Shown here one piece after another: positions 1 through 64,000 of a DNA stretch of 64,000 bases. Below the pieces are notes generated by a model. The model was not told where the DNA came from, made no database searches, and saw only the letters and a list, made by a program, of their open reading frames with translations. How positions within the stretch are numbered: position 1 is the stretch's first letter; the number at the start of each line of letters is the position of its first letter. Source of the stretch: Pocillopora damicornis (taxonomy: Eukaryota); assembly GCF_003704095.1 (NCBI RefSeq), contig NW_020843606.1, positions 186,001 through 250,000 of the forward strand. The letters run 5' to 3'. Both the position numbers and the translations under genes were made by a program.

Positions 1-2431
1 AACTCAATCAATCTCTGAAACAAAATAACAAAAATTGTTCAAATGTTCCTGTTAGTCTTCATGGTACAAATCTGACTCCAACAATCTCTGTGATAAAACA
101 ACAAACACATTTTTTTTAATTTCACTGCAAGTGTTTCTGGTACAAATCTCTTATGAACATAACTGGCTAGTGCCAATGTTCACTCTACCCACCACCTAGT
201 GCGCATTGGGGGCGCTGTGCAATGTGGTGAAGCCGCACAGGGGAGTCCTGGGGGATTATTTTTGGTGCGAATATATGCGTAATTGGCAAACAAGCCATTA
301 CTGCGCTGTTATCGTTATTTAATACAGTCAGAGACAATAACGGAAATTTCATCATTGATTCGTCACCCAGTATATGACACAATCCCCACACAACGATGAA
401 ATCAGCTGGATTATTCTAAAGCCACAAGTGGACAACAATAAAGACAAAAGGTTCCTTTTAAAAACCAGTTTCTCGAATCTTACATCTGTAAATATCTCGA
501 GCTGGAGCTCCCAATGAATGGTCTGCCACGCTTTGTTGATGTAAAATGCATAGCCAGTAATGAGATTCTAATAAATATGTTGCCTCGCTTTCCGCTTTAC
601 AAGTATGCTGCAAAAGTTCTTAAAAGCGTTCCGACACATGTAACCGACGTGGAGGAATAGAACAAAATTAGCTTCTACTTTGAGTTACGAGTTCACAAGA
701 GCTTAATGATGAAGAGCGCATTACCTTCGTGTCCAAGAGTTCGTCCCATATTCCTTCGACTTCTAAAATACCGTATCGCTTGCTAAAACTTATCCGGCTC
801 AGGCTTATTGGTTCTGTAAGCTCCAATACCCCAGATATGGTGTGCCTTCAAACAACTTTTTGATGGCACCCTCCATTATTTACTGACCAATGTCGTACCC
901 AGATCTCACTCTGTCTTACGTCAAAAAGCTGCAAGATGATCCTCCTCAAGTGGCACCCCAGATTTAACTGATTTTATTAAGAGTAAAACCCTGAAAGGCT
1001 TATATTGTGTTTTAGTTTGAAGTGTTTCTTTTATGTTTCTTATTTTGCAGTAAGTTGGCTTGTAATGGCTACTTTTCTCTCAAACATTTTTTTTCAGCCC
1101 AGTCAAAATATTTTTGAGGAGGCAAGCTGGCATAAGAAGTAGAGGCCGAACCTCGTTCAGACTAGACCGAGTTTAACAAGTGTGAAGTAAGCAGCAGATA
1201 TTTTGTTGCAGGCGGCCAAATCCCCAGCTGCCGGCACATTTTGACTGTGCTATTTGTTTTTCAGCTACTAAGTAATTTTATTAAAAGTTACTGCATTCCT
1301 TTCTAATAATTTGCTGCTAATTGATCTGGCAACTTGAGTGTATGCTGTGATTTGTGTGATTTTCATACGTAAACTAGAAATACCTGACGATGGTGATGAT
1401 GTACTAGATGATGTACTTGATGCCAAGCAATTTTGGTATAAAGTGTACGCCTTGCCCGTAGGTGATTTTAACTTGCTAGTAAGACTTGTAATTCACATAA
1501 TACACATTAGCTGAAATAGGAATAACAAAAGAAAATAGTTATATTTAACTATACCAAGCTTTGGTTTTATATCCAAATTAAGCACTTTATCGAAGATCAC
1601 AGCACTGATCAGGCCGAGAAGGCCGAAACAGCACTGTATGCTGTTAGTTTAATTTCTGTCATTTATATTTATCTATTTGAATTATCAATGTTTCATTGAG
1701 TTACAATTCATTGATCTCTTGCGATAGAGCAGGTCCACATATGTAATCTAATCCCACATGTATGTATGTGTGTATGTATGTATCTGCCCAGTCAAATTTT
1801 TTTGAGCGGAAGGCAAGCTGGCAATAGTAATAGGCAGCAGAGGCTGAACCTCGTCTTGAATAGACACATTTTTACTGAGCTGATTGTATGTATTATGTAT
1901 GTCCACTTCTTTTTGGGTGTTAAACTGATCAAAGTACTAAAAAGAGCTCTGTGATAACTTGGTAATCCAAGATGTAAAAATTTTTAATAATAAGATAAAG
2001 CTTGATCATTCTTTAGAGTTTGCATCTGCTGTAAAAATTAGGGGGAGGATCAGGGGAGCATTATTTATACATATGTATATAAAAAAAAACCAAAACAAAA
2101 CAAAACAATACTATCAAGCTATCCTATTCGTCTCCAGTTAAATTGCCGAAATCTCACAAAACACTCATGTTTCTTTTCCTAAATTCTAGACTATTCATTT
2201 AATGCGTTGGATGACAGAGAATACCACAGCAGACATCAGTTCCCAGCGTTCTGGAAACAGGCAGAGACCAAAACTACTTTACAGATGACTTCACCTTTTA
2301 TTCAGCTAAACGCAAGTTATAATCTAATTGTTTAAAATTCGTATATTTACATAAAGTGAACTCGTCCCTTCAAACTGAGCAAGTAACGATATCAGAATCT
2401 GGTTGTTTACATGCGTTTCACAGCTTAGACC

Positions 2432-5400
2432 ATGGATTTTCTACTTAAGGGAAACACCTTAATTTTGATTATTTTTACTATGGCTTTATTGCTAACTCCA
2501 TGGACTGATGCACAAAGTAAGTGTGTGTATGTTTGTTTGTGTGTGTTATTTAAATCAGGAATTGCAAGCGACTACGTCAAAGGAAAACTCAGAACGTTTG
2601 ATGAACTGCGTAGCTCTTGTGGAAAAGCAGACACAGGTTATTGTATTACAGCTTAAAAATAAATCATTTTTCATTTTTTTTAGAAACTTCGTCACCAACA
2701 AAATGACACAAATAGGTCTGATCTTTGTTGTTGAATACGTTAGATGTTTGTTGTCCAATCTGTGCAACAGTCACAGAGAATTTGTACAATCTAACTGGAC
2801 AAATTTGAAGGAAGGAATAGGAAAAGGAGAATAGTTATTTGTTGGTGCTACTCATCTGAAAAGAAAAAAAATTCCTCTAGTCAAAGCTGAATTGTGATTT
2901 CATTAGTTGATGAGGCAAGAATTTAGACACGATCACAATGAGTGGAATGAAAAATTTCGCAAACTGAGCAAATTTGACTATGGAGAGTTTTGAGGAAGTT
3001 ACAAATTACATTGAGCATTACAAATTTACGCCACTTGGTTGCATAGTTTATAGGAGAAACAAAACATTCGTGTGAAGAAGGTAGCCTGAACATCAAATAG
3101 GTTCGAAATGCCGTGACAACATTGACTTTCCGATTTCACGCCTGGCTACAGACGTTGTATACATAAATTTTATTAATGGCATTGAAGGTTTTGGCTGAGG
3201 AGGTTATGAATATTGGACGTTTTACGTGAAGGTTGCGCCGTCTGTCCCAGTTTCCGCTTTCTTAGGCACCAAACTGGCGGTTTTTCCGAGGAAGTGTGTA
3301 ACAAAAGTTAGAGAGGATATCGTGCTTTTTTATCGATTTGCGTAATTATCAAAACGAGCATAATTTTGACCATAACTACTTTTACAAGCACAATCTATAA
3401 CGGCCTAGCTTTTACTTATCAACCGCTGAAATACAGGGGCTTTATGACCTTGTCATATTTTGATACAGCAATTTTCACAGTTTCTGCAGGATGTCCGAAT
3501 GAAGAAGAGTTAGGTGTTAAGGTACCAAGCTCGAAAAGAATTCCAGACAAGTACATGACGTCATCATCGCACCAGAGTAACGGGCACCAGGCTTTCCGTG
3601 GTCGAATTGGTTTGGAGAGCAAAGGATCATGGGCTGATGGATGGTGTGCGTCACAGAGCGACTCAGATCCCTACATACAAATCTTCTTCGGTATGTATTT
3701 TGACGTAAGCCAGAAAAACTGAACCGAATGCAGCCGGTCGAGGTATATTGAGGTCGAAGCTTTTTGCGCAGAGTAAAAAGTCAGTTAATTTTGCCTTGTT
3801 CTGTCGTTTTAGTCGAGCGATACCATCTCGCAAAAATAGCAGTCTAAAAAGATAAGCTTGACATTACACAATATTTCCCTAAGAAGGGATACAAGACTGC
3901 GTCGAATTCATTACTTGTATCCAGAATTCCTGGCGTGTACCCAAACTTAACAAAGAGGCGTTAGATTCTTTTCAATTTCACAACAATGGTCTATTGTTTG
4001 TCAATTCCTGTTTCTTCCTCAGAACATTTGACATATTTTACGATCATTGAGTCGGAAGGAGTCGTTATTGATGGTGAAAAGATTTTTGTTAAAGCCTTTG
4101 AAGTCTCAAACAGCAATGACTCTAAGGATTGGACGTTTTACTCTGAGGGAGGCATAAAAAAGCAGGTAATAACCATTAAATCGGTTCAGAGACAACAGAA
4201 TTCGAGACCATTAAGTTAGGTATGCATGCATGCATGCACTCATTCATTTCATCATGCAAACCAGCATGCTGTCATCCATTTCATCATGGATCATGCATTG
4301 AATTATGAGTTCACGCAGACATTATCCATTCATTAATTCGGCAACAATTCACTTATTTCTCATTTATTTCTTTGTTTATTTTTTTGGAGGGTGGGGGGGG
4401 GTTGTCTCTCTGTTTGTTCTCGATTTTGGGGATTTTTCTTTTATTTCAAATCATTATAGGAATCTAAACACCAATTTTCTAAAGTTAAAAACAATGATTT
4501 TCATCGATAACAGTACTGTTTCATAATTTTCATCAACCCCAGCAGACACGGTCGAATTTTTCTTTAAAAATTTGAATCATGCTTTAACATGAACTTATAT
4601 CGAATTATCTGTACAAAGTTTTCAGCTAATGACGACGTAAAAGCAAAGAATACGACGTTGAAAGACACGTGGGCTCATTATATTCGTATTTATCCAAAGA
4701 GCCGCACGGGAAAATGGATGTGTATGCGTATTGCTTTGTATGGATGTCCATCAGGTGAGATGAAACTTCGGTTGAGCTGAAAATTTATTTCCTTTAGCAT
4801 TCAAATAGAGACTAACAGGCTAGCTTACAGTTTACACTAATAAAGGGGGTAAATTTCTAGAGAAAAATTTCTAAATTTTCTACACACAATGTGTCGCTGT
4901 GATAGTGAGAGAGCATGGCAAAGGACTGACGCTCAAAGCGTCAGCTTCGAAACTCTTTTTGGTGGCTAATTTACGTTATCAACTAAGCTGATAATGTTAA
5001 ATAACCCTGTTGCAGTTTACACAAACTTGAATCCAGGAATTGGGACGAGGGAGGGGGTCCAAATTTATATCCAGACGACACAAAGCCTAGATAGGCTACG
5101 AAATAATTCAAGAAAAGTAAATTCTAAATTCTTCAAGTTGAGTTGTATTATGTGATCCTGATGTTTTTGGTGTCAGACAAGTCGACAAGATAACCACAGC
5201 TCTAATGGGTAGACGGAGTGGGTTCCGAGACCCGTAGACCTACCCCCTGGATTTGCGGTTGTGGCCAAATCAAAGTGATTTCCGTTCAGGTTGTCGAAAC
5301 GTTATTCATTTTTACCGTAAACAGACCTTTTCAGGACTACTTTGCACACGAATGATAACGAGAGAATATTTAAAAATTTTTTGAAATACTTGTTTCGATA

Positions 5401-7297
5401 ATTTCTCTATAATCCTCCGTTAAAATCACTTTGTTCATTGCGTTAGTTTAAACTTAAGATGTTAAAGGAGGTGTATAAAAAATAAATAACGTCGCGTTTC
5501 TTGAAATTATTGTTTTTTTCTCTGGCTTTTCTACTGGTGGGCAAAATAAGAAACGGGTAAGCTGTTGTAGGTTATTAACCTATTGGATTCATGTTTATTG
5601 TGTAAGTATCTGTAGCAGGCAGTGTAATGTCTCTAACGTTATGTATCATTAGAGTCATTCTTTTTGTCTTTGAGAAAGATGGTCCCAGAAAGTTCCTTGA
5701 TTCTGATCTCATTAGTAATGGAGCACTTGCGAAGAAGCCTTTGAAAGAAACTCTCTTCTTAGGTAGGAACTACTGAAAAGGAGGCATGATATAGTAATTC
5801 AGTGTTATCGTTATCGTTATCGTTGCTTCCGAAATGTACTTTAAATGTAAACACTTTATTTTGTACTTTTCAGTAATTCCAATTGTATTGTTTGGTTGTG
5901 TGATCATTGCTGGTCTGTTATGCTTCTGCTGTCGGCACAGGTGGGTAACAAGAGGAGTAGACATAACGGGGCTCGTAAGATAAAATTGCTGGACTGAAAC
6001 AACATGGAAGGGAGGGTATCTGAGAAATTGCACACCCTCCCCTCCGTTAACCCAACATTGGCCCTAACTTGTTATCAGTTTACTTTTATTGGGTTAGGGG
6101 CGGGGGAGGTGCGCAATTGCTCTGATAATAACGCTGATCCACAGATTATCACAAAGAAATATGTTACACATACGAACGTGGGATCCAAAAAAAAGATGAG
6201 GATTCCAGCCCCAGCCAGTTTTGATTTCATCTTCCCATACTCTATCACTGGGCTACTGTGAATTTGTTGGAGAAACAACCCATCTAAAGGGTTCGGAAGT
6301 ATTTGGTTGATTTAAATTTAGAAAGGGGTGGTTTTGTGTCAGAAATTTATGATGAAATTATGTTTAGTTAGAAGTGTATATGTTAGAAGTATATGTTAGT
6401 GTTGATATGATGTATAGTATACAGAATGCAAATGAGAAGGTGGAGAAGTGTAAAAATGATGATGCGACAGATGTTGATGTTTGGTCGCGTTATGAGTTGA
6501 ATTGTTAATGGTTGTAATTGAGTGTCCTTTAACATTGCTGAGAGTTGCGTGAACAAACGTATTTTTTGCTTCTATGTCTGCCCCGTCACATGTCTATCGA
6601 TTGGCTAACCTTGACATCTCTGTAGATCTCTCTGCGAAACGTTAAACGAGAGTTATTTGTATCTCAGACCTAAGAGAGCACGTCGAATAAGAGAGAAGAA
6701 AGAAAAGAAAGAGAAAGAAGCACAGCATCAAACAGAGGCCAAACTTGGAATTGATAATGAGATAGTCTATGAGCAACCACCTCCCTATGAATTTCAAACT
6801 GTCTCCCTTGACTTTAACAACGACATGGAAGATGGTGGGTTTCCGAACGATAACTCCGCCCAGCTGGAGAAGCCTGTTTTTACTGACGATAACAAGGTAA
6901 TCAGAACATTAACTTCGCAGAAATTTTCTCGGAAATCCTCTCGTCTGAATAGAATTATCACAAGAGCAATGAAAACAAAAATTACATTACTCGAAGGTGG
7001 CCATTTAAAATTTAAAATACGCCGCGACGTCTGGAACTAGAAAAATTTTATAAGGGGTATGGGTATGGCGGAGAGACTCTGATATTCCCGAAAGATGTAA
7101 TCGCATTTTTGCATCAACTGACAATTTTATAAGTTTTTTCTGTTCCTTTATTGATTAAATTTGGAAGTATTCTGGCTGGTGATTTAACCTAAGAAAGGAG
7201 ACACTCTCGTTCTCCAAGAATATTATCACTAACCATTTTTTTATTTGCCATCTTTCAGTTCTTCTCTTTTGAACGGAACGCTATTGATTATTCTTAA
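2432..7297 (+). CDS. Discoidin (F5/8 type C) domain single-pass type I membrane protein, 8 exons (approx. 2432-2516, 3481-3690, 4023-4165, 4619-4754, 5679-5762, 5874-5940, 6668-6896, 7259-7297)
   Basis: Signal peptide MDFLLKGNTLILIIFTMALLLTPWTDA. FA58C motifs GCPNEEELG..IPDKYMTSSS, GWCAS..DPYIQI, SNDSKDWTFY and YIRIYP..CMRIALYGC. TM segment VIPIVLFGCVIIAGLLCFCC followed by a basic stop-transfer run. GT-AG junctions with compatible phases. Confidence 0.85.
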
Positions 7298-7703
7298 GCT
7301 GAAACTACAGTGGGNNNNNNNNNNNNNNNNNNNNNNNNNNNNNNNNNNNNNNNNNNNNNNNNNNNNNNNNNNNNNNNNNNNNNNNNNNNNNNNNNNNNNN
7401 NNNNNNNNNNNNNNTCTTGTACTGAAGTGAGACTCCTTTGCCCAATTTGGAATGCTGGTAAACGTAAGAAAACGGAGAGAGCTTTCCCGAGAAAGGCCGC
7501 ACGAGATTATGTGTATGTCACGGGGTGCGATGTGAGGCAACAATATAATTCGTGAATATTTGCGAAGAAAAGAAATTTAAGTTACTTCATCACACATGAT
7601 GTTGGCCTTAGTTGCAAGAACAATTGCAAATGATTCCAGTGTTGACTGTCAGAGTAACCTTGAATATGACAAACTTATAAAACTTTGATGTCAATTAAGA
7701 TAA

Positions 7704-7873
7704 TTCCCGGAAATGAAAACAACCACTTCCTGTTTTCTGGGAAAAGCTTCAAGGCTGATTAACCGATACGGGAAAGTCCCTTATGAGCTGTTTTTGCATG
7801 ACGGAAAAGGATGTGGCGCTTTCTGATTCGCTACAAAACTTTTCAGATTTAAAAGGTCAGCTTTATATTTATA
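7704..7873 (+). promoter_or_regulatory. Proximal promoter of TMEM121-like gene A with GAS, IRF-like, ETS, GAS, NF-kB and TATA-like motifs
   Basis: TTCCCGGAA 7704-7712; GGAAATGAAAAC 7709-7720; ACTTCCTG 7725-7732; TTCTGGGAA 7735-7743; GGGAAAGTCCC 7770-7780 (reverse complement GGGACTTTCCC); TATATTTATA 7864-7873; ATG at 7926. Confidence 0.55.
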
Positions 7874-7925
7874 GCAGTCAGAACTTTTTGCTTACAAACC
7901 TCCTGGCCCTTCGATCTCGCTGATT

Positions 7926-8909
7926 ATGGCTCGTTGTCCGTTTGAATTGACACTGAAGAACACAGGACGGATTGCATTTGGCGTTATCTTGGTAATTCAA
8001 GCAATTTTCCTCGCTTTCTATCCTGGCGAGTATGAAAATTCTAAATGGTACAGTTTATTAACAGTTTTCCTCCCAGCACTTGGTGCGTGGTCTTTGCTGT
8101 TATGTTTGCAGAAAGCCACACTTCGTTGGCTGTTATTAGTCTGGAGTCTCTACATTGCTGCTTTGATAGTGAATATCGGGATCATTTTTGGATTGGTTGG
8201 AGACAAACTTGGCACCAAGAAGTTCCCGAGCTTGGGTCTCTTAAAGGGAATTCTATGCCTCACGCCTCCTCTGTTATTACTGTTGCTACACAATGCAGAT
8301 GACCTGGATCGATCTCAAGAACGCAAAGATTTAGTGTTCAAGCTGTCTTTTCAAATGGCCATCGATCTGTTCGATGTTATTGACATGATTGACATTGTTT
8401 TGGATGACATAGGACGTGCGAATGAAGCTCAGAGCCTACCTGCAGATGTTATAGCCACATTAAACAAAACCCTTAAGGGGACTCTACCAAGCTTCACACT
8501 CAACACCACAGGTATATTAACCTCGGAATTAAACAAAAGCCTTGCAATACCTCCAGTATTTGGTAGAGTGATGATAGGAGTCGCATGTTTCAGTCTCATG
8601 TTGTCTATATGGCAATGGGCTGAAAACAAGCTCTCCACGACTGACACGGGGATTCAATTTCGAACAGCAGTTGCACGCAACGTTCTAGAAGTGATCTTCG
8701 TCAATTTCTTTTTCTTGGTCATCCGTGGAGTGGTTTTTTTTAGGTACAGCCAAGACGACTTTGTTTTTATAGCCAAGAATTTTATCGCAATAATTTTTTC
8801 AATTTTGGAAATTCACGCTCTTTGTCAATCGCATTCAACCACGTTTGTAAGTCTATGTAAAGTGGAATGGCAAAAATGTTCTGCGCGACTCAGAGAGTTC
8901 AAAGGGTGA
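7926..8909 (+). CDS. TMEM121/CECR6-like multipass membrane protein, subfamily A (intronless, 327 aa)
   Basis: About 7 hydrophobic segments. Family-like motifs LCLTPPLLLLLL, IDLFDVIDM, VNFFFLVIR and FIAKN. Confidence 0.8.
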   Translation: MARCPFELTLKNTGRIAFGVILVIQAIFLAFYPGEYENSKWYSLLTVFLPALGAWSLLLCLQKATLRWLLLVWSLYIAALIVNIGIIFGLVGDKLGTKKFPSLGLLKGILCLTPPLLLLLLHNADDLDRSQERKDLVFKLSFQMAIDLFDVIDMIDIVLDDIGRANEAQSLPADVIATLNKTLKGTLPSFTLNTTGILTSELNKSLAIPPVFGRVMIGVACFSLMLSIWQWAENKLSTTDTGIQFRTAVARNVLEVIFVNFFFLVIRGVVFFRYSQDDFVFIAKNFIAIIFSILEIHALCQSHSTTFVSLCKVEWQKCSARLREFKG

Positions 8910-9153
8910 CTGAAATGATGTATAACTCGCAGATAATGATTTAACCGAATCACAATTATTTTATAAGAATTAATAAGTGTAGGAAAAAACACTTCTCGGC
9001 GCCGTTCAAACATTTTTTTGGTATAACAACATGTGATGATTACAAACTTTCATAGTCCATATTGGTAATAAAAATCAATTATTGTGGTTTAGTTTTATTA
9101 CTGTTGTTCACTTTAGATAACGTAGTAAGTTGATTCGCTGTCTATGATTATAT

Positions 9154-9320
9154 TTGGAAGTATTCTGGCTGGTGGTTTAAACCTACGCCTACTTCAAGAA
9201 CTTATATGCATTCTGCAAGAAGAAATAGAGAATATCTATACTATCCATTTTTTTAATTATTTGCCATCTTCCAGTTCTTCTCTTTTGAACGGAACTACTT
9301 AAGCTGAAACTACGGTGGGA
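9154..9320 (+). repeat. Duplicate of the last intron end and last exon of the discoidin gene (copy of ~7159-7314)
   Basis: Shared TTTGGAAGTATTCTGGCTGGTG and TTATTTGCCATCTT.CAGTTCTTCTCTTTTGAACGGAAC...TTAAGCTGAAACTAC. Confidence 0.8.
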
Positions 9321-9880
9321 TTCAGCGTGCACTGAAGACGTGCGAGACCACTTCTTTAGTTGTGATGATTCTGCCAACATAATTTCAGAGTGGACATTAT
9401 TTCAGCTTATTGTCTCAGCATTGATTTTATCATGGCCTGATCGATTTTCTACCGCCAAATTAAAATTTACAATGAAGACCTCGTGAGTTCCATAATTTGA
9501 TAAACTGATTAATTTTTTGTTAGGAGAAAAAATAATGGCTTTGAAATAAATGAAAAATTAAAGTATTTGTACTCCATATAAGTTGAAAAGAGAGTTTTGG
9601 GTTGATATTTTGTGGTCCGACATGTTTGTAATTTGACGTCAGTTGAGGAAAATGCACTAATTTGTTGTTCGTTATTGTTGTTAGATATTTTTTCTTCACT
9701 AGATGGGGACAATTTGTTACTATATGTTTATAGATAAACGTTTTGGGGGTGTATATTTTCTCTGTTTTCATTCAGTAGCTNNNNNNNNNNNNNNNNNNNN
9801 NNNNNNNNNNNNNNNNNNNNNNNNNNNNNNNNNNNNNNNNNNNNNNNNNNNNNNNNNNNNNNNNNNNNNNNNNNNNNNNN

Positions 9881-10334
9881 GTTGTTGCTTTTGAGTACTG
9901 GAACAGATTCCAACAGCTACAGAGATCAAATCTGGCAGATATCCCTACGAATGGCTCTGGATCTCTTTGATGGAGTTGAAATGCTGGAAGTTATCATCGA
10001 AGAAAATGAAGTCAGCCATGGCGTTCCAAAGTCCTTTGAAAAAGCCATACTCGCTTTTGTCTGTATCAGTTTTATCCTCTCCCCATTGCAACTGGTTGAG
10101 ATAAAGTTAAGAAGTTCCAATAGGTGGGGATTTCTACATAGATGTAGAGAAGGTTTGCGAACAGCCCTACAGATCATCTGTGTTAATTGTGTGTTTTTGG
10201 GGCTTCGCATGTATCTATGGCGGGGCTATGGAAAAGATGCCTCTATTTTTATCGCTAAAAATGCTATTGTAATTTGCCTAGGCCTTTTCGAGGTATGTTC
10301 AATCGGTAAATGTTGTGGTTGTGACGATTATTGA
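9881..10334 (+). CDS. TMEM121-like subfamily B, C-terminal half (5' part lost in gap)
   Basis: Open frame with LDLFDGVEM, VNCVFLGLR, IFIAKN and a Cys-rich end KCCGCDDY*. Confidence 0.75.
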
Positions 10335-10509
10335 GCAGAATTTTACATAGAATCGCCCAGTAATCGGTATAAACTTGACAATCTTTCTGGGAAAACCATG
10401 GAAAAATTTGAAACAATTATCGTGAGCGTTTCATTAGAAGCAAATATCTTTAAATGATTTCATTTTTATCTTATACTCTCTTCTTAATATTAGTCTTGGA
10501 TTTAAGATA

Positions 10510-10999
10510 GAACTTGACTCGTTTTGGATTTGTTCTATGGACCAGATGTCTTGACGATGACCCTTTGCCTAACTCCGCTCCTTTTGTTGCTGTTGCTTAA
10601 CACATTTGAAACGAAAAGTAAAGACAGAGAGTTCTTATTAAAACTGGCCTTCCAAATAACATTAGATCTCTTCGACGGAATTTAAATGCTGCAAGTTTTT
10701 CTGGAGGGAAATGAACTTAGCATTCCCAAGCGCTTTAAGGCAGCTATCATTGCCTTCGTTTGCATAAGTTTTGTGCTTTCGAATTTTCAATTAGAGGAGA
10801 ACAGGATTTCAGTCTATTTACAAATACACAGCCTTCATCCGTATCACCCTTCAGATTTTACTCAGTAATTGTGAGTTTTTGGGCCTTCGTTTGGCTCTGT
10901 TCTTTAAGTTCAAGAGAGATGCGTCAATTTTCATTGCCAAAAATGGCATTTTGATCAATCATAGGATTTTGGAGATTTTTCAGTGTTGTAAGGGTTAGT
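10510..10999 (+). pseudogene. TMEM121-like subfamily C pseudogene, 5'-truncated
   Basis: Highly similar to 29901-30659. In-frame TAA after DLFDGI and later frameshifts. Confidence 0.8.
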
Positions 11000-11209
11000 N
11001 NNNNNNNNNNNNNNNNNNNNNNNNNNNNNNNNNNNNNNNNNNNNNNNNNNNNNNNNNNNNNNNNNNNNNNNNNNNNNNNNNNNNNNNNNNNNNNNNNNNG
11101 GCCGATGTGGCCGTTTACCTGAAAGATTTCTTCTGTTGGTAAAGATGAATGAGAATTTTGTAAATTTAAATTTACGTCCATGATTGTTTTTGTAATCATG
11201 ATTCAACGA

Positions 11210-11835
11210 CTATTTCCATCCTGAGCCTTAGCGCCAACCCACTTTGCGATTTTTATTGGGGAATTGTCCATTCCTTTATTTTCAGTCATGAATAAAGTCG
11301 GCTTTTCTTGTTAGTATAGGGCTTTTGTGTTTATATGATAAACAAAATAATACATGATTTTATAAATAATTGGTGGGGTGCTCTAAGTCATTTAAGTGTT
11401 TTAAAAACCTGAAAGTTTTTGTTTGATATTGCTCGAAGCAAAATATAAATCAACCGGATCCCAAATGAGCATTCTCTTCAAAACTCCAGTTTTCCTTTTC
11501 CCCCATTTTTTTTTCTTTTGTACAAAATTCATACAAACTACGGTGTTATACATCTTGAGCCTCCAGCGCCATCCCACTGTGCGTTTTTTTAAGGGAAATT
11601 GACGATTTCTTTATTTTTATTCATTAATAAAGTCGACTATTCTTGTCAGTAAAGGGCTATTGTGTTTATATGATAAACAAAATAATACAAGATTTTATAA
11701 ATAATGGGTGGGGTGCTTTAAGACATTTAGGTGTTTAAAAACCTGAAAAATTTTGTTTGATATTGCTCGAAACAAAATGTAAATCAACCGGATACTAATG
11801 AGCATCCTCTTCAATACTCCAGTTTTCCTTTTCCC
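11210..11835 (+). repeat. Tandem duplication of ~340 bp
   Basis: CATC.TGAGCCT..AGCGCCA.CCCACT...ATATGATAAACAAAATAATAC...AAATCAACCGGAT...CTCCAGTTTTCCTTTTCCC occurs twice (~11215-11505 and ~11550-11835). A related copy lies at ~26330-26420. Confidence 0.85.
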
Positions 11836-11864
11836 TAACTTTTGTCTTTTGATATTTTCTTACT

Positions 11865-12426
11865 TGGGTTAAACATGATAAAACCGAAGCAAGCCAACGC
11901 GAACATTGCTGAACTGAATGCTTTGGGTATTCCAAGGTCGTACTCTCTTCCTTCTAACACGATATGTATCATCTCGACTCTATCGAACAGATCGATGGTC
12001 ATGGGCAACCACAAATAGGAAAACAATCTCTGTTTCTTTATGATTTTCGTGTGAATCATCGAGATCGCCTGTGTTCGGCAATAGTAGTAGCAGAAGTGGT
12101 GTAATGCACAGAATCGCCTTAAATACGTTTGGACTCAAAAACTCGGTCTTGCTGATTCTATCTCCGAGCATTATTACTACCATTGCGATGTTTACAACCA
12201 AAGCCACGATATACAGACCCCAAATTCGAAACAGTCAACCAAGGTACAGCGATTTGAAATATAGACACACAATCCAAGCAACAACTGCTGAGCCGAAGGA
12301 AAAGGTTATGAAATACCAACTATATTTGCCATCATACTTCGCGAGATAAGCAGATAGAAGTATGCTCTGTATAGTTATCAGACCTAAGAAAGCCACTCTT
12401 CTGAGAAATGTTGAAAACGAAGCCAT
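11865..12426 (-). pseudogene. TMEM121-like subfamily D pseudogene
   Basis: MASFSTFLRRVAF... with an internal stop at ~12235, a frameshift near 12020 and 3' truncation. Paralog of 27155-27961. Confidence 0.8.
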
Positions 12427-12872
12427 AATATGTCTAACAGCTGTTTGAAACTAGAAGAAGCAAATTGTGTTGACTACTGCAATAGTAATTGATACTGTAC
12501 ATTTGTAAGAAAAACTTCGCAGTGAATGAGGAAACGCCTCATCTATCCTGATCAAATGATGCAAGAATGAATTACCCGAATATTCCAGAAGTTTAAATGC
12601 ACAGACTGATTGCATACGTAATTTGGTCACTGCTGAAGACTTGATATTCCTATGTAGCTTCCTTAATCAGCGATTCTGGCTTTTTATTTGTATTTGTTCA
12701 CATCTGCTTTTCTCGGAATAGATTACTCCACTGTATTGCACTTTCAAGAAAACTTTCTTGAAATCGGCGTAGAGTTTATTTCGATGCAATTATTTTAGCA
12801 GCAACTTTGTTATTGGACTTTCTTGAAGAAACGCTTATCGTAGAAAAACCTTTCAAAAAGGATATCTTTCTC

Positions 12873-13365
12873 ATGGCCTCATGCTTAGTCTATATTGGTA
12901 GATTCCTTTTCTTCGTCTTAGCAGGCCTCCAGGCCCACTCGTTGGCTTTGTATCTTGCAAAATACAAACAAAAAGATGGTTTCTATGGATTGGTCGCCCT
13001 GTACGCTTCTGCAATTGTTCTAAGGCTTTACATCGTGTTCGACTACAAGAAATTACAATTGTTATTAGCTGTTTGGACGTGCTATATCGTTGGTTACGTA
13101 ATCTTCGTTGAGATCATATTTGGAGGTGACAACCGATTAAAGATAACCTTGACAAAGCTAAATTCTTCGGTCCAAACATTCTAAAGACGACACTTTGCCG
13201 TGCCCTGGTGATTATTTCGTTGCTTTCAAGTACGGGAAGGGATTGCATCGTCTACCGAGACCTGATCTGGCAGTTGCCTCTCCGAATGACGTTGGATCTC
13301 TTCGATGGAGTGGAAAAGCTGGTCATTATCGAAGAGAACAAATAGAGCCATGGCGATTAGTAAGC
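12873..13365 (+). pseudogene. TMEM121-like subfamily B pseudogene
   Basis: MASCLVYIGRFLFF... with a frameshift near 13130 and a deletion of the C-terminal third. Confidence 0.8.
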
Positions 13366-15276
13366 TAGATTTTGAGTTATCAGTATGGTGCCTGTGATCG
13401 GGATAATTTAATTTAATTGATGTTCGTCTTTTAATGGAAGAGGAAGTGTTACCTAAGTTTTCTTTTGTTTTTTTATAGTAGTTTTCTACATATGTACTCA
13501 TCCATTAGAGTGAATCTGCATAACCCGTTCGTTATAAGCTAATGCTGAGTTTGTCACTAGATGCTAAGGAAAGGAACAGTTATGAGCGGTTGTGAACATC
13601 TAATCAAATACATATTCATCGCTAAATTTGCCCGTGAAAATTCCCAATCAACCAATGCTGCAATAGCTAATGATTTTCGTCTGGTGGTGCATGGTGACTG
13701 TAAACTCACCAAATCAGAAGAAGGCGAGTATATTCAAAAGCTCCACACGAATGTAAGCACCTTCGTGACCTCTCCGCTCCACAGAATTTTCTTGACATTA
13801 TTACATGTGTTATTAGGTCTGAAATCATATGCGCATATGAGTGATTTCAAAATCAAAGAAGTGTGCGGCACGAGGCACGAGTTTAGACACCACTTTATTA
13901 CGTCCATTTTGAAATGGCAAAATTTAGGCCTTCAGATACAGGACATTTTAGTCTGTAAAAATGCTTTTTTGATCCAGCAGTGAGCTGGTCTTCAAAAGGC
14001 TGCAAAAGCCGTTTTTCAATTTCATTGGGTGGGAGAAAGATGCAATTTAGAGAAAAAAAGGTGCTTTTTGTAAATAAATCGCACCGATAAGAGCCAATCA
14101 GATTACAAGGATCACCAGTGATTTCAAAATCGATGTAATAAAACTAGTGTCGTGTCTTTTCCCCCATTTTTGAAACATGTAAAGGTATGGTGATCCTTTT
14201 TTTATGGTTTCTGTGCCTCCCGCAGGACCAGAAGGCCCATTCGAAAAATAAAGCCGCCTGTTCTTTTCCTCGAAATTGCATAGATGTTTCTGTGTGGTAG
14301 CACAAAAGTTGATCATGGATGTCCGATCAATTTGGTGACGATTACAATAAAAGATTGAGGAACGTCGACTTAAGTTTGTATCTGGTTTCATAATTACTTT
14401 GGGTGGCAACACGAGGGATAATTTCCTAATTACTCCACAACTAAAATTAATTAATAAGTAATTAATTAATTTAATTAAGTAAACATATCGATTGTGAGGT
14501 GGGGGCAGAAGAAGAATGGCACCTAGACTAGGAACTTTTTAAAGCAATTTAAAGAATAGACGGGGTGGCTCGAGGAAGGTGAGAGGTACAACTCACAAAG
14601 GGAATTTGGGAAATGAAACGAAACACTAAGGGACGAAATCGAAGAACAAGCCAAGTCATATATCGTGCATTTTTTACCGAAAATCGTGACTATCGCCTGA
14701 TGATTTTTTCTATTGTTATCTAAGCCACAGTTTACTGTTAGTAGCTGCTTTATTTTGCATGTCTTGCTGTAAGCTGGGTGCCTTTTAGTCCGTTACCTGA
14801 TCCCTGCCTTTCTTTGTCAACTAACAATGTTGGTTGAGTAGTGGTAATGTTAAATACGAAAGTAGAAGAAATAACTGTCTGTATTGGCGGGCAAACTCAT
14901 TTCTGCTTTATTTTGAGAAACATGCAGTTGTATCGATCTAAGTTTGAAATACGTGTTTAGGAGCAAAGATACATCGATGCATAATATGCATGTAAACGAC
15001 CTCATTAGTTAGTAATTTTGTTACCCGTGTTTGCCGAGACAGAAAAGGTAGCATCTTGGATAATTGGGTGCATAAAGTCAGGAGGCTTTCCAGGAAAACT
15101 TGAGATCTGTTAGTCTTTGATAATTTTTTTTCCTGAGAAATAGAAGAAATTTGTTCCAATGACGCATCTTTAGATTGATTATCAATTTAAAGTCCTCATT
15201 ACGGGGTGAAAGGAGTTTTTCAGTGTCTGAGCAGTCCTCTTAAGTCTACCACAACAAGAGCAATTTGAGTCTTGAA

Positions 15277-15865
15277 ATGTCTCAATCGTTGTTGGCTTGC
15301 CTCCTTCGCTTCGTATCCAACACGCTACGAAAATCAAAATAACTGGTATACTTTTCTTCTCTCTACATCCCATCCTTGACTCTCTGGTTTATCGTTGTGC
15401 CCGGATCTCTTGAAGATGACACTTTGCCTAATTCCGCTCCTTTTGTTGCTGTGGCTTAACACATTTGAAACGAAAAGTGAAGACAGAGAGCTCTTATTAA
15501 AGCTGGTCTTCCAAATAACATTAGATCTTTTCGACGGAACTGAAATGCTGCAAGTTATTCCGGAGGTAAATGACCTTGGCATTCCCAAGCGCTTTGAGGA
15601 AGCTATCATTACCTTCGTTTGTATAAGTTTTATGTTTCGCATTTTCAATTAGTTGAGAACAAGATTTCGGACAAGTCTATTAACAAATAATCAGCCATCA
15701 TCGGTATCACCTTTCAGTTTTTACTAACTAATTTTGTGTTTTTAGGCCTTCGATTGGCTCTGTGCTTTAAGTTCAAGAGAGATACGCCAATTTTCATGGC
15801 CAAAAATGGCATTTTGATCATTCATTGGATTTTGGAGATTTTTCAGTGTTGTAACGAAGAGCTAA
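15277..15865 (+). pseudogene. TMEM121-like subfamily C pseudogene
   Basis: Inverted paralog of 29901-30659 including its upstream region. Internal deletions and frameshifts; ITLDLFDGTEM is retained. Confidence 0.8.
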
Positions 15866-16311
15866 GAAGTTAGGGAGTCTTGGAGCCTGGAGAGACTGAA
15901 CTGTTCAATCAAACGCGAGATCACACATTCGACAACTTTAAGTTCCTTTGCACAGTTATGTATTTTTCTAGTTTGTTTAGCATTTCACCGTTTGATTTCC
16001 AGCTCCAAGAAATGTCGTAACAAAACAAGTGAAAAAAATACCATATTTTTTTTCACGTGTATTTAATATCCTCAATCAGCTGCTGACACGTCACTGGCCT
16101 TTTGCACCACTCGGTCAGGTCAGATGAATGAACGGCAAAGCCTTCGCCATTTTCAATCCAAGGTAGTTTGTGGGAATTTCCTCGGATCATGGCGGCTAAC
16201 ACTGAAATATCNNNNNNNNNNNNNNNNNNNNNNNNNNNNNNNNNNNNNNNNNNNNNNNNNNNNNNNNNNNNNNNNNNNNNNNNNNNNNNNNNNNNNNNNN
16301 NNNNNNNNNNN

Positions 16312-16429
16312 GAGACCAAGGAGACCAAGGAGACCAAGGAGACCAAGGAGACCAAGGAGATCAAGGAGACCAAGGAGACTAAGGAGACTAGGGAGACCAA
16401 GGAGACCAAGGAGACCAAGGAGACCAAGG
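16312..16429 (+). repeat. 9-bp minisatellite (GAGACCAAG)n bounded by gaps
   Basis: About 13 visible units. Confidence 0.95.
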
Positions 16430-17417
16430 NNNNNNNNNNNNNNNNNNNNNNNNNNNNNNNNNNNNNNNNNNNNNNNNNNNNNNNNNNNNNNNNNNNNNNN
16501 NNNNNNNNNNNNNNNNNNNNNNNNNNNNNNNNNNNNNNNNNNNNNNNNNNNNNNNNNNNNNNNNNNNNNNNNNNNNNNNNNNNNNNNNNNNNNNNNNNNN
16601 NNNNNNNNNNNNNNNNNNNNNNNNNNNNNNNNNNNNNNNNNNNNNNNNNNNNNNNNNNNNNNNNNNNNNNNNNNNNNNNNNNNNNNNNNNNNNNNNNNNN
16701 NNNNNNNNNNNNNNNNNNNNNNNNNNNNNNNNNNNNNNNNNNNNNNNNNNNNNNNNNNNNNNNNNNNNNNNNNNNNNNNNNNNNNNNNNNNNNNNNNNNN
16801 NNNNNNNNNNNNNNNNNNNNNNNNNNNNNNNNNNNNNNNNNNNNNNNNNNNNNNNNNNNNNNNNNNNNNNNNNNNNNNNNNNNNNNNNNNNNNNNNNNNN
16901 NNNNNNNNNNNNNNNNNNNNNNNNNNNNNNNNNNNNNNNNNNNNNNNNNNNNNNNNNNNNNNNNNNNNNNNNNNNNNNNNNNNNNNNNNNNNAATTTGTT
17001 CACCGATAGCACCTTTTATCTCTAAATCGCATCTATTTCTCAGCCAACGAGGAAGCTTTATTTTAATAAATAGTTAGGGATAGTTATCAGATTCGGATGA
17101 CCCAGACCAAAACAAAACAGTAACCAATCGCTGCTCAGATTCACGTTCATGTGACATCTTACTGAGGCAACAATAATACATTCATCTTGGCGTCCGAAGG
17201 CCGAACCACACTGAGTGTACTAAACCGAGCGTTTTCCGTCTGAAAATTGTGATTGTAGCCAAAATTGTACAAATGGAAAGGTACAATTTCAGACCCATAT
17301 TAGAATTGAAAAATATAATAGCTTCTTCTTCTTTTTTCTATCGTGTATTGAAATGAGAGGGTTGCTTTGAATGAAAGCTCCTCGAGACAAGTAAGAAGTT
17401 GGAAAATCTATACTGCT

Positions 17418-18855
17418 ATGGCCGCATCCACTCCCTCCTCTTCCATTTCTGATTTTGTCAGTGAAAGGCTTCTCTCCTCCTCTCCGCGATGTTCCTTGCC
17501 GCGATGGAATGCCAAGCCTTAAGATGGATTATGAAAGCGCTAATTGAAACCTAATCTGGACCAGGAATACGCAAGTCAAGAGGAAATATACAAACAGAAT
17601 GGTGAACCAGCTATTGAGTCTATTACAGCAGAGTGAAGAAACATATGTCTCCAACAAGAAACAATAATACTCAAATTCAAGGAGTTCATCAAGGAACACC
17701 AACAGAGAATGAAAACTTCCTAAAGGTACAAATTGTCTTAGCCCTAATGCAAGAAAATTTGCAGAGTAAAGACTTCGAAGTCCAAGCTGGTGCAGAAGCA
17801 GATCTACTAATTTGTCCCAAGACAAGCGAAGGAGGGATCAGAAACACTCAGCACACAGATCCTGTTGAAATACTCATGGACCCTGCTGATCAGGTGAAGA
17901 GTTTGGAGAGGAGTGATAAACAAGATGGACGTTTCCAGGAAAAGTTTTTTCAGCGAAAGTACTTGGTACTTATAGAATGGAAGTAAAGATAAATGGACAG
18001 AAACTTGTCAGGAGTCCGTTCTCATTTCTAGTAAAAGTACGAGAGTTAAATATTACAGGCAAGTTGGACTTTCCGGGAGAAATGTCCCCGAGTTCAGCTG
18101 GCATTGCAGTGAACAGTAAAGGTGTTATTGCCGTGGCTGATTTGGATGGTCTCTATATCCTGGTTTTTGATGACACAGGAATGTTTGTGCGACTTGGTTG
18201 TCCTGGACACATAGATGTAAGTTTGAAGAACTAGCTATAGTGACGTCACATTCCTCAACGATGACGAGATTCTGGTGGTAGATGAATGTAATCACCGAAT
18301 AACAGCAGTGGAACGTACAGACAGGGAACTTTGTGAAAAGCTTTGGAAAGCAGGGAAGTGGAGATGGAGAGTTTAAGATACCTACAAGTGTTTTTATCTC
18401 AAGTGATGGACGTTTTATCGTTGTAGCGGAGTATGAGAACAGCAGAATTCAGGTGTTTACGGTGGATGGTGAACCTGTGTTTAAGACAGCGGCCCAGAAG
18501 GTTGGATCATCCGCTCGTTTGCATTTGTTACGCGGACAAATTAATTGTAACTGACCTCGAAAATAACTGTGTGAAAGTGATTGACGAGAGAGGAGGACAG
18601 TTTTTGTAGAAGTTTGGAGAAAAAGGAAACGTTAATGGACAGATGCATCAGCCGTATGGCTTATGTGTTGAAAAACATGACAACGTTTTCTTATGTGAGG
18701 GTGATCACATTCAACAGTTTACATTGGAAGGAACTTTTACTGGAAAGAAAAGTACTAATATTCAATTTGGATGGCTCTGGAGTATTACAACAATGCTTAA
18801 TGATCGGATTTTGGTCATAGACTTCAAAGGGAAAGAAGTTTACATTCTGAAATGA
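17418..18855 (+). pseudogene. TRIM2/3/71-like (coiled-coil, filamin, NHL repeat) pseudogene, intronless
   Basis: Filamin end EVKINGQKLVRSPF. NHL repeats GIAVNSKGVIAVAD, FGKQGSGDGEFKIP..IVVAEYENSRIQVF and QPYGLCV are spread over different frames with stops. Confidence 0.75.
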
Positions 18856-19084
18856 ATGCCCATTTTTGAAAGTGACATTCAGTTCTTTGTAAACAAACCT
18901 TTTGCAAATATCTTTAAGTTTTATTATTTTATTAATTTACGGAAACTTGTGACATGGCATGTGTCGCAAGAGAATGCGAAAGAAAATGGCTAGAATCAGC
19001 AATTTGCATTCTAATTTTTTCGGGAGAGTTCAAAGAGTTATTGATTCATCACTTAGGTAATGTGATTGTTTATGTTGTAAATTA

Positions 19085-19420
19085 ATTATAGTAATAGGAC
19101 CGAGTAGAGTCCAACACGGTCTGTAATCATACGAGTGATTGACAAAGTTGGACGACAGCGCAAAGAGAGAGTCCGATTTGTCTATAACGGGTTTGAGAAA
19201 GCAATTAGACATCGGTTAAACGTTTTCATCAAAATACGAACCGTCAAATCGTCGAAATGCACAACAACAGCGAGTGCTCATGACACGCACTGTCCACTTA
19301 CACAGACACGACGTGTTAACTGTTCTATTCAACTGTCCAATTAAAAGCATGATGCATACACTGTCCTATTGGTGCTCAAATCTATCACGTTCAATAATTT
19401 TGTTGTAGTTCTGATTAACC
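19085..19420. mobile_element. Non-autonomous interspersed repeat (unclassified)
   Basis: Discrete non-coding block (TAATAGGACCGAG...GTAATCATACGAGTGAT...TTCTGATTAA) resembling an abundant cnidarian repeat. Recognised from memory, not searched. Confidence 0.4.
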
Positions 19421-19739
19421 ACAAAATCGATTTCAGATGAGATCAAGCATTTTAACCGTGTAAAGACCTACATGTACAGGGGTGTTGTGAGGGCAAAAAA
19501 AGACATTTGTGCAAAAAAACTGTACAATGGCACTGATTAGTGTAAATTGTTATGCGTGGATACGTATTCAGTAAGGATAGATCTAGACTAAACGGAACAT
19601 AATTTGCCTGCTAGTGGATACAATTTTATAGTATCTCTCACTCGTGAGAGATATTGTCGACACTCAAGGATAGATTCGTATTAACCCGCGGCCAAGTAAT
19701 ACCTTCTCAGTGTTGTCAAAAAGATAACTAACCAGACTG

Positions 19740-20085
19740 GTCTGAAAGTGGTTCTTTGCATTACGCCTTTGTTTTTTCGGTTTTAGTGAATCGCATACAG
19801 CCAGAAATCTAGACGAATCTCAAGAGTACCAGCAGTTGTCCGTTCAGTTATCTATCGATCTTTTCGGTGGAGTTGTTATCTTGAGCATTGTAACCGACGG
19901 CAAGGAAAATAGTCTCGGAATTTCGAAAGAGTTTGGGACAGGATTGATCGTCATGGCTTCCTTGAGTTTTCTGTTGACCCTGTTACAAAATGGTGGAAAC
20001 AACCTCGGCAACATTGATAGATGCGTTTCGCGTAGTGAAAAAGCGGTTATTGCGCCTTATACACAATCAAAACAGAGTATTGTAT
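19740..20085 (+). pseudogene. TMEM121-like subfamily F fragment
   Basis: LKVVLCITP...SIDLFGGVVIL...GISKEFG...SFLLTLLQ, disrupted. Confidence 0.7.
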
Positions 20086-20532
20086 AAATTGTGCTGACGA
20101 GGCAAAAAGGTTTCATTCATCGCTTTACGGCCTGTTTGTGACACCACAACATTTGTGTTTGTGAGAAGATTTCTCTTTGCGAAATATAATTTATTTTGCC
20201 GCTCTAAACAGTGTACTTTATGTTTTTGGAAGTGTAAAGAGTTGGTATTTTTAAACTCTACAGCCTTGTTCTAACAGGTGATGAACACAATTATGCAGAA
20301 AAGCTTTCATGGTCTGTTGACCTTAACAGTTTATAATCCTAACTGTCAGACCAAATTGACCATATTATGCAAGCTGAACGTCATTCATCAAGCAAAGAAA
20401 CTCCCCATAATTTCCAACATTTGAGAGGAGATAACACTTCCTGCTCCATTTGAAAAGCAAGCGTCACTTAAATTCTTTACAACGATATTATCCAGGTCAT
20501 AGGCACTCTACTTTGATTACTCAAAATCTCGC

Positions 20533-21332
20533 TTAGTAATCGTCAGAACTAGAACACTCGCAGATTGATCATATCTCAAAGAGATCAAGGCAAATGACAA
20601 TAGCATTTTTGGCAATAAAAATGGATACATCTTTCTCGTAGCCCCGCCGTAGATACATACGAAGCCCTAAAAACACGCAATTAACACAGATTATTTGTAA
20701 GGTTGTGCGCAAACCAGCTGTACATCTGCGAATTTTCCACCGTTCGGAACCTCTTATTTTTATTTCGACTAGTTGTAATGGAGACAGCAGAAAGCTGATA
20801 CAGACGAATGCAAGCACTGCTTTTTCAAAGCCTTTAGGAACGCCATGGCTGAATTAATTCTCTTCAATAATGACATCCAGCATTTCCACTCCATCGGAAA
20901 GATTCAACGCCATTCGGATGGAAAACTGACCGATCAGGTCTCGGTAGACGATGGAATTCGTTCCCGTACTTAAAAGCAACAACAGAATCAATGGGGCAAG
21001 GCAAAGTGTCGTCTTTAGAATGTTTGGACCAAAGAATTTTACTTTGTCGAGGTTATCTTCAATCGGTTCGTCACCTCTAAATATGATCACGACGAAGATT
21101 ACGAACCCAACGATATAGCACGTCCAGACAGCAAATATAATAACCACTGTAATTTCTTGTCGTCGCACATGATGTAAAGCCATAAACCAACTGTAGGTAT
21201 GAACAGGACAACCAATTCATAGAAACTATCTTTGTGTTTGTATTGTGCAGGATACGAAGCCAGCGAGGAGGCCTGGAGGCCTACTAAGACGAAGGAAAGG
21301 AGTCTGCCAACGGAGACTAAGCATGAGGCCAT
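20533..21332 (-). pseudogene. TMEM121-like subfamily B, full-length pseudogene
   Basis: Three ORF pieces (21099-21332, 20854-21183, 20569-20817) join into a full protein with one frameshift and two stops. DLFD has degraded to NLSD. Confidence 0.85.
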
Positions 21333-21777
21333 CTCTACGATAAGTGTTTCTTCAAGAAGGTCCAATAACAAAGTTGATGCTATAATAATTGCATGGAAAT
21401 GTACTTTGCGTCTAATTGAAGAACGTTTCCTAGGAAGAGCAATACAATGAAATAATCTTTTCCGAGAAAAGCGGATGTGAACAAATACGAAGAAAAAGCC
21501 AGAAGCGCTGATAGAAGAAGCTACATAGGAATGTCAAGTTTCTAGCAATGACCAAATTACGTATGCAATCAGTCTGTGCAAGTGAGCTTCTGGAAAAAGA
21601 TCACATGAAGCTATTGCAGTATTGGTTAGTGCAAAAATAGAAGTTACCTATTACGGGAAGATTTCCATCTCACGTGGTTTTGACATGTGACTTCCAAATT
21701 TAAAACGATGACACTGCAGATTTTCAACTATATAGCCTTCGACGAGAACAGCACCGTTTTAAAGAGAAAAGCAAAGC

Positions 21778-22548
21778 ATGGATTGTGGATTGGTTTTGGT
21801 CGGTCGTTTTCTTGCCGTTCTTCTTCTGTGCGTCCAATGTGGGTTCCTGACAGCTTTTCCTGTCTGTTACAGGGATGATAAACGTCTAGTATCCTTGCTA
21901 CTTTTGTCTTTTCCTGCCCTGATTTACTATGGGATTTGTCTGGCTACTGGTGGAGAACTCCGTAAAGTTTTCCGCACTTGGGGTCTCTACATTATTTTCG
22001 GTTTGATCCCTTACATCGCAATCATTTTTGCGTTGTGCGGAGACGTACTCAACAAGGACAGTTTTCTCAGCCCGACCTGTTTGAAAGTGATCCTGTGCAT
22101 CACGCCTGCTGCCTTTCTCATTCTGGTGAATACAGCGAGCGATTTGGGCAAATACGAAGACTACAAAGCCCTGGCCTTGAAGCTGTCAGTCGTAATAACA
22201 ATAGATCTTGTCGATAGCGTCGAGATGTTGGATATTGTGCTCGATGAAAGGGAGAACAGTGACGGAATCCCAAAAGAGTTTGGATATGCAATGATAGCAG
22301 CGGTGTGCTTGAGCTTTCTGTTGACTTTGCTGCAAATTGCACACATAGGAACCGTCTCTCTTCGCAAAGAAGTGGCGATTCTCGCATATGTTTTGCAGAT
22401 ATTTTTCGTGAATTTGCCTTTCATGGCAATGCGCGTGGTTGTAGTTAAAAACAACAAAAAAGACGATAATGAGTCCATCTTCATCACAAAGAATCTGATC
22501 TCCATCTTTCTCTCCGCGATGCAGATCTATTGGATCTGGAAGAGCTAA
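21778..22548 (+). CDS. TMEM121/CECR6-like protein, subfamily E (256 aa, intronless)
   Basis: Intact ORF with LCITP, IDLVDSVEM, VNLPFMAMR and IFITKN. TATA-like CTATATAG about 50 bp upstream. Confidence 0.8.
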   Translation: MDCGLVLVGRFLAVLLLCVQCGFLTAFPVCYRDDKRLVSLLLLSFPALIYYGICLATGGELRKVFRTWGLYIIFGLIPYIAIIFALCGDVLNKDSFLSPTCLKVILCITPAAFLILVNTASDLGKYEDYKALALKLSVVITIDLVDSVEMLDIVLDERENSDGIPKEFGYAMIAAVCLSFLLTLLQIAHIGTVSLRKEVAILAYVLQIFFVNLPFMAMRVVVVKNNKKDDNESIFITKNLISIFLSAMQIYWIWKS

Positions 22549-23118
22549 TTTGAGACTTCTTTTTGTAAAGTATTATTTATTTTGCCGCTCTATTTGTACT
22601 TTTAGAAGTTCTTAAAACGAATAAAAACAGTTATGCAGTAAAGGCTTTAGTGTTGTTGTTAGACTCTCATCGGATCTGTCGATCAAAAAAGTTTCTATTC
22701 GATATGCAAGCTGAACGTCGTTCACTAAGCAAAGATACCCCCCAAAACTTCCGATATTTGACAGAAGTCGTTGAAAATTATTTTTATAATGTCGCACGTT
22801 TTGTTATCTTTCACCTAGATTCTTGTAGGTGATTTCTTTTCAGGGAATCCCTTGAAACTGACTATCAGCAAACAAATTCCTCAGAAAACTAAGCTTAGTG
22901 CGGCTTTAACAAATTTGTGCGAAATGTTATAGTGAGGGAAAATATTAGAAAATGAAGTTCAAAAGAATAAAAGAAAAAACTACAAATGAAATTTATATAA
23001 ATATTCTAAAAAGAACGANNNNNNNNNNNNNNNNNNNNNNNNNNNNNNNNNNNNNNNNNNNNNNNNNNNNNNNNNNNNNNNNNNNNNNNNNNNNNNNNNN
23101 NNNNNNNNNNNNNNNNNN

Positions 23119-23293
23119 ATTTTAACCGTAGACGATGAATCCAAGCAAAAACTGCTGGGCCAAAGGAAAAGGCCATGAAATACCAATTGGATTTGCCTTC
23201 ATGCTTAGCGAGATAGGCAGACAGAAAGATGCTCTGTGTAGTTATCAGAACGAAGAAAGCCAATCGTCCGAGCCTTGTTAAAAACGAAGCCAT
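23119..23293 (-). CDS. TMEM121-like subfamily D, N-terminal part running into a gap
   Basis: MASFLTRLGRLAFFVLITTQSIFLSAYL..., open up to the gap. Confidence 0.6.
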
Positions 23294-23719
23294 ATTTATA
23301 TGCCTGACAGCTGTCTGAAACTAGAAGAGGCAAATTGTGTTGATCACTGCAATCGCTTTAGATACCGTATATTTATAAGAAAAAAAAGCTTAGCAGCGAA
23401 TGAGGAAACGCCACATCTATCCTGATCAAAAAATGTAAATGTAAATTACCCGAGTATTCCAAAAGGTCAGATGCATACGTAATTTGGTCGCTGCTGGAGA
23501 CTTGATATTCCTATGTAGCTTCTTTAATCAGCGATTCTGGCTTTTTCTTTGTATTTGTTCACCTCTGCTTTTCTGGGATAAGATTACTTCATTGTATTGC
23601 ACTTTCTAGGAAACTTTCTTGAATTCGGCGTAAAGTCTACTTCGATGCAATTATTGTAGCATCAACTTTGTTATTGGACTTTCTTATATTTTTCTTATTT
23701 AAAAAATGATATTTTTCTC

Positions 23720-24053
23720 ATGGCCTCGTGCTTAGTCTACATTAGCAGGTTCCTTTTCTTCGTCTAAGTAAGCCTCCAGGCCTACTCGGTGGCTTCCGCA
23801 AAATACAAACACAAAGATAGTTTTTATGGATTGTTCGCCCGGTTCCGTTCTGCAATTGCTCTAAGGCTTTACATCATTTTCGACCACAAGAACTTACAGC
23901 GGTAATTTGGTGTTTGGACGTGTTACATCGTTGGTTTCGTAATTTTCGTTGTGATCATATTTGGAGGTGACGAACTGATTGAAGATAACTTTGGAAAGGC
24001 ATATCTTTGAGATGTGATCAATCTGCGAGTGTTGTGGTTGTGACGATTGCTAA
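23720..24053 (+). pseudogene. TMEM121-like subfamily B pseudogene with large internal deletion
   Basis: ATGGCCTCGTGCTTAGTC... with stops. It jumps from EDN to the C-terminal FEM*S segment near 23995. Confidence 0.8.
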
Positions 24054-24539
24054 GCTAGATTTTGAGTAATCAAAGTAGAGTGCCTATGATCTTGATAATA
24101 TCGTTGTAACGAATCTAGGTGACGTTTGCTCTTCAAATGCAACAGGAAATGTTAACTTCTCTCAAATGTTGGAAATTTTGGGGAGTTTCTTTGCTTGATG
24201 AACGGCGTTCAGCTTGCATAATATGATCAATTTGGTATGACAGTTAGGATTGTAAACTGTTTGGGTCAACAGACCATGAGAGTTTAACAACAACACCCGA
24301 AAGCTTTTCTGCATAATTGTTTCTATCAACTGTTAAAACAAAGCTGTAGAGTTTAAAAATACCAACTCTTTACACTTCCAAAAACATAAAATACACTGTT
24401 TAGAGCGGCAAAATAAATGATATTTCGCAAAGAGAAATCTTCTCACAAACGCAAATGTTGTGGTGTCACAAACAGACCATAAAGCAATGAATGAAATCTT
24501 CTTGCCTCTCAGAAAAATTTAAACAATACTTCTTTTTTG

Positions 24540-24870
24540 ATTGTGTTTAAGGCGCAATCACCACTTTTTCACTACGCGAAACGCATCCATCAATGTTGCC
24601 GAGGTTGCTTCCGCCATTTTGTAACAGGGTCAACAGAAAACTCAAGGAAGCCATGACGATCAATCCTGTCCCAAACTCTTTCGAAATTCAGAGACCATTT
24701 TCCTTGCCGTCGGTTACAATGCCCAAGATAACAACTTCACCGAAAAGATCGATAGATAACTAAACGGACAACCGCTGGTACTCTTGAGATTCGACCAGAT
24801 TTCTGGATGTGTGCGATTCACTAAAACCGAAAAAACAAAGGTGTAATGCAAAGAACCACTTTCAGACCAG
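24540..24870 (-). pseudogene. TMEM121-like subfamily F fragment (inverted copy of 19740-20085)
   Basis: Near-identical reverse complement of 19740-20085. Confidence 0.7.
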
Positions 24871-27154
24871 TCCGGTTAGTTATCTTTTTGACAACACTGA
24901 GAAGGTATTACTTGGCCGCAGTTAAATACGAATTTATCCTTGAGTGTCGACAATATCTCTCACGAGTGAGAGATACTATGAAATAGGTCCGCAATACGTA
25001 CATGTGTGGCTTACGAAATTGAGCTGCTTTTTTGTATCTGGTGTCTCATTGGGTTTCTATTAGAAGAGCTAATATCTGATTAAGATTAGATAGTTTTCAA
25101 TATTGATCCTGTTCATCAATAACACAAGATAACTAGCAAATAAACGTCCTGAATTGTTCATTCTGAAGATGAGAGTTATTGGCCAAACTTTGTTATAGAG
25201 GTCTCATTTTGACAACAAAGGTTGCACGCGTAACCTGAGGATTTTGGAAATGAAAAAACATCAACATAATCTCCCATAGTGGCCTGATAGATTCAGTCAT
25301 GATCATATTTACGTAACGATTGTAGGTTGATTGTCTTTTCCAAGGCAAGTGATGTGAAATGAACTCTAGGGAAGCATTTCATATGAATATTTTTAACATT
25401 TTGTGTACCAGTACAAGAGGACAAAACTTTGCAGAAGGGCAGGGACATTTGGGAAATGATGTAATCTACATTAGAAGCCATCGGTAGCTTGATTTGGTTT
25501 GAATGTATGACCAATTTTGGACAATACATACATGTAAAGTAACACAATGCTGATTGCAGGTTTCCTTTGTCCATTAGGGCATAAAGTTCAACTTTCAGTT
25601 GGTTGAGAGCAAAACGTTTATTATAATTATTGTATTTAGGTTTTGTGGGACTGTATTTTCAATAAAGAACACAGAAAAATTTAGTTCAGGTAGGTAGATA
25701 TGAGGTTGCAAATGGAAGAATCTAGGGGAAAAAGATAGGTGCATTACAAGATCAGAACACAAGCAATATTTTAATGAATTATATGTTGAGATAAGTACTC
25801 TGAAGTAACATTACATTAACGTTGCTAATAATTTTAAACCCAATAAGATTTACAATTTGACCTGGAGGTTTTATTTAACAGAAAGTTCAAAAGAGATAGA
25901 GTGTCACCATAATAGATTTCAGGAACAGTACTCAGAGACATAACTTAAACACAGCAGAGTTCAGTGTACAGGCAAGTGCATGATGGTATCATATGTTTAA
26001 ACTATCAGAAGCTTTCAAGTTTTCTTATTACTGAAAGTGTAATTTCATGCCAGTGAGTCAACCAAATTAAAGTTATGTGGATGAAATGTAATTTTCTTCC
26101 TGACCATGTGGTATAAACAGAAATTCAGGATAAACAACGTTCCGGTAAATGACTTACGTGAAAAGTGACCGCACAGAGAGTCAATAATGACTCCTAAGTT
26201 TCAATGTGGCGCGANNNNNNNNNNNNNNNNNNNNNNNNNNNNNNNNNNNNNNNNNNNNNNNNNNNNNNNNNNNNNNNNNNNNNNNNNNNNNNNNNNNNNN
26301 NNNNNNNNNNNNNNTTAAAACTTGAACTTGAAATTTTGTCTGATATTGCTCAAAACAAAATGTAAATCAACCGGATCCCTTATGAGCATTCCCTTCAAAA
26401 CTCCAGTTTTCCTTTTCCCTACATTGTTTTTCTTTTGTATTCTCATATTTTTCGTGACAAAGATAGTTTTTCTTAGAAATAGATTAATGATATTGTTCAT
26501 CAACTGATACAAGACTTCAAGTTCTCTTGAAAAGAGTGAGCCCCACAGATTTTCTTTGAAGAAATGTGAATTTATTCACATGTTTAATTCACTGTCCTAT
26601 TCGTGGCTGATACATGTATAGAATATAGTTCCATTATTCACGAGGAGAAAAAAAATTGAGGCAAAGTCATCTAGGTACACCTGATACAAAAATTAGCTTC
26701 CAGGTCTGCGCAATTTACAAGCCCTTGAGTTCAAACATTCTTTCTATCACATGCCTACGACTGGATACAACACAATAAATTTATCTCTATAAGATATATT
26801 TGAGATACATGAAAAAAGTAATTGTAAGCTTTCTGTACAGTTTGCAGAACCGAAAAAATAAAACTGTTAAGGAAATAAAAATAGGCTACTCGTATCAGAG
26901 TAGAGGAGACTGAATAAAATGGGAATTGTATAAGATATATCTGAGATACATTAAAAAATTAATTTTTAGCTTTATGTACAGTTTGCACAGCCGAAAAAGT
27001 AAAACTGTAGAGGAAATGAAAAACAGTCTACTTCTATTAGGTTACAGGGGACTAATTAAAGTGGCAATTTGTTGCTTGCAAAATGTGATATAAAAATAAA
27101 AGTGCATTTTGAGATCTTAACATGAAATCGAGGAGCTACAAAAATATACCTATT

Positions 27155-27961
27155 CTAAACTACTCGGTCTTCTTGTTTGGCCCGATGTAAACGGAGTAGA
27201 TTACGAATTTCCAAAATGGAAAGTACTATTGCTATGCCATTCTTGGCAATGAAGATCAACTCGTCTTTGCCAAACATAAAGAACACCACCGCACGAATAA
27301 TCAAGAATGGTAGATTTACGAAAGCTATTTGAACAATATTGCGGCATAATGCGGTACGGATACGAATTTCCGGCCCCTCTCCGGTAAGTTTGATTTCTAC
27401 CATTTGCCAAGGAGATTCCAATATACTGAGGCAAGCTAACACGATCATTGCTGTACTGAAAGCTTTGGGTATTCCAAACTCGTGCTCTCTTTCTTCTAAC
27501 ACGATATCTATCATCTCGATTCCATCGAACAGATCGACGGCCATGGGAAAACACAACTTGGAAACAATCTCTCTTTCTTCGTTGTCTGAATCATCGAGAT
27601 CGCCTGTGTTTAGCAACAGTAGTAGCAGAAGTGGTGTAATGCACAGAACCATCTTCAATACATTTGGTCCTAAAAACTCGGTCTTGTCGATTCTATCTCC
27701 GACTTTTCCAAATACCATTGCGATGTTTACAACCAAAGCCATAATATACAGGCCCCAAATTCGAAAGAGGCAACCAAGGTACAGCGCTTTGAAAATTAGA
27801 AGAAGAACCCAAACAAAAACTGCTGGGCCAAAGGAAAAGGCCATAAAATACCAATTGGATGTGCCTTCATACTTCCCGAGGTAAGCAGATAAAAACATGC
27901 TCTGTGTAGTCATCAGACAAAAGAAAGCCAATCGTCCGAGCCATATTATAAACGAAGCCAT
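27155..27961 (-). CDS. TMEM121/CECR6-like protein, subfamily D (268 aa from MASF; the ORF-track extension uses a non-ATG start)
   Basis: Intact ORF with LCITPLLLLLLL, VDLFDGIEM, VNLPFLIIR and IFIAKN. Confidence 0.82.
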   Translation of the reverse strand: MASFIIWLGRLAFFCLMTTQSMFLSAYLGKYEGTSNWYFMAFSFGPAVFVWVLLLIFKALYLGCLFRIWGLYIMALVVNIAMVFGKVGDRIDKTEFLGPNVLKMVLCITPLLLLLLLNTGDLDDSDNEEREIVSKLCFPMAVDLFDGIEMIDIVLEEREHEFGIPKAFSTAMIVLACLSILESPWQMVEIKLTGEGPEIRIRTALCRNIVQIAFVNLPFLIIRAVVFFMFGKDELIFIAKNGIAIVLSILEIRNLLRLHRAKQEDRVV

Positions 27962-28288
27962 TATTTTATGTATGAAAGCTGTCTGAAACTGGAAGAGGCA
28001 AATTGTGCTGACTAATGCAATAGGAATTGATACCGTATATTTGCATGAAAAATTAAGCAGCGAATGAAATAACGCCACAAAGATCTTGATCAAATGATGC
28101 TAAAGGGAATTACCCCAATATTTCAGAAGGTCACATGCAAAGACTGATTGCATAAGTAATTTGGTCACTGCTGGGGACTTGATATTCCNNNNNNNNNNNN
28201 NNNNNNNNNNNNNNNNNNNNNNNNNNNNNNNNNNNNNNNNNNNNNNNNNNNNNNNNNNNNNNNNNNNNNNNNNNNNNNNNNNNNNNNN

Positions 28289-28622
28289 AGAGCACGACTT
28301 TGGAATACCCAAAGCATTCAGTACAGCAATGATCGTGTTGGCTTGCCTCAGCATGTTGGTATCTCCCTGGCAAATGGCAGAAAACAAACTCACTAAAGAT
28401 GGGCCAAAAATTCGCTTCCGTACCGCATTATACCGCAGTATTGTTCAAATAGTTTTCGTTAATCTACCATTCTTGGTTATTCGTGCGGTGGTGTTCTTTA
28501 TGTTTGGCAAAGACGAGTCCATCTTCATTGCCAAGAATGGCATAGCAATAGTACTTTCCATTTTGGAAATTCGTAATCTTCTCTGTTTACGTCGGGTTGA
28601 ACAAGAAGACCAAGCAGTTTAG
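28289..28622 (+). CDS. TMEM121-like subfamily D, C-terminal part after a gap
   Basis: EHDFGIPKAFSTAM...VNLPFLVIR...IFIAKN, open to the stop. Inverted relative to 27155-27961. Confidence 0.7.
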
Positions 28623-29900
28623 AAAAGGTATATTTTTGTAGCTCCTCGATTTCATCTTAAGATCTCAAAATCCACTTCTATTTTGTATTACATTTTGCAA
28701 GAGACATTCCCAGTTTAAGTGGTCTCCTGTAACCTGATAGAAGTAGACTATTTTTTGTTTCCTTTATAGTTTTATGTTTTCGGTTCTGCAAACTGTACAT
28801 AAAGCTTACAATTGCTTTTTTCATGTGTCTGAAATATATCTTATAGAGATCGGTTTATTGTGTTGTATATAGTCGTATACATGTGATAGAAAGAACTTTG
28901 AATTCTAGGGCGTGTGAATTGCGCAGACCTGGAAGCTAATTTTTGTATCAGGTGTACCTAGATGACTTTGCCTCAATTATTTTTCTCCTCGTGAATAATG
29001 GAACTATATTCTACATGCATCAGTCACGAATAGGACAGTGAATTTAACATGTGAATAAATTCACATTTATTCAAAGAAGTCCTGTGAGGTTAAATCTTTT
29101 GAGGAGAACTTGAAGTCTTGGATCAGTTAATGGACAATATCATTAATCTATATCAAAAGAAAACATGTAAAACTATAATATTAATAGTAAAGCAAGCTTA
29201 TAACGGCAGAAATCACCAGAAACTACAACGGACACACAGGATGTGAGTAAGTTTTAATGATTTTACGCGTAAAATGTTTTCTATTTCGAAATATTTATCG
29301 TTGTAAATCGACCATATTTCGTTCCTCGTACAACTCCTTATAACGTGTTTAAATTTTCAACGGTTCCTCTTGTAACTTATCCCCGAGTCACACAACGCGT
29401 GACGCTTTCATGAATTAATCATTGGCTTTTTCTCGAGATGTGAGTTTGAGCCTCCTGTGATGTATTCAACCCTTCACTAGATGTTTAAAGTATTTTAAGC
29501 AACCCAAGCATGGTCAGGCTTTCTGAAAACTCAGCGGGGCTCATAATGTAAAAGAGGAAGTAAGTTTGTTTCCTTTAAAAAGCTTTGCGGGAATGAAGCG
29601 GGGAGGGGATAAGGAGCATTGTTTCATGTAAACATACTTAACAAAGGGTGCCAACGTCGCCATTCTCCCCTCCCTCTCCCCTCTTTTGTTTACGTTAGGT
29701 GACATACTAAACCGCAAATCAGGCACACCCACGCTATTGTGTTAAAACAAAAAAAATAATTTGCAATCCGACTCCGCCGAACGGCTGAAGGATAAACAAA
29801 CTACAAAAATTAACTACTTTGCAAAGGAGGTTAAAGTTGTCAAATATGCGATCGTGCTTTAATTGGACAGTTAGTCCTTCTTGTTTCCTAGACTTCCTAA

Positions 29901-30659
29901 CTAATCCTTACAACACTGAAAGATCTCCAAAATCCCATGAATGATCAAAATGCCATTCTTGGCGATGAAAATTGACGCATTTCTCTTGAACTTAAAGAAC
30001 AGAGCCAAACGAAGGCCTAAAAACACACAATTACCGAGTAAAATCTGAAGGGTGATACGAATGACGGCTAAGTACTTGTAAATAGACGTGTCCAAAAACC
30101 TGTTCTCCTCCAATTGAAAATGCGAAAGCATAAAACTTATGCAGACGAAGGCAATGATAGCGTTCTCAAAGCTCCTGGGAATGCTAACTTCACTTTCCTC
30201 CAGAATAACTTGCAGCATTTCAATTCCGTCGAAGAGATCTAATGTTATTTGGAAGGCCAGCTTTAATACGAGCTCTCTGCCTTTACTTTCTATTTCAAAT
30301 GTGTTAAGCAACAGCAGCAAAAGGAGCGGTGTTAGGCAAAGGGTCATGGTCAAGACATCTGGTCCAAAGAACAAATCCTTCTCGATTTTTTCTTTGATTC
30401 GCCCAAATATTACTCCAATTATGGGCACTAAAGCAAGCCATACGTACAGACCCCAAACGGAAAATACCCAGGTGATGAGCTTTTCATTGCACACGACGAG
30501 AAACCAGAGAATCAAGGATGGGATGTAGAGAAGAAGTAAAGCATACCAGCCATTTTGATTTTCGTAGCGTGCTGGATACGAAGCGAAGGAGATATACTGA
30601 AGGATCATCACGATGAAGAAGGCAGTACGTGCAACCCAAGCCAACAGCGAATGAGTCAT
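29901..30659 (-). CDS. TMEM121/CECR6-like protein, subfamily C (252 aa from MTHSLL)
   Basis: Intact ORF with LCLTPLLLLLLL, LDLFDGIEM, GNCVFLGLR and IFIAKN. Confidence 0.82.
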   Translation of the reverse strand: MTHSLLAWVARTAFFIVMILQYISFASYPARYENQNGWYALLLLYIPSLILWFLVVCNEKLITWVFSVWGLYVWLALVPIIGVIFGRIKEKIEKDLFFGPDVLTMTLCLTPLLLLLLLNTFEIESKGRELVLKLAFQITLDLFDGIEMLQVILEESEVSIPRSFENAIIAFVCISFMLSHFQLEENRFLDTSIYKYLAVIRITLQILLGNCVFLGLRLALFFKFKRNASIFIAKNGILIIHGILEIFQCCKD

Positions 30660-31572
30660 TTTGAAACTCAAATTGCTGTTGTTGCTGTTGTAGACTTAAA
30701 AGGACTGCTTATACACTGAGAAACTCCGTTCACCCCGGAATGAGGACTTCAAATTTATAATCATTCTAACGACGTGTCATTTGAACCAACTTCCTGCGTT
30801 TCTCGGAAAAAAAAGTTATCAAAGACCAACGGATTTCAAGTTTTCCTAGAAAGCCTATTGACCTTATGTACCCCATTATCAAAAATCCTTCCGTTTCTGT
30901 CACGGCAAATACCGGTAACAAAATTACTCAACTAACAAGGCCATTTGCATGTATATTATGCATCGATGTATCATTGCTCCCAAACATACATTTCAAGCCG
31001 CTTAGATCAATACAACCCCATGTTTCTTAAAGTAAAGCAGAAATGAGTTTGTCCGCCAATACAGACGGTCGTTTCTTCTACTTTCTTATTTGACGTTACT
31101 ACTACTCAACCAACAGTGTTAGTTGACAAAGAAAAGCATGCACGGATTAGATAACGGACTAAAAGGCACCCAACCTACAGTAGAACATGAAAAATAAAGC
31201 GGCTAATAACAATAAGCTGTGACTTAAATGGCAATAGCCACGATTTTTGGTACAACCTTAAGTCGCCGTTCCTCTATCTTTTTATGTAATCGACACCAAA
31301 TTGATTTCTATAACGACATTAGACATGTATGATTAACCGTTCTACGTTACCGCGCAGAAAATATTTATGCAATTTCGAAGAAAAGAATCGGCTTTAATTT
31401 TGTGAATCAACTTTAGCGCCCTGCAAGAGGACCTCAAAACCGAAAAAAAAATCATACTTTAAAATGATTCAAAAAAGGGGGGGAAAGACAAGACATTAGT
31501 TTTTATTACATCCATTTTGGATGTAATAAATATCTGGTGTTCCTTGAAATCTGACTGGTTCCCATTGGTGCG

Positions 31573-32340
31573 ATTTGTTCACAAATAGCACCTTTTATAT
31601 CTAAATCGCATCTTTTATGAGGAAGCTTTATTTTAATAAACAGTCCGGGATCGATATCAGATTCGCATGACCCAAACCAAACCAAAATAGTAACCAATCG
31701 CTGCTCAGATTCACGTTCATGTGACATCTTACTGAGGCAACAATAATATATTAAACTTGGCGTCCTAAGGCTGAACCACACTGGGTGTACTAAACCGACT
31801 GTTTTTCGACTGAAAATTGTGATTGTAGCTAAAATTGTACAAATGGAAGGATAAAATTTCGGACCGTTATTAGATTTGAAAAACATAATATTTTCTTCTT
31901 CTTTTTTCCACTGTGTAAATGAAAGGGTTGTTGAAAGCTTCTCGAAGCAAGTAAAAAGTTGGGAAATCTATACTGCTATGGCCGCATCCACTCCTTCCTC
32001 TTCCATTTCTGATTTGTTCGATGAAAGGCATCTCTCCGCCTCTCCGTGATGTTCCTCGCTGCAATGGAATGCCAAGCCTTAAGGTGGATTATAAAAGCGT
32101 TAATTGAAACCTATTCTGGACCAGGAATATGCAAGTCAAGAGGAAATGTACAAACAGAATGGTGACTCAGCTATTGAATCTATTACAGCAGAGAGAAGAA
32201 ACATATGTCTCCAACAATAAACAATAATACTCAAATTCAAGGGGTTCATCAAGGAACACCAACAGAGAATGAAAACTTTCTAAAGCTACAAAATGTCCTA
32301 GCCCTAGTGCAAGACAATTTATAGAACAAAGACTTCGAGC
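31573..32340 (+). repeat. Direct duplicate of ~16994-17778 containing the 5' remnant of the TRIM-like pseudogene (ATG 31978)
   Basis: Colinear high identity, e.g. GTAACCAATCGCTGCTCAGATTCACGTTCATGTGACATCTTACTGAGGCAAC and ATGGCCGCATCCACTCC. Confidence 0.85.
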
Positions 32341-34111
32341 AAGACTTCGTTGGATGAAATAATCTCAATGAAGGGCAAAATTAAATAACCTATATTTCAT
32401 TCAAAACATGAAAGAAAACTTCCATTGGTAAATTATAGCATGGAGAAAAGTAAGAACAATTTGTTTCATAACACTTTTTGCAATGTTGAAAATCATCTTA
32501 TCATCAGAACATAAGAATAATCACATAAAACTACCTCAATCAAGGCCATTCAAGAAGATTCATTATTTTCAAATAAACAAATACAGTAAAAGTGGGGAAA
32601 CAATTAAAATTGCTTTTGCAGCTAGAAACTAAATCTTAGACTCATAACTCAGGTGAAATGAAGCAAAATGTTAACACCCGATGCCATGGTCGGAGCAGTT
32701 ACACAGTTTTATGTAAGTCAACAATAATAATGGAAATGATGACCCAGATATGCAGAAGGAAATGTTCAGTGATTGAACATAAACTTCATGATCATGATCT
32801 TTCAGAATAAAAGTTCCTGCTCAGCGTGCATATCCTGTTTAAGTTCACTGACACACTGAATTAAATTGACACACTAATTTGAAGCACAGTGAAATATCTG
32901 TAAAGAGATATTAGGGATTTATTGAAACAAAACAATAAAATACAATACAAAAAGTCCAAAAGACCATCTAAAAAAATAACATAAAATATTATATTTATTT
33001 ATGCTTTCAGTAAGTCATATGTAAGGCAGATGAATTGATAGTTCCTTGACACAACATGGAATTGAATTTGTTGGAAACCTAACACCTGCATCTCATTAAT
33101 TTTCATGAAACGATACTTAAACAATTCAACACATTTGTTGTCTGCTTTTTCTAAATTGCGATTAAATCTGGACTTTGATAGATGAAGGAATAGCCATGAA
33201 GAGGATATGCTACAGTATGTACCACTAAAACCAAATTATATTTTTGTTTATTGAAACCCAATTTAGTTTATTTACATTTCATGTCTATAAAAAAAACTAC
33301 TTGCGTACTTGAATTGGTAAAAAAAAAANNNNNNNNNNNNNNNNNNNNNNNNNNNNNNNNNNNNNNNNNNNNNNNNNNNNNNNNNNNNNNNNNNNNNNNN
33401 NNNNNNNNNNNNNNNNNNNNNNNNNNNNCAACAACACCGAAGCTTTTTCAACGCAATTGTGTTTATTTACAATTAGAGCAAATACTAACTCGTTACACCT
33501 CCAAAAACAGAAAGTACAATTTTTGAGTGGCAAAATAAATAATACTTCGCAAAGAGAAATCTTCTCACAAACACAAATGTTGCAGTAACATAAACAGGCC
33601 CCAAACTGATGAATGAGACCCTCTTGCCTCGTCAGCACTATTTTGTACAATACTTCTGTTTTAATTGTGTGTAAGGCGCTGTCGCCTGCAGCTAAATCGG
33701 AGTGTCATCCCCTAATTTTATTCACAATATTTCATTTCGTTCCGTTTCTTTAGCGCCTTTGAACATTGAACATTAAAATAACTAACGTGCAAAGATCATG
33801 AACGAGGTAGGCAATGCTTACAATTTCTAAAACCTTTTTATTTTCGTTTTCCTTCCAGAAAAAAAAATTATTATTTGCTAAAATTCGACTCTGTCAAAAA
33901 AAGTTGGACTGATAGCTGATGATGATTTGAAAGACCCGAGAGATATCTTGTTTTAATGATGAGGTGTGATCGTACTTTCAGTTTCAAACTTAACAAGCGG
34001 CTGTTGATAATCGTCGAAATACATCCTCCTTAAAAAGTCTCAGTTTCCTTTCCTTAGATGCAATTTCAAATCGAATACGTCTCTCTGTTCAGTTAATTTC
34101 ACATACTCAAA

Positions 34112-34894
34112 TTAGCTCTGTCGGATCCAGTAGATCTGCATTGCTGAGAGAAAGATGAAGATCACATTCTTCATGATGAAGAGGGACTCATTCTCATCTT
34201 TGTTGTACTTTATAACAACTACCAGTCGCATTACCATGAACGCCAAATTTACAAAGATGATTTGCAAAACATTTGCGAGGATTACCACTCCTTTGCGAGG
34301 GGAAACGGTCCCTTCTTTGAGTTTATTCTTCGCAATTTGCAGCAGAGTCAACAGAAAGCTCCCGCACGCCACTGCTACAATCGCATATCCAAACTCTTTT
34401 GGGATTCCGTGACTGTTCTCTCTCTCATCGAGCACAATATCCAACATCTCGACGCCATCGACTAGATCTATTGTTGTCACGATTGACAGCGACCAGACCA
34501 GGGTTGTATACTTTTCATGTTCACCCAAATCACTCGCTGTATTCACCAGAATGAGAAAGACAACAGGGGTGATGCAAAGGATCACTTTCAAACAGGTCGG
34601 GCTGAGAAAATTATTCTTGTCGAGTACGTCTCCACACAATGCAAAAATGATGACGATGTAAGGGATCAAACCGAAAAAAACGTAAAGACCCCACGTACGG
34701 AACACTTTATGGAGTTTTGTTGCAGTAGTCAAACAAAAGACATAGTAAACCAGAGTGGGAGAAAATAACAGTAGCAAGGGCATCAGACGAAAATCATCCT
34801 TATACCAGACAGGAAAGGCTGTCAGGAACCCACACTGGACGAACAGAAGAAGAAAGGCCAGAAAACGACCGACCAAAACAAATCTGCAATCCAT
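34112..34894 (-). CDS. TMEM121/CECR6-like protein, subfamily E (260 aa)
   Basis: Intact close paralog of 21778-22548 with IDLVDGVEM, VNLAFMVMR and FIMKN. Confidence 0.82.
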   Translation of the reverse strand: MDCRFVLVGRFLAFLLLFVQCGFLTAFPVWYKDDFRLMPLLLLFSPTLVYYVFCLTTATKLHKVFRTWGLYVFFGLIPYIVIIFALCGDVLDKNNFLSPTCLKVILCITPVVFLILVNTASDLGEHEKYTTLVWSLSIVTTIDLVDGVEMLDIVLDERENSHGIPKEFGYAIVAVACGSFLLTLLQIAKNKLKEGTVSPRKGVVILANVLQIIFVNLAFMVMRLVVVIKYNKDENESLFIMKNVIFIFLSAMQIYWIRQS

Positions 34895-36299
34895 TCTTCG
34901 CTTTTCTCTTTAAATTAAAGGGTTGTGTCTTTGTCGAAGGCTATATAGTTTTGAAATCTGCAGTGTAATCGTTTTCGATTCGGAAATTACGTTATCTAAA
35001 AAACATCTGCAAGGGAAACATCCCTAGTAGTAATTAACTTCTTTTTCGTCATAAAATGCTTAGGGTTAGGGTTACGGCTAGGGCACAAACAAATTACTAG
35101 CTATAGAGGTAAATAAGCCACAGCTTGTATTTTTTGCAGGAAGTTTCGTTTCTGAAGGGGAGCTTCCCGAACACATTTGTTTCATTGCACCATCACCGAA
35201 AATGAGATTCATGAATGTTCCTTTTAAAATTGGTAAAGTTCCCAGTTTCATTTTCGATGGTATTATCAATGGTATTATCAGGGAATGACGAAATTGTGGA
35301 AATGAACATAACAACGGAGAACAAGTTCTCGCATTGGTTCGCATTTTTCATCATTAGCCGAGAATCTATAAAATACGCTCATTCCCTGTCCGCGATCAAA
35401 GTAAAAAATTTCAAAGAAATCCCCGACAAGCAGTAAATTCATGGGTTGCGAGCTCGTCCCTAGGGTCTCCTCTCTTCCAGACGAAAAAAAAAGACAAGGG
35501 AGATGTCCCCTGGGACTTTACCTGGAAGCGAGGTTGAATTTACCGGTTTTCGTGAAATAATTTCCTTAAAGGATTCCCCGATCATGGCAACAAGAACGAC
35601 TTATGATTACTAAAAAAATCAAGCAAGAGGTCAACTGCTTTATTTTAAGATTTGGGCAAATTTTTCTCCAATGTTTCTTTGTAACAAAGAAAGTCAAAAC
35701 GTTAAAAAATACTGATAAGAACTGGTACAGGTTTTACTAATTTAGACTCAGAGAGTGCCTTTGATACAAATTAAAGCTACATATTTTTTCGCTGACAGAA
35801 GGATACAATTTATCTAGTTTCAGTTTAAATAGAATTTCATAGTAGAGGATTCAATACCAGACTAATGAACTCAGGATACAATTCCACCAATGGAAATGGT
35901 ATCATATGATACACAGGTGATAGAGTCATAGATCTCGTCGGAGTTATTTTATCCATTGAATTTCAACACCTGGTGTATGAATGAATTCTTAAAAACTGAA
36001 ATATACGCCTTAATTTTAAAGCTTTCAAACACACGCTCTTCATTGAAATATATTGGTAAATTAGAGGAGAAAGAATATCACTCTGCAGACGATGTCAATG
36101 CCACAGTTACAATTCACTCTTGGTTCTTAATCCAGTAAATCTGTTAGGCAGATAGAAAGGTGGCGATTCCATTCTTTCAATGGAAATAGACTCGTCTTTG
36201 ACTTGTATTTGATAAACATTACTAGACGCATAATCATGAATGGCAAATTCACCAGAACAATCCGAAAAAAGTCACCGCTTTTTCACGAGGCGAAAAGCT

Positions 36300-36620
36300 T
36301 CCATCAATGTTGCCGTGATCGTTCTCCACCATTTGTAACAGGGTAAACAGAAAACTCAAGGAAGTCATGACAATATGGAACCAATCCTGTTTCAAACTCT
36401 TTCGAAATTCCGACACTATTTTCCTTGCCGTCGATTACAATGCCCAAGACATCTACTCCGAAAAGAGCGATAGTTGAACTGAACGGACAACACCGTTGCT
36501 AACCGCTGGTACTCTTGAGATGCGTCCAAATTGATGGCTGTATTCATTGAAAACCGAAAAAAACAAAAGGTGTAATGCAAAGATCACTCTTACATTGTTC
36601 GGCCCAAGAAAGCCGTACTT
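36300..36620 (-). pseudogene. TMEM121-like subfamily F fragment
   Basis: Reverse strand reads GFLG...ITPF...MNTAINLDASQEYQRLATVLSVQ...GKENSVGISKEF with frameshifts. Confidence 0.65.
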
Positions 36621-37340
36621 ATACTTAAGCTGTATTACACTCTTATTGTTCTTGCGTTGACCCTATGTTGTTAATATGAATCCTAATATACGATGAGACG
36701 GACGCGACGTGATACAGTCAGTTTCTTCACACAACGGATCAACCATGAGCATTCTTGATATCTTCTGTGCTGTTGTCACTTTTGTTTTCCTCCCTCTCTC
36801 TCTTTTGTCTTTCTGCATTTGTCTGCGACGGAAATCGAGACAGTCACGTCAGAAGAAGGTCACGTCACGCAATCTTCTCTCGTTTTCCATCATTTGCAAC
36901 ATGGTCAAGATTTGACTCCGTCAGGCATTATCAACAGTTTTTCGTCTTTTCAAGTAAGCCACCAGAAGCTCTTTCAAACACAGCTAATGTTTCATTTGCG
37001 AGAGATACTTTAGATTTCTTACAATTTTGGTTGAAAAATTACTCTATAACTTTGTTCTTTCGTGAGAGGCAATGAGACAGAACATAAACACCACCTCCGA
37101 GCTTCAATTTTCTCAGGTTGATATCCGTGGACGAAGCAAAGATTTTTCAAGGAAGAAAGCGGAGGTATTGCGGCTACAAATTTGCGCGCGTCTCACGTGT
37201 TGGCTTTTAATTTTACCGTTGCGTTACACCCAAAGTAAGCCCTCTGAGTATCGATTTCCGTGTTAACCTGACGCGTGGAAAAGACTGGAAACGAGTTGTG
37301 GAAAGAACAGGTTGAGCAATCTTTTGAGCAAACTTGAAAT

Positions 37341-38495
37341 ATGGCTGCCTTGGAGTTCGAAGCCGCAAACAAATTCGCGCTAGATCTTCATAAATGCCTG
37401 AAAAGTACCGATAAATTTGCCGGTGAAAACCTCTTCTACTCTCCTTCAAGTTTACTGATTGCACTTGCGATGACTTCTTTCGGAACGAGGGGGAATACTG
37501 CTTTGGAACTAATGAAAGTTTTGCACGTGGATTCAGTTTCATCAGATGATTTGGGCAAGAGCATGAAGAACTTCATCGATAGCTTGAATAGGGCAAGTGA
37601 TGAAAACAACAAGCTTCTGATAGCTAACCGACTCTTCGTGCAAAAGAGCTTCGAAATCCTGTCGTCCTTTCAACAAGGAATGCGAGAGTTCTACCGCGCT
37701 GAAATCGCTTTGGTAGACTACATTGCAAATGTCGAGAAAGCTAGAGAAGAGATCAACAAATGGGTCGAACAGCAAACAAACGATAAGATTAAAGATCTTA
37801 TTCCTGCAGGAATGCTGGGTTCGGATACCAGGCTGACTCTGGTGAACGCGATCTACTTCAAAAGTGTGTGGCAAGAGAAGTTCAAAAAAGAAGACACGTT
37901 CACAGGGTCATTCTTCCCGTCACAAAAAGAAGAAATGAAAGTGGAAATGATGTGCCAAGAAGGTGATTTTAAGTTTGTGGAGTCAAAGGATCTGGCTTGT
38001 CAAATTCTTGAAATGCCATACCTGGGTAATAAATTGTCTATGGTAATCTTTCTTCCCGTGGAAATTGATGGTCTGGCCAAGCTGGAAAACAGGATCACTT
38101 ATGAGACTCTTCAGCAGTCACTATCCCTGCTTAATGGTTCAATGGGTGAAGTTGAAGTCATTTTGCCTAAATTTAAGCTGACTCAGCAGTTTGACCTCAA
38201 CAACGTGTTGGCAAAGATGGGAGCAGAAGAGATGTTTATTCCTGGAAAGGCTGACCTGTCTGGTATCTCAAGTGAGCCACTGTGTGTTTCAAAGATTGTG
38301 CACAAGGCATTTGTCGAGGTGGATGAAGAAGGCACCGAAGCAGCTGCTGCTACTGCTATTGGTGTGGCTCTAATGAGTATGCCTTTGCCGAAGCCAATGT
38401 TCAAAGCTGATCACCCTTTCCTGTTCATTATAAGACAAAATGAATCAGGAGCCATTCTGTTCCTTGGTCGGCTTATGAAACCAAGTCTTGAATAA
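37341..38495 (+). CDS. Intracellular inhibitory serpin (SERPINB/leukocyte elastase inhibitor-like), single exon, 384 aa
   Basis: NLFYSP, LVNAIYFK, hinge EEGTEAAAATA and FKADHPFLF. No signal peptide. Confidence 0.95.
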   Translation: MAALEFEAANKFALDLHKCLKSTDKFAGENLFYSPSSLLIALAMTSFGTRGNTALELMKVLHVDSVSSDDLGKSMKNFIDSLNRASDENNKLLIANRLFVQKSFEILSSFQQGMREFYRAEIALVDYIANVEKAREEINKWVEQQTNDKIKDLIPAGMLGSDTRLTLVNAIYFKSVWQEKFKKEDTFTGSFFPSQKEEMKVEMMCQEGDFKFVESKDLACQILEMPYLGNKLSMVIFLPVEIDGLAKLENRITYETLQQSLSLLNGSMGEVEVILPKFKLTQQFDLNNVLAKMGAEEMFIPGKADLSGISSEPLCVSKIVHKAFVEVDEEGTEAAAATAIGVALMSMPLPKPMFKADHPFLFIIRQNESGAILFLGRLMKPSLE

Positions 38496-38544
38496 ACCAA
38501 AGACACTGATCAAATAGTCAAAATACTGAAAGAGAGACTTAGCA

Positions 38545-38735
38545 GTTAGATATAGAGTGACCAGCATCTATTTTCTCCTTACAATAATATTGCTGAATCA
38601 TTCATTTAAGATCATGAGAATAAAGGAAATGATCACCAACTAAAGAAGCTCTTGATTGTTAAACAAATTCTCCTTGTCAGCACCTTAGGAAATGTATAGA
38701 GAACAGTATGGAGAATATACATACTGATGTTAGTT
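38545..38735 (-). mobile_element. piggyBac-like MITE copy (family also at ~42417-42623, ~54547-54755 and ~56410-56477)
   Basis: Shared core ATCAGTATGCATATTCTCCATACTGTTCTC...TTCCTAAGGTGCTGACAAGGAGAATTTG. More complete copies end in AAAGGGTTAA-like termini. Confidence 0.7.
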
Positions 38736-39718
38736 TAGAAATAATTAATAAATAATTAATAGTTTAGACTGGATATTGAGGTAAAGAGGTCTCTCTCTAG
38801 TGACTTCGATGATTATAGACCTTAGACTATTTGTGCTTGGAACTCTTTAACTCCCAAGATCTGATTGTTAATTCTCCCCTCTAGCTGCAACTCATTTCCT
38901 TGTAATGGATAAAGAGAATGTGTTGTCTGATCAAGGTTGGAACTTTTGCATGATAAATTCTAGAATTCTCATTACCTGTTTGCTGGATAATGTATGGATG
39001 TTGAAAGGGAGAAGTTACATGATGAAAGGAAGAAGCTCTTGTTATAATAATGAAAATATTTAAAGCTAAGAATTAAAATAAGAAATTCATGTTGGTTGGA
39101 TTTTGTTTTTGTAGAGAAGCATTGCCAAATTTTTTGGAGTGTTATTTCAAAAGTGTTGTAAGTTTTTGAGGTAAAAGAAAAATACAAATGCTTTGAAATA
39201 CAATGAAAAGTGGTAATTTTAAGTTAGGTGAAACATTCAGAGAAAATTATTTCTTTTCTAATGAAATTTAAAGATTTCCTTTGTAATTCAACATCTATTA
39301 GGGCCTTAAAGTTTATTTCATGGTTAGGACTGATATAAATAATTTCCAAAACATTCAAATAGTTTAAATATGATAAAAAAAAAAAAAATTGTAAAATTTA
39401 TGTGTTATGATCAACATCTGACAGTTAGGCTACTACTGTATGAAAATATTTTAATATTGTAAAACTAATTTCCAAGATTTTGTTCTGCATATTATTAGAT
39501 AAATAATTATGAGATTATATCATGAGAAATAAAAGAAACCTTATAGGTTTTAGTACTTTGTTGCTCTTTTTCTCCTCGCCGCATTCACCCCAAGTCATTG
39601 ATATGAATCCTAATTAGCAGAAATAGTCGGAAGTCTAAATACTCTCAGCTTCTTCCCAAAATTGATCATTTATGAGCATTCTTGATATCTTTTGACATGC
39701 TGTCTTTAGGTGATATCA

Positions 39719-39750
<32 letters not shown>

Positions 39751-39751
39751 C
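39719..39751 (+). repeat. (CT)n microsatellite
   Basis: Direct observation. Confidence 0.9.
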
Positions 39752-40043
39752 TGCCCCCCCTCCCTCTCTTTCCAACTTTCTTCTTTTGCATATTTGCATG
39801 TGTATCTGTCTTTTTCGGTTATTCTGTTGTATTTGACTTTTGTCTTTCCGGTTTTAATTTATTTTGCTACTAAAATCGAGACGCTCAGGTCACAGATAAG
39901 TCACGAAATCCTTGCACGAAACGATGAGACGGACGCGACGTGATTATGTTTGTGATCAGCGGTTTGTCGGTCAGAAACCCGCGAAACATGGCTTCTTGGG
40001 CAGCGATTGAATGAGCAAATCGGTCGCCCAAAATAACCAAGTT

Positions 40044-43000
40044 ATGGCGAGATTGAGGTCAGATTCTGCTAAAACGAAGAGAGAAACTACGAGGAAAACT
40101 TCTTCTGCCTCAAGAGTTTGTAAAAATGGTAAATCTGGAGCGACAGCGGCGAAGAACTCTGTATCTTCAAAAGCAAGCTTGCGATCAGTCAAGCGCGAAA
40201 TAGAACCGGCTGCCGATTCTTTACAGAAATCAACTAAGTGCTGTGACAAATCGACGGATGAACCCTCCAGAAACGGTGAGTTTTTCGAAAATATTCTGGG
40301 CGTCTTACCTTTACAAAAGTGACTTCGTCTTATTTTCTGTTGATCAGTAGCTGCGATTGCAGTGAAGGTGGTTATGAATTAGCAATACCTTCTTTAGTTA
40401 CGTAACACACAAGGGGGCTTTGTACCCAATTCTGGGGCTCTGAAAAGATTTTCTATTAGGGGGGTGAATGGCGGAAACTAGTATCTTAGTTGCCTTTGGA
40501 AAACACGTTAGGTTGCCGCGGTATTATGAATTTACTTCTCTTGAAAGGGTTTGTACCACATACATCTACCCTCTCTCTACCCCACCCTTTGCTAAATGTT
40601 TGTCCTTGTTATAGAGCCATGAATGGTTAAGGTAATTTACAAGTATGATATTAGCTGCAGTCACACTAGACATTTTAACCAGGTTATTTCTAATTAATCA
40701 ATTAGAGTTAATGTACCTTGTTGTCGTGGCTGTTGTTACCAGACTCCATGTTCAGAAGTAATGCACTTCTTTGTGCCATGTAGAACAACATTTCCCACAC
40801 AGACCACAATGACTGGCACATTTGGGGAAAAAAGCAATTCACGGCACTGATAAGAAACCACTAACCTGTGTCTAACTACACAGAAAGGTAGTTCAGAATT
40901 AGCCAAACTCAGTTAAAAAATCTTTTGTTCTCCATCCATTTATATGGTGACTGTTTACCCTTTAACTCCCACGAGTCACCATAACAGAATTTCTCCTCTT
41001 ACCATATCAACACCATGCCAAGAAGACAGGTGATAAGAATAAAGAGAAATATGAGTTGGGCAATTGTTAGTTGATTCAATACTGAATTTACCAAACATCA
41101 CAAGAACTGTATGGCAGACAGTAAGGAGAATTACTTATGTGATCTGGGATTGAAAGGGTTAAGCCAGTTTCAGTTTGATAAAGAGTCAAAAAAGCGGCTG
41201 CATCATGATTTTTCAGTTACTCGGTCACTCAAGCACCACAATCCAATTGCCGTAGGATTTACAATCAGTACTGCTACTTAGATACAATTGTTTCTTTTTA
41301 TCATAAATATTGAAAGAATACATCACTGTGCTTGAAAGACCTTGATGTTCATTCAAAAGTGCTCTACAAAAGTTACACATGGCAGGATTCATGATTTCCC
41401 CAAGCCATCTCTGATTTCTTGGATAGAACCAAACTCAGGGACAATTGATTCAACCACAATAGAGGACAATCTGATATCTACACAAAATCAACATCATGCT
41501 GAAGGACAGTACCTTGGAAGTTTGTGTGGTATGCATCTGAAGGAAGAGGGATTACCATGTCTGTGAGGGTATAGAAAGGAGACTAAATGAAAGAAAGAGA
41601 AACCAGAAAATAAGAACATGGTCATCAACTTCTGCATTTTATTTGGTTTTCCCCATGATGTCAATTAGGTTCACCTACTCTATAACCCTTGTTAATGTGG
41701 TAATTCAAAAGATATAACCCCTTTGTTTCATCTCAACCAAATCTTTCACCAAGTTAAGTTTTTAGGAAATCTGAACCAGGTGTCTTAAAAAAAGACCCAG
41801 TTAACTACCCTGGTGTGGCTGCAGCCATTAATTCATATTCTTACTAAGGGTATAAATATTTGTTATTTTAAAACTTAGGGCCCTCTCACAGAGGCAAGAG
41901 GAGAAAGTTCTCATCCCAGGAGCTTAGTGAATCTCCCTCAAAAAAACCTAAAGTGAATTTATCTGAAGACCAAATGCCAGAGAATGTGAAAAATGTAGAT
42001 GGCAAGAAAAGATTTTCCAAGGCAGAGAAACGTAAATCATCTGCATGTTTGAAACAAGCCTCTAATAAGAATGATGTGAAACCAAAGGCCACCTCCCTTG
42101 AGTTGAAACAGGTGCATGTACCTATCGCAAAGATAAAAGGGAAGCTGAAAAAAGGAAGTCCAGTGAAACATAAACATTCACCTGTACCTACTCCTGGAGA
42201 TGAACAGAGTTCACCTAGAAAACACCATGCAGCTGCAAGCAAAAGGTTGAAACTAGATTTGAAAGAAAATATCAAAGAAGAGAATGATGTTGAGGAAAGT
42301 AAAGCAAAAGAATCTGTGGAAGATGATTCTAGTGATGATGAGGAGATAGAGTGGGAAGATGTTGATGGTAGGTATACAATATGTGTTTTGGCATAAGAAC
42401 CAATGAGACAATTGTTTACCCTTGGGCCACTTAGAATGACCAGCATATAATTTCTCCTTACCACATCACCCCTGAATCATACATTTACTTCATGAGAATA
42501 GAGAAAATAATTACCAATTCAAAAAAATCTTGATTATTCAACAAAGTCTCCTTGTCAGAATGCTAAGAAATGCATAAAAAACAGTATGGAGAATTTGCAT
42601 ACTGTTAGGGTGTAAAGGGTTAAGATAAAGGAAAGGATCGCTATAATTTGAGATGCAATAATATCGTTCTATAAAGAATTAAACGTAGTTTCTTACTCCA
42701 TGGGAGGGGTGACTGAAGCCCCCTTGAAGGAGGGGGAGGAGGATAAAGTCTCAAAAACTGAAATTTGTAGAGGAATACCTGGAGCAAAACTTACCAACAC
42801 TGGACATTTATCCCAGTTCAATGTAATTGTAATTGTTTAAAAAGAATATTTAGTCTTAAAGTTTGAATAAATGTACCAATAATTCTCTGTTTTGATTTGC
42901 TTTGTTTTGGTAGAGGCTGATGTTGTGGATCATGGACCTGAACACGAGGAAGCTTCAACCTCACAGGAGGATCAGCCACCCAGCAAAAGCAGTGTTGAGA

Positions 43001-46000
43001 TCAGTATCACAGTACCGGGAACAAAAAAGAAAAAAAAAGGATGGTAATCTCATATCTTAATATTGAATTGATTACAACTAATCATGCAGTCAGTCAGTCA
43101 ATTAATCAATCATTCAGTCAGTCTGTCAATCAGTGAATCAATCAATGAATCAGTCGGTCTGTCAATCAGTCAATCAGCCATCAGTCAGTCAGTCAATCAG
43201 TAAGTCTATCAATCAGTTAATCAGTCAGTGAGTCAGTCAGGCAATCAGGTATTAACTCAGTAAGTCAGTTAGTCAGTCACTCAATCAGTCAGTGAGTCAG
43301 TGAGTCAGTTAGTCAGTTAGTCAGTCAGTCAGTCAGTCATTCTGTCAGTAGGTCAGTTAGTCAGTGAGTCAGTAAGTCAGTGAGTCAGTAATCAGACAGT
43401 TAGTTAGTAATCCAAGCAGCCAATCAGTGTGTTCTTCAAATTTGGCTGGAAAAAAGGAATTGTCTTCCCTCACTTTTAAATATGTTTTTCGTTAGTGATA
43501 AAACTCTCCTTTTTTTTGTCCTTTTTACTGTTTTACAGGAGTCATGAAGATGTTGTTAAATACATTAAAAGAGCAATTAACAGATTTAGGAAAGATGTTT
43601 ACACCAGTGCCCACAAGGTATTGGACAGTTGTTCCATAATATAACATTGTGCATGGCTTGTCTTCAATACAGTGTATATATACATTATTGACCAAGCATG
43701 AGGCCATCATGGCTGGATATTGGCCAATTTCTTTCCATGGGTGCTGCCAACTATATGAAATGTGATGTTTGTAGTATTAAACCATTTAATTTCTCTTTTA
43801 CATTGCATGTTTTCCTCAGGTTCACATTTTGACTCTTATTGCACATGGATTCTTTAGAAACAACATTTGTAATGGGTCCCTGCTACAGGTAAAAAAAAAA
43901 TTTGATTACAACCCCCCTAGACCAAGTTGTTCAAATGCCAATAAGCAGTAACCCAGGGTTAAATTTTGATCCTGCTTTCTTTGTTCCTTTGTTCTAAAGC
44001 ATTTTTCCTTTTTTCTTTTTTTCTTCTTTCTTTTTAGAGCATCCAATCATCAAATTGTAGCAAAAAAGAGTTACACTGAATTTTCATTTTAAGCTTTCAT
44101 CTCTGAAATCAGATTTCACACTAACCAGGGTCATCTAATCCAGCTTTGAACAACCCAGCCCTGTAGTACAATTTCTGACCTAAAAAATAGGCTTTTGTTT
44201 GTTTTCAAGGACAATGCTCCAACCAGACAGAAAATCTTGTTAATTCTTGAAATCTCTTTTGCTGTTTTGAAGGTTTGAGTGATCTTAAGTCTAAAGAAGT
44301 TACCAAATACCAACTGATAATTTCAACTTTTCATTCTTCAGGCTATTCTGCTATCCCATGTTCCAGGGGACTTTGTTTCTGTGAACAAGAGGAAATGGGA
44401 CGTGGTGCAACTTACAAACTTCTTGAAATGGTTAGACTTCTTTTTTTCTTTTTTTTTTTTAAGAAAAAGAGATATCATGAGGATAAAGTAATGTACATGT
44501 AAAACTCAGCCCTCCATCACTCTGACAAAGGGCTATCGCTCGAAAGGTTAGCCTTTAAACTCTTTACAGTGGTCAATTTACATTTTCAACACTAAATTAC
44601 CTGTTATACTCTTCCACCAATGCAGCACCAGTTTTTTTAGAAACTTACCATCTCTATCCTTAAAATTGTATGTTTATTGATAAACATTGCATATATGCAG
44701 TTATATGTTTGGATTACCCCATAGCTTCTGATGTCTCAAAATTCAGGTTTCAAAGTGAGTTCTCCAGCACTGATGATTTAAGAACTGGAGACAAAGAGGT
44801 AACAATTTAAAACTACATTAAATCAGTATCTAATCATAAATGGAATATGCCTACCATGCTTATTAATCCCATTTATGTTCAATTTTATGTGTGTGTGTAT
44901 TTGCTATCACCACATAATCAGTATCCCTCACTCCTAGTTTCTGTTGTCTATCACACCTCACCCAATTGCCTGGCCACACCCAATTCCCCTCTCACTTGCA
45001 CAACATTTCCATCCCTTGTCCCTATCCTCCCTGTTCCAAACCTCCATTCCCACTCCTGTTTCCACACCCTGCCCCAAATCCCTGTTCCCCTTTCCAATGT
45101 CCCAGTGTTTTCCCTTGTTTCCATTTCCTGTAATCATCCCCCAATCCCTGTTCCTTTTCCATTTGCTCATCTCCTGTCATCTCTCACTGTATCTCCATCC
45201 ACTTTAGCTGCCTTTACACCATCCCAGACCCCTCTCTTACCTTTCATTCCTCCAGTTCCCATATCCTGTTCCCAGAGCTTGTCCCATGTCATTATTTCCT
45301 ATCCCATTCCTCAGTTCCAGTCCCATCCCCATCTCTGTTCATTGCTCCTACTTCCTGTTCTTATCCCCTGCTCATGCCTCATTTTCCTACCATTTCACTT
45401 TCCTTCCTGTTTTCTGGAGATAATTCAACTAACTCCTTTTCTATTGTTCTTTTAGACAGACAAACAGATTGCCAGATTTCAAAACTTATCTGAGGTTTGT
45501 AGTTATGAAGAAAGCTTAACTTAATTAACACTGAACAGTTGTGAGTATAAATTAATTAACTGTGATCAGTTAAATTGACAACATAATCAGTAAACCTTCC
45601 CTTGATCAATTTTTTTCGTTGTAATCTGTTAAGAATGTGATTTGTCAAAAACAGAAGTAAATGGAACTTGGGAGTCGCTGTGTATCATAATAAAATTATT
45701 CTTGGGTAGCTTATCACAGAGTCATCAGGACTGAATTTAATGGGGTTTCTTGTGTGTATCTGGTTGATGTATTACTCAGCTTGTATATGACTTATCCAAA
45801 GTGGAATGTATACCCACTAAAAGCTCAATTGTCCTTACATGTTCTTACAATAAATTTTCAGGTATTTGTGACAATCTTCAGAGCACTTGGATTTCTGACA
45901 AGGCTTGTGTATTCCCTTCAGGTAAGATTTTCCAAACATTTATCAGATAAACAGATCTCTAATTTTGCCTAACTAGAGGAACTAGAGAGGGGAAGTTATG

Positions 46001-49000
46001 CATCTTCCAGACCACATACTTACAAAATGTTGACATCCTAAGGAGACTGATTAACAATGTATTTGTCTTTACTTTGTTTATGTCAGCCCATGTCAGCTAA
46101 AGGTGACGTAGATGGTAAAACAAGCTCTAAAGTGAGTACTGAATTGTGTTCATCAACAAATTGATCATCTTTTATCAATAGATGGCAAAGAAAAATTTGA
46201 TTGATTACAGAGCTAATTAACAACTCATTTTAATGATTACAATATTGTTATTTGTGCAGACTGTGAAGAAGAATACTCCCAAGGGGAAAAAAGTATCTCC
46301 TCAAAATTCAAAAAAATTATCACCGCCACATGTTCAGGAGGAAGCTGCTACAAAGTCAAAGAATTTCAAATCAGAAAATGAATCCAAGACAACTCCATCT
46401 AAATCTGTGACACTCGTTTCTGAAAATACAAGTGATGTTGACAGTAAGAAATTAAAAAAGGAGAAGGTAACTAAAACTGGTACAAAGGAAGGAGGTAAAT
46501 TGATTAGCGGTGTTCAAAGAACTCCTAAGACTTCTGATAAGAATAGCAAAGTCAGCAAGACTAGGAAAAAGAACAAGGATAACATTGGTAATGACCCTGC
46601 AAAAAAACCGGTGAAGAAGAGACCTTTACGCAAGAGAGCCAAGGTAGATTACTCACTCAGTGACCATGAGAAGGAAATTGAGGATGACAAAGAATGGAGT
46701 GAACCATCTAGTGAAAGTGAAGAGGAGGGAGACACAAACTGCTCAGAAAAATTCCCAAAGAAGAAAAACAAGTCTCCTCTGGCCAGGACAAAAGTGTCCT
46801 CGGCAGATAGTTGTAATGGTACACCAACTGAGAACAGTAGCATGTCATTAATTAATCTTTTGGATGATGATAGTGATTTTGAAGTTTCAAGCAAACCATT
46901 GGTTAAAAGAAAACTGGCTGCTGATTCATCAAATAAAAAGAAGCCTGTGAAGATTATCAGCTCTGATGATTCTGATGAAAGTATCAAGTGTTTGGAAGTT
47001 TTTGCTGATGAAACAGGTTTGTATCACAAGTAGGAATGTGTGCACTTGTTTGGTTAGCCATTACTGTGGAATGGAGAACAAGATGCCTTTTCATAGCATG
47101 CAAAATTATCTCCCTTTTCTTGAGGAAAAGGAAATGCCCATAGGCTTCCAAAAAAGGCTTTTCTATCTTTTTTATAATAGTGCTATATTGTAACAAACAG
47201 GTGTTTTTACTTAGGCAGTATGTTTAATTCAACAGGTATCAATTGGTGGACTGAGGTGTTTTTGCCTTCTGACAAGAAATGGATTTGTAAGTGTAATGCT
47301 TGAGCAGCGATATTCTCTCTTAATTCTCTGAGGTAATAATATTTCTATTATCATAATGGGGACATGACAAAGCATTGCTAAGTTTCTTTCCTTTTTTTGC
47401 CAGGTGTTCATCTTGAATCTTCTAGTGTCAATCATCCTGAACTGTGTGAACAACAGGCAACCCAACCTATGGTATATGTTGTGTCATTTGATAATGGTTA
47501 GTTTGACGATATTAATTTTCACTTGATACTTGTGTCGTTTTACCTCATTCCACTTCTCTTTTCTTAGTACCTTACAAAGTGCTTGTAAAAGTACATTTAC
47601 GGTTGAAGTGTTTTTATATCTTTCCTTTAAGATAATTCTGTCAAAGACGTCACAAATAGGTATGCCTCTTCCTTCATGTCTAAGACCAGGAAGCTTCGCA
47701 TTGATTCTGATTGGTGGGAAGATACACTTCTTCCATACAAGTCAAAAAATAAGGTAAAATGCTGTATTATTCAATGTTGTATTAATACCACTATTTTGAA
47801 ATACAGTTCTGTATATTTTAACGTTATGTTATAGGAATAGCTTAAACTGTTAGAGATGGTTTTGTATCATCCAACATCAATTTAAGTGAAAGAATAACGT
47901 GAATCACTAGACTATTAATTAAGACTGCTTTTCTCTTTTTGGCCAGAAAATGGATAAGATGGAAAATTCTCTTCTTGAGGGTATGTATTAAGCTCCACAC
48001 CAGAACCAGAGGAGTTGTATTTGACGTTAAATCCAGTTGAATTGATCGAACAATTGCAGCACAACTCGAGCTTTGCCTTTTTAAACGTTCACAGTTTTAC
48101 CTTTTTTCCCACTAGATCAACTTCTTGACAAACCTCTGCCCACCAGCATAACGGAGTACAAAAACCATCCTCTGTGAGTTTATGTTGAATTCCTTTCCCT
48201 CTTTACACTTCTAGGACAAGTGAGTCAGTTAAATGTAATTGTTTGCGTTAACTTGCAGTTACGTGTTGAAGAGACATCTCCTTAAATTTGAAGGTTAGTT
48301 AAAGTATACAACCTTACTGGTAGACTTAGGATATCCGCCTGTCACTCACATTTGTTCTTGACGTCATGTGGCGCCACTATTATCGGTAGCAAAATTCTTT
48401 GAAGTCACTGTTTCCTGTGACCTCTAATAAGTCTTTGATCGACGTATTCCTTTTTCCTCAGTCCTAAAGGCATTTATCCACAAATGTTGTGCAATGAAAG
48501 TCACCATAAAGTTGTAAATGCAAAAAATTGATGCTTTGATTTAACTAACAGTTGTCATGATGATTAGGACTTTGATTTCTCAGGCTTGTACCCAGAAACT
48601 GCAGCCATTTTGGGTTATTGCCGCGGTGAAGCAGTCTACTCAAGACAATGTGTTCATTTGGTGAGTAAACTCTTCCACTCGCTTTGAGAATTTGGTGTCA
48701 GATCAAGCAATATCCCCTAGTTGGTATTTTTTTACCTCCTCAACTCGTTTCTGCTTGAAAATGTGTTGATACTATTAGTTCTTTAGTTGATCTTACAATC
48801 GCTGGACTATCGCTTGAGAAATTTTTAATTGAAATGTCGAAAGTATAAATCGGGGATTGCTATGGTTTTTCTTCTGACACGATGTGTGATTGGTTTAGAA
48901 AACTCGCGCCACTTTCTCGGCAAATCAGATTTCGAGCCAACACCACTCGCGACTTGGTCACCCGCGTTTTCCCGCGCTTCAGGCTTCAGGTTCTTTAAGT

Positions 49001-52000
49001 TCTCATTGGATCCTGGTGACATTTTCCTTCTCGTGATTGGCTGTTGTGATTGCTTGGGTTTTGGATTCGGATTCTCGATTGAAAGAAACTTTATCGTGTA
49101 ATTTTCTTTCGACTTTTTTTCTAGCTCCACACAAGAGAGAAGTGGTTGAATGAGGCTTTGGTTGTGAAGGCAAGAGATGCGTTTTTTTACCAGTTTATAG
49201 GAATGAACATTTTTTTTTTCCAAAATAAACTGTTGATGTTTTTTTATTTTTCTTTTTTAAACTTATTTTGTATTACTCTAATTTTAGCAAGGCGAGAAAC
49301 CTTACAAGGTTGTAAAAGGACGGCCTAAAAGGGTGAGAACTATTTTTATGTCTTTGAAGGTCGAGATTTCTAAACGTATACTGAGTTGAAAGTCTTTTAT
49401 TGATTTTTTGTTTGTTTACTCAGAATCAACCAATCCATGAGCGAGATTCAGTTACAATTGACTTGTTTGGCAGATGGCAAACAGAGAAATATAAACCTCC
49501 GCCAGCGAAAGATGTAAGGAGCTTGAAAAACAAGTGTTTGTGGCATTTAGAGAAGGAAATAAGTGCATTTAGAATGAAATATTTGTTTGAATCTTTTTGG
49601 CTTTCAGGGAAAAGTACCAAGGAATGAATATGGTAACGTAGAGTTATTCCAACCTTGTATGCTGCCACCAGGAACGAGGCACATTCAAAGTGAGTTTCTT
49701 ATATTATGTGATGAGTGTCAGTTCTATTGTACTTTAGAAGACGCCGCCCTTATTTTTATGCGCTGGTAGAAGGTTGGAGGTTTATCGGATTTGTAGTAAC
49801 AGGGTAGGAGTTGGGGTTGATGAATAAGATACAGTTGTGTGGGATGTTACTTTTCTGTTCGAATGACACATATTTCACGGCAGGTTCCCCCCAACCCCCC
49901 CCCCCTCCACAGGGGGCATCTGTGTCAAGGAGGAAAGAGGGAGGAATGGGGAAGGAAGGCAAAGAAGGCGAAGGGGGTGCGGAGGCTAAGGGGTGGGGGG
50001 GGTTAAGGAAGGGGAATAAAAGACGAGAGGGAGGAGGAGGGAGGAGAAATGAGGGCGGACACCGTGAAAGCAGAGTTTCCTTGAATATTAGGTCATCGCT
50101 TCTTCAACGATGTGAGACGGACAGTAGTTCTTATCATCGCTCTTTTGTTTAATAGTAAACGGCATCCAACGGGTGGCTAAGAAACTCGGCATTGATTGCG
50201 CTCAGGCTGTGATTGGATTTGATTTTCACTGTGGTTTTAGCCATCCTGTGTAAGTAGATATTTTGAAAATGTTTTCCTCTACCGGTAAGAAGCTGTTCAC
50301 CATTTTGTAGCTGAGACAATTTTCGAATTTTAATTTATTAATGTTCCCGTTTGTGAAATTTTGGGTAGAAATAACTTGCATTAATTTACGTTCATTAAAA
50401 CGATGAGCGCCGTGTGGTGTTCATGACAATGATTGGAGCTCTCTCTGAGGGTCTTTCCTTAATAGGACGCAGTAGAATAGCCAGCTTTTCTTGAAGTGGA
50501 AGTAAATGGCTTGGGGACAATAACCGTTCTGGGCAGTGCAAAGTTTTTTTTTTATTATTTGAAAGCTTGCATAAATTGTAAATTTTCTCGTCAACCTTTT
50601 TTTCTCAGTATTGATGGTGTTGTGGTGTGTGAGGAATATGAACAGGTGTTATTGGATGCGTGGCATGAAGAAGAGGAACAAGCAGAGAGGAAAAGAGCAG
50701 AGGTCTGTTTATCAACTCTCCCCACTTCATGCCATATATTTCCTTTTAAATTATTTGTGAGAATTTGATGTTTTATCGAGATAAACCATGATGTGGTTGA
50801 TAACATTTCTAATCAGCTGTTCGCTGGACATTGAATCGATTGTACGAGAAGGAGTTGACTGTGTGTTTGCTCTTCATATCTTGATTTCCGCAGAAGCGCG
50901 AAAAACGTATGCTGGCGAACTGGAAGCTTTTGACGAGGTCACTGTTAATCCGTGAAAGACTGAAGAAAAGATACAACACAGAGGTAGAGCCACATTCACT
51001 TGTCAATCTCAATCCTGTCTTATTTCGTGCCAGCTTTTCCGCGATCAGGAAACGAGAGCGAAAAGGCAGACGGACTAAAATCGAAAAAGAGAAGCCCTCT
51101 TTCCGTCGCCATCGGTTTCATCCCTCCTACGTTTTTTTCCCGCTCGCTCCACCTTTTTGTTCGTCCCATCGAACTAAGTACATGGAATAGGTTAGTTTGA
51201 AACAGACATGGTTTCTCTTGTACCTGGATATTTTTCTTGTCGTCACTTAAATAATTGAATCGAAACAACCCAGGAACATTAAATTATTGAAATCGCGAGA
51301 AATAGCGACATACATGTTCGAAAATGTACGCGGAGTCTTGAAAATAATAGCTGTTGAGGTACAATTTTTGCATTCACTCTCTCTAAAGTCTTCGTAACTG
51401 CTAGATTTGTTAGTGATGCTGCTACGTAGGTTACGTACTTCTTTCTTGCGCTCTGCATTTTTTGACCCTTGCACATGTATGATTCCCGCTCTAACCTCCA
51501 TGTGTTGAGAAGTCTACTCTGGTACTAATAATCGCTCTTCATGTGGCCGTTTTTGCAGGAGACAAGCACAGTTGAGACACCAAGCCAAGAGGACGAGGCT
51601 GCCACCGACACCTTAGTTTCATGGCCTCTAAACAGACAAGGTAATGCTCTGTTGATAACTAAGCTATTCTATGGAGATATGGCCAAAGTGTGTTTGGCAC
51701 GATGATTTTTTAACAATGTGCAATGAAAACTGGCACAGAATTCGTTTTGGTTGGGGAATTTCAGTACAGACGAAATTTTTCGACTCTAGTTAGCGTCACT
51801 TTCGTAGTAATAAACTTGTTTAGTTTTACAGTAAAGCGACAATTGTTTGTTTAGTCTGATCCTCCCGATGAACGTAGTCTTGAGAAGGTTGTTGTTAGTA
51901 ATAGCGACTGACGTTTCGACAACCTAAGCGGAAGACATCATCCGAGTCGAATTGTATTAGTTCGGTTCATGTCAGTTGATCGGTCTGTTGTGCAGAGATG

Positions 52001-52426
52001 TGATTGGCTGCGAGACTCGAGTAGCGTTCGTCGGTCATGATTGGTCAGTTTTGATCCGTTAGTCTTGTTGGTCGTTCTGCTCTGTTTTTCTGTAGAGTAA
52101 ATTTCGCGAATAAGTTGACGGACTTCCAATCCAACGGAAACAAATAACATCACGCTTTCTTTACCACAAAGGTTGTCGAAACGTCAGTTTCTACCACCGA
52201 AAATAAAAGTTCTCAAGACTACTCATCCGGACGATCAGATTACACGATCAAATAGTACAGTATTAACCTTTTTCTTCATGTTGACTTTGAAGAGGGCAAA
52301 ACGAGTGTTGCTGGTGAGGGACATTGCCATGTATTTCCTGAGAGTGGACACTCACAGGATCCTGTTACCGGAGAATGGAGTAAATCATGTTCGTGTGGAT
52401 TAACTCTTCCGTTCGAAAAAATGTAG
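40044..52426 (+). CDS. XPC: DNA repair protein XPC/Rad4, ~27 exons (first 40044-40275, last 52293-52426)
   Basis: Spliced peptides match XPC: [139 protein letters not shown] and [19 protein letters not shown]. Confidence 0.95.
40955..41162. mobile_element. piggyBac-like MITE in XPC intron 1
   Basis: TIRs CCCTTTAACTCCCA...TGGGATTGAAAGGG, followed by TTAA. Confidence 0.65.
43085..43430 (+). repeat. Degenerate (TCAG/TCAA)n microsatellite in an XPC intron
   Basis: Direct observation. Confidence 0.95.
43920..44160 (+). mobile_element. Harbinger-like MITE (same family as 56100-56337)
   Basis: Termini .ACCAAGTTGTTCAAA...CTTTGAACAACCCAGCC and an internal sequence shared with 56100-56337. Confidence 0.65.
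44520..44650 (+). mobile_element. Penelope-type repeat remnant with degenerate minimal hammerhead (related copy ~4916-5010)
   Basis: CTGACAAAGGGCTATCGCTCGAAAGGTTAGC resembles CUGAnGA-stemII-GAAA-C-GUC. Confidence 0.5.
48870..49085. mobile_element. Non-autonomous interspersed repeat in an XPC intron
   Basis: GC-richer block GATTGG...AAAACTCGCGCCACT...CGCGTTTTCCCGCGC, typical of an abundant coral repeat (from memory). Confidence 0.45.
51845..52250. mobile_element. Two inverted Penelope-type hammerhead-derived repeats in the last XPC intron
   Basis: GGTTGTCGAAACGTCAGT...CTCAAGACTAC...GATCAGA on + (52170-52245) and its reverse complement (51850-51950). A third copy lies at ~5280-5355. Confidence 0.6.
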
Positions 52427-54404
52427 ACAGAAGAAAAAAACTCCGTCAAACAAAATTCAAATTGTAAGTTAATATTAACAGTGTAAATCCAAACGTTTCT
52501 TTCTACACCTTGTAAAACTACTATTTAGTTCCTGAAGTTTGACTAAAGAAAACATGCCCATGGAAAAGAAAAATTGCGCATTTGAGTTTTGAGCACCGTT
52601 GGTGCTGCAGTATCATATATTATGACCTTGAGTAAACGCAAAGAAGGTTGTTGTTAGTCTCTGACTGTGGGTGAAATAATCTTCAGAAACAATTGACCAT
52701 CGCCTAGCTAACAATTTGGAATAACTTTTTGAACGAGTGACGTAAACCCAAAACCAGAATACTGTTTGAGCGCTTTTTACTCGTGCCGTAAAACCGCCCG
52801 TCATAGCGAAGGGAAATTCCCTGATAACTTAAGGTAAAAAGAAGCAAACGAATTAACTTACTATGATAAAAGCAAAACCAAAGCAATATCTGATCATTTT
52901 CGACACTCATGGAAAATTGCTCTCTGTCCGATCAATACGAAGGTAAACACCACTAGGCACCAGTCAGAACTTAAACAAAGGCTTGGGAAACGCGGCTGTC
53001 AAAGCATGATTGATTAACGAATTCTCATCTCGTTAGTTGAGAACGTGTCGCAAAATTCCAAGGCTAATCGCACGGCACAAATACGTACAATAGTCAATTG
53101 AAAATTGATCCATGAATAACAGGAAAATGAGGAACTAAAATTGTGGTTCTCAACTATTTCATGGAATATTTGTTACATCTATGTCCAAATCAACATTGGT
53201 TTAACATACTTTAATTAATTTATACCACACAGGTTGACAGTACTTTTTTGCACACACAGATTGGCTGGTTTGGAAGTGATTAGCAAACACTATCCACCTC
53301 CAAGCTGCCAAAGAGGAAAAATTGCACATCAACAGTTTGGTTTCTGTGTGTTTTATACTAAAAACTAATTATTATTCACCTCAGTGTTGGTGAATAAGGT
53401 GGATATTTACCTCCACTTTAGTGAATAATTATTTTTTATACTTTATTTTAACTGACATGTATCAATTTTTCCAGTTGCATTATTATTTGACTTCTTTTTG
53501 GATTGCAATCATTGCAATCATGAGGGTGGCATTAAGGGATGTAACAATTGGTCATTAAATGACAAAATGCAGATGCATTGCAACAGGATAGTATCTAGTT
53601 CATAAGCTAAATAAATTGTTTTGTTTGTGCAGATGTTACTTTTACAATGTATTTTTCTTTTTTAAGAGTAACTGTCACATAATAAATTGTTGTTAACAAT
53701 TCAATTATTTGAGCAAGACTGTTGTTCATTTTCAGGAGGGAGGGATAAGAGAGGTCTTTATTTGGGTCAGAATCAGATGGGTTGAAAGTTTCTACCCTGA
53801 GCTCAAACTGGCTTCTTTAACCCTTTAGCCNNNNNNNNNNNNNNNNNNNNNNNNNNNNNNNNNNNNNNNNNNNNNNNNNNNNNNNNNNNNNNNNNNNNNN
53901 NNNNNNNNNNNNNNNNNNNNNNNNNNNNNNGGTAGAATGATGAGACTGCACCCTTCCACTGCTGGTGTCTTATGAAATGTTACTTATTTTAAATTTGTTG
54001 TTAGTTTTCAGTCTTGCTCTGAGGGTTTTCTAAATTTTTTTTTGCTTCCACAAAAACAACTTTCCAAATTTCAAATTTGACCTAGATACCAGTGGGTGAA
54101 GAGGCACATATTGGAAGTGCATTTGATAAATAGTTCATTTTACAGTTACATGCTTGGTTGCCAAGCATTTTAATAGGAGTAAGGCTAAAGGTGACCTTGT
54201 TTGGCACAAACTTTGCTGTTTTTCAAATGCAAATTGCCTTGTTATAATCAATGTTAACTAGATACTAGTCTCTATCACATCAAGGTCACCTTCAGCCTCA
54301 CTCCAAATCAAAGGCTTGGAAACTAAGTACACAACTGTAAAATGACCTATTAAATGTATGCATCTATGTTGCAATATTAATAAATGTTTTACTGTGATAT
54401 TTAG

Positions 54405-55997
54405 AGAGGAAGAGCTTCTACAACAGCACCAGGAAGTACAGAAATCTCTACAGATCAAAATTGGTATTCTAGAGCAGGAGAAGGAAAATGTTCAGGGTGT
54501 AACAAGGTAAAAATGGTTAAATATAATTGCTTGAAGTTACTTTTAATTAACTCCATACACCCCAAAATCAGTATGCATTTTCTCCACACTGTTCTCCATA
54601 TGTTTCCTAAGGTGCTGACAAGGAGAATTTGCTTAACAATCAAGGGCTTCTTAAGTTGATCATTTCCTTTATTCTTGTGACCTTAATTTGTGATTCAGGG
54701 GGGACATTGTAAGGAGAAATTAGATGCTAATCACTTCTAGAAGTTAGAGAGTTAATACTGGCTTTTCAAGATTGAAATCTGCATGCGGCAAACAAGTGGT
54801 TGTGAATAGTTAATATGGAAAATTATATATTTAAGAAAAAGAAAGTTCATATATTTTAATGTCATTGGTTCAGGCCTTGAAAATAAAAAGCAACAATGTT
54901 TGATTCAGGGGTGGTATTTTAAGGATAGTTAGATGCTAGATGCTTTTAGGGATCAAAAGTCTAAAAGCGATGTATTGAATTCCACAACTCAAACCCCTAT
55001 TTTTGGGTGAGGTACAATATTATTTTCTTGGAACCTGAATGGAAATGCTGTGATTTAGGAGCCCTGACCAATGTAGTGAAATTTATGGAGACTGAGTGTA
55101 TGTTTGTTTTTCTTAGGAGAGATTTCTATGAAGGGGAATTAAAAACTTAGGTGTTCAAAATTGATACATTTGGAAAAATTCTCTCAAGTTTTGGATCTTC
55201 TGCAGTGTATTTGCATGCTTCACAATAAGCTCTGAGGGAACCTAAGAACTCTTGGGTCAGTTATTACTAAAATGTGCCTCTCTGTAGCAAAGCTTATAAA
55301 ATGCTTTAGTGGTGGTGGTGACATTGGGAATGTGTGGGTGGGGCTTCTTTGGAGTTTTTCTGATTAGGTTGCATTCCCTATTGCATACTTTCACCTGGGG
55401 CTCTCATTTATAATGTCATCTTGAAGTCAAGGATCTTTTTTCCTTTGTGATATATTTTTAGATATAGGTGGGTTGTATTAATTGTCTGTTGCCTTCATTG
55501 CAGCCAGGTGAAGGAGCTGGAAAGAAAGAAGAAGTCTGCAGATGCGTATCTTGTGGAGATCACAAAGAAACTGGTTAGTTTTATTGATATCTTATTTGTT
55601 AGAGTAGCACTAGCTCTGAGTCAAGCCCCAGGCTTCAGCTTCTAAAGGACTTGGCTCTGGTCCCACTAACCTGGAGGTAGCTAGTCAGTCATTGAGCACA
55701 TGCACAGGCTTTAAAATTGCTCTCCTGTAATGTCAGTGTGGACAATTGGGAAACAGGTTGTTAGAATGAAAAAAAATTTGATCAGCCAAAGAAGTTGACT
55801 TATATTACAGAGAATTTTTTGACAGGGGAGTGGCAGTTGCCAGATCATACCTCAAAGGCACTGTATTGAAAATTAAATATCAATCATGAATTTAATTTGA
55901 TTTTCAGCTTCAGGCTTTCCTTTGCTTAATTTTTCAGGGTTCTTTTTTGGCTGAAAACTTTCCCCTTCCATCACCTGATAACTTGAAAGGAAGCAAG
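54405..55997 (+). CDS. CENPK: CENP-K internal exons (54405-54506, 55504-55573, 55938-55997) on an apparently inverted contig
   Basis: REEELLQQHQEVQKSL...KSADAYLVEITKKLGSFLAENFPLP resembles the vertebrate CENP-K segment REQRWLDEQQQIMESL...LLSTLGEFLEDHFPLP. Splice phases are consistent. Confidence 0.8.
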
Positions 55998-56099
55998 GTA
56001 AATGTCATTTGATGTGTAGTGGAGGGCACATAGCTAACATACACATCCACAAGTTAAGGTGGCATTGATTAGAGGAGGGTTGTGCCAGTAATCCCTCAG

Positions 56100-56337
56100 G
56101 GCCCAATTGTTCAAAGGCTGATTAGCGCTAACCTTGGGTTAAATTTTAACCCAGGTTTCCATATTTCTCTGTTCAAAAGCTGTTTCAGAATAATTTTACT
56201 CATTGTTTTTAGAGCATTCAATTATCAAATTGTAGTCAAAGAGAAATAAACTGAATTTGCTCCTCAAGCCTTCAGATCTGAAATCAAATTTCACACTTAT
56301 CCTAGATTATCTTAACCCAGCTTTGAACAACCCGGCC
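56100..56337 (+). mobile_element. PIF/Harbinger-like MITE with a CAG target-site duplication
   Basis: TIRs GGCCCAATTGTTCAAAG / CTTTGAACAACCCGGCC; CAG at 56097-56099 and 56338-56340. Confidence 0.75.
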
Positions 56338-56979
56338 CAGGTCTTGATGTTGGCAATATGAATTATGAGTAAGAGTTTCCTTTTGGTAACAGTTGGCAAT
56401 TATTTACTTTAATCCTTTATTCTCTAACATCAGTATGCATATTCTCCATACTACTCCCTAGACATTTCCTAAGGTTCNNNNNNNNNNNNNNNNNNNNNNN
56501 NNNNNNNNNNNNNNNNNNNNNNNNNNNNNNNNNNNNNNNNNNNNNNNNNNNNNNNNNNNNNNNNNNNNNNNNNNNNNTATACAGAGTTCTTACCTAAGCA
56601 ATTTCAGCAACTGAAAATAATTTCTTAGCCCTTCTAAGCCATTATCTTAAGCATTTCCAAACAAATTAAAACATTAATATCAATATCATAAAAAAAAAAA
56701 AAAATTGTTAAATGATAGTCACATTTACATGCATCAATCAGCAGGAGTTAAACTAAAAGCCCCATACTAGTAGAGTGACAACTACTACAAGACCACTCAC
56801 TGCTGCCTTTTTAGCCGCAAACAGGCTCTCCTGTTTGCACTTTGCCTCATGGCCTCTTTTCCGGGCACAGCCAGGTTTTACACCACAGACAACCATAGAC
56901 AGGGTTCCCAAGGCTCTTTCATCAGTGGTAACATATGTTCATACACACAAGTAACAGGGTGCATGCCCTTTTTCAGAAA

Positions 56980-57320
56980 CAAATTTCAAGGACTTTTCCA
57001 GGACTTTTCTAGGATTCAGATTGTTTTCTCCAGGACTCCAAATTTTACCTTTAAACCTTCCATTCCCAAGATCTACAAATCAGTTCTCCTTGCCATCTAG
57101 ATACATTTTGTATAACATAAATTCTAAAAACTTTGTTGCTTGATTTCAACAAATTTCAAGGACTTTTCCAGGACTCAGATGGATTCTTCCAGGACTCTGA
57201 ATTTTACCTTAAAAACCTTTTAGTTCTAAGATTTAAAAATCAGTTCTCCTTACCATCTACATAAATTTTGTGTAACATAAATTCTGAAAACCTTACTGCT
57301 TGATTTAAGCAGATTTCCAT
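56980..57320 (+). repeat. Tandem duplication of ~170 bp
   Basis: AAATTTCAAGGACTTTTCCAGGACT...TCAGTTCTCCTT.CCATCTA...TAACATAAATTCT occurs twice. Confidence 0.85.
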
Positions 57321-57444
57321 AACTTTCCAAGAGCTGTAGTCTCTTCCCAGGAATTTCAAGTTCTGGAAAATGCCAAAATAAAATTCCACAGCTTTCCAGG
57401 ATTTTCAGAACCCATACAAACCCTGGAGTAATTCTTCAACTTAC

Positions 57445-59189
57445 CTTGGAGTCCTTGATTTTCAACTGCTATGAGCTCTGTTTGAAGCTTCTTCTCTTTT
57501 ACTTTTAAGACTCTCTCAAGAACCTAAAGAACAGTGTATAATAAAGGTTTTTGTGTTCATATGGCTTCATTAATAAAAGACCATCTTGCTGTCAAAATAG
57601 CTAACAGAAATTGCTTTCAATGATTTACAAGACTTAGCTTTGGTCTCAGCAATTTGTAAAGTTTGATGTCCTAAGTATGGATTAAGTATTGTTTTTGTTC
57701 TTGCTGATTTTGACCATTTAAGGCTTCCAGTTACATAAAGGACTTTGAGATCAAATACAGTTAGGCTTGAGGAGAATCTTTGACCAAATGATCCAGAATT
57801 TGGGTTTCTATGTACTAGATAAAAATTTAATTGTAGATCACATCATGATTGCAACTGCACTCTCAAATTAACTTACCTTATAAGCATCAAACTCCTCTTC
57901 ACCCATGTAAGTTGTGTTAGAATTTGTGGACCTTGCATCAAGACGAGCATGGGTCTGAAAAGAAATGAATTGATAAAAATATCATCTAAAAAAAGATTGA
58001 CCATAGATAGTTATGTAGGTCATAACATTGTACCATAGATAAGAGTACTTTTTTCAGCATTTATAGAAAGGAAATAGAAAAAAAGATTAATCAGGCTTCT
58101 ATAATGTAGTACTTTGGTCACACTGGAGCACTAACAACACTTTTGTATTATTTACATACATAAGCATTGATTCCTAATAAAAAGTGTCAGAGGTTCTATA
58201 ATCCTAAGAGATAAGAGAGTCTTTTTTAGTTCTGATAGATTTTTAACAGTTATATGTCTGATCAAGTACCATTTTGGAGCAACTGCACCAAGTGGAAGGA
58301 CTGAACAGAAAAACATTTGGCACAGGACCATGACTTCAGGAACAAGCACAGAGAAGTTTGTGCATCATGATCAAGAGCCAAATATTTTCCTGTCTGGCTC
58401 AACCAAAGTCAGTGGATAAGCATTTTATCATATGACCATTAAGCATTGAAAATTTGGTAAAATTATGTTTCAACTTACAGTAAATAGGATGCGATAGATG
58501 GGCACAGGCAAGATACCAACAAACAATATTTTAAATTCTTATTTTTTTCGGAGTCAGAACTAGAACTTCACAATTCAAAGAAAAATGCAAATTTTTTTCT
58601 TATTTCTGTTTTTCCTTGAGTTTTCGCAATAAGGCCATGTAAGTCCCAAGACTGACAGCTTTTTACCTTGCACATGACAGCTCTCACTATGTTTTGCAAT
58701 AGGATTGAGCATGCTGTGCCTGAGAGGTCATATGATAATGTAAACCAGGGCATGCCTGCATGGCTCACTACAGCTACATTAGAGATACATCACTCACATT
58801 ATTCAGTTCTTTCCAGATATTTTCACAATCATTCCTGAGTTGTGTTTCAGTTGGTGTTTGCTCAGCAGACATCTCATCAACTTGTTCACTTAACTTGTTG
58901 TTATTTCCATCTTCTGAAACAGCTGAGCTCTCTTCAAAGCTTAAGGAACGCCGAACATCTTTGACACTCTGAGAATAAAAGTAATTGTAATCCTCAATAA
59001 GAGAATTTGCCCACAGGAAACTTAAAAATTCATGTAGTCTGGCGGCATATAAATCTTATCAAGAGATCTACAATCAACTTCCTTTGTTGGAGATCAGGTT
59101 TGATACCAAGTAAACAAAGTTTTACATGACTATCAATTGAAGAAAACATATTCTCTTCTTACCAAGTTATTTGATGTGCTCACAGACAT
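57445..59189 (-). CDS. CENPK: CENP-K N-terminal exons (59189-59163, 58968-58798, 57954-57877, 57523-57445)
   Basis: MSVSTSNNL|SVKDV...ETQLRNDCENIWKELNN|THARL...|VLERVLKVKEKKLQTEL resembles CENP-K EEELIRECEEMWKDMEECQNKL...VKCLTAEL. Canonical splice sites. Confidence 0.8.
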
Positions 59190-60659
59190 CTTGAACAACA
59201 ATTATAATTCCTGGATAAAACAAAACATAAATGTTTATTACTAAAAGACTGTTACATAGAGAACTACATAGAGCCCATGATCTTTATTTCATCCAGCGCA
59301 TTTACAATGCTCTAAAATCAAAAGAATACAACAACAAAAAAAACAATTTAAAATATCTTTCCCTTTCCTTTAAAGCATGACAACCACTTTCATGATTAAA
59401 TGGAAAAAGTAATCATGGTTCAGACTGGTTTCAAAATTTGTTACCAAGAAAATATTTGAACCATTACATGATGAAAAAATTTGTTGGAACATAAGTGCCC
59501 TAACAGCAGCCATTATGAGCATGTTCAAGATCTGAACTATTCAATTTGAAAAAAGCCAATCAGAGTTGGGAATAAATCTTTTACATGCAGATATATTCAA
59601 AAAGTAATTCAATAACAATAGCAATCTGCTCACTTCAAAACATTTTTACCCCATCCATACTTGGCACATGCTCTGAACAGTAAAGGAAGGGAATCAATGA
59701 CCTTGGAAACTTCAAAGTGGTAACTATCATGTTTCACTGAGATTCTGGTTAATTTCATGAGCACAAATGACAGATGACAAAACCTTGGCCTTGGGCTACA
59801 AAATCTAAAAAAGTGTGATATTTTATGCTTGCACAGTGAGACACCCTACTGACCAGGGGGCTGTAAGTTTTAGAAAAAGTAAAAGCCTCCTTGATCACTA
59901 TCACATGAACAAATTCATATTTTCTCTTGCCATAACACAAATGCATATACATGCATATTTAAAGTAAAACATTATGGAAATCATATGTCAGGAGTTCTAC
60001 CTCAGTTTCACTGAACAATTAGAGGAACAAGTTTAGACATGCAAATCCATGCTTTTTTATATTTTAATGAGCTCTTTGAGAGTCAGTCAACACTTGATAA
60101 GGGGAAGGTATCATGCAAAAGGAATGTTGCTCTTTCATCGAAAAAAGGGAAGTGATTATCACTATTTCAACCTGAAAATAAAAAATTCAGTCAAATTTTG
60201 AGTCAACTGAAGGGATAAAAATTTTCATAATGAAGTAGTTGACTGATATGATTTCTGATGGTGGGTCATTAAATCTTATTGACATCTGTCAACTAGTAAA
60301 ATAACGATGATAACCTTTGCAAAACAAAAGCATAACATTACCAATGACACATAGAAAGAGGTTGATCCTGGTCTTCCCTTCAACCATAGCAAATTATAAC
60401 ATTGGCTGTTAATGGAATACACTTCAATACGCTAATCGTATAGCAGGTAAGGTTTATAATTATTGACTTTCCCTTGGAGCGCTGGATCTATAAATTTAAC
60501 GCTTACTCTTCTTCATTCATCGGGTTTTTTATAAAACGAGTTAGATTTTCTATAAAATGGTTTGTAGCAACAAAGATGCGGTTTATTCGCTGAGAGATAC
60601 CTGAAATAAGACCATTTTCAATGTATAACAGCTAAGCGTCCTAAAATATCTCTTATTTG

Positions 60660-61240
60660 GGCTGCGAGCCGCCATGCTGCTAAAAAGGCGCGAAATTGAC
60701 ATTAAATGAGGTAAACGAGCTGTCTTCAAAGAACAGAGATTTCATTCGAGCTAAAGAGCATTGCAGTGGTAAGAAACAAAACAACTGACCGTCAGTTTGC
60801 ACATATAGGAGCAGATCTCCACGATTTCAAAAGAATCATTAGCTCATCGTCGAATCAATAATCAAATACAGATGCTCGACACTTTGTTGACAGGCCCGGG
60901 CAAGCACTTTACGCGCGCAATCACGACATATCACGTGACGCGAACTTGAGTGACAACACTCCATGAATGAACTAATTTAGACCGTCGTATTGTTGCAAAC
61001 AGCCAATCACCGCCGTCAAAATGTTGTTGATATAGCAACTTGCGTAAAAAATTTGAAAGGACAATGGCGTCGGTTACGGTCCGTAGTAAGAATTTTCTGC
61101 CTCCCCGGCTGGCGGTCGAAAAGGTTTGATTTTCGCATAATCTTAGCGAGACAGGCTACGAAATCACTGAATCTTGTAGAAATTCGCAAAGCTGTTGTGT
61201 GATCACATCTCTCTTTGACACCAACCGCGACAACTTCGAG
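60660..61240. promoter_or_regulatory. CpG-rich bidirectional promoter: CENP-K (-) and the non-coding first exon of an unidentified gene (+, donor GAG|GTAAGT at 61240)
   Basis: E2F-like TTTCGCGCC (- strand, 60687-60695), CHR-like TTTGAA motifs, CCAAT at ~61003, CACGTG at ~60932 and a strong splice donor. Confidence 0.5.
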
Positions 61241-64000
61241 GTAAGTGTAAAAATTTTCATTCAAAAGCACTCCGCGATATTTAGGACGGCTTCTGCAAGC
61301 CTGAGCAATACTGGCGCCGAAGAGAGCTTGCAAGTGACCGATGCGTGTTCTCGCCTCTCTTTCGCTCGGGTTTGGAAATCGAAATGCGGTGTTTCAATGC
61401 GCAGATCATGTGTTCTACAATGTTCCAAACAAAGTCCGGACATGATTGATCAAAGTACAAAAAATACCAAGAGTAATGACAATAGTACAATAGTCCCATA
61501 TCGTAAACAAGTAACTGGAGGACGACTTTGATTCTTGTTTTGGCTTATTTTTAAGACCGTTTTTCGTCGATCAACCGATTCAATGCTTGTTCTCACTGTA
61601 AAAAGACAGATTGAAAATATTTTCATCGGGGATTCCCCCAGGATGTAACAAGTTTTTTCTCAAGGTCGTTCCATAATGGTTGCGATCGTACGACCCGGCG
61701 ACTTTGTTTTCCATTTGGAAGCAATATTTAGAACATCCGTTCTAAATACAAATCGATGAAAACTATATTTATCCATACAACGTTATTCAAGTACTGCACG
61801 AAATTGTTTTGAAAGGTGATTTTGTGGTGAAGAAGCTGTCTGCTTTCCTAAGATCCGTTTTCGATTAAAAAAAAACCATCTTTCAATGACATTCCTTTAC
61901 ACAATACTAAACCGCAAGAATACGTCCCAGCAAGACCATTAAACTATCAGGTTTAAAACCTTTAAAGGTCATTCTAGAACACAAGATCGTACATTGGGTA
62001 TCGAATACATCACATGGATGATTTATTCGCATTTTTTAAAATATTCTGATGTGGAAGAAAGAGGAGCTTTCGTTTAAAATATACTGACTTAGTGAAGGAA
62101 TATTTTGACTTCTATTGTAATGCAAATACGGAGATCAGGTGAGGTTCTCTATTGTTCATTGTTGTACCAGTTCAAAACAAAGACCTCTTTCATAGCAAGA
62201 AAGAACTCCGGAAAATGTCAATTTTCAACCGATTTCTCTCAAAACATACAACTCTGTCGGGGGCTCAACTTAAAAACAAACGAGGGAAAGAAAGGAAGTC
62301 GAAGCTGGCCGATTTTCTTACGATAAAATCGATTGTTTTCAAAGTACGATTGCGGTTTGACAGACATGTTTACGTACTAGAAAACAAGTACCTTATTGGT
62401 ACACGGAATTTTGATATCGATTGAAATCATAGATTTTTAAATCAGTATTTAATGTAGTTTATAATTTGTCCTCCAATTTAACAAAATTTTCAGCTAGTCT
62501 AGGAATGTACCGTTTACGCGCGGGTCAATTCTCAATGTGTGGGTTATCGAGACTCTAAGCCGTTATTTTACTGAAGTTAAAAAAAATTGTAATATCAAAA
62601 AAGCGTTTGCTATCGCCAATATCAGATAATTCGAATTTAATCCAAATATATTGATGTTTGGCAACGGTAGGTTTAAATATCGATTTCCTGAATCCTAAAT
62701 CCACTACTGACAGTGAACGATTGTTATATTTTTATTTCATTGGTTGGAATTTCAGGTCATTTCTAAATATATAGTTAGCCTATATTTAGTCGAAGATGTG
62801 TAGTTTCTGAATGATTAGGCTGCTAATTTGGAATGGAGAGCCCGAGCGGTAGAGGGGCACTTTTCTCGGTACTTAGATAATACTTACATGTTGCAACGGT
62901 TTCGTTACGAAAAAAGGATTGTCAAGAAAAATAGTCTCTTAAAACTTACCCCCTAAACCAAATAAGATGACTTATTATTAAATGAAATATGACTTTATCG
63001 TATATCTTGACTTACAGTTTATAAATATCAACTCCATTAGCGTTTTACTCAAATCTAGAGAAAGAACCAGTTCGTTTTGTCCATTCGCGAAGGTTTATAA
63101 TGTCCTTATGTACATTGCTACGGAACTCCGACCAAGATAATATTAACTCATTTATTGAAGAAAACACATGAGAAAGCTCTGATCTAAACCCCATCGCCAG
63201 GTTCTATGGTCTAAAGAAGGTGTTTAGAGATAACCCAAATGATGCATCTCTTCCACTTTTGGACTCTTGCAACCTCTCCTCAGTGAAACTTAGCCAAAGG
63301 GTTGTACATAAATCCAATTTTCTTATCTTTTCTTCGCCCTTTGCTTGACAATTTACGAATGACATAGGCGCTGCGCTCTAAAATATATACAAACACCACA
63401 ATAATAGTAGATGAGTGTAATATTTATTAAACATCCGTTTTCTAAGGATCAAATCGCCTCTATTAGGCTACACAACGGAAACAAATTTACAGCATTCACT
63501 GCATTCAAGCGGGATACTTAAGCTGCAATGATAACCTTTGTGAAGTCGCTCTTAAATTTAGTGGAATCTAGCTGTGATTCTTTGCTACAAAGCTCTTTGT
63601 CTTTCTTGACAAACTTTTGTGAAGACCTGAGTTGGATTCGGTCAACATGACGCCAAATCCAGCGTATGTTTACAAATCGAATTGACATCTTTGCATATAT
63701 TACAGACTAGTGGTAACTGAAAATTTTGTTAGAAGTATACAATTTAATATGATTTAATCCAGAGCTTTTTTTTCTGGTTTATAATTCTGTTAGCGCCTCA
63801 AGACACTGAAACACTTAATTATTTTGTTTTTTTTTGGTTTTTTTTTACTAATTCGCGTGCAATAAGTTCACTTTTTTATATATGTGAAAAATTGTTTTTA
63901 TTTTGGTACCTCTCACTTTCTATTTTTGCTGTTTTTCGAGGGCCCTCAAGAAAATTTCTCACAGGAATAAGTCCACTTTCTCTCCAATATAATTGAGACA

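What the first reader, a model, noticed from the sequence alone, without database searches (positions are those of the whole stretch)
7704..7780. Compact STAT-IRF-ETS-STAT-NF-kB module in front of TMEM121-like gene A
Within 77 bp and about 150-220 bp upstream of the ATG lie a perfect GAS (TTCCCGGAA), an overlapping GAAA-T-GAAA IRF-like site, an ETS core ACTTCCTG, a second GAS (TTCTGGGAA) and the canonical kB site GGGACTTTCC(C) on the minus strand, then a TATA-like box. This resembles a vertebrate cytokine- or interferon-inducible enhancer. Cnidarians encode NF-kB, STAT and IRF. Inducibility is an inference.
Basis: partly seen in the sequence, partly recalled or inferred. Interest (0 to 1): 0.78.

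Follow-up and report, generated by a model that had tools for sequence, protein, structure and literature searches.

The report
Conserved ETS/STAT/NF-kB-type coral promoter
The five motifs are really there in front of an expressed coral membrane-protein gene, but only three of them (an ETS-type, one STAT-type and the NF-kB-type site) are kept across related corals, so this is a plausible, still untested, promoter switch and not a demonstrated interferon-style enhancer.

Summary
The genome is probably Pocillopora damicornis (inferred from assembly size). As a bare cluster it is weak: about 10 such kB + 2 GAS + ETS clusters are expected by chance in this genome.

The real evidence is comparative. 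In 16 orthologous promoters from at least four pocilloporid lineages, including Stylophora pistillata:
- the ETS core, the second GAS (TTCTRGGAA) and the 11-bp kB site keep sequence and spacing (6 substitutions in 30 columns against 0.65 per column; block permutation P = 0.00015);
- the "perfect" first GAS is among the least conserved stretches (kept in 9/16);
- the GAAA-T-GAAA is not a canonical IRF site and is kept in 6/16.

GAS-type palindromes are also specifically enriched upstream of the other TMEM121-like paralogs in the window (P = 2.7e-4 without gene A). The genome encodes one Rel-homology protein and four IRFs; STAT was seen only as weak exon hits.

The TSS is unresolved, because RNA contigs overlap the module. 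Binding and inducibility are untested.

Earlier unchecked notes of this scan report conserved STAT-type sites upstream of other genes of this genome (ZNFX1, TRIM-NHL, MOV10/HEPN).

Verdict: a new member of a known kind, of moderate interest.

The parts
7636..7925 (+). Conserved proximal promoter / 5' leader block of TMEM121-like gene A
   Evidence: Alignable in all 16 orthologous loci including Stylophora pistillata. Identity to Stylophora is 0.76-0.84 here against 0.44 further upstream and 0.56 in the 3' flank. Single copy in the genome.
7704..7712 (.). GAS1, TTCCCGGAA (STAT-type palindrome), not conserved
   Evidence: Present. 10 parsimony steps in 9 columns. Kept as TTCNNNGAA in 9/16 orthologs, lost in L002 and in the L004/L010/L027/L028/L033/L036 clade.
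7710..7718 (+). GAAATGAAA, 'IRF-like', non-canonical and not conserved
   Evidence: 1-nt spacer, so no GAAANNGAAA match here. Exact string kept in 6/16. 6 steps in 9 columns.
7716..7732 (-). ETS-type footprint; minus-strand CAGGAAGTGG, core GGAAGT at 7725-7730
   Evidence: ACTTCC is invariant in 16/16. The 15-nt run AAAACAACCACTTCC is invariant in the first 12 loci and changed at 1-2 bases in L033, L035 and L036.
7735..7743 (.). GAS2, TTCTGGGAA (TTCTAGGAA in all other taxa), conserved STAT-type palindrome
   Evidence: TTCNNNGAA kept in 16/16. 1 step in 9 columns, block permutation P = 0.0185 alone.
7770..7780 (-). kB-type 11-mer GGGAAAGTCCC (minus strand GGGACTTTCCC)
   Evidence: Identical in 14/16. 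L010 has GGGAAAATCCC, which still fits the consensus; L035 has GGGAAAGTACC, which is broken. 2 steps in 11 columns, P = 0.023 alone. A related element sits at the homologous place in paralog g27961 and in the 55%-identity homolog L029, where it is one base longer.
7791..7804 (+). TTTTTGCATGACGG: octamer-like TTTGCAT overlapping a TGACG bZIP half-site
   Evidence: TTTGCAT present in 12/12 first loci, lost in L035. TGACG is the part shared with L029. Not above background (P = 0.27).
7811..7834 (+). ATGTGGCG...GATTCGCTA core-promoter block shared with paralog promoters
   Evidence: Largely invariant in orthologs. Recognisable upstream of g27961 and of three genes in L029.
7843..7849 (+). Initiator-like TCAGATT (candidate TSS, inferred only)
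   Evidence: CAGATT is invariant in the first 10 loci; in the 16-locus set only AGAT stays without change. It fits YYANWYY, and no upstream ATG follows it. No read evidence for a start here.
7863..7875 (+). TATA-like TTTATATTTATAG
   Evidence: Present but poorly conserved; degenerate in Stylophora and L009.
7926..8909 (+). Intronless gene A, 327 aa, CECR6/TMEM121 family
   Evidence: Pfam PF14997, E 2.8e-21. Orthologs at 80-98% aa identity. Contigs from four polyA RNA libraries cover the CDS. About 38 extra residues in a loop relative to paralog g27961.
9067..9072 (+). AATAAA polyadenylation signal of gene A
   Evidence: The only AATAAA/ATTAAA in 8907-9300. RNA contigs of X2, X4 and X12 end at 9034-9089.
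12710..12718 (.). TTCTCGGAA, GAS-type site 163 bp upstream of the TMEM121-like N-terminal fragment g12873
   Evidence: Fragment homology to g27961: E 7e-12.
21460..21468 (.). TTCCGAGAA, GAS-type site 318 bp upstream of paralog 21778-22548
30800..30851 (.). Pair of GAS-type sites (TTCTCGGAA, TTCCTAGAA; 43 bp apart) 141-192 bp upstream of paralog 29901-30659 (minus strand)

Best explanation
The 77-bp interval is part of the conserved proximal promoter (7636-7925) of an expressed, intronless, pocilloporid-specific CECR6/TMEM121-family gene.

Three of the five sites are elements under selection, held at fixed spacing: an ETS-type site (CAGGAAGTGG on the minus strand), one GAS-type palindrome (TTCTRGGAA) and an 11-bp kB-type site (GGGAAAGTCCC, two 5-bp GGGRN half-sites around one central base).

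The most likely mechanism is combinatorial activation of transcription by three factors:
- an ETS-family factor;
- a reader of TTCN3GAA, with the single cnidarian STAT as the obvious candidate;
- the single p50-like NF-kB of the coral.

These would act about 65-200 bp upstream of a start site that lies somewhere between the kB site and the ATG.

The upstream 'perfect' GAS1 is an ancestral but dispensable second STAT-type site. The GAAA-T-GAAA is most likely not a functional IRF element.

Shown here: presence, conservation, fixed spacing, expression of the gene, presence of the RHD and IRF genes, and recurrence of GAS-type sites at paralog promoters. Inferred: which proteins bind, and any stimulus dependence.
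For: - Motifs are at the stated coordinates; the gene is PF14997.
- The promoter is single copy in the genome, so it is not a repeat.
- 16 orthologous promoters were compared. ETS + GAS2 + kB take 6 parsimony steps in 30 columns against a mean of 0.654 per column; random placement of blocks of the same size gives P = 0.00015. GAS2 alone gives 0.0185 and kB alone 0.023.
- Positions relative to the ATG are constant (-201, -191, -155), with no indels between the sites in 12 loci.
- In pairwise comparisons the module is as conserved as the CDS (0.84 against 0.85 to Stylophora; 0.89-0.91 against 0.90-0.91 to three other loci). Neighbouring promoter DNA is at 0.76-0.84 and the 3' flank at 0.56-0.75.
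- The one kB substitution in L010 keeps the consensus.
- TTCYNRGAA occurs 6 times in 2.3 kb of cluster promoters against 9 times in the other 60 kb (P = 1.7e-6; without gene A, 2.2e-4). It is the top-ranked of all 64 palindromic half-site triplets, with and without gene A.
- TTCTCGGAA occurs 4 times in the window against 0.56 expected, three of them in paralog promoters.
- The genome encodes one RHD gene, and collinear weak STAT_bind exon hits lie on one contig.
- Sea-anemone NF-kB has a human-p50-like DNA specificity (PMC5700166). Nematostella has one STAT and five IRFs, and part of its cGAMP response depends on NF-kB (PMC8713801).
- The gene is present in 4 of 4 polyA RNA libraries, with a 3' end at the AATAAA signal.
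Against: - Synonymous divergence is low (4-fold identity to Stylophora 0.81; 0.89-0.91 to the other groups), so much of the conservation could be lack of time.
- The 16 loci represent only about four lineages of one coral family.
- The 77-bp module as a whole is not exceptional (rank 54 of 210).
- One ortholog (L035) has a broken kB site.
- In the 55%-identity homolog the kB-like element is one base longer, which does not fit a standard Rel dimer site.
- RNA contigs run through the module in three of four libraries, so the TSS is not fixed and part of the block may be transcribed.
- Canonical TMEM121 genes elsewhere in the genome, and the upstream neighbours of the gene A orthologs, carry no GAS site.
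- STAT was not detected at significant level in the six-frame search.
- There are no binding or induction data of any kind.
Confidence: 0.58

Rival explanations
1. A chance cluster of GGAA/TTCC-rich short motifs in slowly evolving DNA. The promoter is real, but the named sites are not bound by STAT, NF-kB or ETS factors, and their conservation reflects the low divergence within Pocilloporidae.
For: - About 10 such clusters are expected by chance per genome.
- 4-fold-site identity (0.81-0.91) is about equal to module identity (0.84-0.91).
- Two of the five sites are clearly not conserved.
Against: - The three sites are much better kept than the surrounding promoter columns in the same alignment (P = 0.00015).
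- Spacing is indel-free.
- There is an independent, motif-specific enrichment of TTCYNRGAA at paralog promoters that are not alignable to promoter A.
Confidence: 0.2
2. One reading: all five sites work together as a STAT-IRF-ETS-STAT-NF-kB enhancer that makes the gene inducible by cytokine-, interferon-like or PAMP signalling.
For: - All five strings are present in this genome.
- GAS1 is ancestral: present in Stylophora, L009, L034, L035 and most Pocillopora loci.
- RHD and IRF genes are present.
- Cnidarians mount NF-kB-dependent induced responses (PMC8713801).
- Pairs of GAS-type sites 31-43 bp apart recur at paralogs and in L029.
Against: - GAS1 is lost in 7/16 and the IRF-like string in 10/16 orthologs, without loss of the gene.
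- The IRF-like site has the wrong spacing.
- In Nematostella, knockdown of STAT or of single IRFs did not change cGAMP induction (PMC8713801).
- No expression data exist for this gene under any challenge, and no paper in the library links TMEM121 to corals.
Confidence: 0.1
3. The conserved block acts at the RNA level, or is conserved because it is transcribed: as a long 5' leader of gene A, or as the 3' UTR or read-through of the paralog that lies 1 kb upstream in other Pocillopora genomes.
For: - polyA-RNA contigs cover 7442-7904 in X1, X2 and X4. In X4 a separate 357-nt contig on 7442-7798 has depth 5.9 against 18.7 for the CDS contig.
- The X2 contig continues about 1.3 kb upstream, and the letters just before 7442 match the stretch upstream of the aligned block in L002 and L007. 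That it reaches the upstream paralog is inferred from the layout of L007.
- The depth downstream of the polyA site is far lower, so this is not DNA contamination.
- The NCBI Stylophora model starts 132 nt upstream of the conserved ATG.
Against: - The upstream ORF (7783-7923) is not conserved: it has stops or frameshifts in L004, L010, L027 and L028.
- There is no Rfam match.
- Two conserved upstream ATGs (7798, 7811) would burden a long leader.
- The contig from the library of organism A starts at 7918.
- Contigs cannot show transcript ends.
- Conservation comes in short blocks with motif-like content, not in a structure-like pattern.
Confidence: 0.08

Closest known systems
Vertebrate cytokine-responsive proximal promoters that combine a GAS and a kB site (for example IRF1 and ICAM1; recalled from memory, not tested here)
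   Same: A TTCN3GAA palindrome and a GGGRNNYYCC site within about 40 bp of each other, 100-200 bp upstream of the coding start, with GGAA-core (ETS-type) sites beside them.
   Different: No interferon, JAK or cytokine receptor is known in cnidarians. Binding and induction are untested. The IRF element is not canonical. The target is a lineage-specific membrane protein of unknown function.
The immunoglobulin kappa / HIV-1 LTR kB site GGGACTTTCC
   Same: The 10-mer is identical. The 11-mer GGGAAAGTCCC reads as two GGGRN half-sites around one base, the form preferred by p50-type homodimers (established knowledge). Cnidarian NF-kB has p50-like specificity (PMC5700166).
   Different: There is a single copy here, not a tandem pair. 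It sits in a coral promoter. The homologous element in a more distant homolog is one base longer.
Predicted NF-kB sites within 500 bp of start sites of Pocillopora damicornis genes (bioRxiv 10.1101/640177) and NF-kB-dependent induced genes of Nematostella (PMC8713801)
   Same: The same organism group, and the same kind of inference from a kB motif near a start site. Several NF-kB-dependent induced Nematostella genes are cnidarian-specific with no known function.
   Different: Those predictions carried no cross-species conservation test. This gene is not among the genes named in the passages of those papers that I read.
ETS-RUNX composite element (RCAGGATGTGGT; recalled from memory)
   Same: The minus strand of the 7716-7732 footprint reads CAGGAAGTGGTTG, a 10/11 match, which might explain why the footprint extends beyond the ETS core.
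   Different: The RUNX half is AGTGGT, not TGTGGT. Not tested.

Membership tests
GAS element (STAT binding site) | Palindrome TTCN3GAA (optimal TTCYNRGAA) | tested here: met
   7704-7712 and 7735-7743 both fit TTCYNRGAA.
GAS element (STAT binding site) | Kept in orthologous promoters | tested here: met
   Met for GAS2: 16/16, 1 step in 9 columns, P = 0.0185. Not met for GAS1: 9/16, 10 steps in 9 columns.
GAS element (STAT binding site) | A STAT protein is encoded by the organism | tested here: inconclusive
   PF02864 and PF01017 give no significant six-frame match. Two weak collinear STAT_bind exon hits lie on contig C1014 (E 0.03 and 0.08). Nematostella has one STAT (PMC8713801).
GAS element (STAT binding site) | Bound by tyrosine-phosphorylated STAT dimers; confers stimulus-dependent transcription | not testable with these tools
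   Needs EMSA, ChIP or a reporter assay.
kB site (Rel/NF-kB binding site) | GGGRNNYYCC 10-mer, or the 11-mer with two GGGRN half-sites | tested here: met
   GGGACTTTCC(C) on the minus strand at 7770-7780.
kB site (Rel/NF-kB binding site) | Kept in orthologous promoters | tested here: met
   14/16 identical, one variant that keeps the consensus, one broken; P = 0.023. In the 55%-identity homolog the element is one base longer.
kB site (Rel/NF-kB binding site) | A Rel-homology protein is encoded by the organism | tested here: met
   PF00554 matches on contig C998 (E 7.4e-30 and 3.1e-10).
kB site (Rel/NF-kB binding site) | Bound by NF-kB | not testable with these tools
   The protein-binding-microarray table of PMC5700166 is not held in the library.
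ISRE / IRF element | GAAANNGAAA (two GAAA repeats with a 2-nt spacer) | tested here: not met
   The spacer is 1 nt and there is no pattern match at this place.
ISRE / IRF element | Kept in orthologous promoters | tested here: not met
   The exact string is kept in 6/16; the second GAAA is lost in Stylophora, L009 and L034.
ETS binding site | GGAA/T core in a CAGGAAGT-type context | tested here: met
   CAGGAAGTGG on the minus strand at 7723-7732. GGAAGT is invariant in 16/16.
Cytokine- or interferon-inducible enhancer | Transcription rises on stimulation and needs the sites | not testable with these tools
   Only assembled contigs of unstimulated field samples were available.
TATA-box core promoter | TATAWAW 25-35 bp upstream of a mapped TSS, conserved | tested here: inconclusive
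   A TATA-like string lies at 7863-7875 but is poorly conserved. The TSS is not mapped.

The most novel reading that the evidence does not exclude
The tandem cluster of TMEM121-like genes belongs to a coral-wide set of genes switched by a STAT-type palindrome (TTCYNRGAA, often TTCTCGGAA, often in pairs 30-45 bp apart). Gene A adds a conserved p50-type NF-kB site to this. That would mark this expanded, uncharacterised membrane-protein family as an inducible immune or stress effector family in an animal without known interferon or JAK.
Probability: 0.2. Interest if true: 0.6.

Novelty: new member of a known kind. Interest (0 to 1): 0.36.

Why it matters
Very few cis-regulatory elements of reef corals have any support beyond a motif match. 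This promoter offers three short, conserved and precisely spaced sites for factors central to coral immunity and symbiosis research: NF-kB, STAT and ETS. It also offers a natural series of variants: GAS1 lost, kB broken in one lineage, kB lengthened in a distant homolog. That makes it a compact, testable substrate for asking whether coral NF-kB and STAT act together at a promoter. It also points to an expanded TMEM121-like family as a possible regulated target. It does not by itself show an interferon-like circuit.

Tried and rejected
- **Repeat or transposon origin of the module.** Rejected: single copy in the 234-Mb genome.
- **Conserved upstream ORF or N-terminal extension (7783-7923, fused in frame in the Stylophora model).** Rejected: stops or frameshifts in four loci.
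- **Known RNA family.** None found.
- **Direct alignment of paralog promoters.** They are not alignable, except for a kB-like site plus the ATGTGGCG..ATTCGCT block in g27961. The part of g27961's promoter that would hold the ETS/GAS region lies in an N stretch, which I left untouched.
- **TSS mapping.** Only Logan contigs were available, so no starts can be read.
- **Binding score of anemone NF-kB for GGGACTTTCC.** The supplementary microarray table is not held.
- **Literature on TMEM121/CECR6 in corals, or on TTCNNNGAA in cnidarians.** Nothing relevant in the library.
- **STAT gene detection by six-frame Pfam search.** Only weak exon hits. Reading ORFs of that locus gave only small exons and I did not pursue it.
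- **Error corrected.** The first parsimony analysis had its position map shifted by one base. It is superseded, whose coordinates were checked against the window sequence.
- **Octamer-like TTTGCAT.** It looked invariant in 12 loci but is not above background with 16.
- **N stretches.** The 100-N stretch at 7315-7415 and the other N runs were left as they are.

Full report
**Observation**

- TTCCCGGAA at 7704-7712.
- GAAATGAAA at 7710-7718.
- ACTTCCTG at 7725-7732.
- TTCTGGGAA at 7735-7743.
- GGGAAAGTCCC at 7770-7780 (minus strand GGGACTTTCCC).
- A TATA-like string at about 7863-7875.
- An ATG at 7926 that opens a 327-aa intronless ORF.

The ORF matches Pfam PF14997, CECR6/TMEM121 (E 2.8e-21). 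It is one of at least ten TMEM121-like genes and fragments clustered on this contig.

The genome has 234.35 Mb in 4393 contigs. The assembly size equals that published for Pocillopora damicornis (PMC6208414), and the closest named relative of the protein is from Stylophora pistillata (80% identity). I therefore take the organism to be P. damicornis or a very near relative; this is an inference.

**Is the cluster more than chance?**

- Single motifs are weak evidence. TTCNNNGAA occurs 42 times in the window against 33 expected.
- GGGRNTTYCC occurs 4 times against 1.0 expected.
- GAAANNGAAA does not match at this place at all, because the spacer here is one base.
- In 400 Markov-1 simulations of the window, a kB site with two GAS sites and a GGAAGT core within 80 bp appeared 0.0025 times per 61 kb.

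The co-occurrence is locally unusual but not significant genome-wide. The weight has to come from elsewhere.

**Conservation**

The promoter is single copy in the genome. I collected 15 orthologous loci from four kinds of source:
- Tara Pacific coral metagenomes.
- Other ENA and JGI metagenome assemblies.
- Two Logan assemblies.
- The Stylophora pistillata genome.

Their proteins are 80-98% identical to gene A. Homology to Stylophora starts near 7636 and runs to the ATG. Further upstream and in the 3' flank the sequences do not align (identity 0.44 and 0.56).

A caveat applies: synonymous divergence is low. Identity at 4-fold sites is 0.81 to Stylophora and 0.89-0.91 to the intermediate groups, so conservation alone says less than it would in faster-evolving lineages.

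Within the alignable block I counted parsimony steps per column on a tree built from the coding sequence. The first run had its position map shifted by one base. One search repeats it with checked coordinates and all 16 loci. The mean for columns 7640-7925 is 0.654 steps per column.

| Element | Steps / columns | Block-permutation P |
|---|---|---|
| ETS (7723-7732) + GAS2 + kB together | 6 / 30 | 0.00015 |
| GAS2 alone | 1 / 9 | 0.0185 |
| kB alone | 2 / 11 | 0.023 |
| ETS 10-mer alone | 3 / 10 | 0.11 |
| GAS1 | 10 / 9 | among the most variable stretches |
| IRF-like string | 6 / 9 | not computed |

Per-site retention across the 16 loci:
- The GGAAGT core of the ETS site never changes.
- TTCNNNGAA at GAS2 is kept in 16/16. 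All other taxa have TTCTAGGAA; the G in the window is derived.
- The kB 11-mer is identical in 14/16. L010 has a variant that still fits the consensus (GGGAAAATCCC) and L035 has a broken one (GGGAAAGTACC).
- GAS1 is kept in 9/16. It was lost once in L002 and once in the clade of L004, L010, L027, L028, L033 and L036.
- The exact IRF-like string is kept in 6/16.

The positions of ETS, GAS2 and kB relative to the ATG are the same in the first 12 loci, with no indel between them. The 77-bp module as a whole ranks 54th of 210 sliding windows, because its 5' third is variable.

- The run AAAACAACC just 5' of the ETS core.
- TTTTTGCAT overlapping TGACG.
- ATGTGGCG.
- GATTCGCTA.

**Paralogs and deeper homologs**

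Paralog promoters in the window are not alignable to promoter A. The exception is a kB-like GGGGTAATTCCC plus the ATGTGGCG..ATTCGCT block upstream of the gene at 27961. The region further upstream of that gene is an N stretch, which I left alone.

In a 55%-identity homolog from another coral assembly (L029), the promoter aligns only from the kB-like element downstream. That element is one base longer (GGGAAAAGTCCCC), and the ETS and GAS parts are not recognisable. This extends the age of the GGGAAA..TCCC element. It also weakens the claim that a Rel dimer reads it, since half-site spacing matters for such dimers.

GAS-type palindromes behave differently from the other motifs:
- TTCYNRGAA occurs six times in the 2.3 kb formed by the 400-bp upstream regions of six cluster genes, against nine times in the other 60 kb (P = 1.7e-6; without promoter A, four in 1.9 kb, P = 2.2e-4).
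- Of all 64 palindromes of the form XXX-YNR-xxx, TTC..GAA is by far the most enriched, with and without promoter A.
- The exact 9-mer TTCTCGGAA occurs four times in the window against 0.56 expected, three of them in paralog promoters.
- Pairs of sites 31-43 bp apart occur at gene A, at the gene at 30659 and three times in L029.
- The five canonical TMEM121 genes elsewhere in the genome, and the upstream neighbours of the gene A orthologs, have none. The feature therefore belongs to a subset of the cluster, not to the whole family.

One of the six genes (12873) is only an N-terminal fragment (E 7e-12 to a paralog). Dropping it leaves three sites in 1.5 kb, which is still well above the background rate.

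Earlier notes of this scan, which are unchecked, report conserved STAT-type sites upstream of ZNFX1, TRIM-NHL, MOV10 and HEPN genes of the same genome. I used them only as a lead for the exact 9-mer test.

**Factors**

Six-frame Pfam searches of the genome gave:
- One Rel-homology gene.
- Four IRF DNA-binding domains.
- No significant match for STAT_bind or STAT_alpha. At a loose threshold, two weak STAT_bind hits lie in the right order on one strand of contig C1014, as small exons of a STAT gene would. This is suggestive only.

From the literature:
- The DNA specificity of sea-anemone NF-kB resembles human p50 and not RelA or c-Rel (PMC5700166).
- Nematostella has one STAT and five IRFs.
- Part of its response to 2'3'-cGAMP depends on NF-kB, while knockdown of STAT or of single IRFs had no measurable effect (PMC8713801).

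The 11-mer here reads as two GGGRN half-sites around one base. By established structural knowledge, that is the form preferred by p50-type homodimers.

**Transcript**

Only assembled contigs of public runs were available, so starts cannot be read.
- Contigs from four polyA RNA libraries cover the coding sequence.
- Three of them end at 9034-9089, next to the only AATAAA (9067).
- The contig from the library of organism A starts at 7918.
- In one Tara library a contig starts at 7779, and a separate, shallower contig (5.9 against 18.7) covers 7442-7798.
- In another library a 1761-nt contig runs from about 1.3 kb upstream through to 7904. The letters just before 7442 match the stretch upstream of the aligned block in L002 and L007, so it probably reaches the paralog that lies upstream in those genomes.
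- Depth beyond the polyA site is far lower, so this upstream signal is RNA and not DNA carry-over.

The TSS therefore lies somewhere between a point upstream of 7779 and 7918, and some read-through or upstream initiation crosses the module.

Three further points bear on the start site:
- The open frame 7783-7923, which the Stylophora gene model fuses to the protein, is broken in four loci and is not a conserved coding feature.
- An initiator-like TCAGATT (7843-7849), whose CAGATT is invariant in the first ten loci, is a candidate start by sequence only.
- No Rfam family matches.

**Conclusion**

The interval is part of a real, conserved proximal promoter. Three of the five sites (ETS-type, GAS2, kB) have the marks of selected elements. 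The first GAS is ancestral but dispensable. The IRF-like site fails both the definition and the conservation test.

The most likely mechanism is combinatorial activation by an ETS factor, a reader of TTCN3GAA (probably STAT) and the p50-like NF-kB. Whether this makes the gene inducible is unknown.

The main rival is a chance cluster preserved by slow divergence. The contrast with neighbouring columns and the independent GAS enrichment at paralogs weaken it but do not exclude it.

The finding is a new member of a known kind of element. Its value lies in being a compact, testable coral promoter with natural site variants.

Noticed in passing
window 12710-12718, 21460-21468, 30800-30851; L029:4264-4304, 5592-5642, 10936-10985: STAT-type palindromes (often exactly TTCTCGGAA, often in pairs 31-43 bp apart) recur upstream of TMEM121-like paralogs here and in another coral's cluster. 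TTC-YNR-GAA is the most promoter-enriched of all 64 such palindromes in this window.
   Followed up: partly
window 7811-7834; window ~28040-28070 (minus strand); L029:2355-2397, 5910-5940, 12227-12253: A block ATGTGGCG..(C)TGATTCGCTAC is shared by otherwise unalignable promoters of several TMEM121-like paralogs. In L029 it reads CATTGGCTAC, which contains a CCAAT-box complement. It may be a family-wide core-promoter element.
   Followed up: partly
window 7152-7314 and 9145-9319: The stretch just before the 100-N run upstream of gene A is a diverged copy (71% identity) of gene A's own 3' flank. This fits a tandem duplication unit of 3' flank + promoter + gene. In other Pocillopora contigs (L002, L003, L007) another TMEM121 gene lies 1 kb upstream of the gene A ortholog, which is not seen in the window.
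   Followed up: partly
window 8420-8540 (gene A residues ~166-205): Gene A carries about 38 extra residues in a loop relative to paralog 27155-28093, with three N-x-T/S sequons (NKT, NTT, NKS).
   Followed up: no
window 37341-38495 (+): An intronless 384-aa ORF is a full-length serpin (PF00079, E 5e-121), lying next to the TMEM121-like cluster.
   Followed up: partly
window 20569-21132 (-), 10521-10814 (+), 9882-10334 (+), 28161-28622 (+), 11835-12207 (-): Several TMEM121-like copies are fragments or carry in-frame stops, and some abut N runs. The cluster holds pseudogenes as well as intact genes.
   Followed up: no
L005:2270-2340 (Stylophora pistillata, just upstream of the conserved promoter block): A short inverted-repeat-rich insert (GGGGATACACATATCAC... 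repeated in both orientations) marks the point where homology to Pocillopora ends. It is possibly a small transposon insertion.
   Followed up: no
window 6657-7040 (+): A 127-aa ORF rich in K/E/R, with a PPPYEF motif and no Pfam match, holds two TTCNNNGAA sites (6914, 6926). Part of it is similar to DNA downstream of the gene A ortholog in L004.
   Followed up: no
window ~16250-16420: A 9-bp tandem repeat between N runs reads as (ETK)n, (RPR)n or (LVS)n, depending on the frame.
   Followed up: no

What the first reader, a model, noticed from the sequence alone, without database searches (positions are those of the whole stretch)
7926..36620. Large tandem array of ~17 intronless TMEM121/CECR6-like membrane genes in six subfamilies undergoing birth-and-death evolution
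Seen in sequence: 5 intact ORFs (A 7926, E 21778, D 27961, C 30659, E 34894), 3 gap-truncated open copies and about 9 pseudogenes within 29 kb. All share LCxTP, D-L-[FV]-D-xx-[DE]-M, N-xx-F-xxx-R and F-I-x-K-N. Established: these motifs match the poorly characterised TMEM121/TMEM121B (CECR6) family, which is low-copy in vertebrates. Inference: deep subfamily divergence with recent duplication and loss is typical of immune, allorecognition or chemosensory families. The array sits among a discoidin receptor, a TRIM-NHL relic and a serpin, and may be an undescribed cnidarian membrane effector or receptor system.
Basis: partly seen in the sequence, partly recalled or inferred. Interest (0 to 1): 0.85.

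Follow-up and report, generated by a model that had tools for sequence, protein, structure and literature searches.

The report
Coral TMEM121-like membrane gene cluster
A stony coral (Pocillopora damicornis) carries a real, fast-turning-over cluster of at least 17 intronless TMEM121-family membrane-protein genes, about half of them broken. The family's amplification in corals is already listed in a published table, and its function is still unknown.

Summary
The window holds 17 PF14997 (CECR6/TMEM121) copies at 7926-36620: 5 intact ORFs, 3 cut by gaps and 9 broken. They fall into about five or six subfamilies. The genome is Pocillopora damicornis, and this divergent short type occurs nowhere else in the assembly.

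Independent assemblies (Tara Pacific scaffolds, a gapless 339-kb contig, an NCBI chromosome) reproduce the same pseudogene lesions. They do not collapse the array: the gapless contig has at least 22 copies over at least 53 kb.

They also show that most 100-N joins in the window are not collinear with those assemblies. Two blocks are inverted and one is relocated, so gene order and strand across gaps cannot be trusted, and 17 is a lower bound.

Birth-and-death evolution is supported by lineage-specific clades, pseudogenes, copy-number differences between haplotypes, and dN/dS of 0.16-0.35 for old pairs against 0.35-0.73 for young pairs.

The cluster is catalogued, though never analysed. Noel et al. 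2023 list this orthogroup (OG0000470) among those amplified in corals.

An immune or allorecognition role is untested. The predicted 8-helix fold has no solved relative, and expression could not be checked.

The same window carries an earlier scan note on the head-to-head pairs; no other genome's DNA was noted.

The parts
7926..8909 (+). Copy 1, subfamily A, intact 327 aa. It has a 40-aa insertion in loop 5 with three N-x-S/T sequons.
   Evidence: (76.7 bits). The orthologue is broken in Tara scaffold L007 and is an intact 319-aa ORF in the gapless contig.
9882..10334 (+). Copy 2, subfamily B. Open C-terminal half (HMM 113-255) starting at gap 9781-9880.
   Evidence: The counterpart is a complete 265-aa ORF in L007, L013 and L016.
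10527..10995 (+). Copy 3, subfamily C pseudogene. It is 5'-truncated (HMM 94-257), with a stop at 10683 and a frameshift near 10810.
   Evidence: It is 90% DNA-identical to copy 15. The same three pieces are seen in L007 and L016.
11874..12426 (-). Copy 4, subfamily D pseudogene (HMM 1-182; a break after HMM position 59, a frameshift, 3'-truncated). Head-to-head with copy 5.
   Evidence: Identical lesions in L013.
12873..13336 (+). Copy 5, subfamily B pseudogene (HMM 1-156; frameshift, truncated). It lies 446 bp from copy 4.
15296..15858 (+). Copy 6, subfamily C pseudogene (internal deletion of HMM 45-96, frameshift).
19721..20066 (+). Copy 7, E-like relic fragment (HMM 95-206).
   Evidence: It is part of a 985-bp inverted duplication with copy 12 at 90.8% identity. 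The tree places it in the E clade.
20572..21332 (-). Copy 8, subfamily B pseudogene. Full length but with one frameshift and one stop. Head-to-head with copy 9, 445 bp apart.
   Evidence: (1 TGA, 1 TAA). Same lesions in L013 and L016.
21778..22548 (+). Copy 9, subfamily E, intact 256 aa.
   Evidence: (84.9 bits). The exact protein occurs on 19 other contigs.
23129..23293 (-). Copy 10, subfamily D. The first 55 codons are open, then it is cut by gap 23019-23118. Head-to-head with copy 11, 432 bp apart.
   Evidence: The counterpart in gapless contig L021 is an intact ORF.
23726..24007 (+). Copy 11, degenerate subfamily B relic.
   Evidence: weak. It is 80-82% DNA-identical to copies 5 and 8.
24556..24883 (-). 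Copy 12, E-like relic. Inverted duplicate of copy 7.
27155..27961 (-). Copy 13, subfamily D, intact 268 aa. This protein was modelled.
   Evidence: (105.4 bits). The exact protein is in NCBI nr.
28290..28622 (+). Copy 14, subfamily D. Open C-terminal 110 codons starting at gap 28189-28288.
   Evidence: 82% aa identity to copy 13. The counterpart in L021 is a complete 270-aa ORF lying tail-to-tail with copy 15.
29901..30659 (-). Copy 15, subfamily C, intact 252 aa.
   Evidence: (95.1 bits). Logan contigs from three runs cover 30853-29391 collinearly.
34112..34894 (-). Copy 16, subfamily E, intact 260 aa. 73% aa identity to copy 9.
   Evidence: (95.3 bits).
36123..36620 (-). Copy 17, heavily degraded relic and last copy of the array.
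   Evidence: Also present before the serpin in L021.
37341..38495 (+). Intronless serpin gene (384 aa). It marks the right border of the array.
   Evidence: PF00079, 404.7 bits. Same neighbour in L021 and L022.

Best explanation
This is a real, lineage-specific gene cluster of the CECR6/TMEM121 family in the stony coral Pocillopora damicornis. It evolves by birth and death.

How it changes (shown). Units of 1-3 kb are copied, inverted and recombined within the locus. Each unit carries an intronless gene, often paired head-to-head with another across a spacer of about 440 bp. Some copies stay under purifying selection and about half decay. Gene content differs between haplotypes and species.

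What the genes encode (shown). The intact genes encode compact proteins of 252-327 aa with eight predicted helices. They keep the family's conserved core: LCxTP in helix 4, a D-L-F-D-x-x-E-M acidic stripe in helix 5, N..F...R in helix 7 and F-I-x-K-N in helix 8. They lack the 80-100-residue C-terminal tail of the canonical coral TMEM121 paralogues. Variation falls on helices 1-3, loops 5 and 6, and the short tail.

How they probably work (inferred, about 0.3). The conserved charged and polar residues would form a binding or conduction site inside the helix bundle, for a cation or a small polar ligand. Under this reading the array diversifies the periphery of one conserved membrane module rather than a classical ectodomain receptor.

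Assembly caveat (shown). The window's scaffold mis-orders or mis-orients several contigs of the array at its 100-N joins, or differs there by real rearrangement. It also under-counts copies.
For: Family membership: Pfam PF14997 at 77-105 bits for all intact copies, and 30 of 30 alignment members match.

Copy map. The genome-wide search finds this short type only on this contig. Elsewhere there are three canonical long paralogues and two or three divergent singletons.

Reality of the array: contigs match independent assemblies at 98-99.98% with identical pseudogene lesions. The gapless contig has 11 intact and 11 broken copies over at least 53 kb.

Birth and death. The tree has starred subfamily clades. 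The E clade includes a Desmophyllum gene, while most Desmophyllum copies cluster on their own. Duplicated DNA blocks are 74-91% identical. Copy A is intact here but broken in L007, and B-type copies are broken here but intact elsewhere. Two scaffolds of one Tara sample carry 2 versus 1 E16-like genes. NG86 dN/dS is 0.16-0.27 for old pairs and 0.35-0.73 for young pairs.

Protein: AF2 model with pLDDT 82 and pTM 0.81, eight helices. Helix 4, helix 5 and helix 8 are the most conserved segments, and Q20, D143, D146, N216, R223, K240 and N241 are at least 95% conserved. The tail is absent from array copies, and a canonical paralogue's tail shows a C2HC zinc-finger hit.

Published record: OG0000470 is listed as amplified in corals, averaging 9 genes against 1 in other hexacorals, with a tandem-duplicate ratio of 0.86-1.0.
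Against: No direct evidence that any copy is transcribed or translated.

The ion or ligand-site idea rests only on conserved residues and a predicted fold. That fold has no significant solved relative: Foldseek E > 0.1, and VIA Z <= 9.4, which is within noise for helical bundles.

The order differences could partly be real structural polymorphism rather than scaffolding error. Some blocks of the comparison assemblies are only 91-95% identical to the window.

dN/dS values are pairwise NG86 estimates, dS is saturated for old pairs, and gene conversion was not modelled.
Confidence: 0.75

Rival explanations
1. This is a diversifying recognition family (immune, allorecognition, symbiont or chemosensory receptors). 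The copies are surface receptors whose variable parts are under positive selection, and the repertoire differs between individuals for that reason.
For: Birth-and-death dynamics and haplotype-level copy-number variation. Within the D clade, dN/dS by partition reaches 0.7-1.45. 57 of 268 positions vary among D-type proteins that are 92-97% identical. The A clade has a loop-5 insertion of 23-40 aa with 1-3 N-glycosylation sequons, which differs by indels even between near-alleles. Noel et al. file the orthogroup under 'cell surface/transmembrane receptor', but that label comes only from domain names.
Against: Whole-gene dN/dS is below 1 for every pair tested (0.88 for the near-identical D pair, which rests on only 10 differences), and most partitions are below 1. 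Outside the A clade all loops are 5-17 residues, so there is no ectodomain. The most conserved parts are intramembrane charged motifs, typical of a shared core activity. There are no expression, induction or localisation data. The fold is not GPCR-like (TM-score 0.2-0.3).
Confidence: 0.15
2. The cluster is an assembly artefact: it is inflated by mis-assembly or by allelic contigs (haplotigs) stitched into one scaffold, and the true locus has only a few genes.
For: The window is a draft scaffold with eight gaps in or next to the array. Its contig order and orientation disagree with other assemblies.
Against: A gapless 339-kb contig, an NCBI chromosome-level record and several Tara scaffolds all carry the same copies, and more of them. 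Paralogue DNA identity is at most 91%, too low for alleles. The same blocks co-occur on single contigs elsewhere.
Confidence: 0.03
3. The locus is a neutral by-product of pervasive tandem duplication in corals. It is a graveyard in which the 'intact' ORFs are only copies that have not yet broken, with no function beyond that of the canonical paralogues.
For: More than half of the copies are broken. The functional state of a given copy differs between assemblies. Young D-type pairs have dN/dS of 0.5-0.9. Coral genomes carry 192 such amplified orthogroups.
Against: Subfamilies A, B and E keep open frames across dS of 0.4-1.9 with dN/dS of 0.16-0.35. An E-type gene is retained in Desmophyllum. 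The family is also expanded in Porites, Fungia and an octocoral. Core motifs are at least 95% conserved in 24 intact array proteins.
Confidence: 0.07

Closest known systems
Vertebrate TMEM121 (hole) and TMEM121B (CECR6), Pfam PF14997
   Same: Same Pfam family, well above the cut-off. Same conserved motifs in helices 4, 5, 7 and 8. Multi-pass membrane protein with an intronless coding region.
   Different: The array genes form a separate clade from the canonical coral paralogues (100/99 support). They score 77-105 bits against about 180-189 for the canonical ones. They are 70-100 residues shorter because the cytosolic C-terminal tail is missing. They occur as a cluster of 17 to at least 22 copies, whereas vertebrates have two dispersed genes (own knowledge). 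The reported vertebrate role, a six-TM suppressor of ERK signalling, is cited in PMC9366253. It depends on features that were not examined here.
Orthogroup OG0000470 'CECR6/TMEM121 family' in Noel et al. 2023 (Genome Biol 24:123, Additional file 2)
   Same: The same family is recorded as significantly amplified in corals versus sea anemones, mostly as tandem duplicates. Counts are 14 in Pocillopora meandrina (cf. effusa) and 8 in P. verrucosa.
   Different: It is only a row in a supplementary table. There are no subfamilies, pseudogenes, structure, selection or haplotype analysis, and P. damicornis was not among the species. Because the table counts annotated genes, broken copies are not included.
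TMEM26 (Pfam PF09772)
   Same: A weak sequence link. 7 of 30 family members hit the Tmem26 model, best E 5.9e-5. One exon of a coral TMEM26 homologue aligns over the P-F-L-V-I-R ... D ... F ... K-N stretch of helices 7-8. The protein atlas finds mixed PF09772/PF14997 clusters.
   Different: hhalign probability is only 7.8%. The coral TMEM26 genes have several exons and are dispersed. Their exons were not joined for a full-length comparison, so homology is a lead and not a result.
Other tandemly amplified coral membrane families (for example rhodopsin-like GPCR orthogroups in the same paper)
   Same: Same genomic behaviour: genus-specific tandem amplification with variable copy number.
   Different: The fold is not a GPCR fold: Foldseek TM-scores of 0.2-0.3 at E > 0.1, and eight helices rather than seven.

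Membership tests
CECR6/TMEM121 family (Pfam PF14997) | Score above the curated gathering threshold (25 bits) on the family HMM | tested here: met
   76.7, 84.9, 105.4, 95.1 and 95.3 bits for the five intact ORFs. 30 of 30 alignment members match.
CECR6/TMEM121 family (Pfam PF14997) | Conserved motifs shared with canonical members (LCxTP, DLxD, N..F...R, F.xKN) | tested here: met
   These are invariant or at least 90% conserved columns in an alignment that includes three canonical coral paralogues. They are at least 95% conserved in 24 array-type proteins.
CECR6/TMEM121 family (Pfam PF14997) | Multi-pass helical membrane protein | tested here: met
   The AF2 model has pLDDT 82 and eight helices of 20-34 residues. 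hHole is described as six-TM in the literature, so the helix count differs or is unresolved.
Canonical TMEM121/TMEM121B orthologue | Groups with the canonical paralogues in a tree | tested here: not met
   Array copies plus the C4316 singleton are separated from the C620 and C1906 canonical genes by a 100/99 branch. No vertebrate sequence was included.
Canonical TMEM121/TMEM121B orthologue | Long cytosolic C-terminal tail after the last helix | tested here: not met
   Array proteins end 0-30 residues after helix 8. Canonical coral paralogues continue for 80-100 residues with a CxxC...H...C motif, and one member hits zf-C2HC_2 at E 0.0023.
TMEM26 (PF09772) | Significant match to the family model or profile | tested here: inconclusive
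   7 of 30 members hit, best E 5.9e-5. hhalign against one exon gives probability 7.8%.
Rhodopsin-like GPCR / 7TM chemoreceptor | Seven-helix GPCR fold | tested here: not met
   The best Foldseek hits are GPCRs, but at E 0.26-1.6, TM-score 0.2-0.3 and rmsd 12-20 A. VIA Z is at most 9.4, inside the noise for helical bundles. No GPCR Pfam hit.
Birth-and-death multigene family | Clustered paralogues with pseudogenes, a mix of trans-species and species-specific clades, and copy-number differences between haplotypes | tested here: met
Birth-and-death multigene family | Positive (diversifying) selection on exposed sites | tested here: inconclusive
   Pairwise NG86 only. Whole-gene omega is 0.16-0.88, and D-clade partitions reach 1.0-1.45 on few substitutions. 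No site models were run.

The most novel reading that the evidence does not exclude
The short TMEM121-like genes could be a haplotype-polymorphic repertoire of surface membrane proteins. A conserved intramembrane acidic and basic core would conduct or bind a cation or small ligand. Variable outer parts, notably the glycosylated and indel-variable loop 5 of the A clade, would mediate self/non-self, symbiont or microbe discrimination. That would give the orphan TMEM121/TMEM26 superfamily its first mechanistic role.
Probability: 0.1. Interest if true: 0.75.

Novelty: new member of a known kind. Interest (0 to 1): 0.35.

Why it matters
TMEM121 and TMEM121B are conserved animal membrane proteins with no known molecular activity and no solved structure. 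A cluster of 17 to at least 22 natural variants that keeps one set of intramembrane charged residues while varying everything else is a ready-made mutational map. It shows which residues matter and offers compact, tail-less versions for expression and structural work.

For coral genomics it is a worked example of how draft scaffolds mis-order tandem arrays and how annotation fuses neighbouring copies. It also shows that the functional repertoire of such arrays differs between colonies.

It is nonetheless one of 192 orthogroups already reported as amplified in corals. Without expression or functional data it is of moderate interest.

Tried and rejected

Fold searches: Foldseek against the PDB gave nothing at E <= 0.001. 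VIA-align wide gave Z <= 9.4, with TMEM120A, designed bundles and GPCRs all tied, which is inside the stated noise for helical proteins. A PDB sequence search with the family profile gave 0 hits. No fold assignment is claimed.

Literature: searches for TMEM121 or CECR6 with 'coral', for PF14997, for the SRR run prefix and for the pdam gene id found nothing useful in main texts. One broad search was wasted on over-general terms, and one was rejected for a bad term.

Rejected readings. A palindromic head-to-head pair of copies 13 and 14 across gap 28189 was considered, but in three independent assemblies copy 14 lies tail-to-tail with copy 15 and the D block is elsewhere. Block 23119-26214 as a haplotig of the 4/5/7 blocks was considered, but it is only 82-91% identical, has a different order, and both occur on one gapless contig. 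Frameshifts as introns were considered, but the HMM pieces abut or overlap with no spacer.

Not done: the full-length TMEM26 comparison, because joining exons of a spliced model was left out and only one exon was compared. The upstream 'discoidin receptor' was not checked. Three long ORFs in 1-7300 had no Pfam hit.

Full report
1. WHAT IS IN THE WINDOW

The window is G000:C241:186001-250000 of a 234-Mb, 4393-contig assembly. A member of the 90%-identity protein cluster that holds copies 15 and 16, itself encoded in this window, is named RMX54707.1, pdam_00011536, Pocillopora damicornis.

Each matches Pfam PF14997 (CECR6_TMEM121) at 77-105 bits, against a cut-off of 25. tblastn with these five proteins and a six-frame scan with an HMM built from them give the same map. 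There are 17 copies, all between 7926 and 36620.
- Five copies are intact: 1, 9, 13, 15 and 16.
- Three are open but end in a gap: 2, 10 and 14.
- Nine are broken by stops, frameshifts, internal deletion or truncation: 3, 4, 5, 6, 7, 8, 11, 12 and 17.

The four motifs are conserved alignment columns. The three long 'ORFs' at 16053-17077 are read-through of N runs, not genes.

Copies lie on both strands. Three head-to-head pairs sit inside single contigs, with spacers of 446, 445 and 432 bp (4/5, 8/9 and 10/11).

2. GAPS AND LAYOUT

No intact ORF contains a gap. For copies 2, 10 and 14 the flank on the other side of the gap holds no remainder of the gene, so the two sides are not one continuous reading frame.

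I therefore compared the window's contigs with independent assemblies reached through exact or near-exact proteins:
- Tara Pacific metagenome scaffolds (L007/L008, L012, L014, L015, L017, L022/L023).
- A gapless 338,944-bp ENA contig (L013, L016, L021; 0 N in these three stretches).
- An NCBI chromosome-level record (L024).

Inside contigs the agreement is 98-99.98%. Across the joins it is not collinear:
- Block 11100-16211 is inverted relative to 16993-23018.
- The D block 26315-28188 follows 9881-10999.
- Block 23119-26214 is followed by the inverted block 28289-33328, which then joins 33429 and the serpin.
- At gap 9781 the other assemblies have about 3.3 kb with one more A-like gene.

The three kinds of assembly agree with one another. 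The window's scaffold order is therefore probably wrong at these joins, or else reflects a private rearrangement. Some comparison blocks are only 91-95% identical, so real haplotype differences also exist. I did not extract or report any letters for the gaps.

3. IS THE ARRAY REAL, AND HOW LARGE IS IT?

The pseudogene lesions of copies 3, 4, 5, 6, 7 and 8 recur with identical HMM piece boundaries in the independent assemblies. They are not sequencing errors.

The gapless contig does not collapse the array. In 108.8-138.3 kb and 146.2-167.0 kb of that record there are 11 intact ORFs of 252-334 aa and 11 broken copies, and the array ends at the same serpin. About 7.9 kb in between, and the region beyond the left end, were not seen.

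Two A-like genes of the Tara scaffold have no close counterpart anywhere in G000, where the best match is 51-54% identical. So 17 is a lower bound.

Elsewhere G000 has only three canonical long paralogues (on C620 twice and on C1906, about 180-189 bits, 336-358 aa), two divergent singletons (C4119, C4316) and one fragment.

4. SUBFAMILIES AND MODE OF EVOLUTION

Self-comparison shows duplicated blocks of 0.2-1 kb at 74-91% identity that include flanking DNA. A maximum-likelihood tree gives starred clades:
- C: copies 3, 6, 15.
- B: copies 2, 5, 8, plus copy 11 by DNA similarity.
- D: copies 4, 10, 13, 14.
- E: copies 9 and 16, with relic 7 nested in the clade. Relic 12 joins it as the inverted duplicate of copy 7. 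Relic 17 is assigned only by weak similarity.
- A: copy 1.

The whole array clade is separated from the canonical paralogues at 100/99.

A Desmophyllum pertusum gene falls in the E clade, so that subfamily predates the split of the two corals. Most Desmophyllum and Orbicella copies cluster near A and D as their own sets. Desmophyllum has its own array of about 68 kb, same-strand, with pseudogene fragments.

The functional state differs between assemblies. Copy A is intact here and frameshifted in L007. B-type genes are broken here and intact in L007 and L016. An E-type gene has a stop in L007. Two scaffolds from one Tara sample carry two versus one E16-like genes.

Pairwise NG86 dN/dS is 0.16-0.27 for old pairs, where dS is saturated, and 0.35-0.73 for young paralogues. 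It is 0.88 on only 10 differences for the near-identical D pair. By partition, the A, B and E pairs give 0.0-0.63 (mostly 0.1-0.5), and the D clade 0.10-1.45 (mostly 0.4-1.3).

This is the pattern of a birth-and-death family with relaxed constraint on young copies. It is not proof of positive selection.

5. THE PROTEIN

An AF2 model of copy 13 from a 30-sequence alignment has pLDDT 82 and pTM 0.81. It shows eight helices plus a small hairpin at 190-199.

By the positive-inside rule the basic tail is cytosolic. With eight spans this places both termini inside and loop 5 outside. That agrees with the A-clade insertion in loop 5, which carries 1-3 N-x-S/T sequons. The topology is inferred, not shown.

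Conservation among 24 intact array proteins is highest in helix 4, helix 5 and helix 8. It is lowest in helix 2, loops 1, 2, 5 and 6, and the tail. Q20, D143, D146, N216, R223, K240 and N241 are at least 95% conserved. In copy 13, helix 5 carries acidic residues at 143, 146, 149 and 152, which would lie on one face.

From this I infer a polar or charged site inside the bundle, which could be a cation or small-ligand site, at about 0.3 confidence.

No solved structure is related by sequence or convincingly by fold. A weak link to TMEM26 appears in three ways. Seven of 30 members hit PF09772, best E 5.9e-5. One TMEM26 exon shares the PFLVIR...D...F...KN stretch, at hhalign probability 7.8%. The atlas holds mixed clusters. 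TMEM26 exons were not joined.

The array proteins lack the 80-100-residue tail of the canonical coral paralogues. That tail has a CxxC...H...C motif and one zf-C2HC_2 hit.

6. WHAT IS ALREADY KNOWN

No main text in the library links TMEM121, CECR6 or PF14997 with corals. However, Additional file 2 of Noel et al. 2023 (PMC10236652) lists OG0000470 'CECR6/TMEM121 family' among the 192 orthogroups amplified in corals versus sea anemones. The adjusted p is 1.2e-5. There are 99 genes in 11 corals against 3 in 3 other hexacorals. The tandem-duplicate ratio is 1.0 in Porites lobata and 0.857 in Pocillopora cf. effusa.

Per-species counts are: Dendronephthya 10, Aiptasia 2, Amplexidiscus 0, Discosoma 1, Fungia 17, Orbicella 5, Goniastrea 6, Stylophora 3, P. 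meandrina 14, P. verrucosa 8, Porites 17, 17 and 9, Galaxea 0, Acropora 3.

The amplification is thus catalogued but not analysed. Vertebrate TMEM121 is described as a six-TM suppressor of ERK signalling in heart (references in PMC9366253).

7. EXPRESSION

Expression was not established. Logan contigs from three runs (SRR5963016, SRR5963055 and SRR5963057) cover copy 15 collinearly from about 115-195 nt upstream of the ATG. Two of them end at the same point, 510 nt after the stop. This looks transcript-like, but the library type is unknown and no poly(A) tail or canonical signal is present.

8. VERDICT

The family assignment and birth-and-death reading are supported. The layout across gaps is unreliable. 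The amplification is not undescribed. The proposed immune or recognition role is untested. I file it as a new member of a known kind, of moderate interest.

Noticed in passing
window 11100-16211, 26315-28188, 28289-33328 (contigs between 100-N joins): Relative to a gapless ENA contig, an NCBI chromosome record and Tara scaffolds, two of these contigs are inverted and the D block is relocated. This is probably scaffolding error in a repeat-rich array, but real rearrangement is possible.
   Followed up: yes
window 29907-30695 and 34166-34894: The public gene model pdam_00011536 (RMX54707.1, 531 aa) is a chimera. It joins copy 16 (residues 1-243) to copy 15 (residues 256-518) across about 3.5 kb.
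   Followed up: yes
window 16053-17077: Three long 'ORFs' (285-319 aa) listed by the ORF tool run through the N gaps at 16212-16311 and 16430-16992. They are artefacts.
   Followed up: yes
window 12427-12872, 21333-21777, 23294-23725: Head-to-head gene pairs share spacers of 432-446 bp that are 80-82% identical between pairs. The partners differ: D-type with B-type in two pairs, B-type with E-type in one.
   Followed up: partly
window 19623-20585 and 24001-24984: A 985-bp inverted duplication at 90.8% identity carries relic copies 7 and 12. It is the most similar repeat pair in the array.
   Followed up: partly
window 37341-38495: An intronless 384-aa serpin gene (PF00079, 405 bits) lies directly after the array. 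It is the same neighbour in the gapless contig and in Tara scaffolds.
   Followed up: partly
It was not scored directly here.
   Followed up: no
L001 (G000:C620:20000-29999) and L002 (G000:C1906): The canonical coral TMEM121 paralogues carry a C-terminal CxxC-x12-H-x3-C motif, and one hits zf-C2HC_2 at E 0.0023. Two of them lie about 3.6 kb apart on opposite strands.
   Followed up: partly
L022 and L023 (two scaffolds of Tara sample SAMEA5998463): One colony sample yields two versions of the C / 14 / E16 segment, with two versus one E16-like genes. This is apparent haplotype copy-number variation.
   Followed up: partly
window 8385-8545 (loop 5 of copy 1) versus L016:7520-8479: The A-type allele in the gapless contig lacks 17 residues of the glycosylated loop, removing one N-x-S/T sequon. 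The A-like paralogues have unrelated, Cys- and sequon-rich loops of 36-45 residues.
   Followed up: partly
L018-L020 (Logan contigs) on window 29391-30853: Three runs give contigs limited to copy 15 plus UTR-like flanks, and two share the same 3' end. This is a possible transcript, but the library type is unknown.
   Followed up: partly
L006, L009, L010 (Desmophyllum pertusum MU826855.1, 711.7-799.4 kb) and L011 (Orbicella): The Desmophyllum array is same-strand and head-to-tail, with spacing of about 4.5-5.5 kb and pseudogene fragments. It is flanked by VWA/tyrosinase and Peptidase_S28/VWA genes. The Orbicella copy sits next to a giant VWA/EGF gene.
   Followed up: partly
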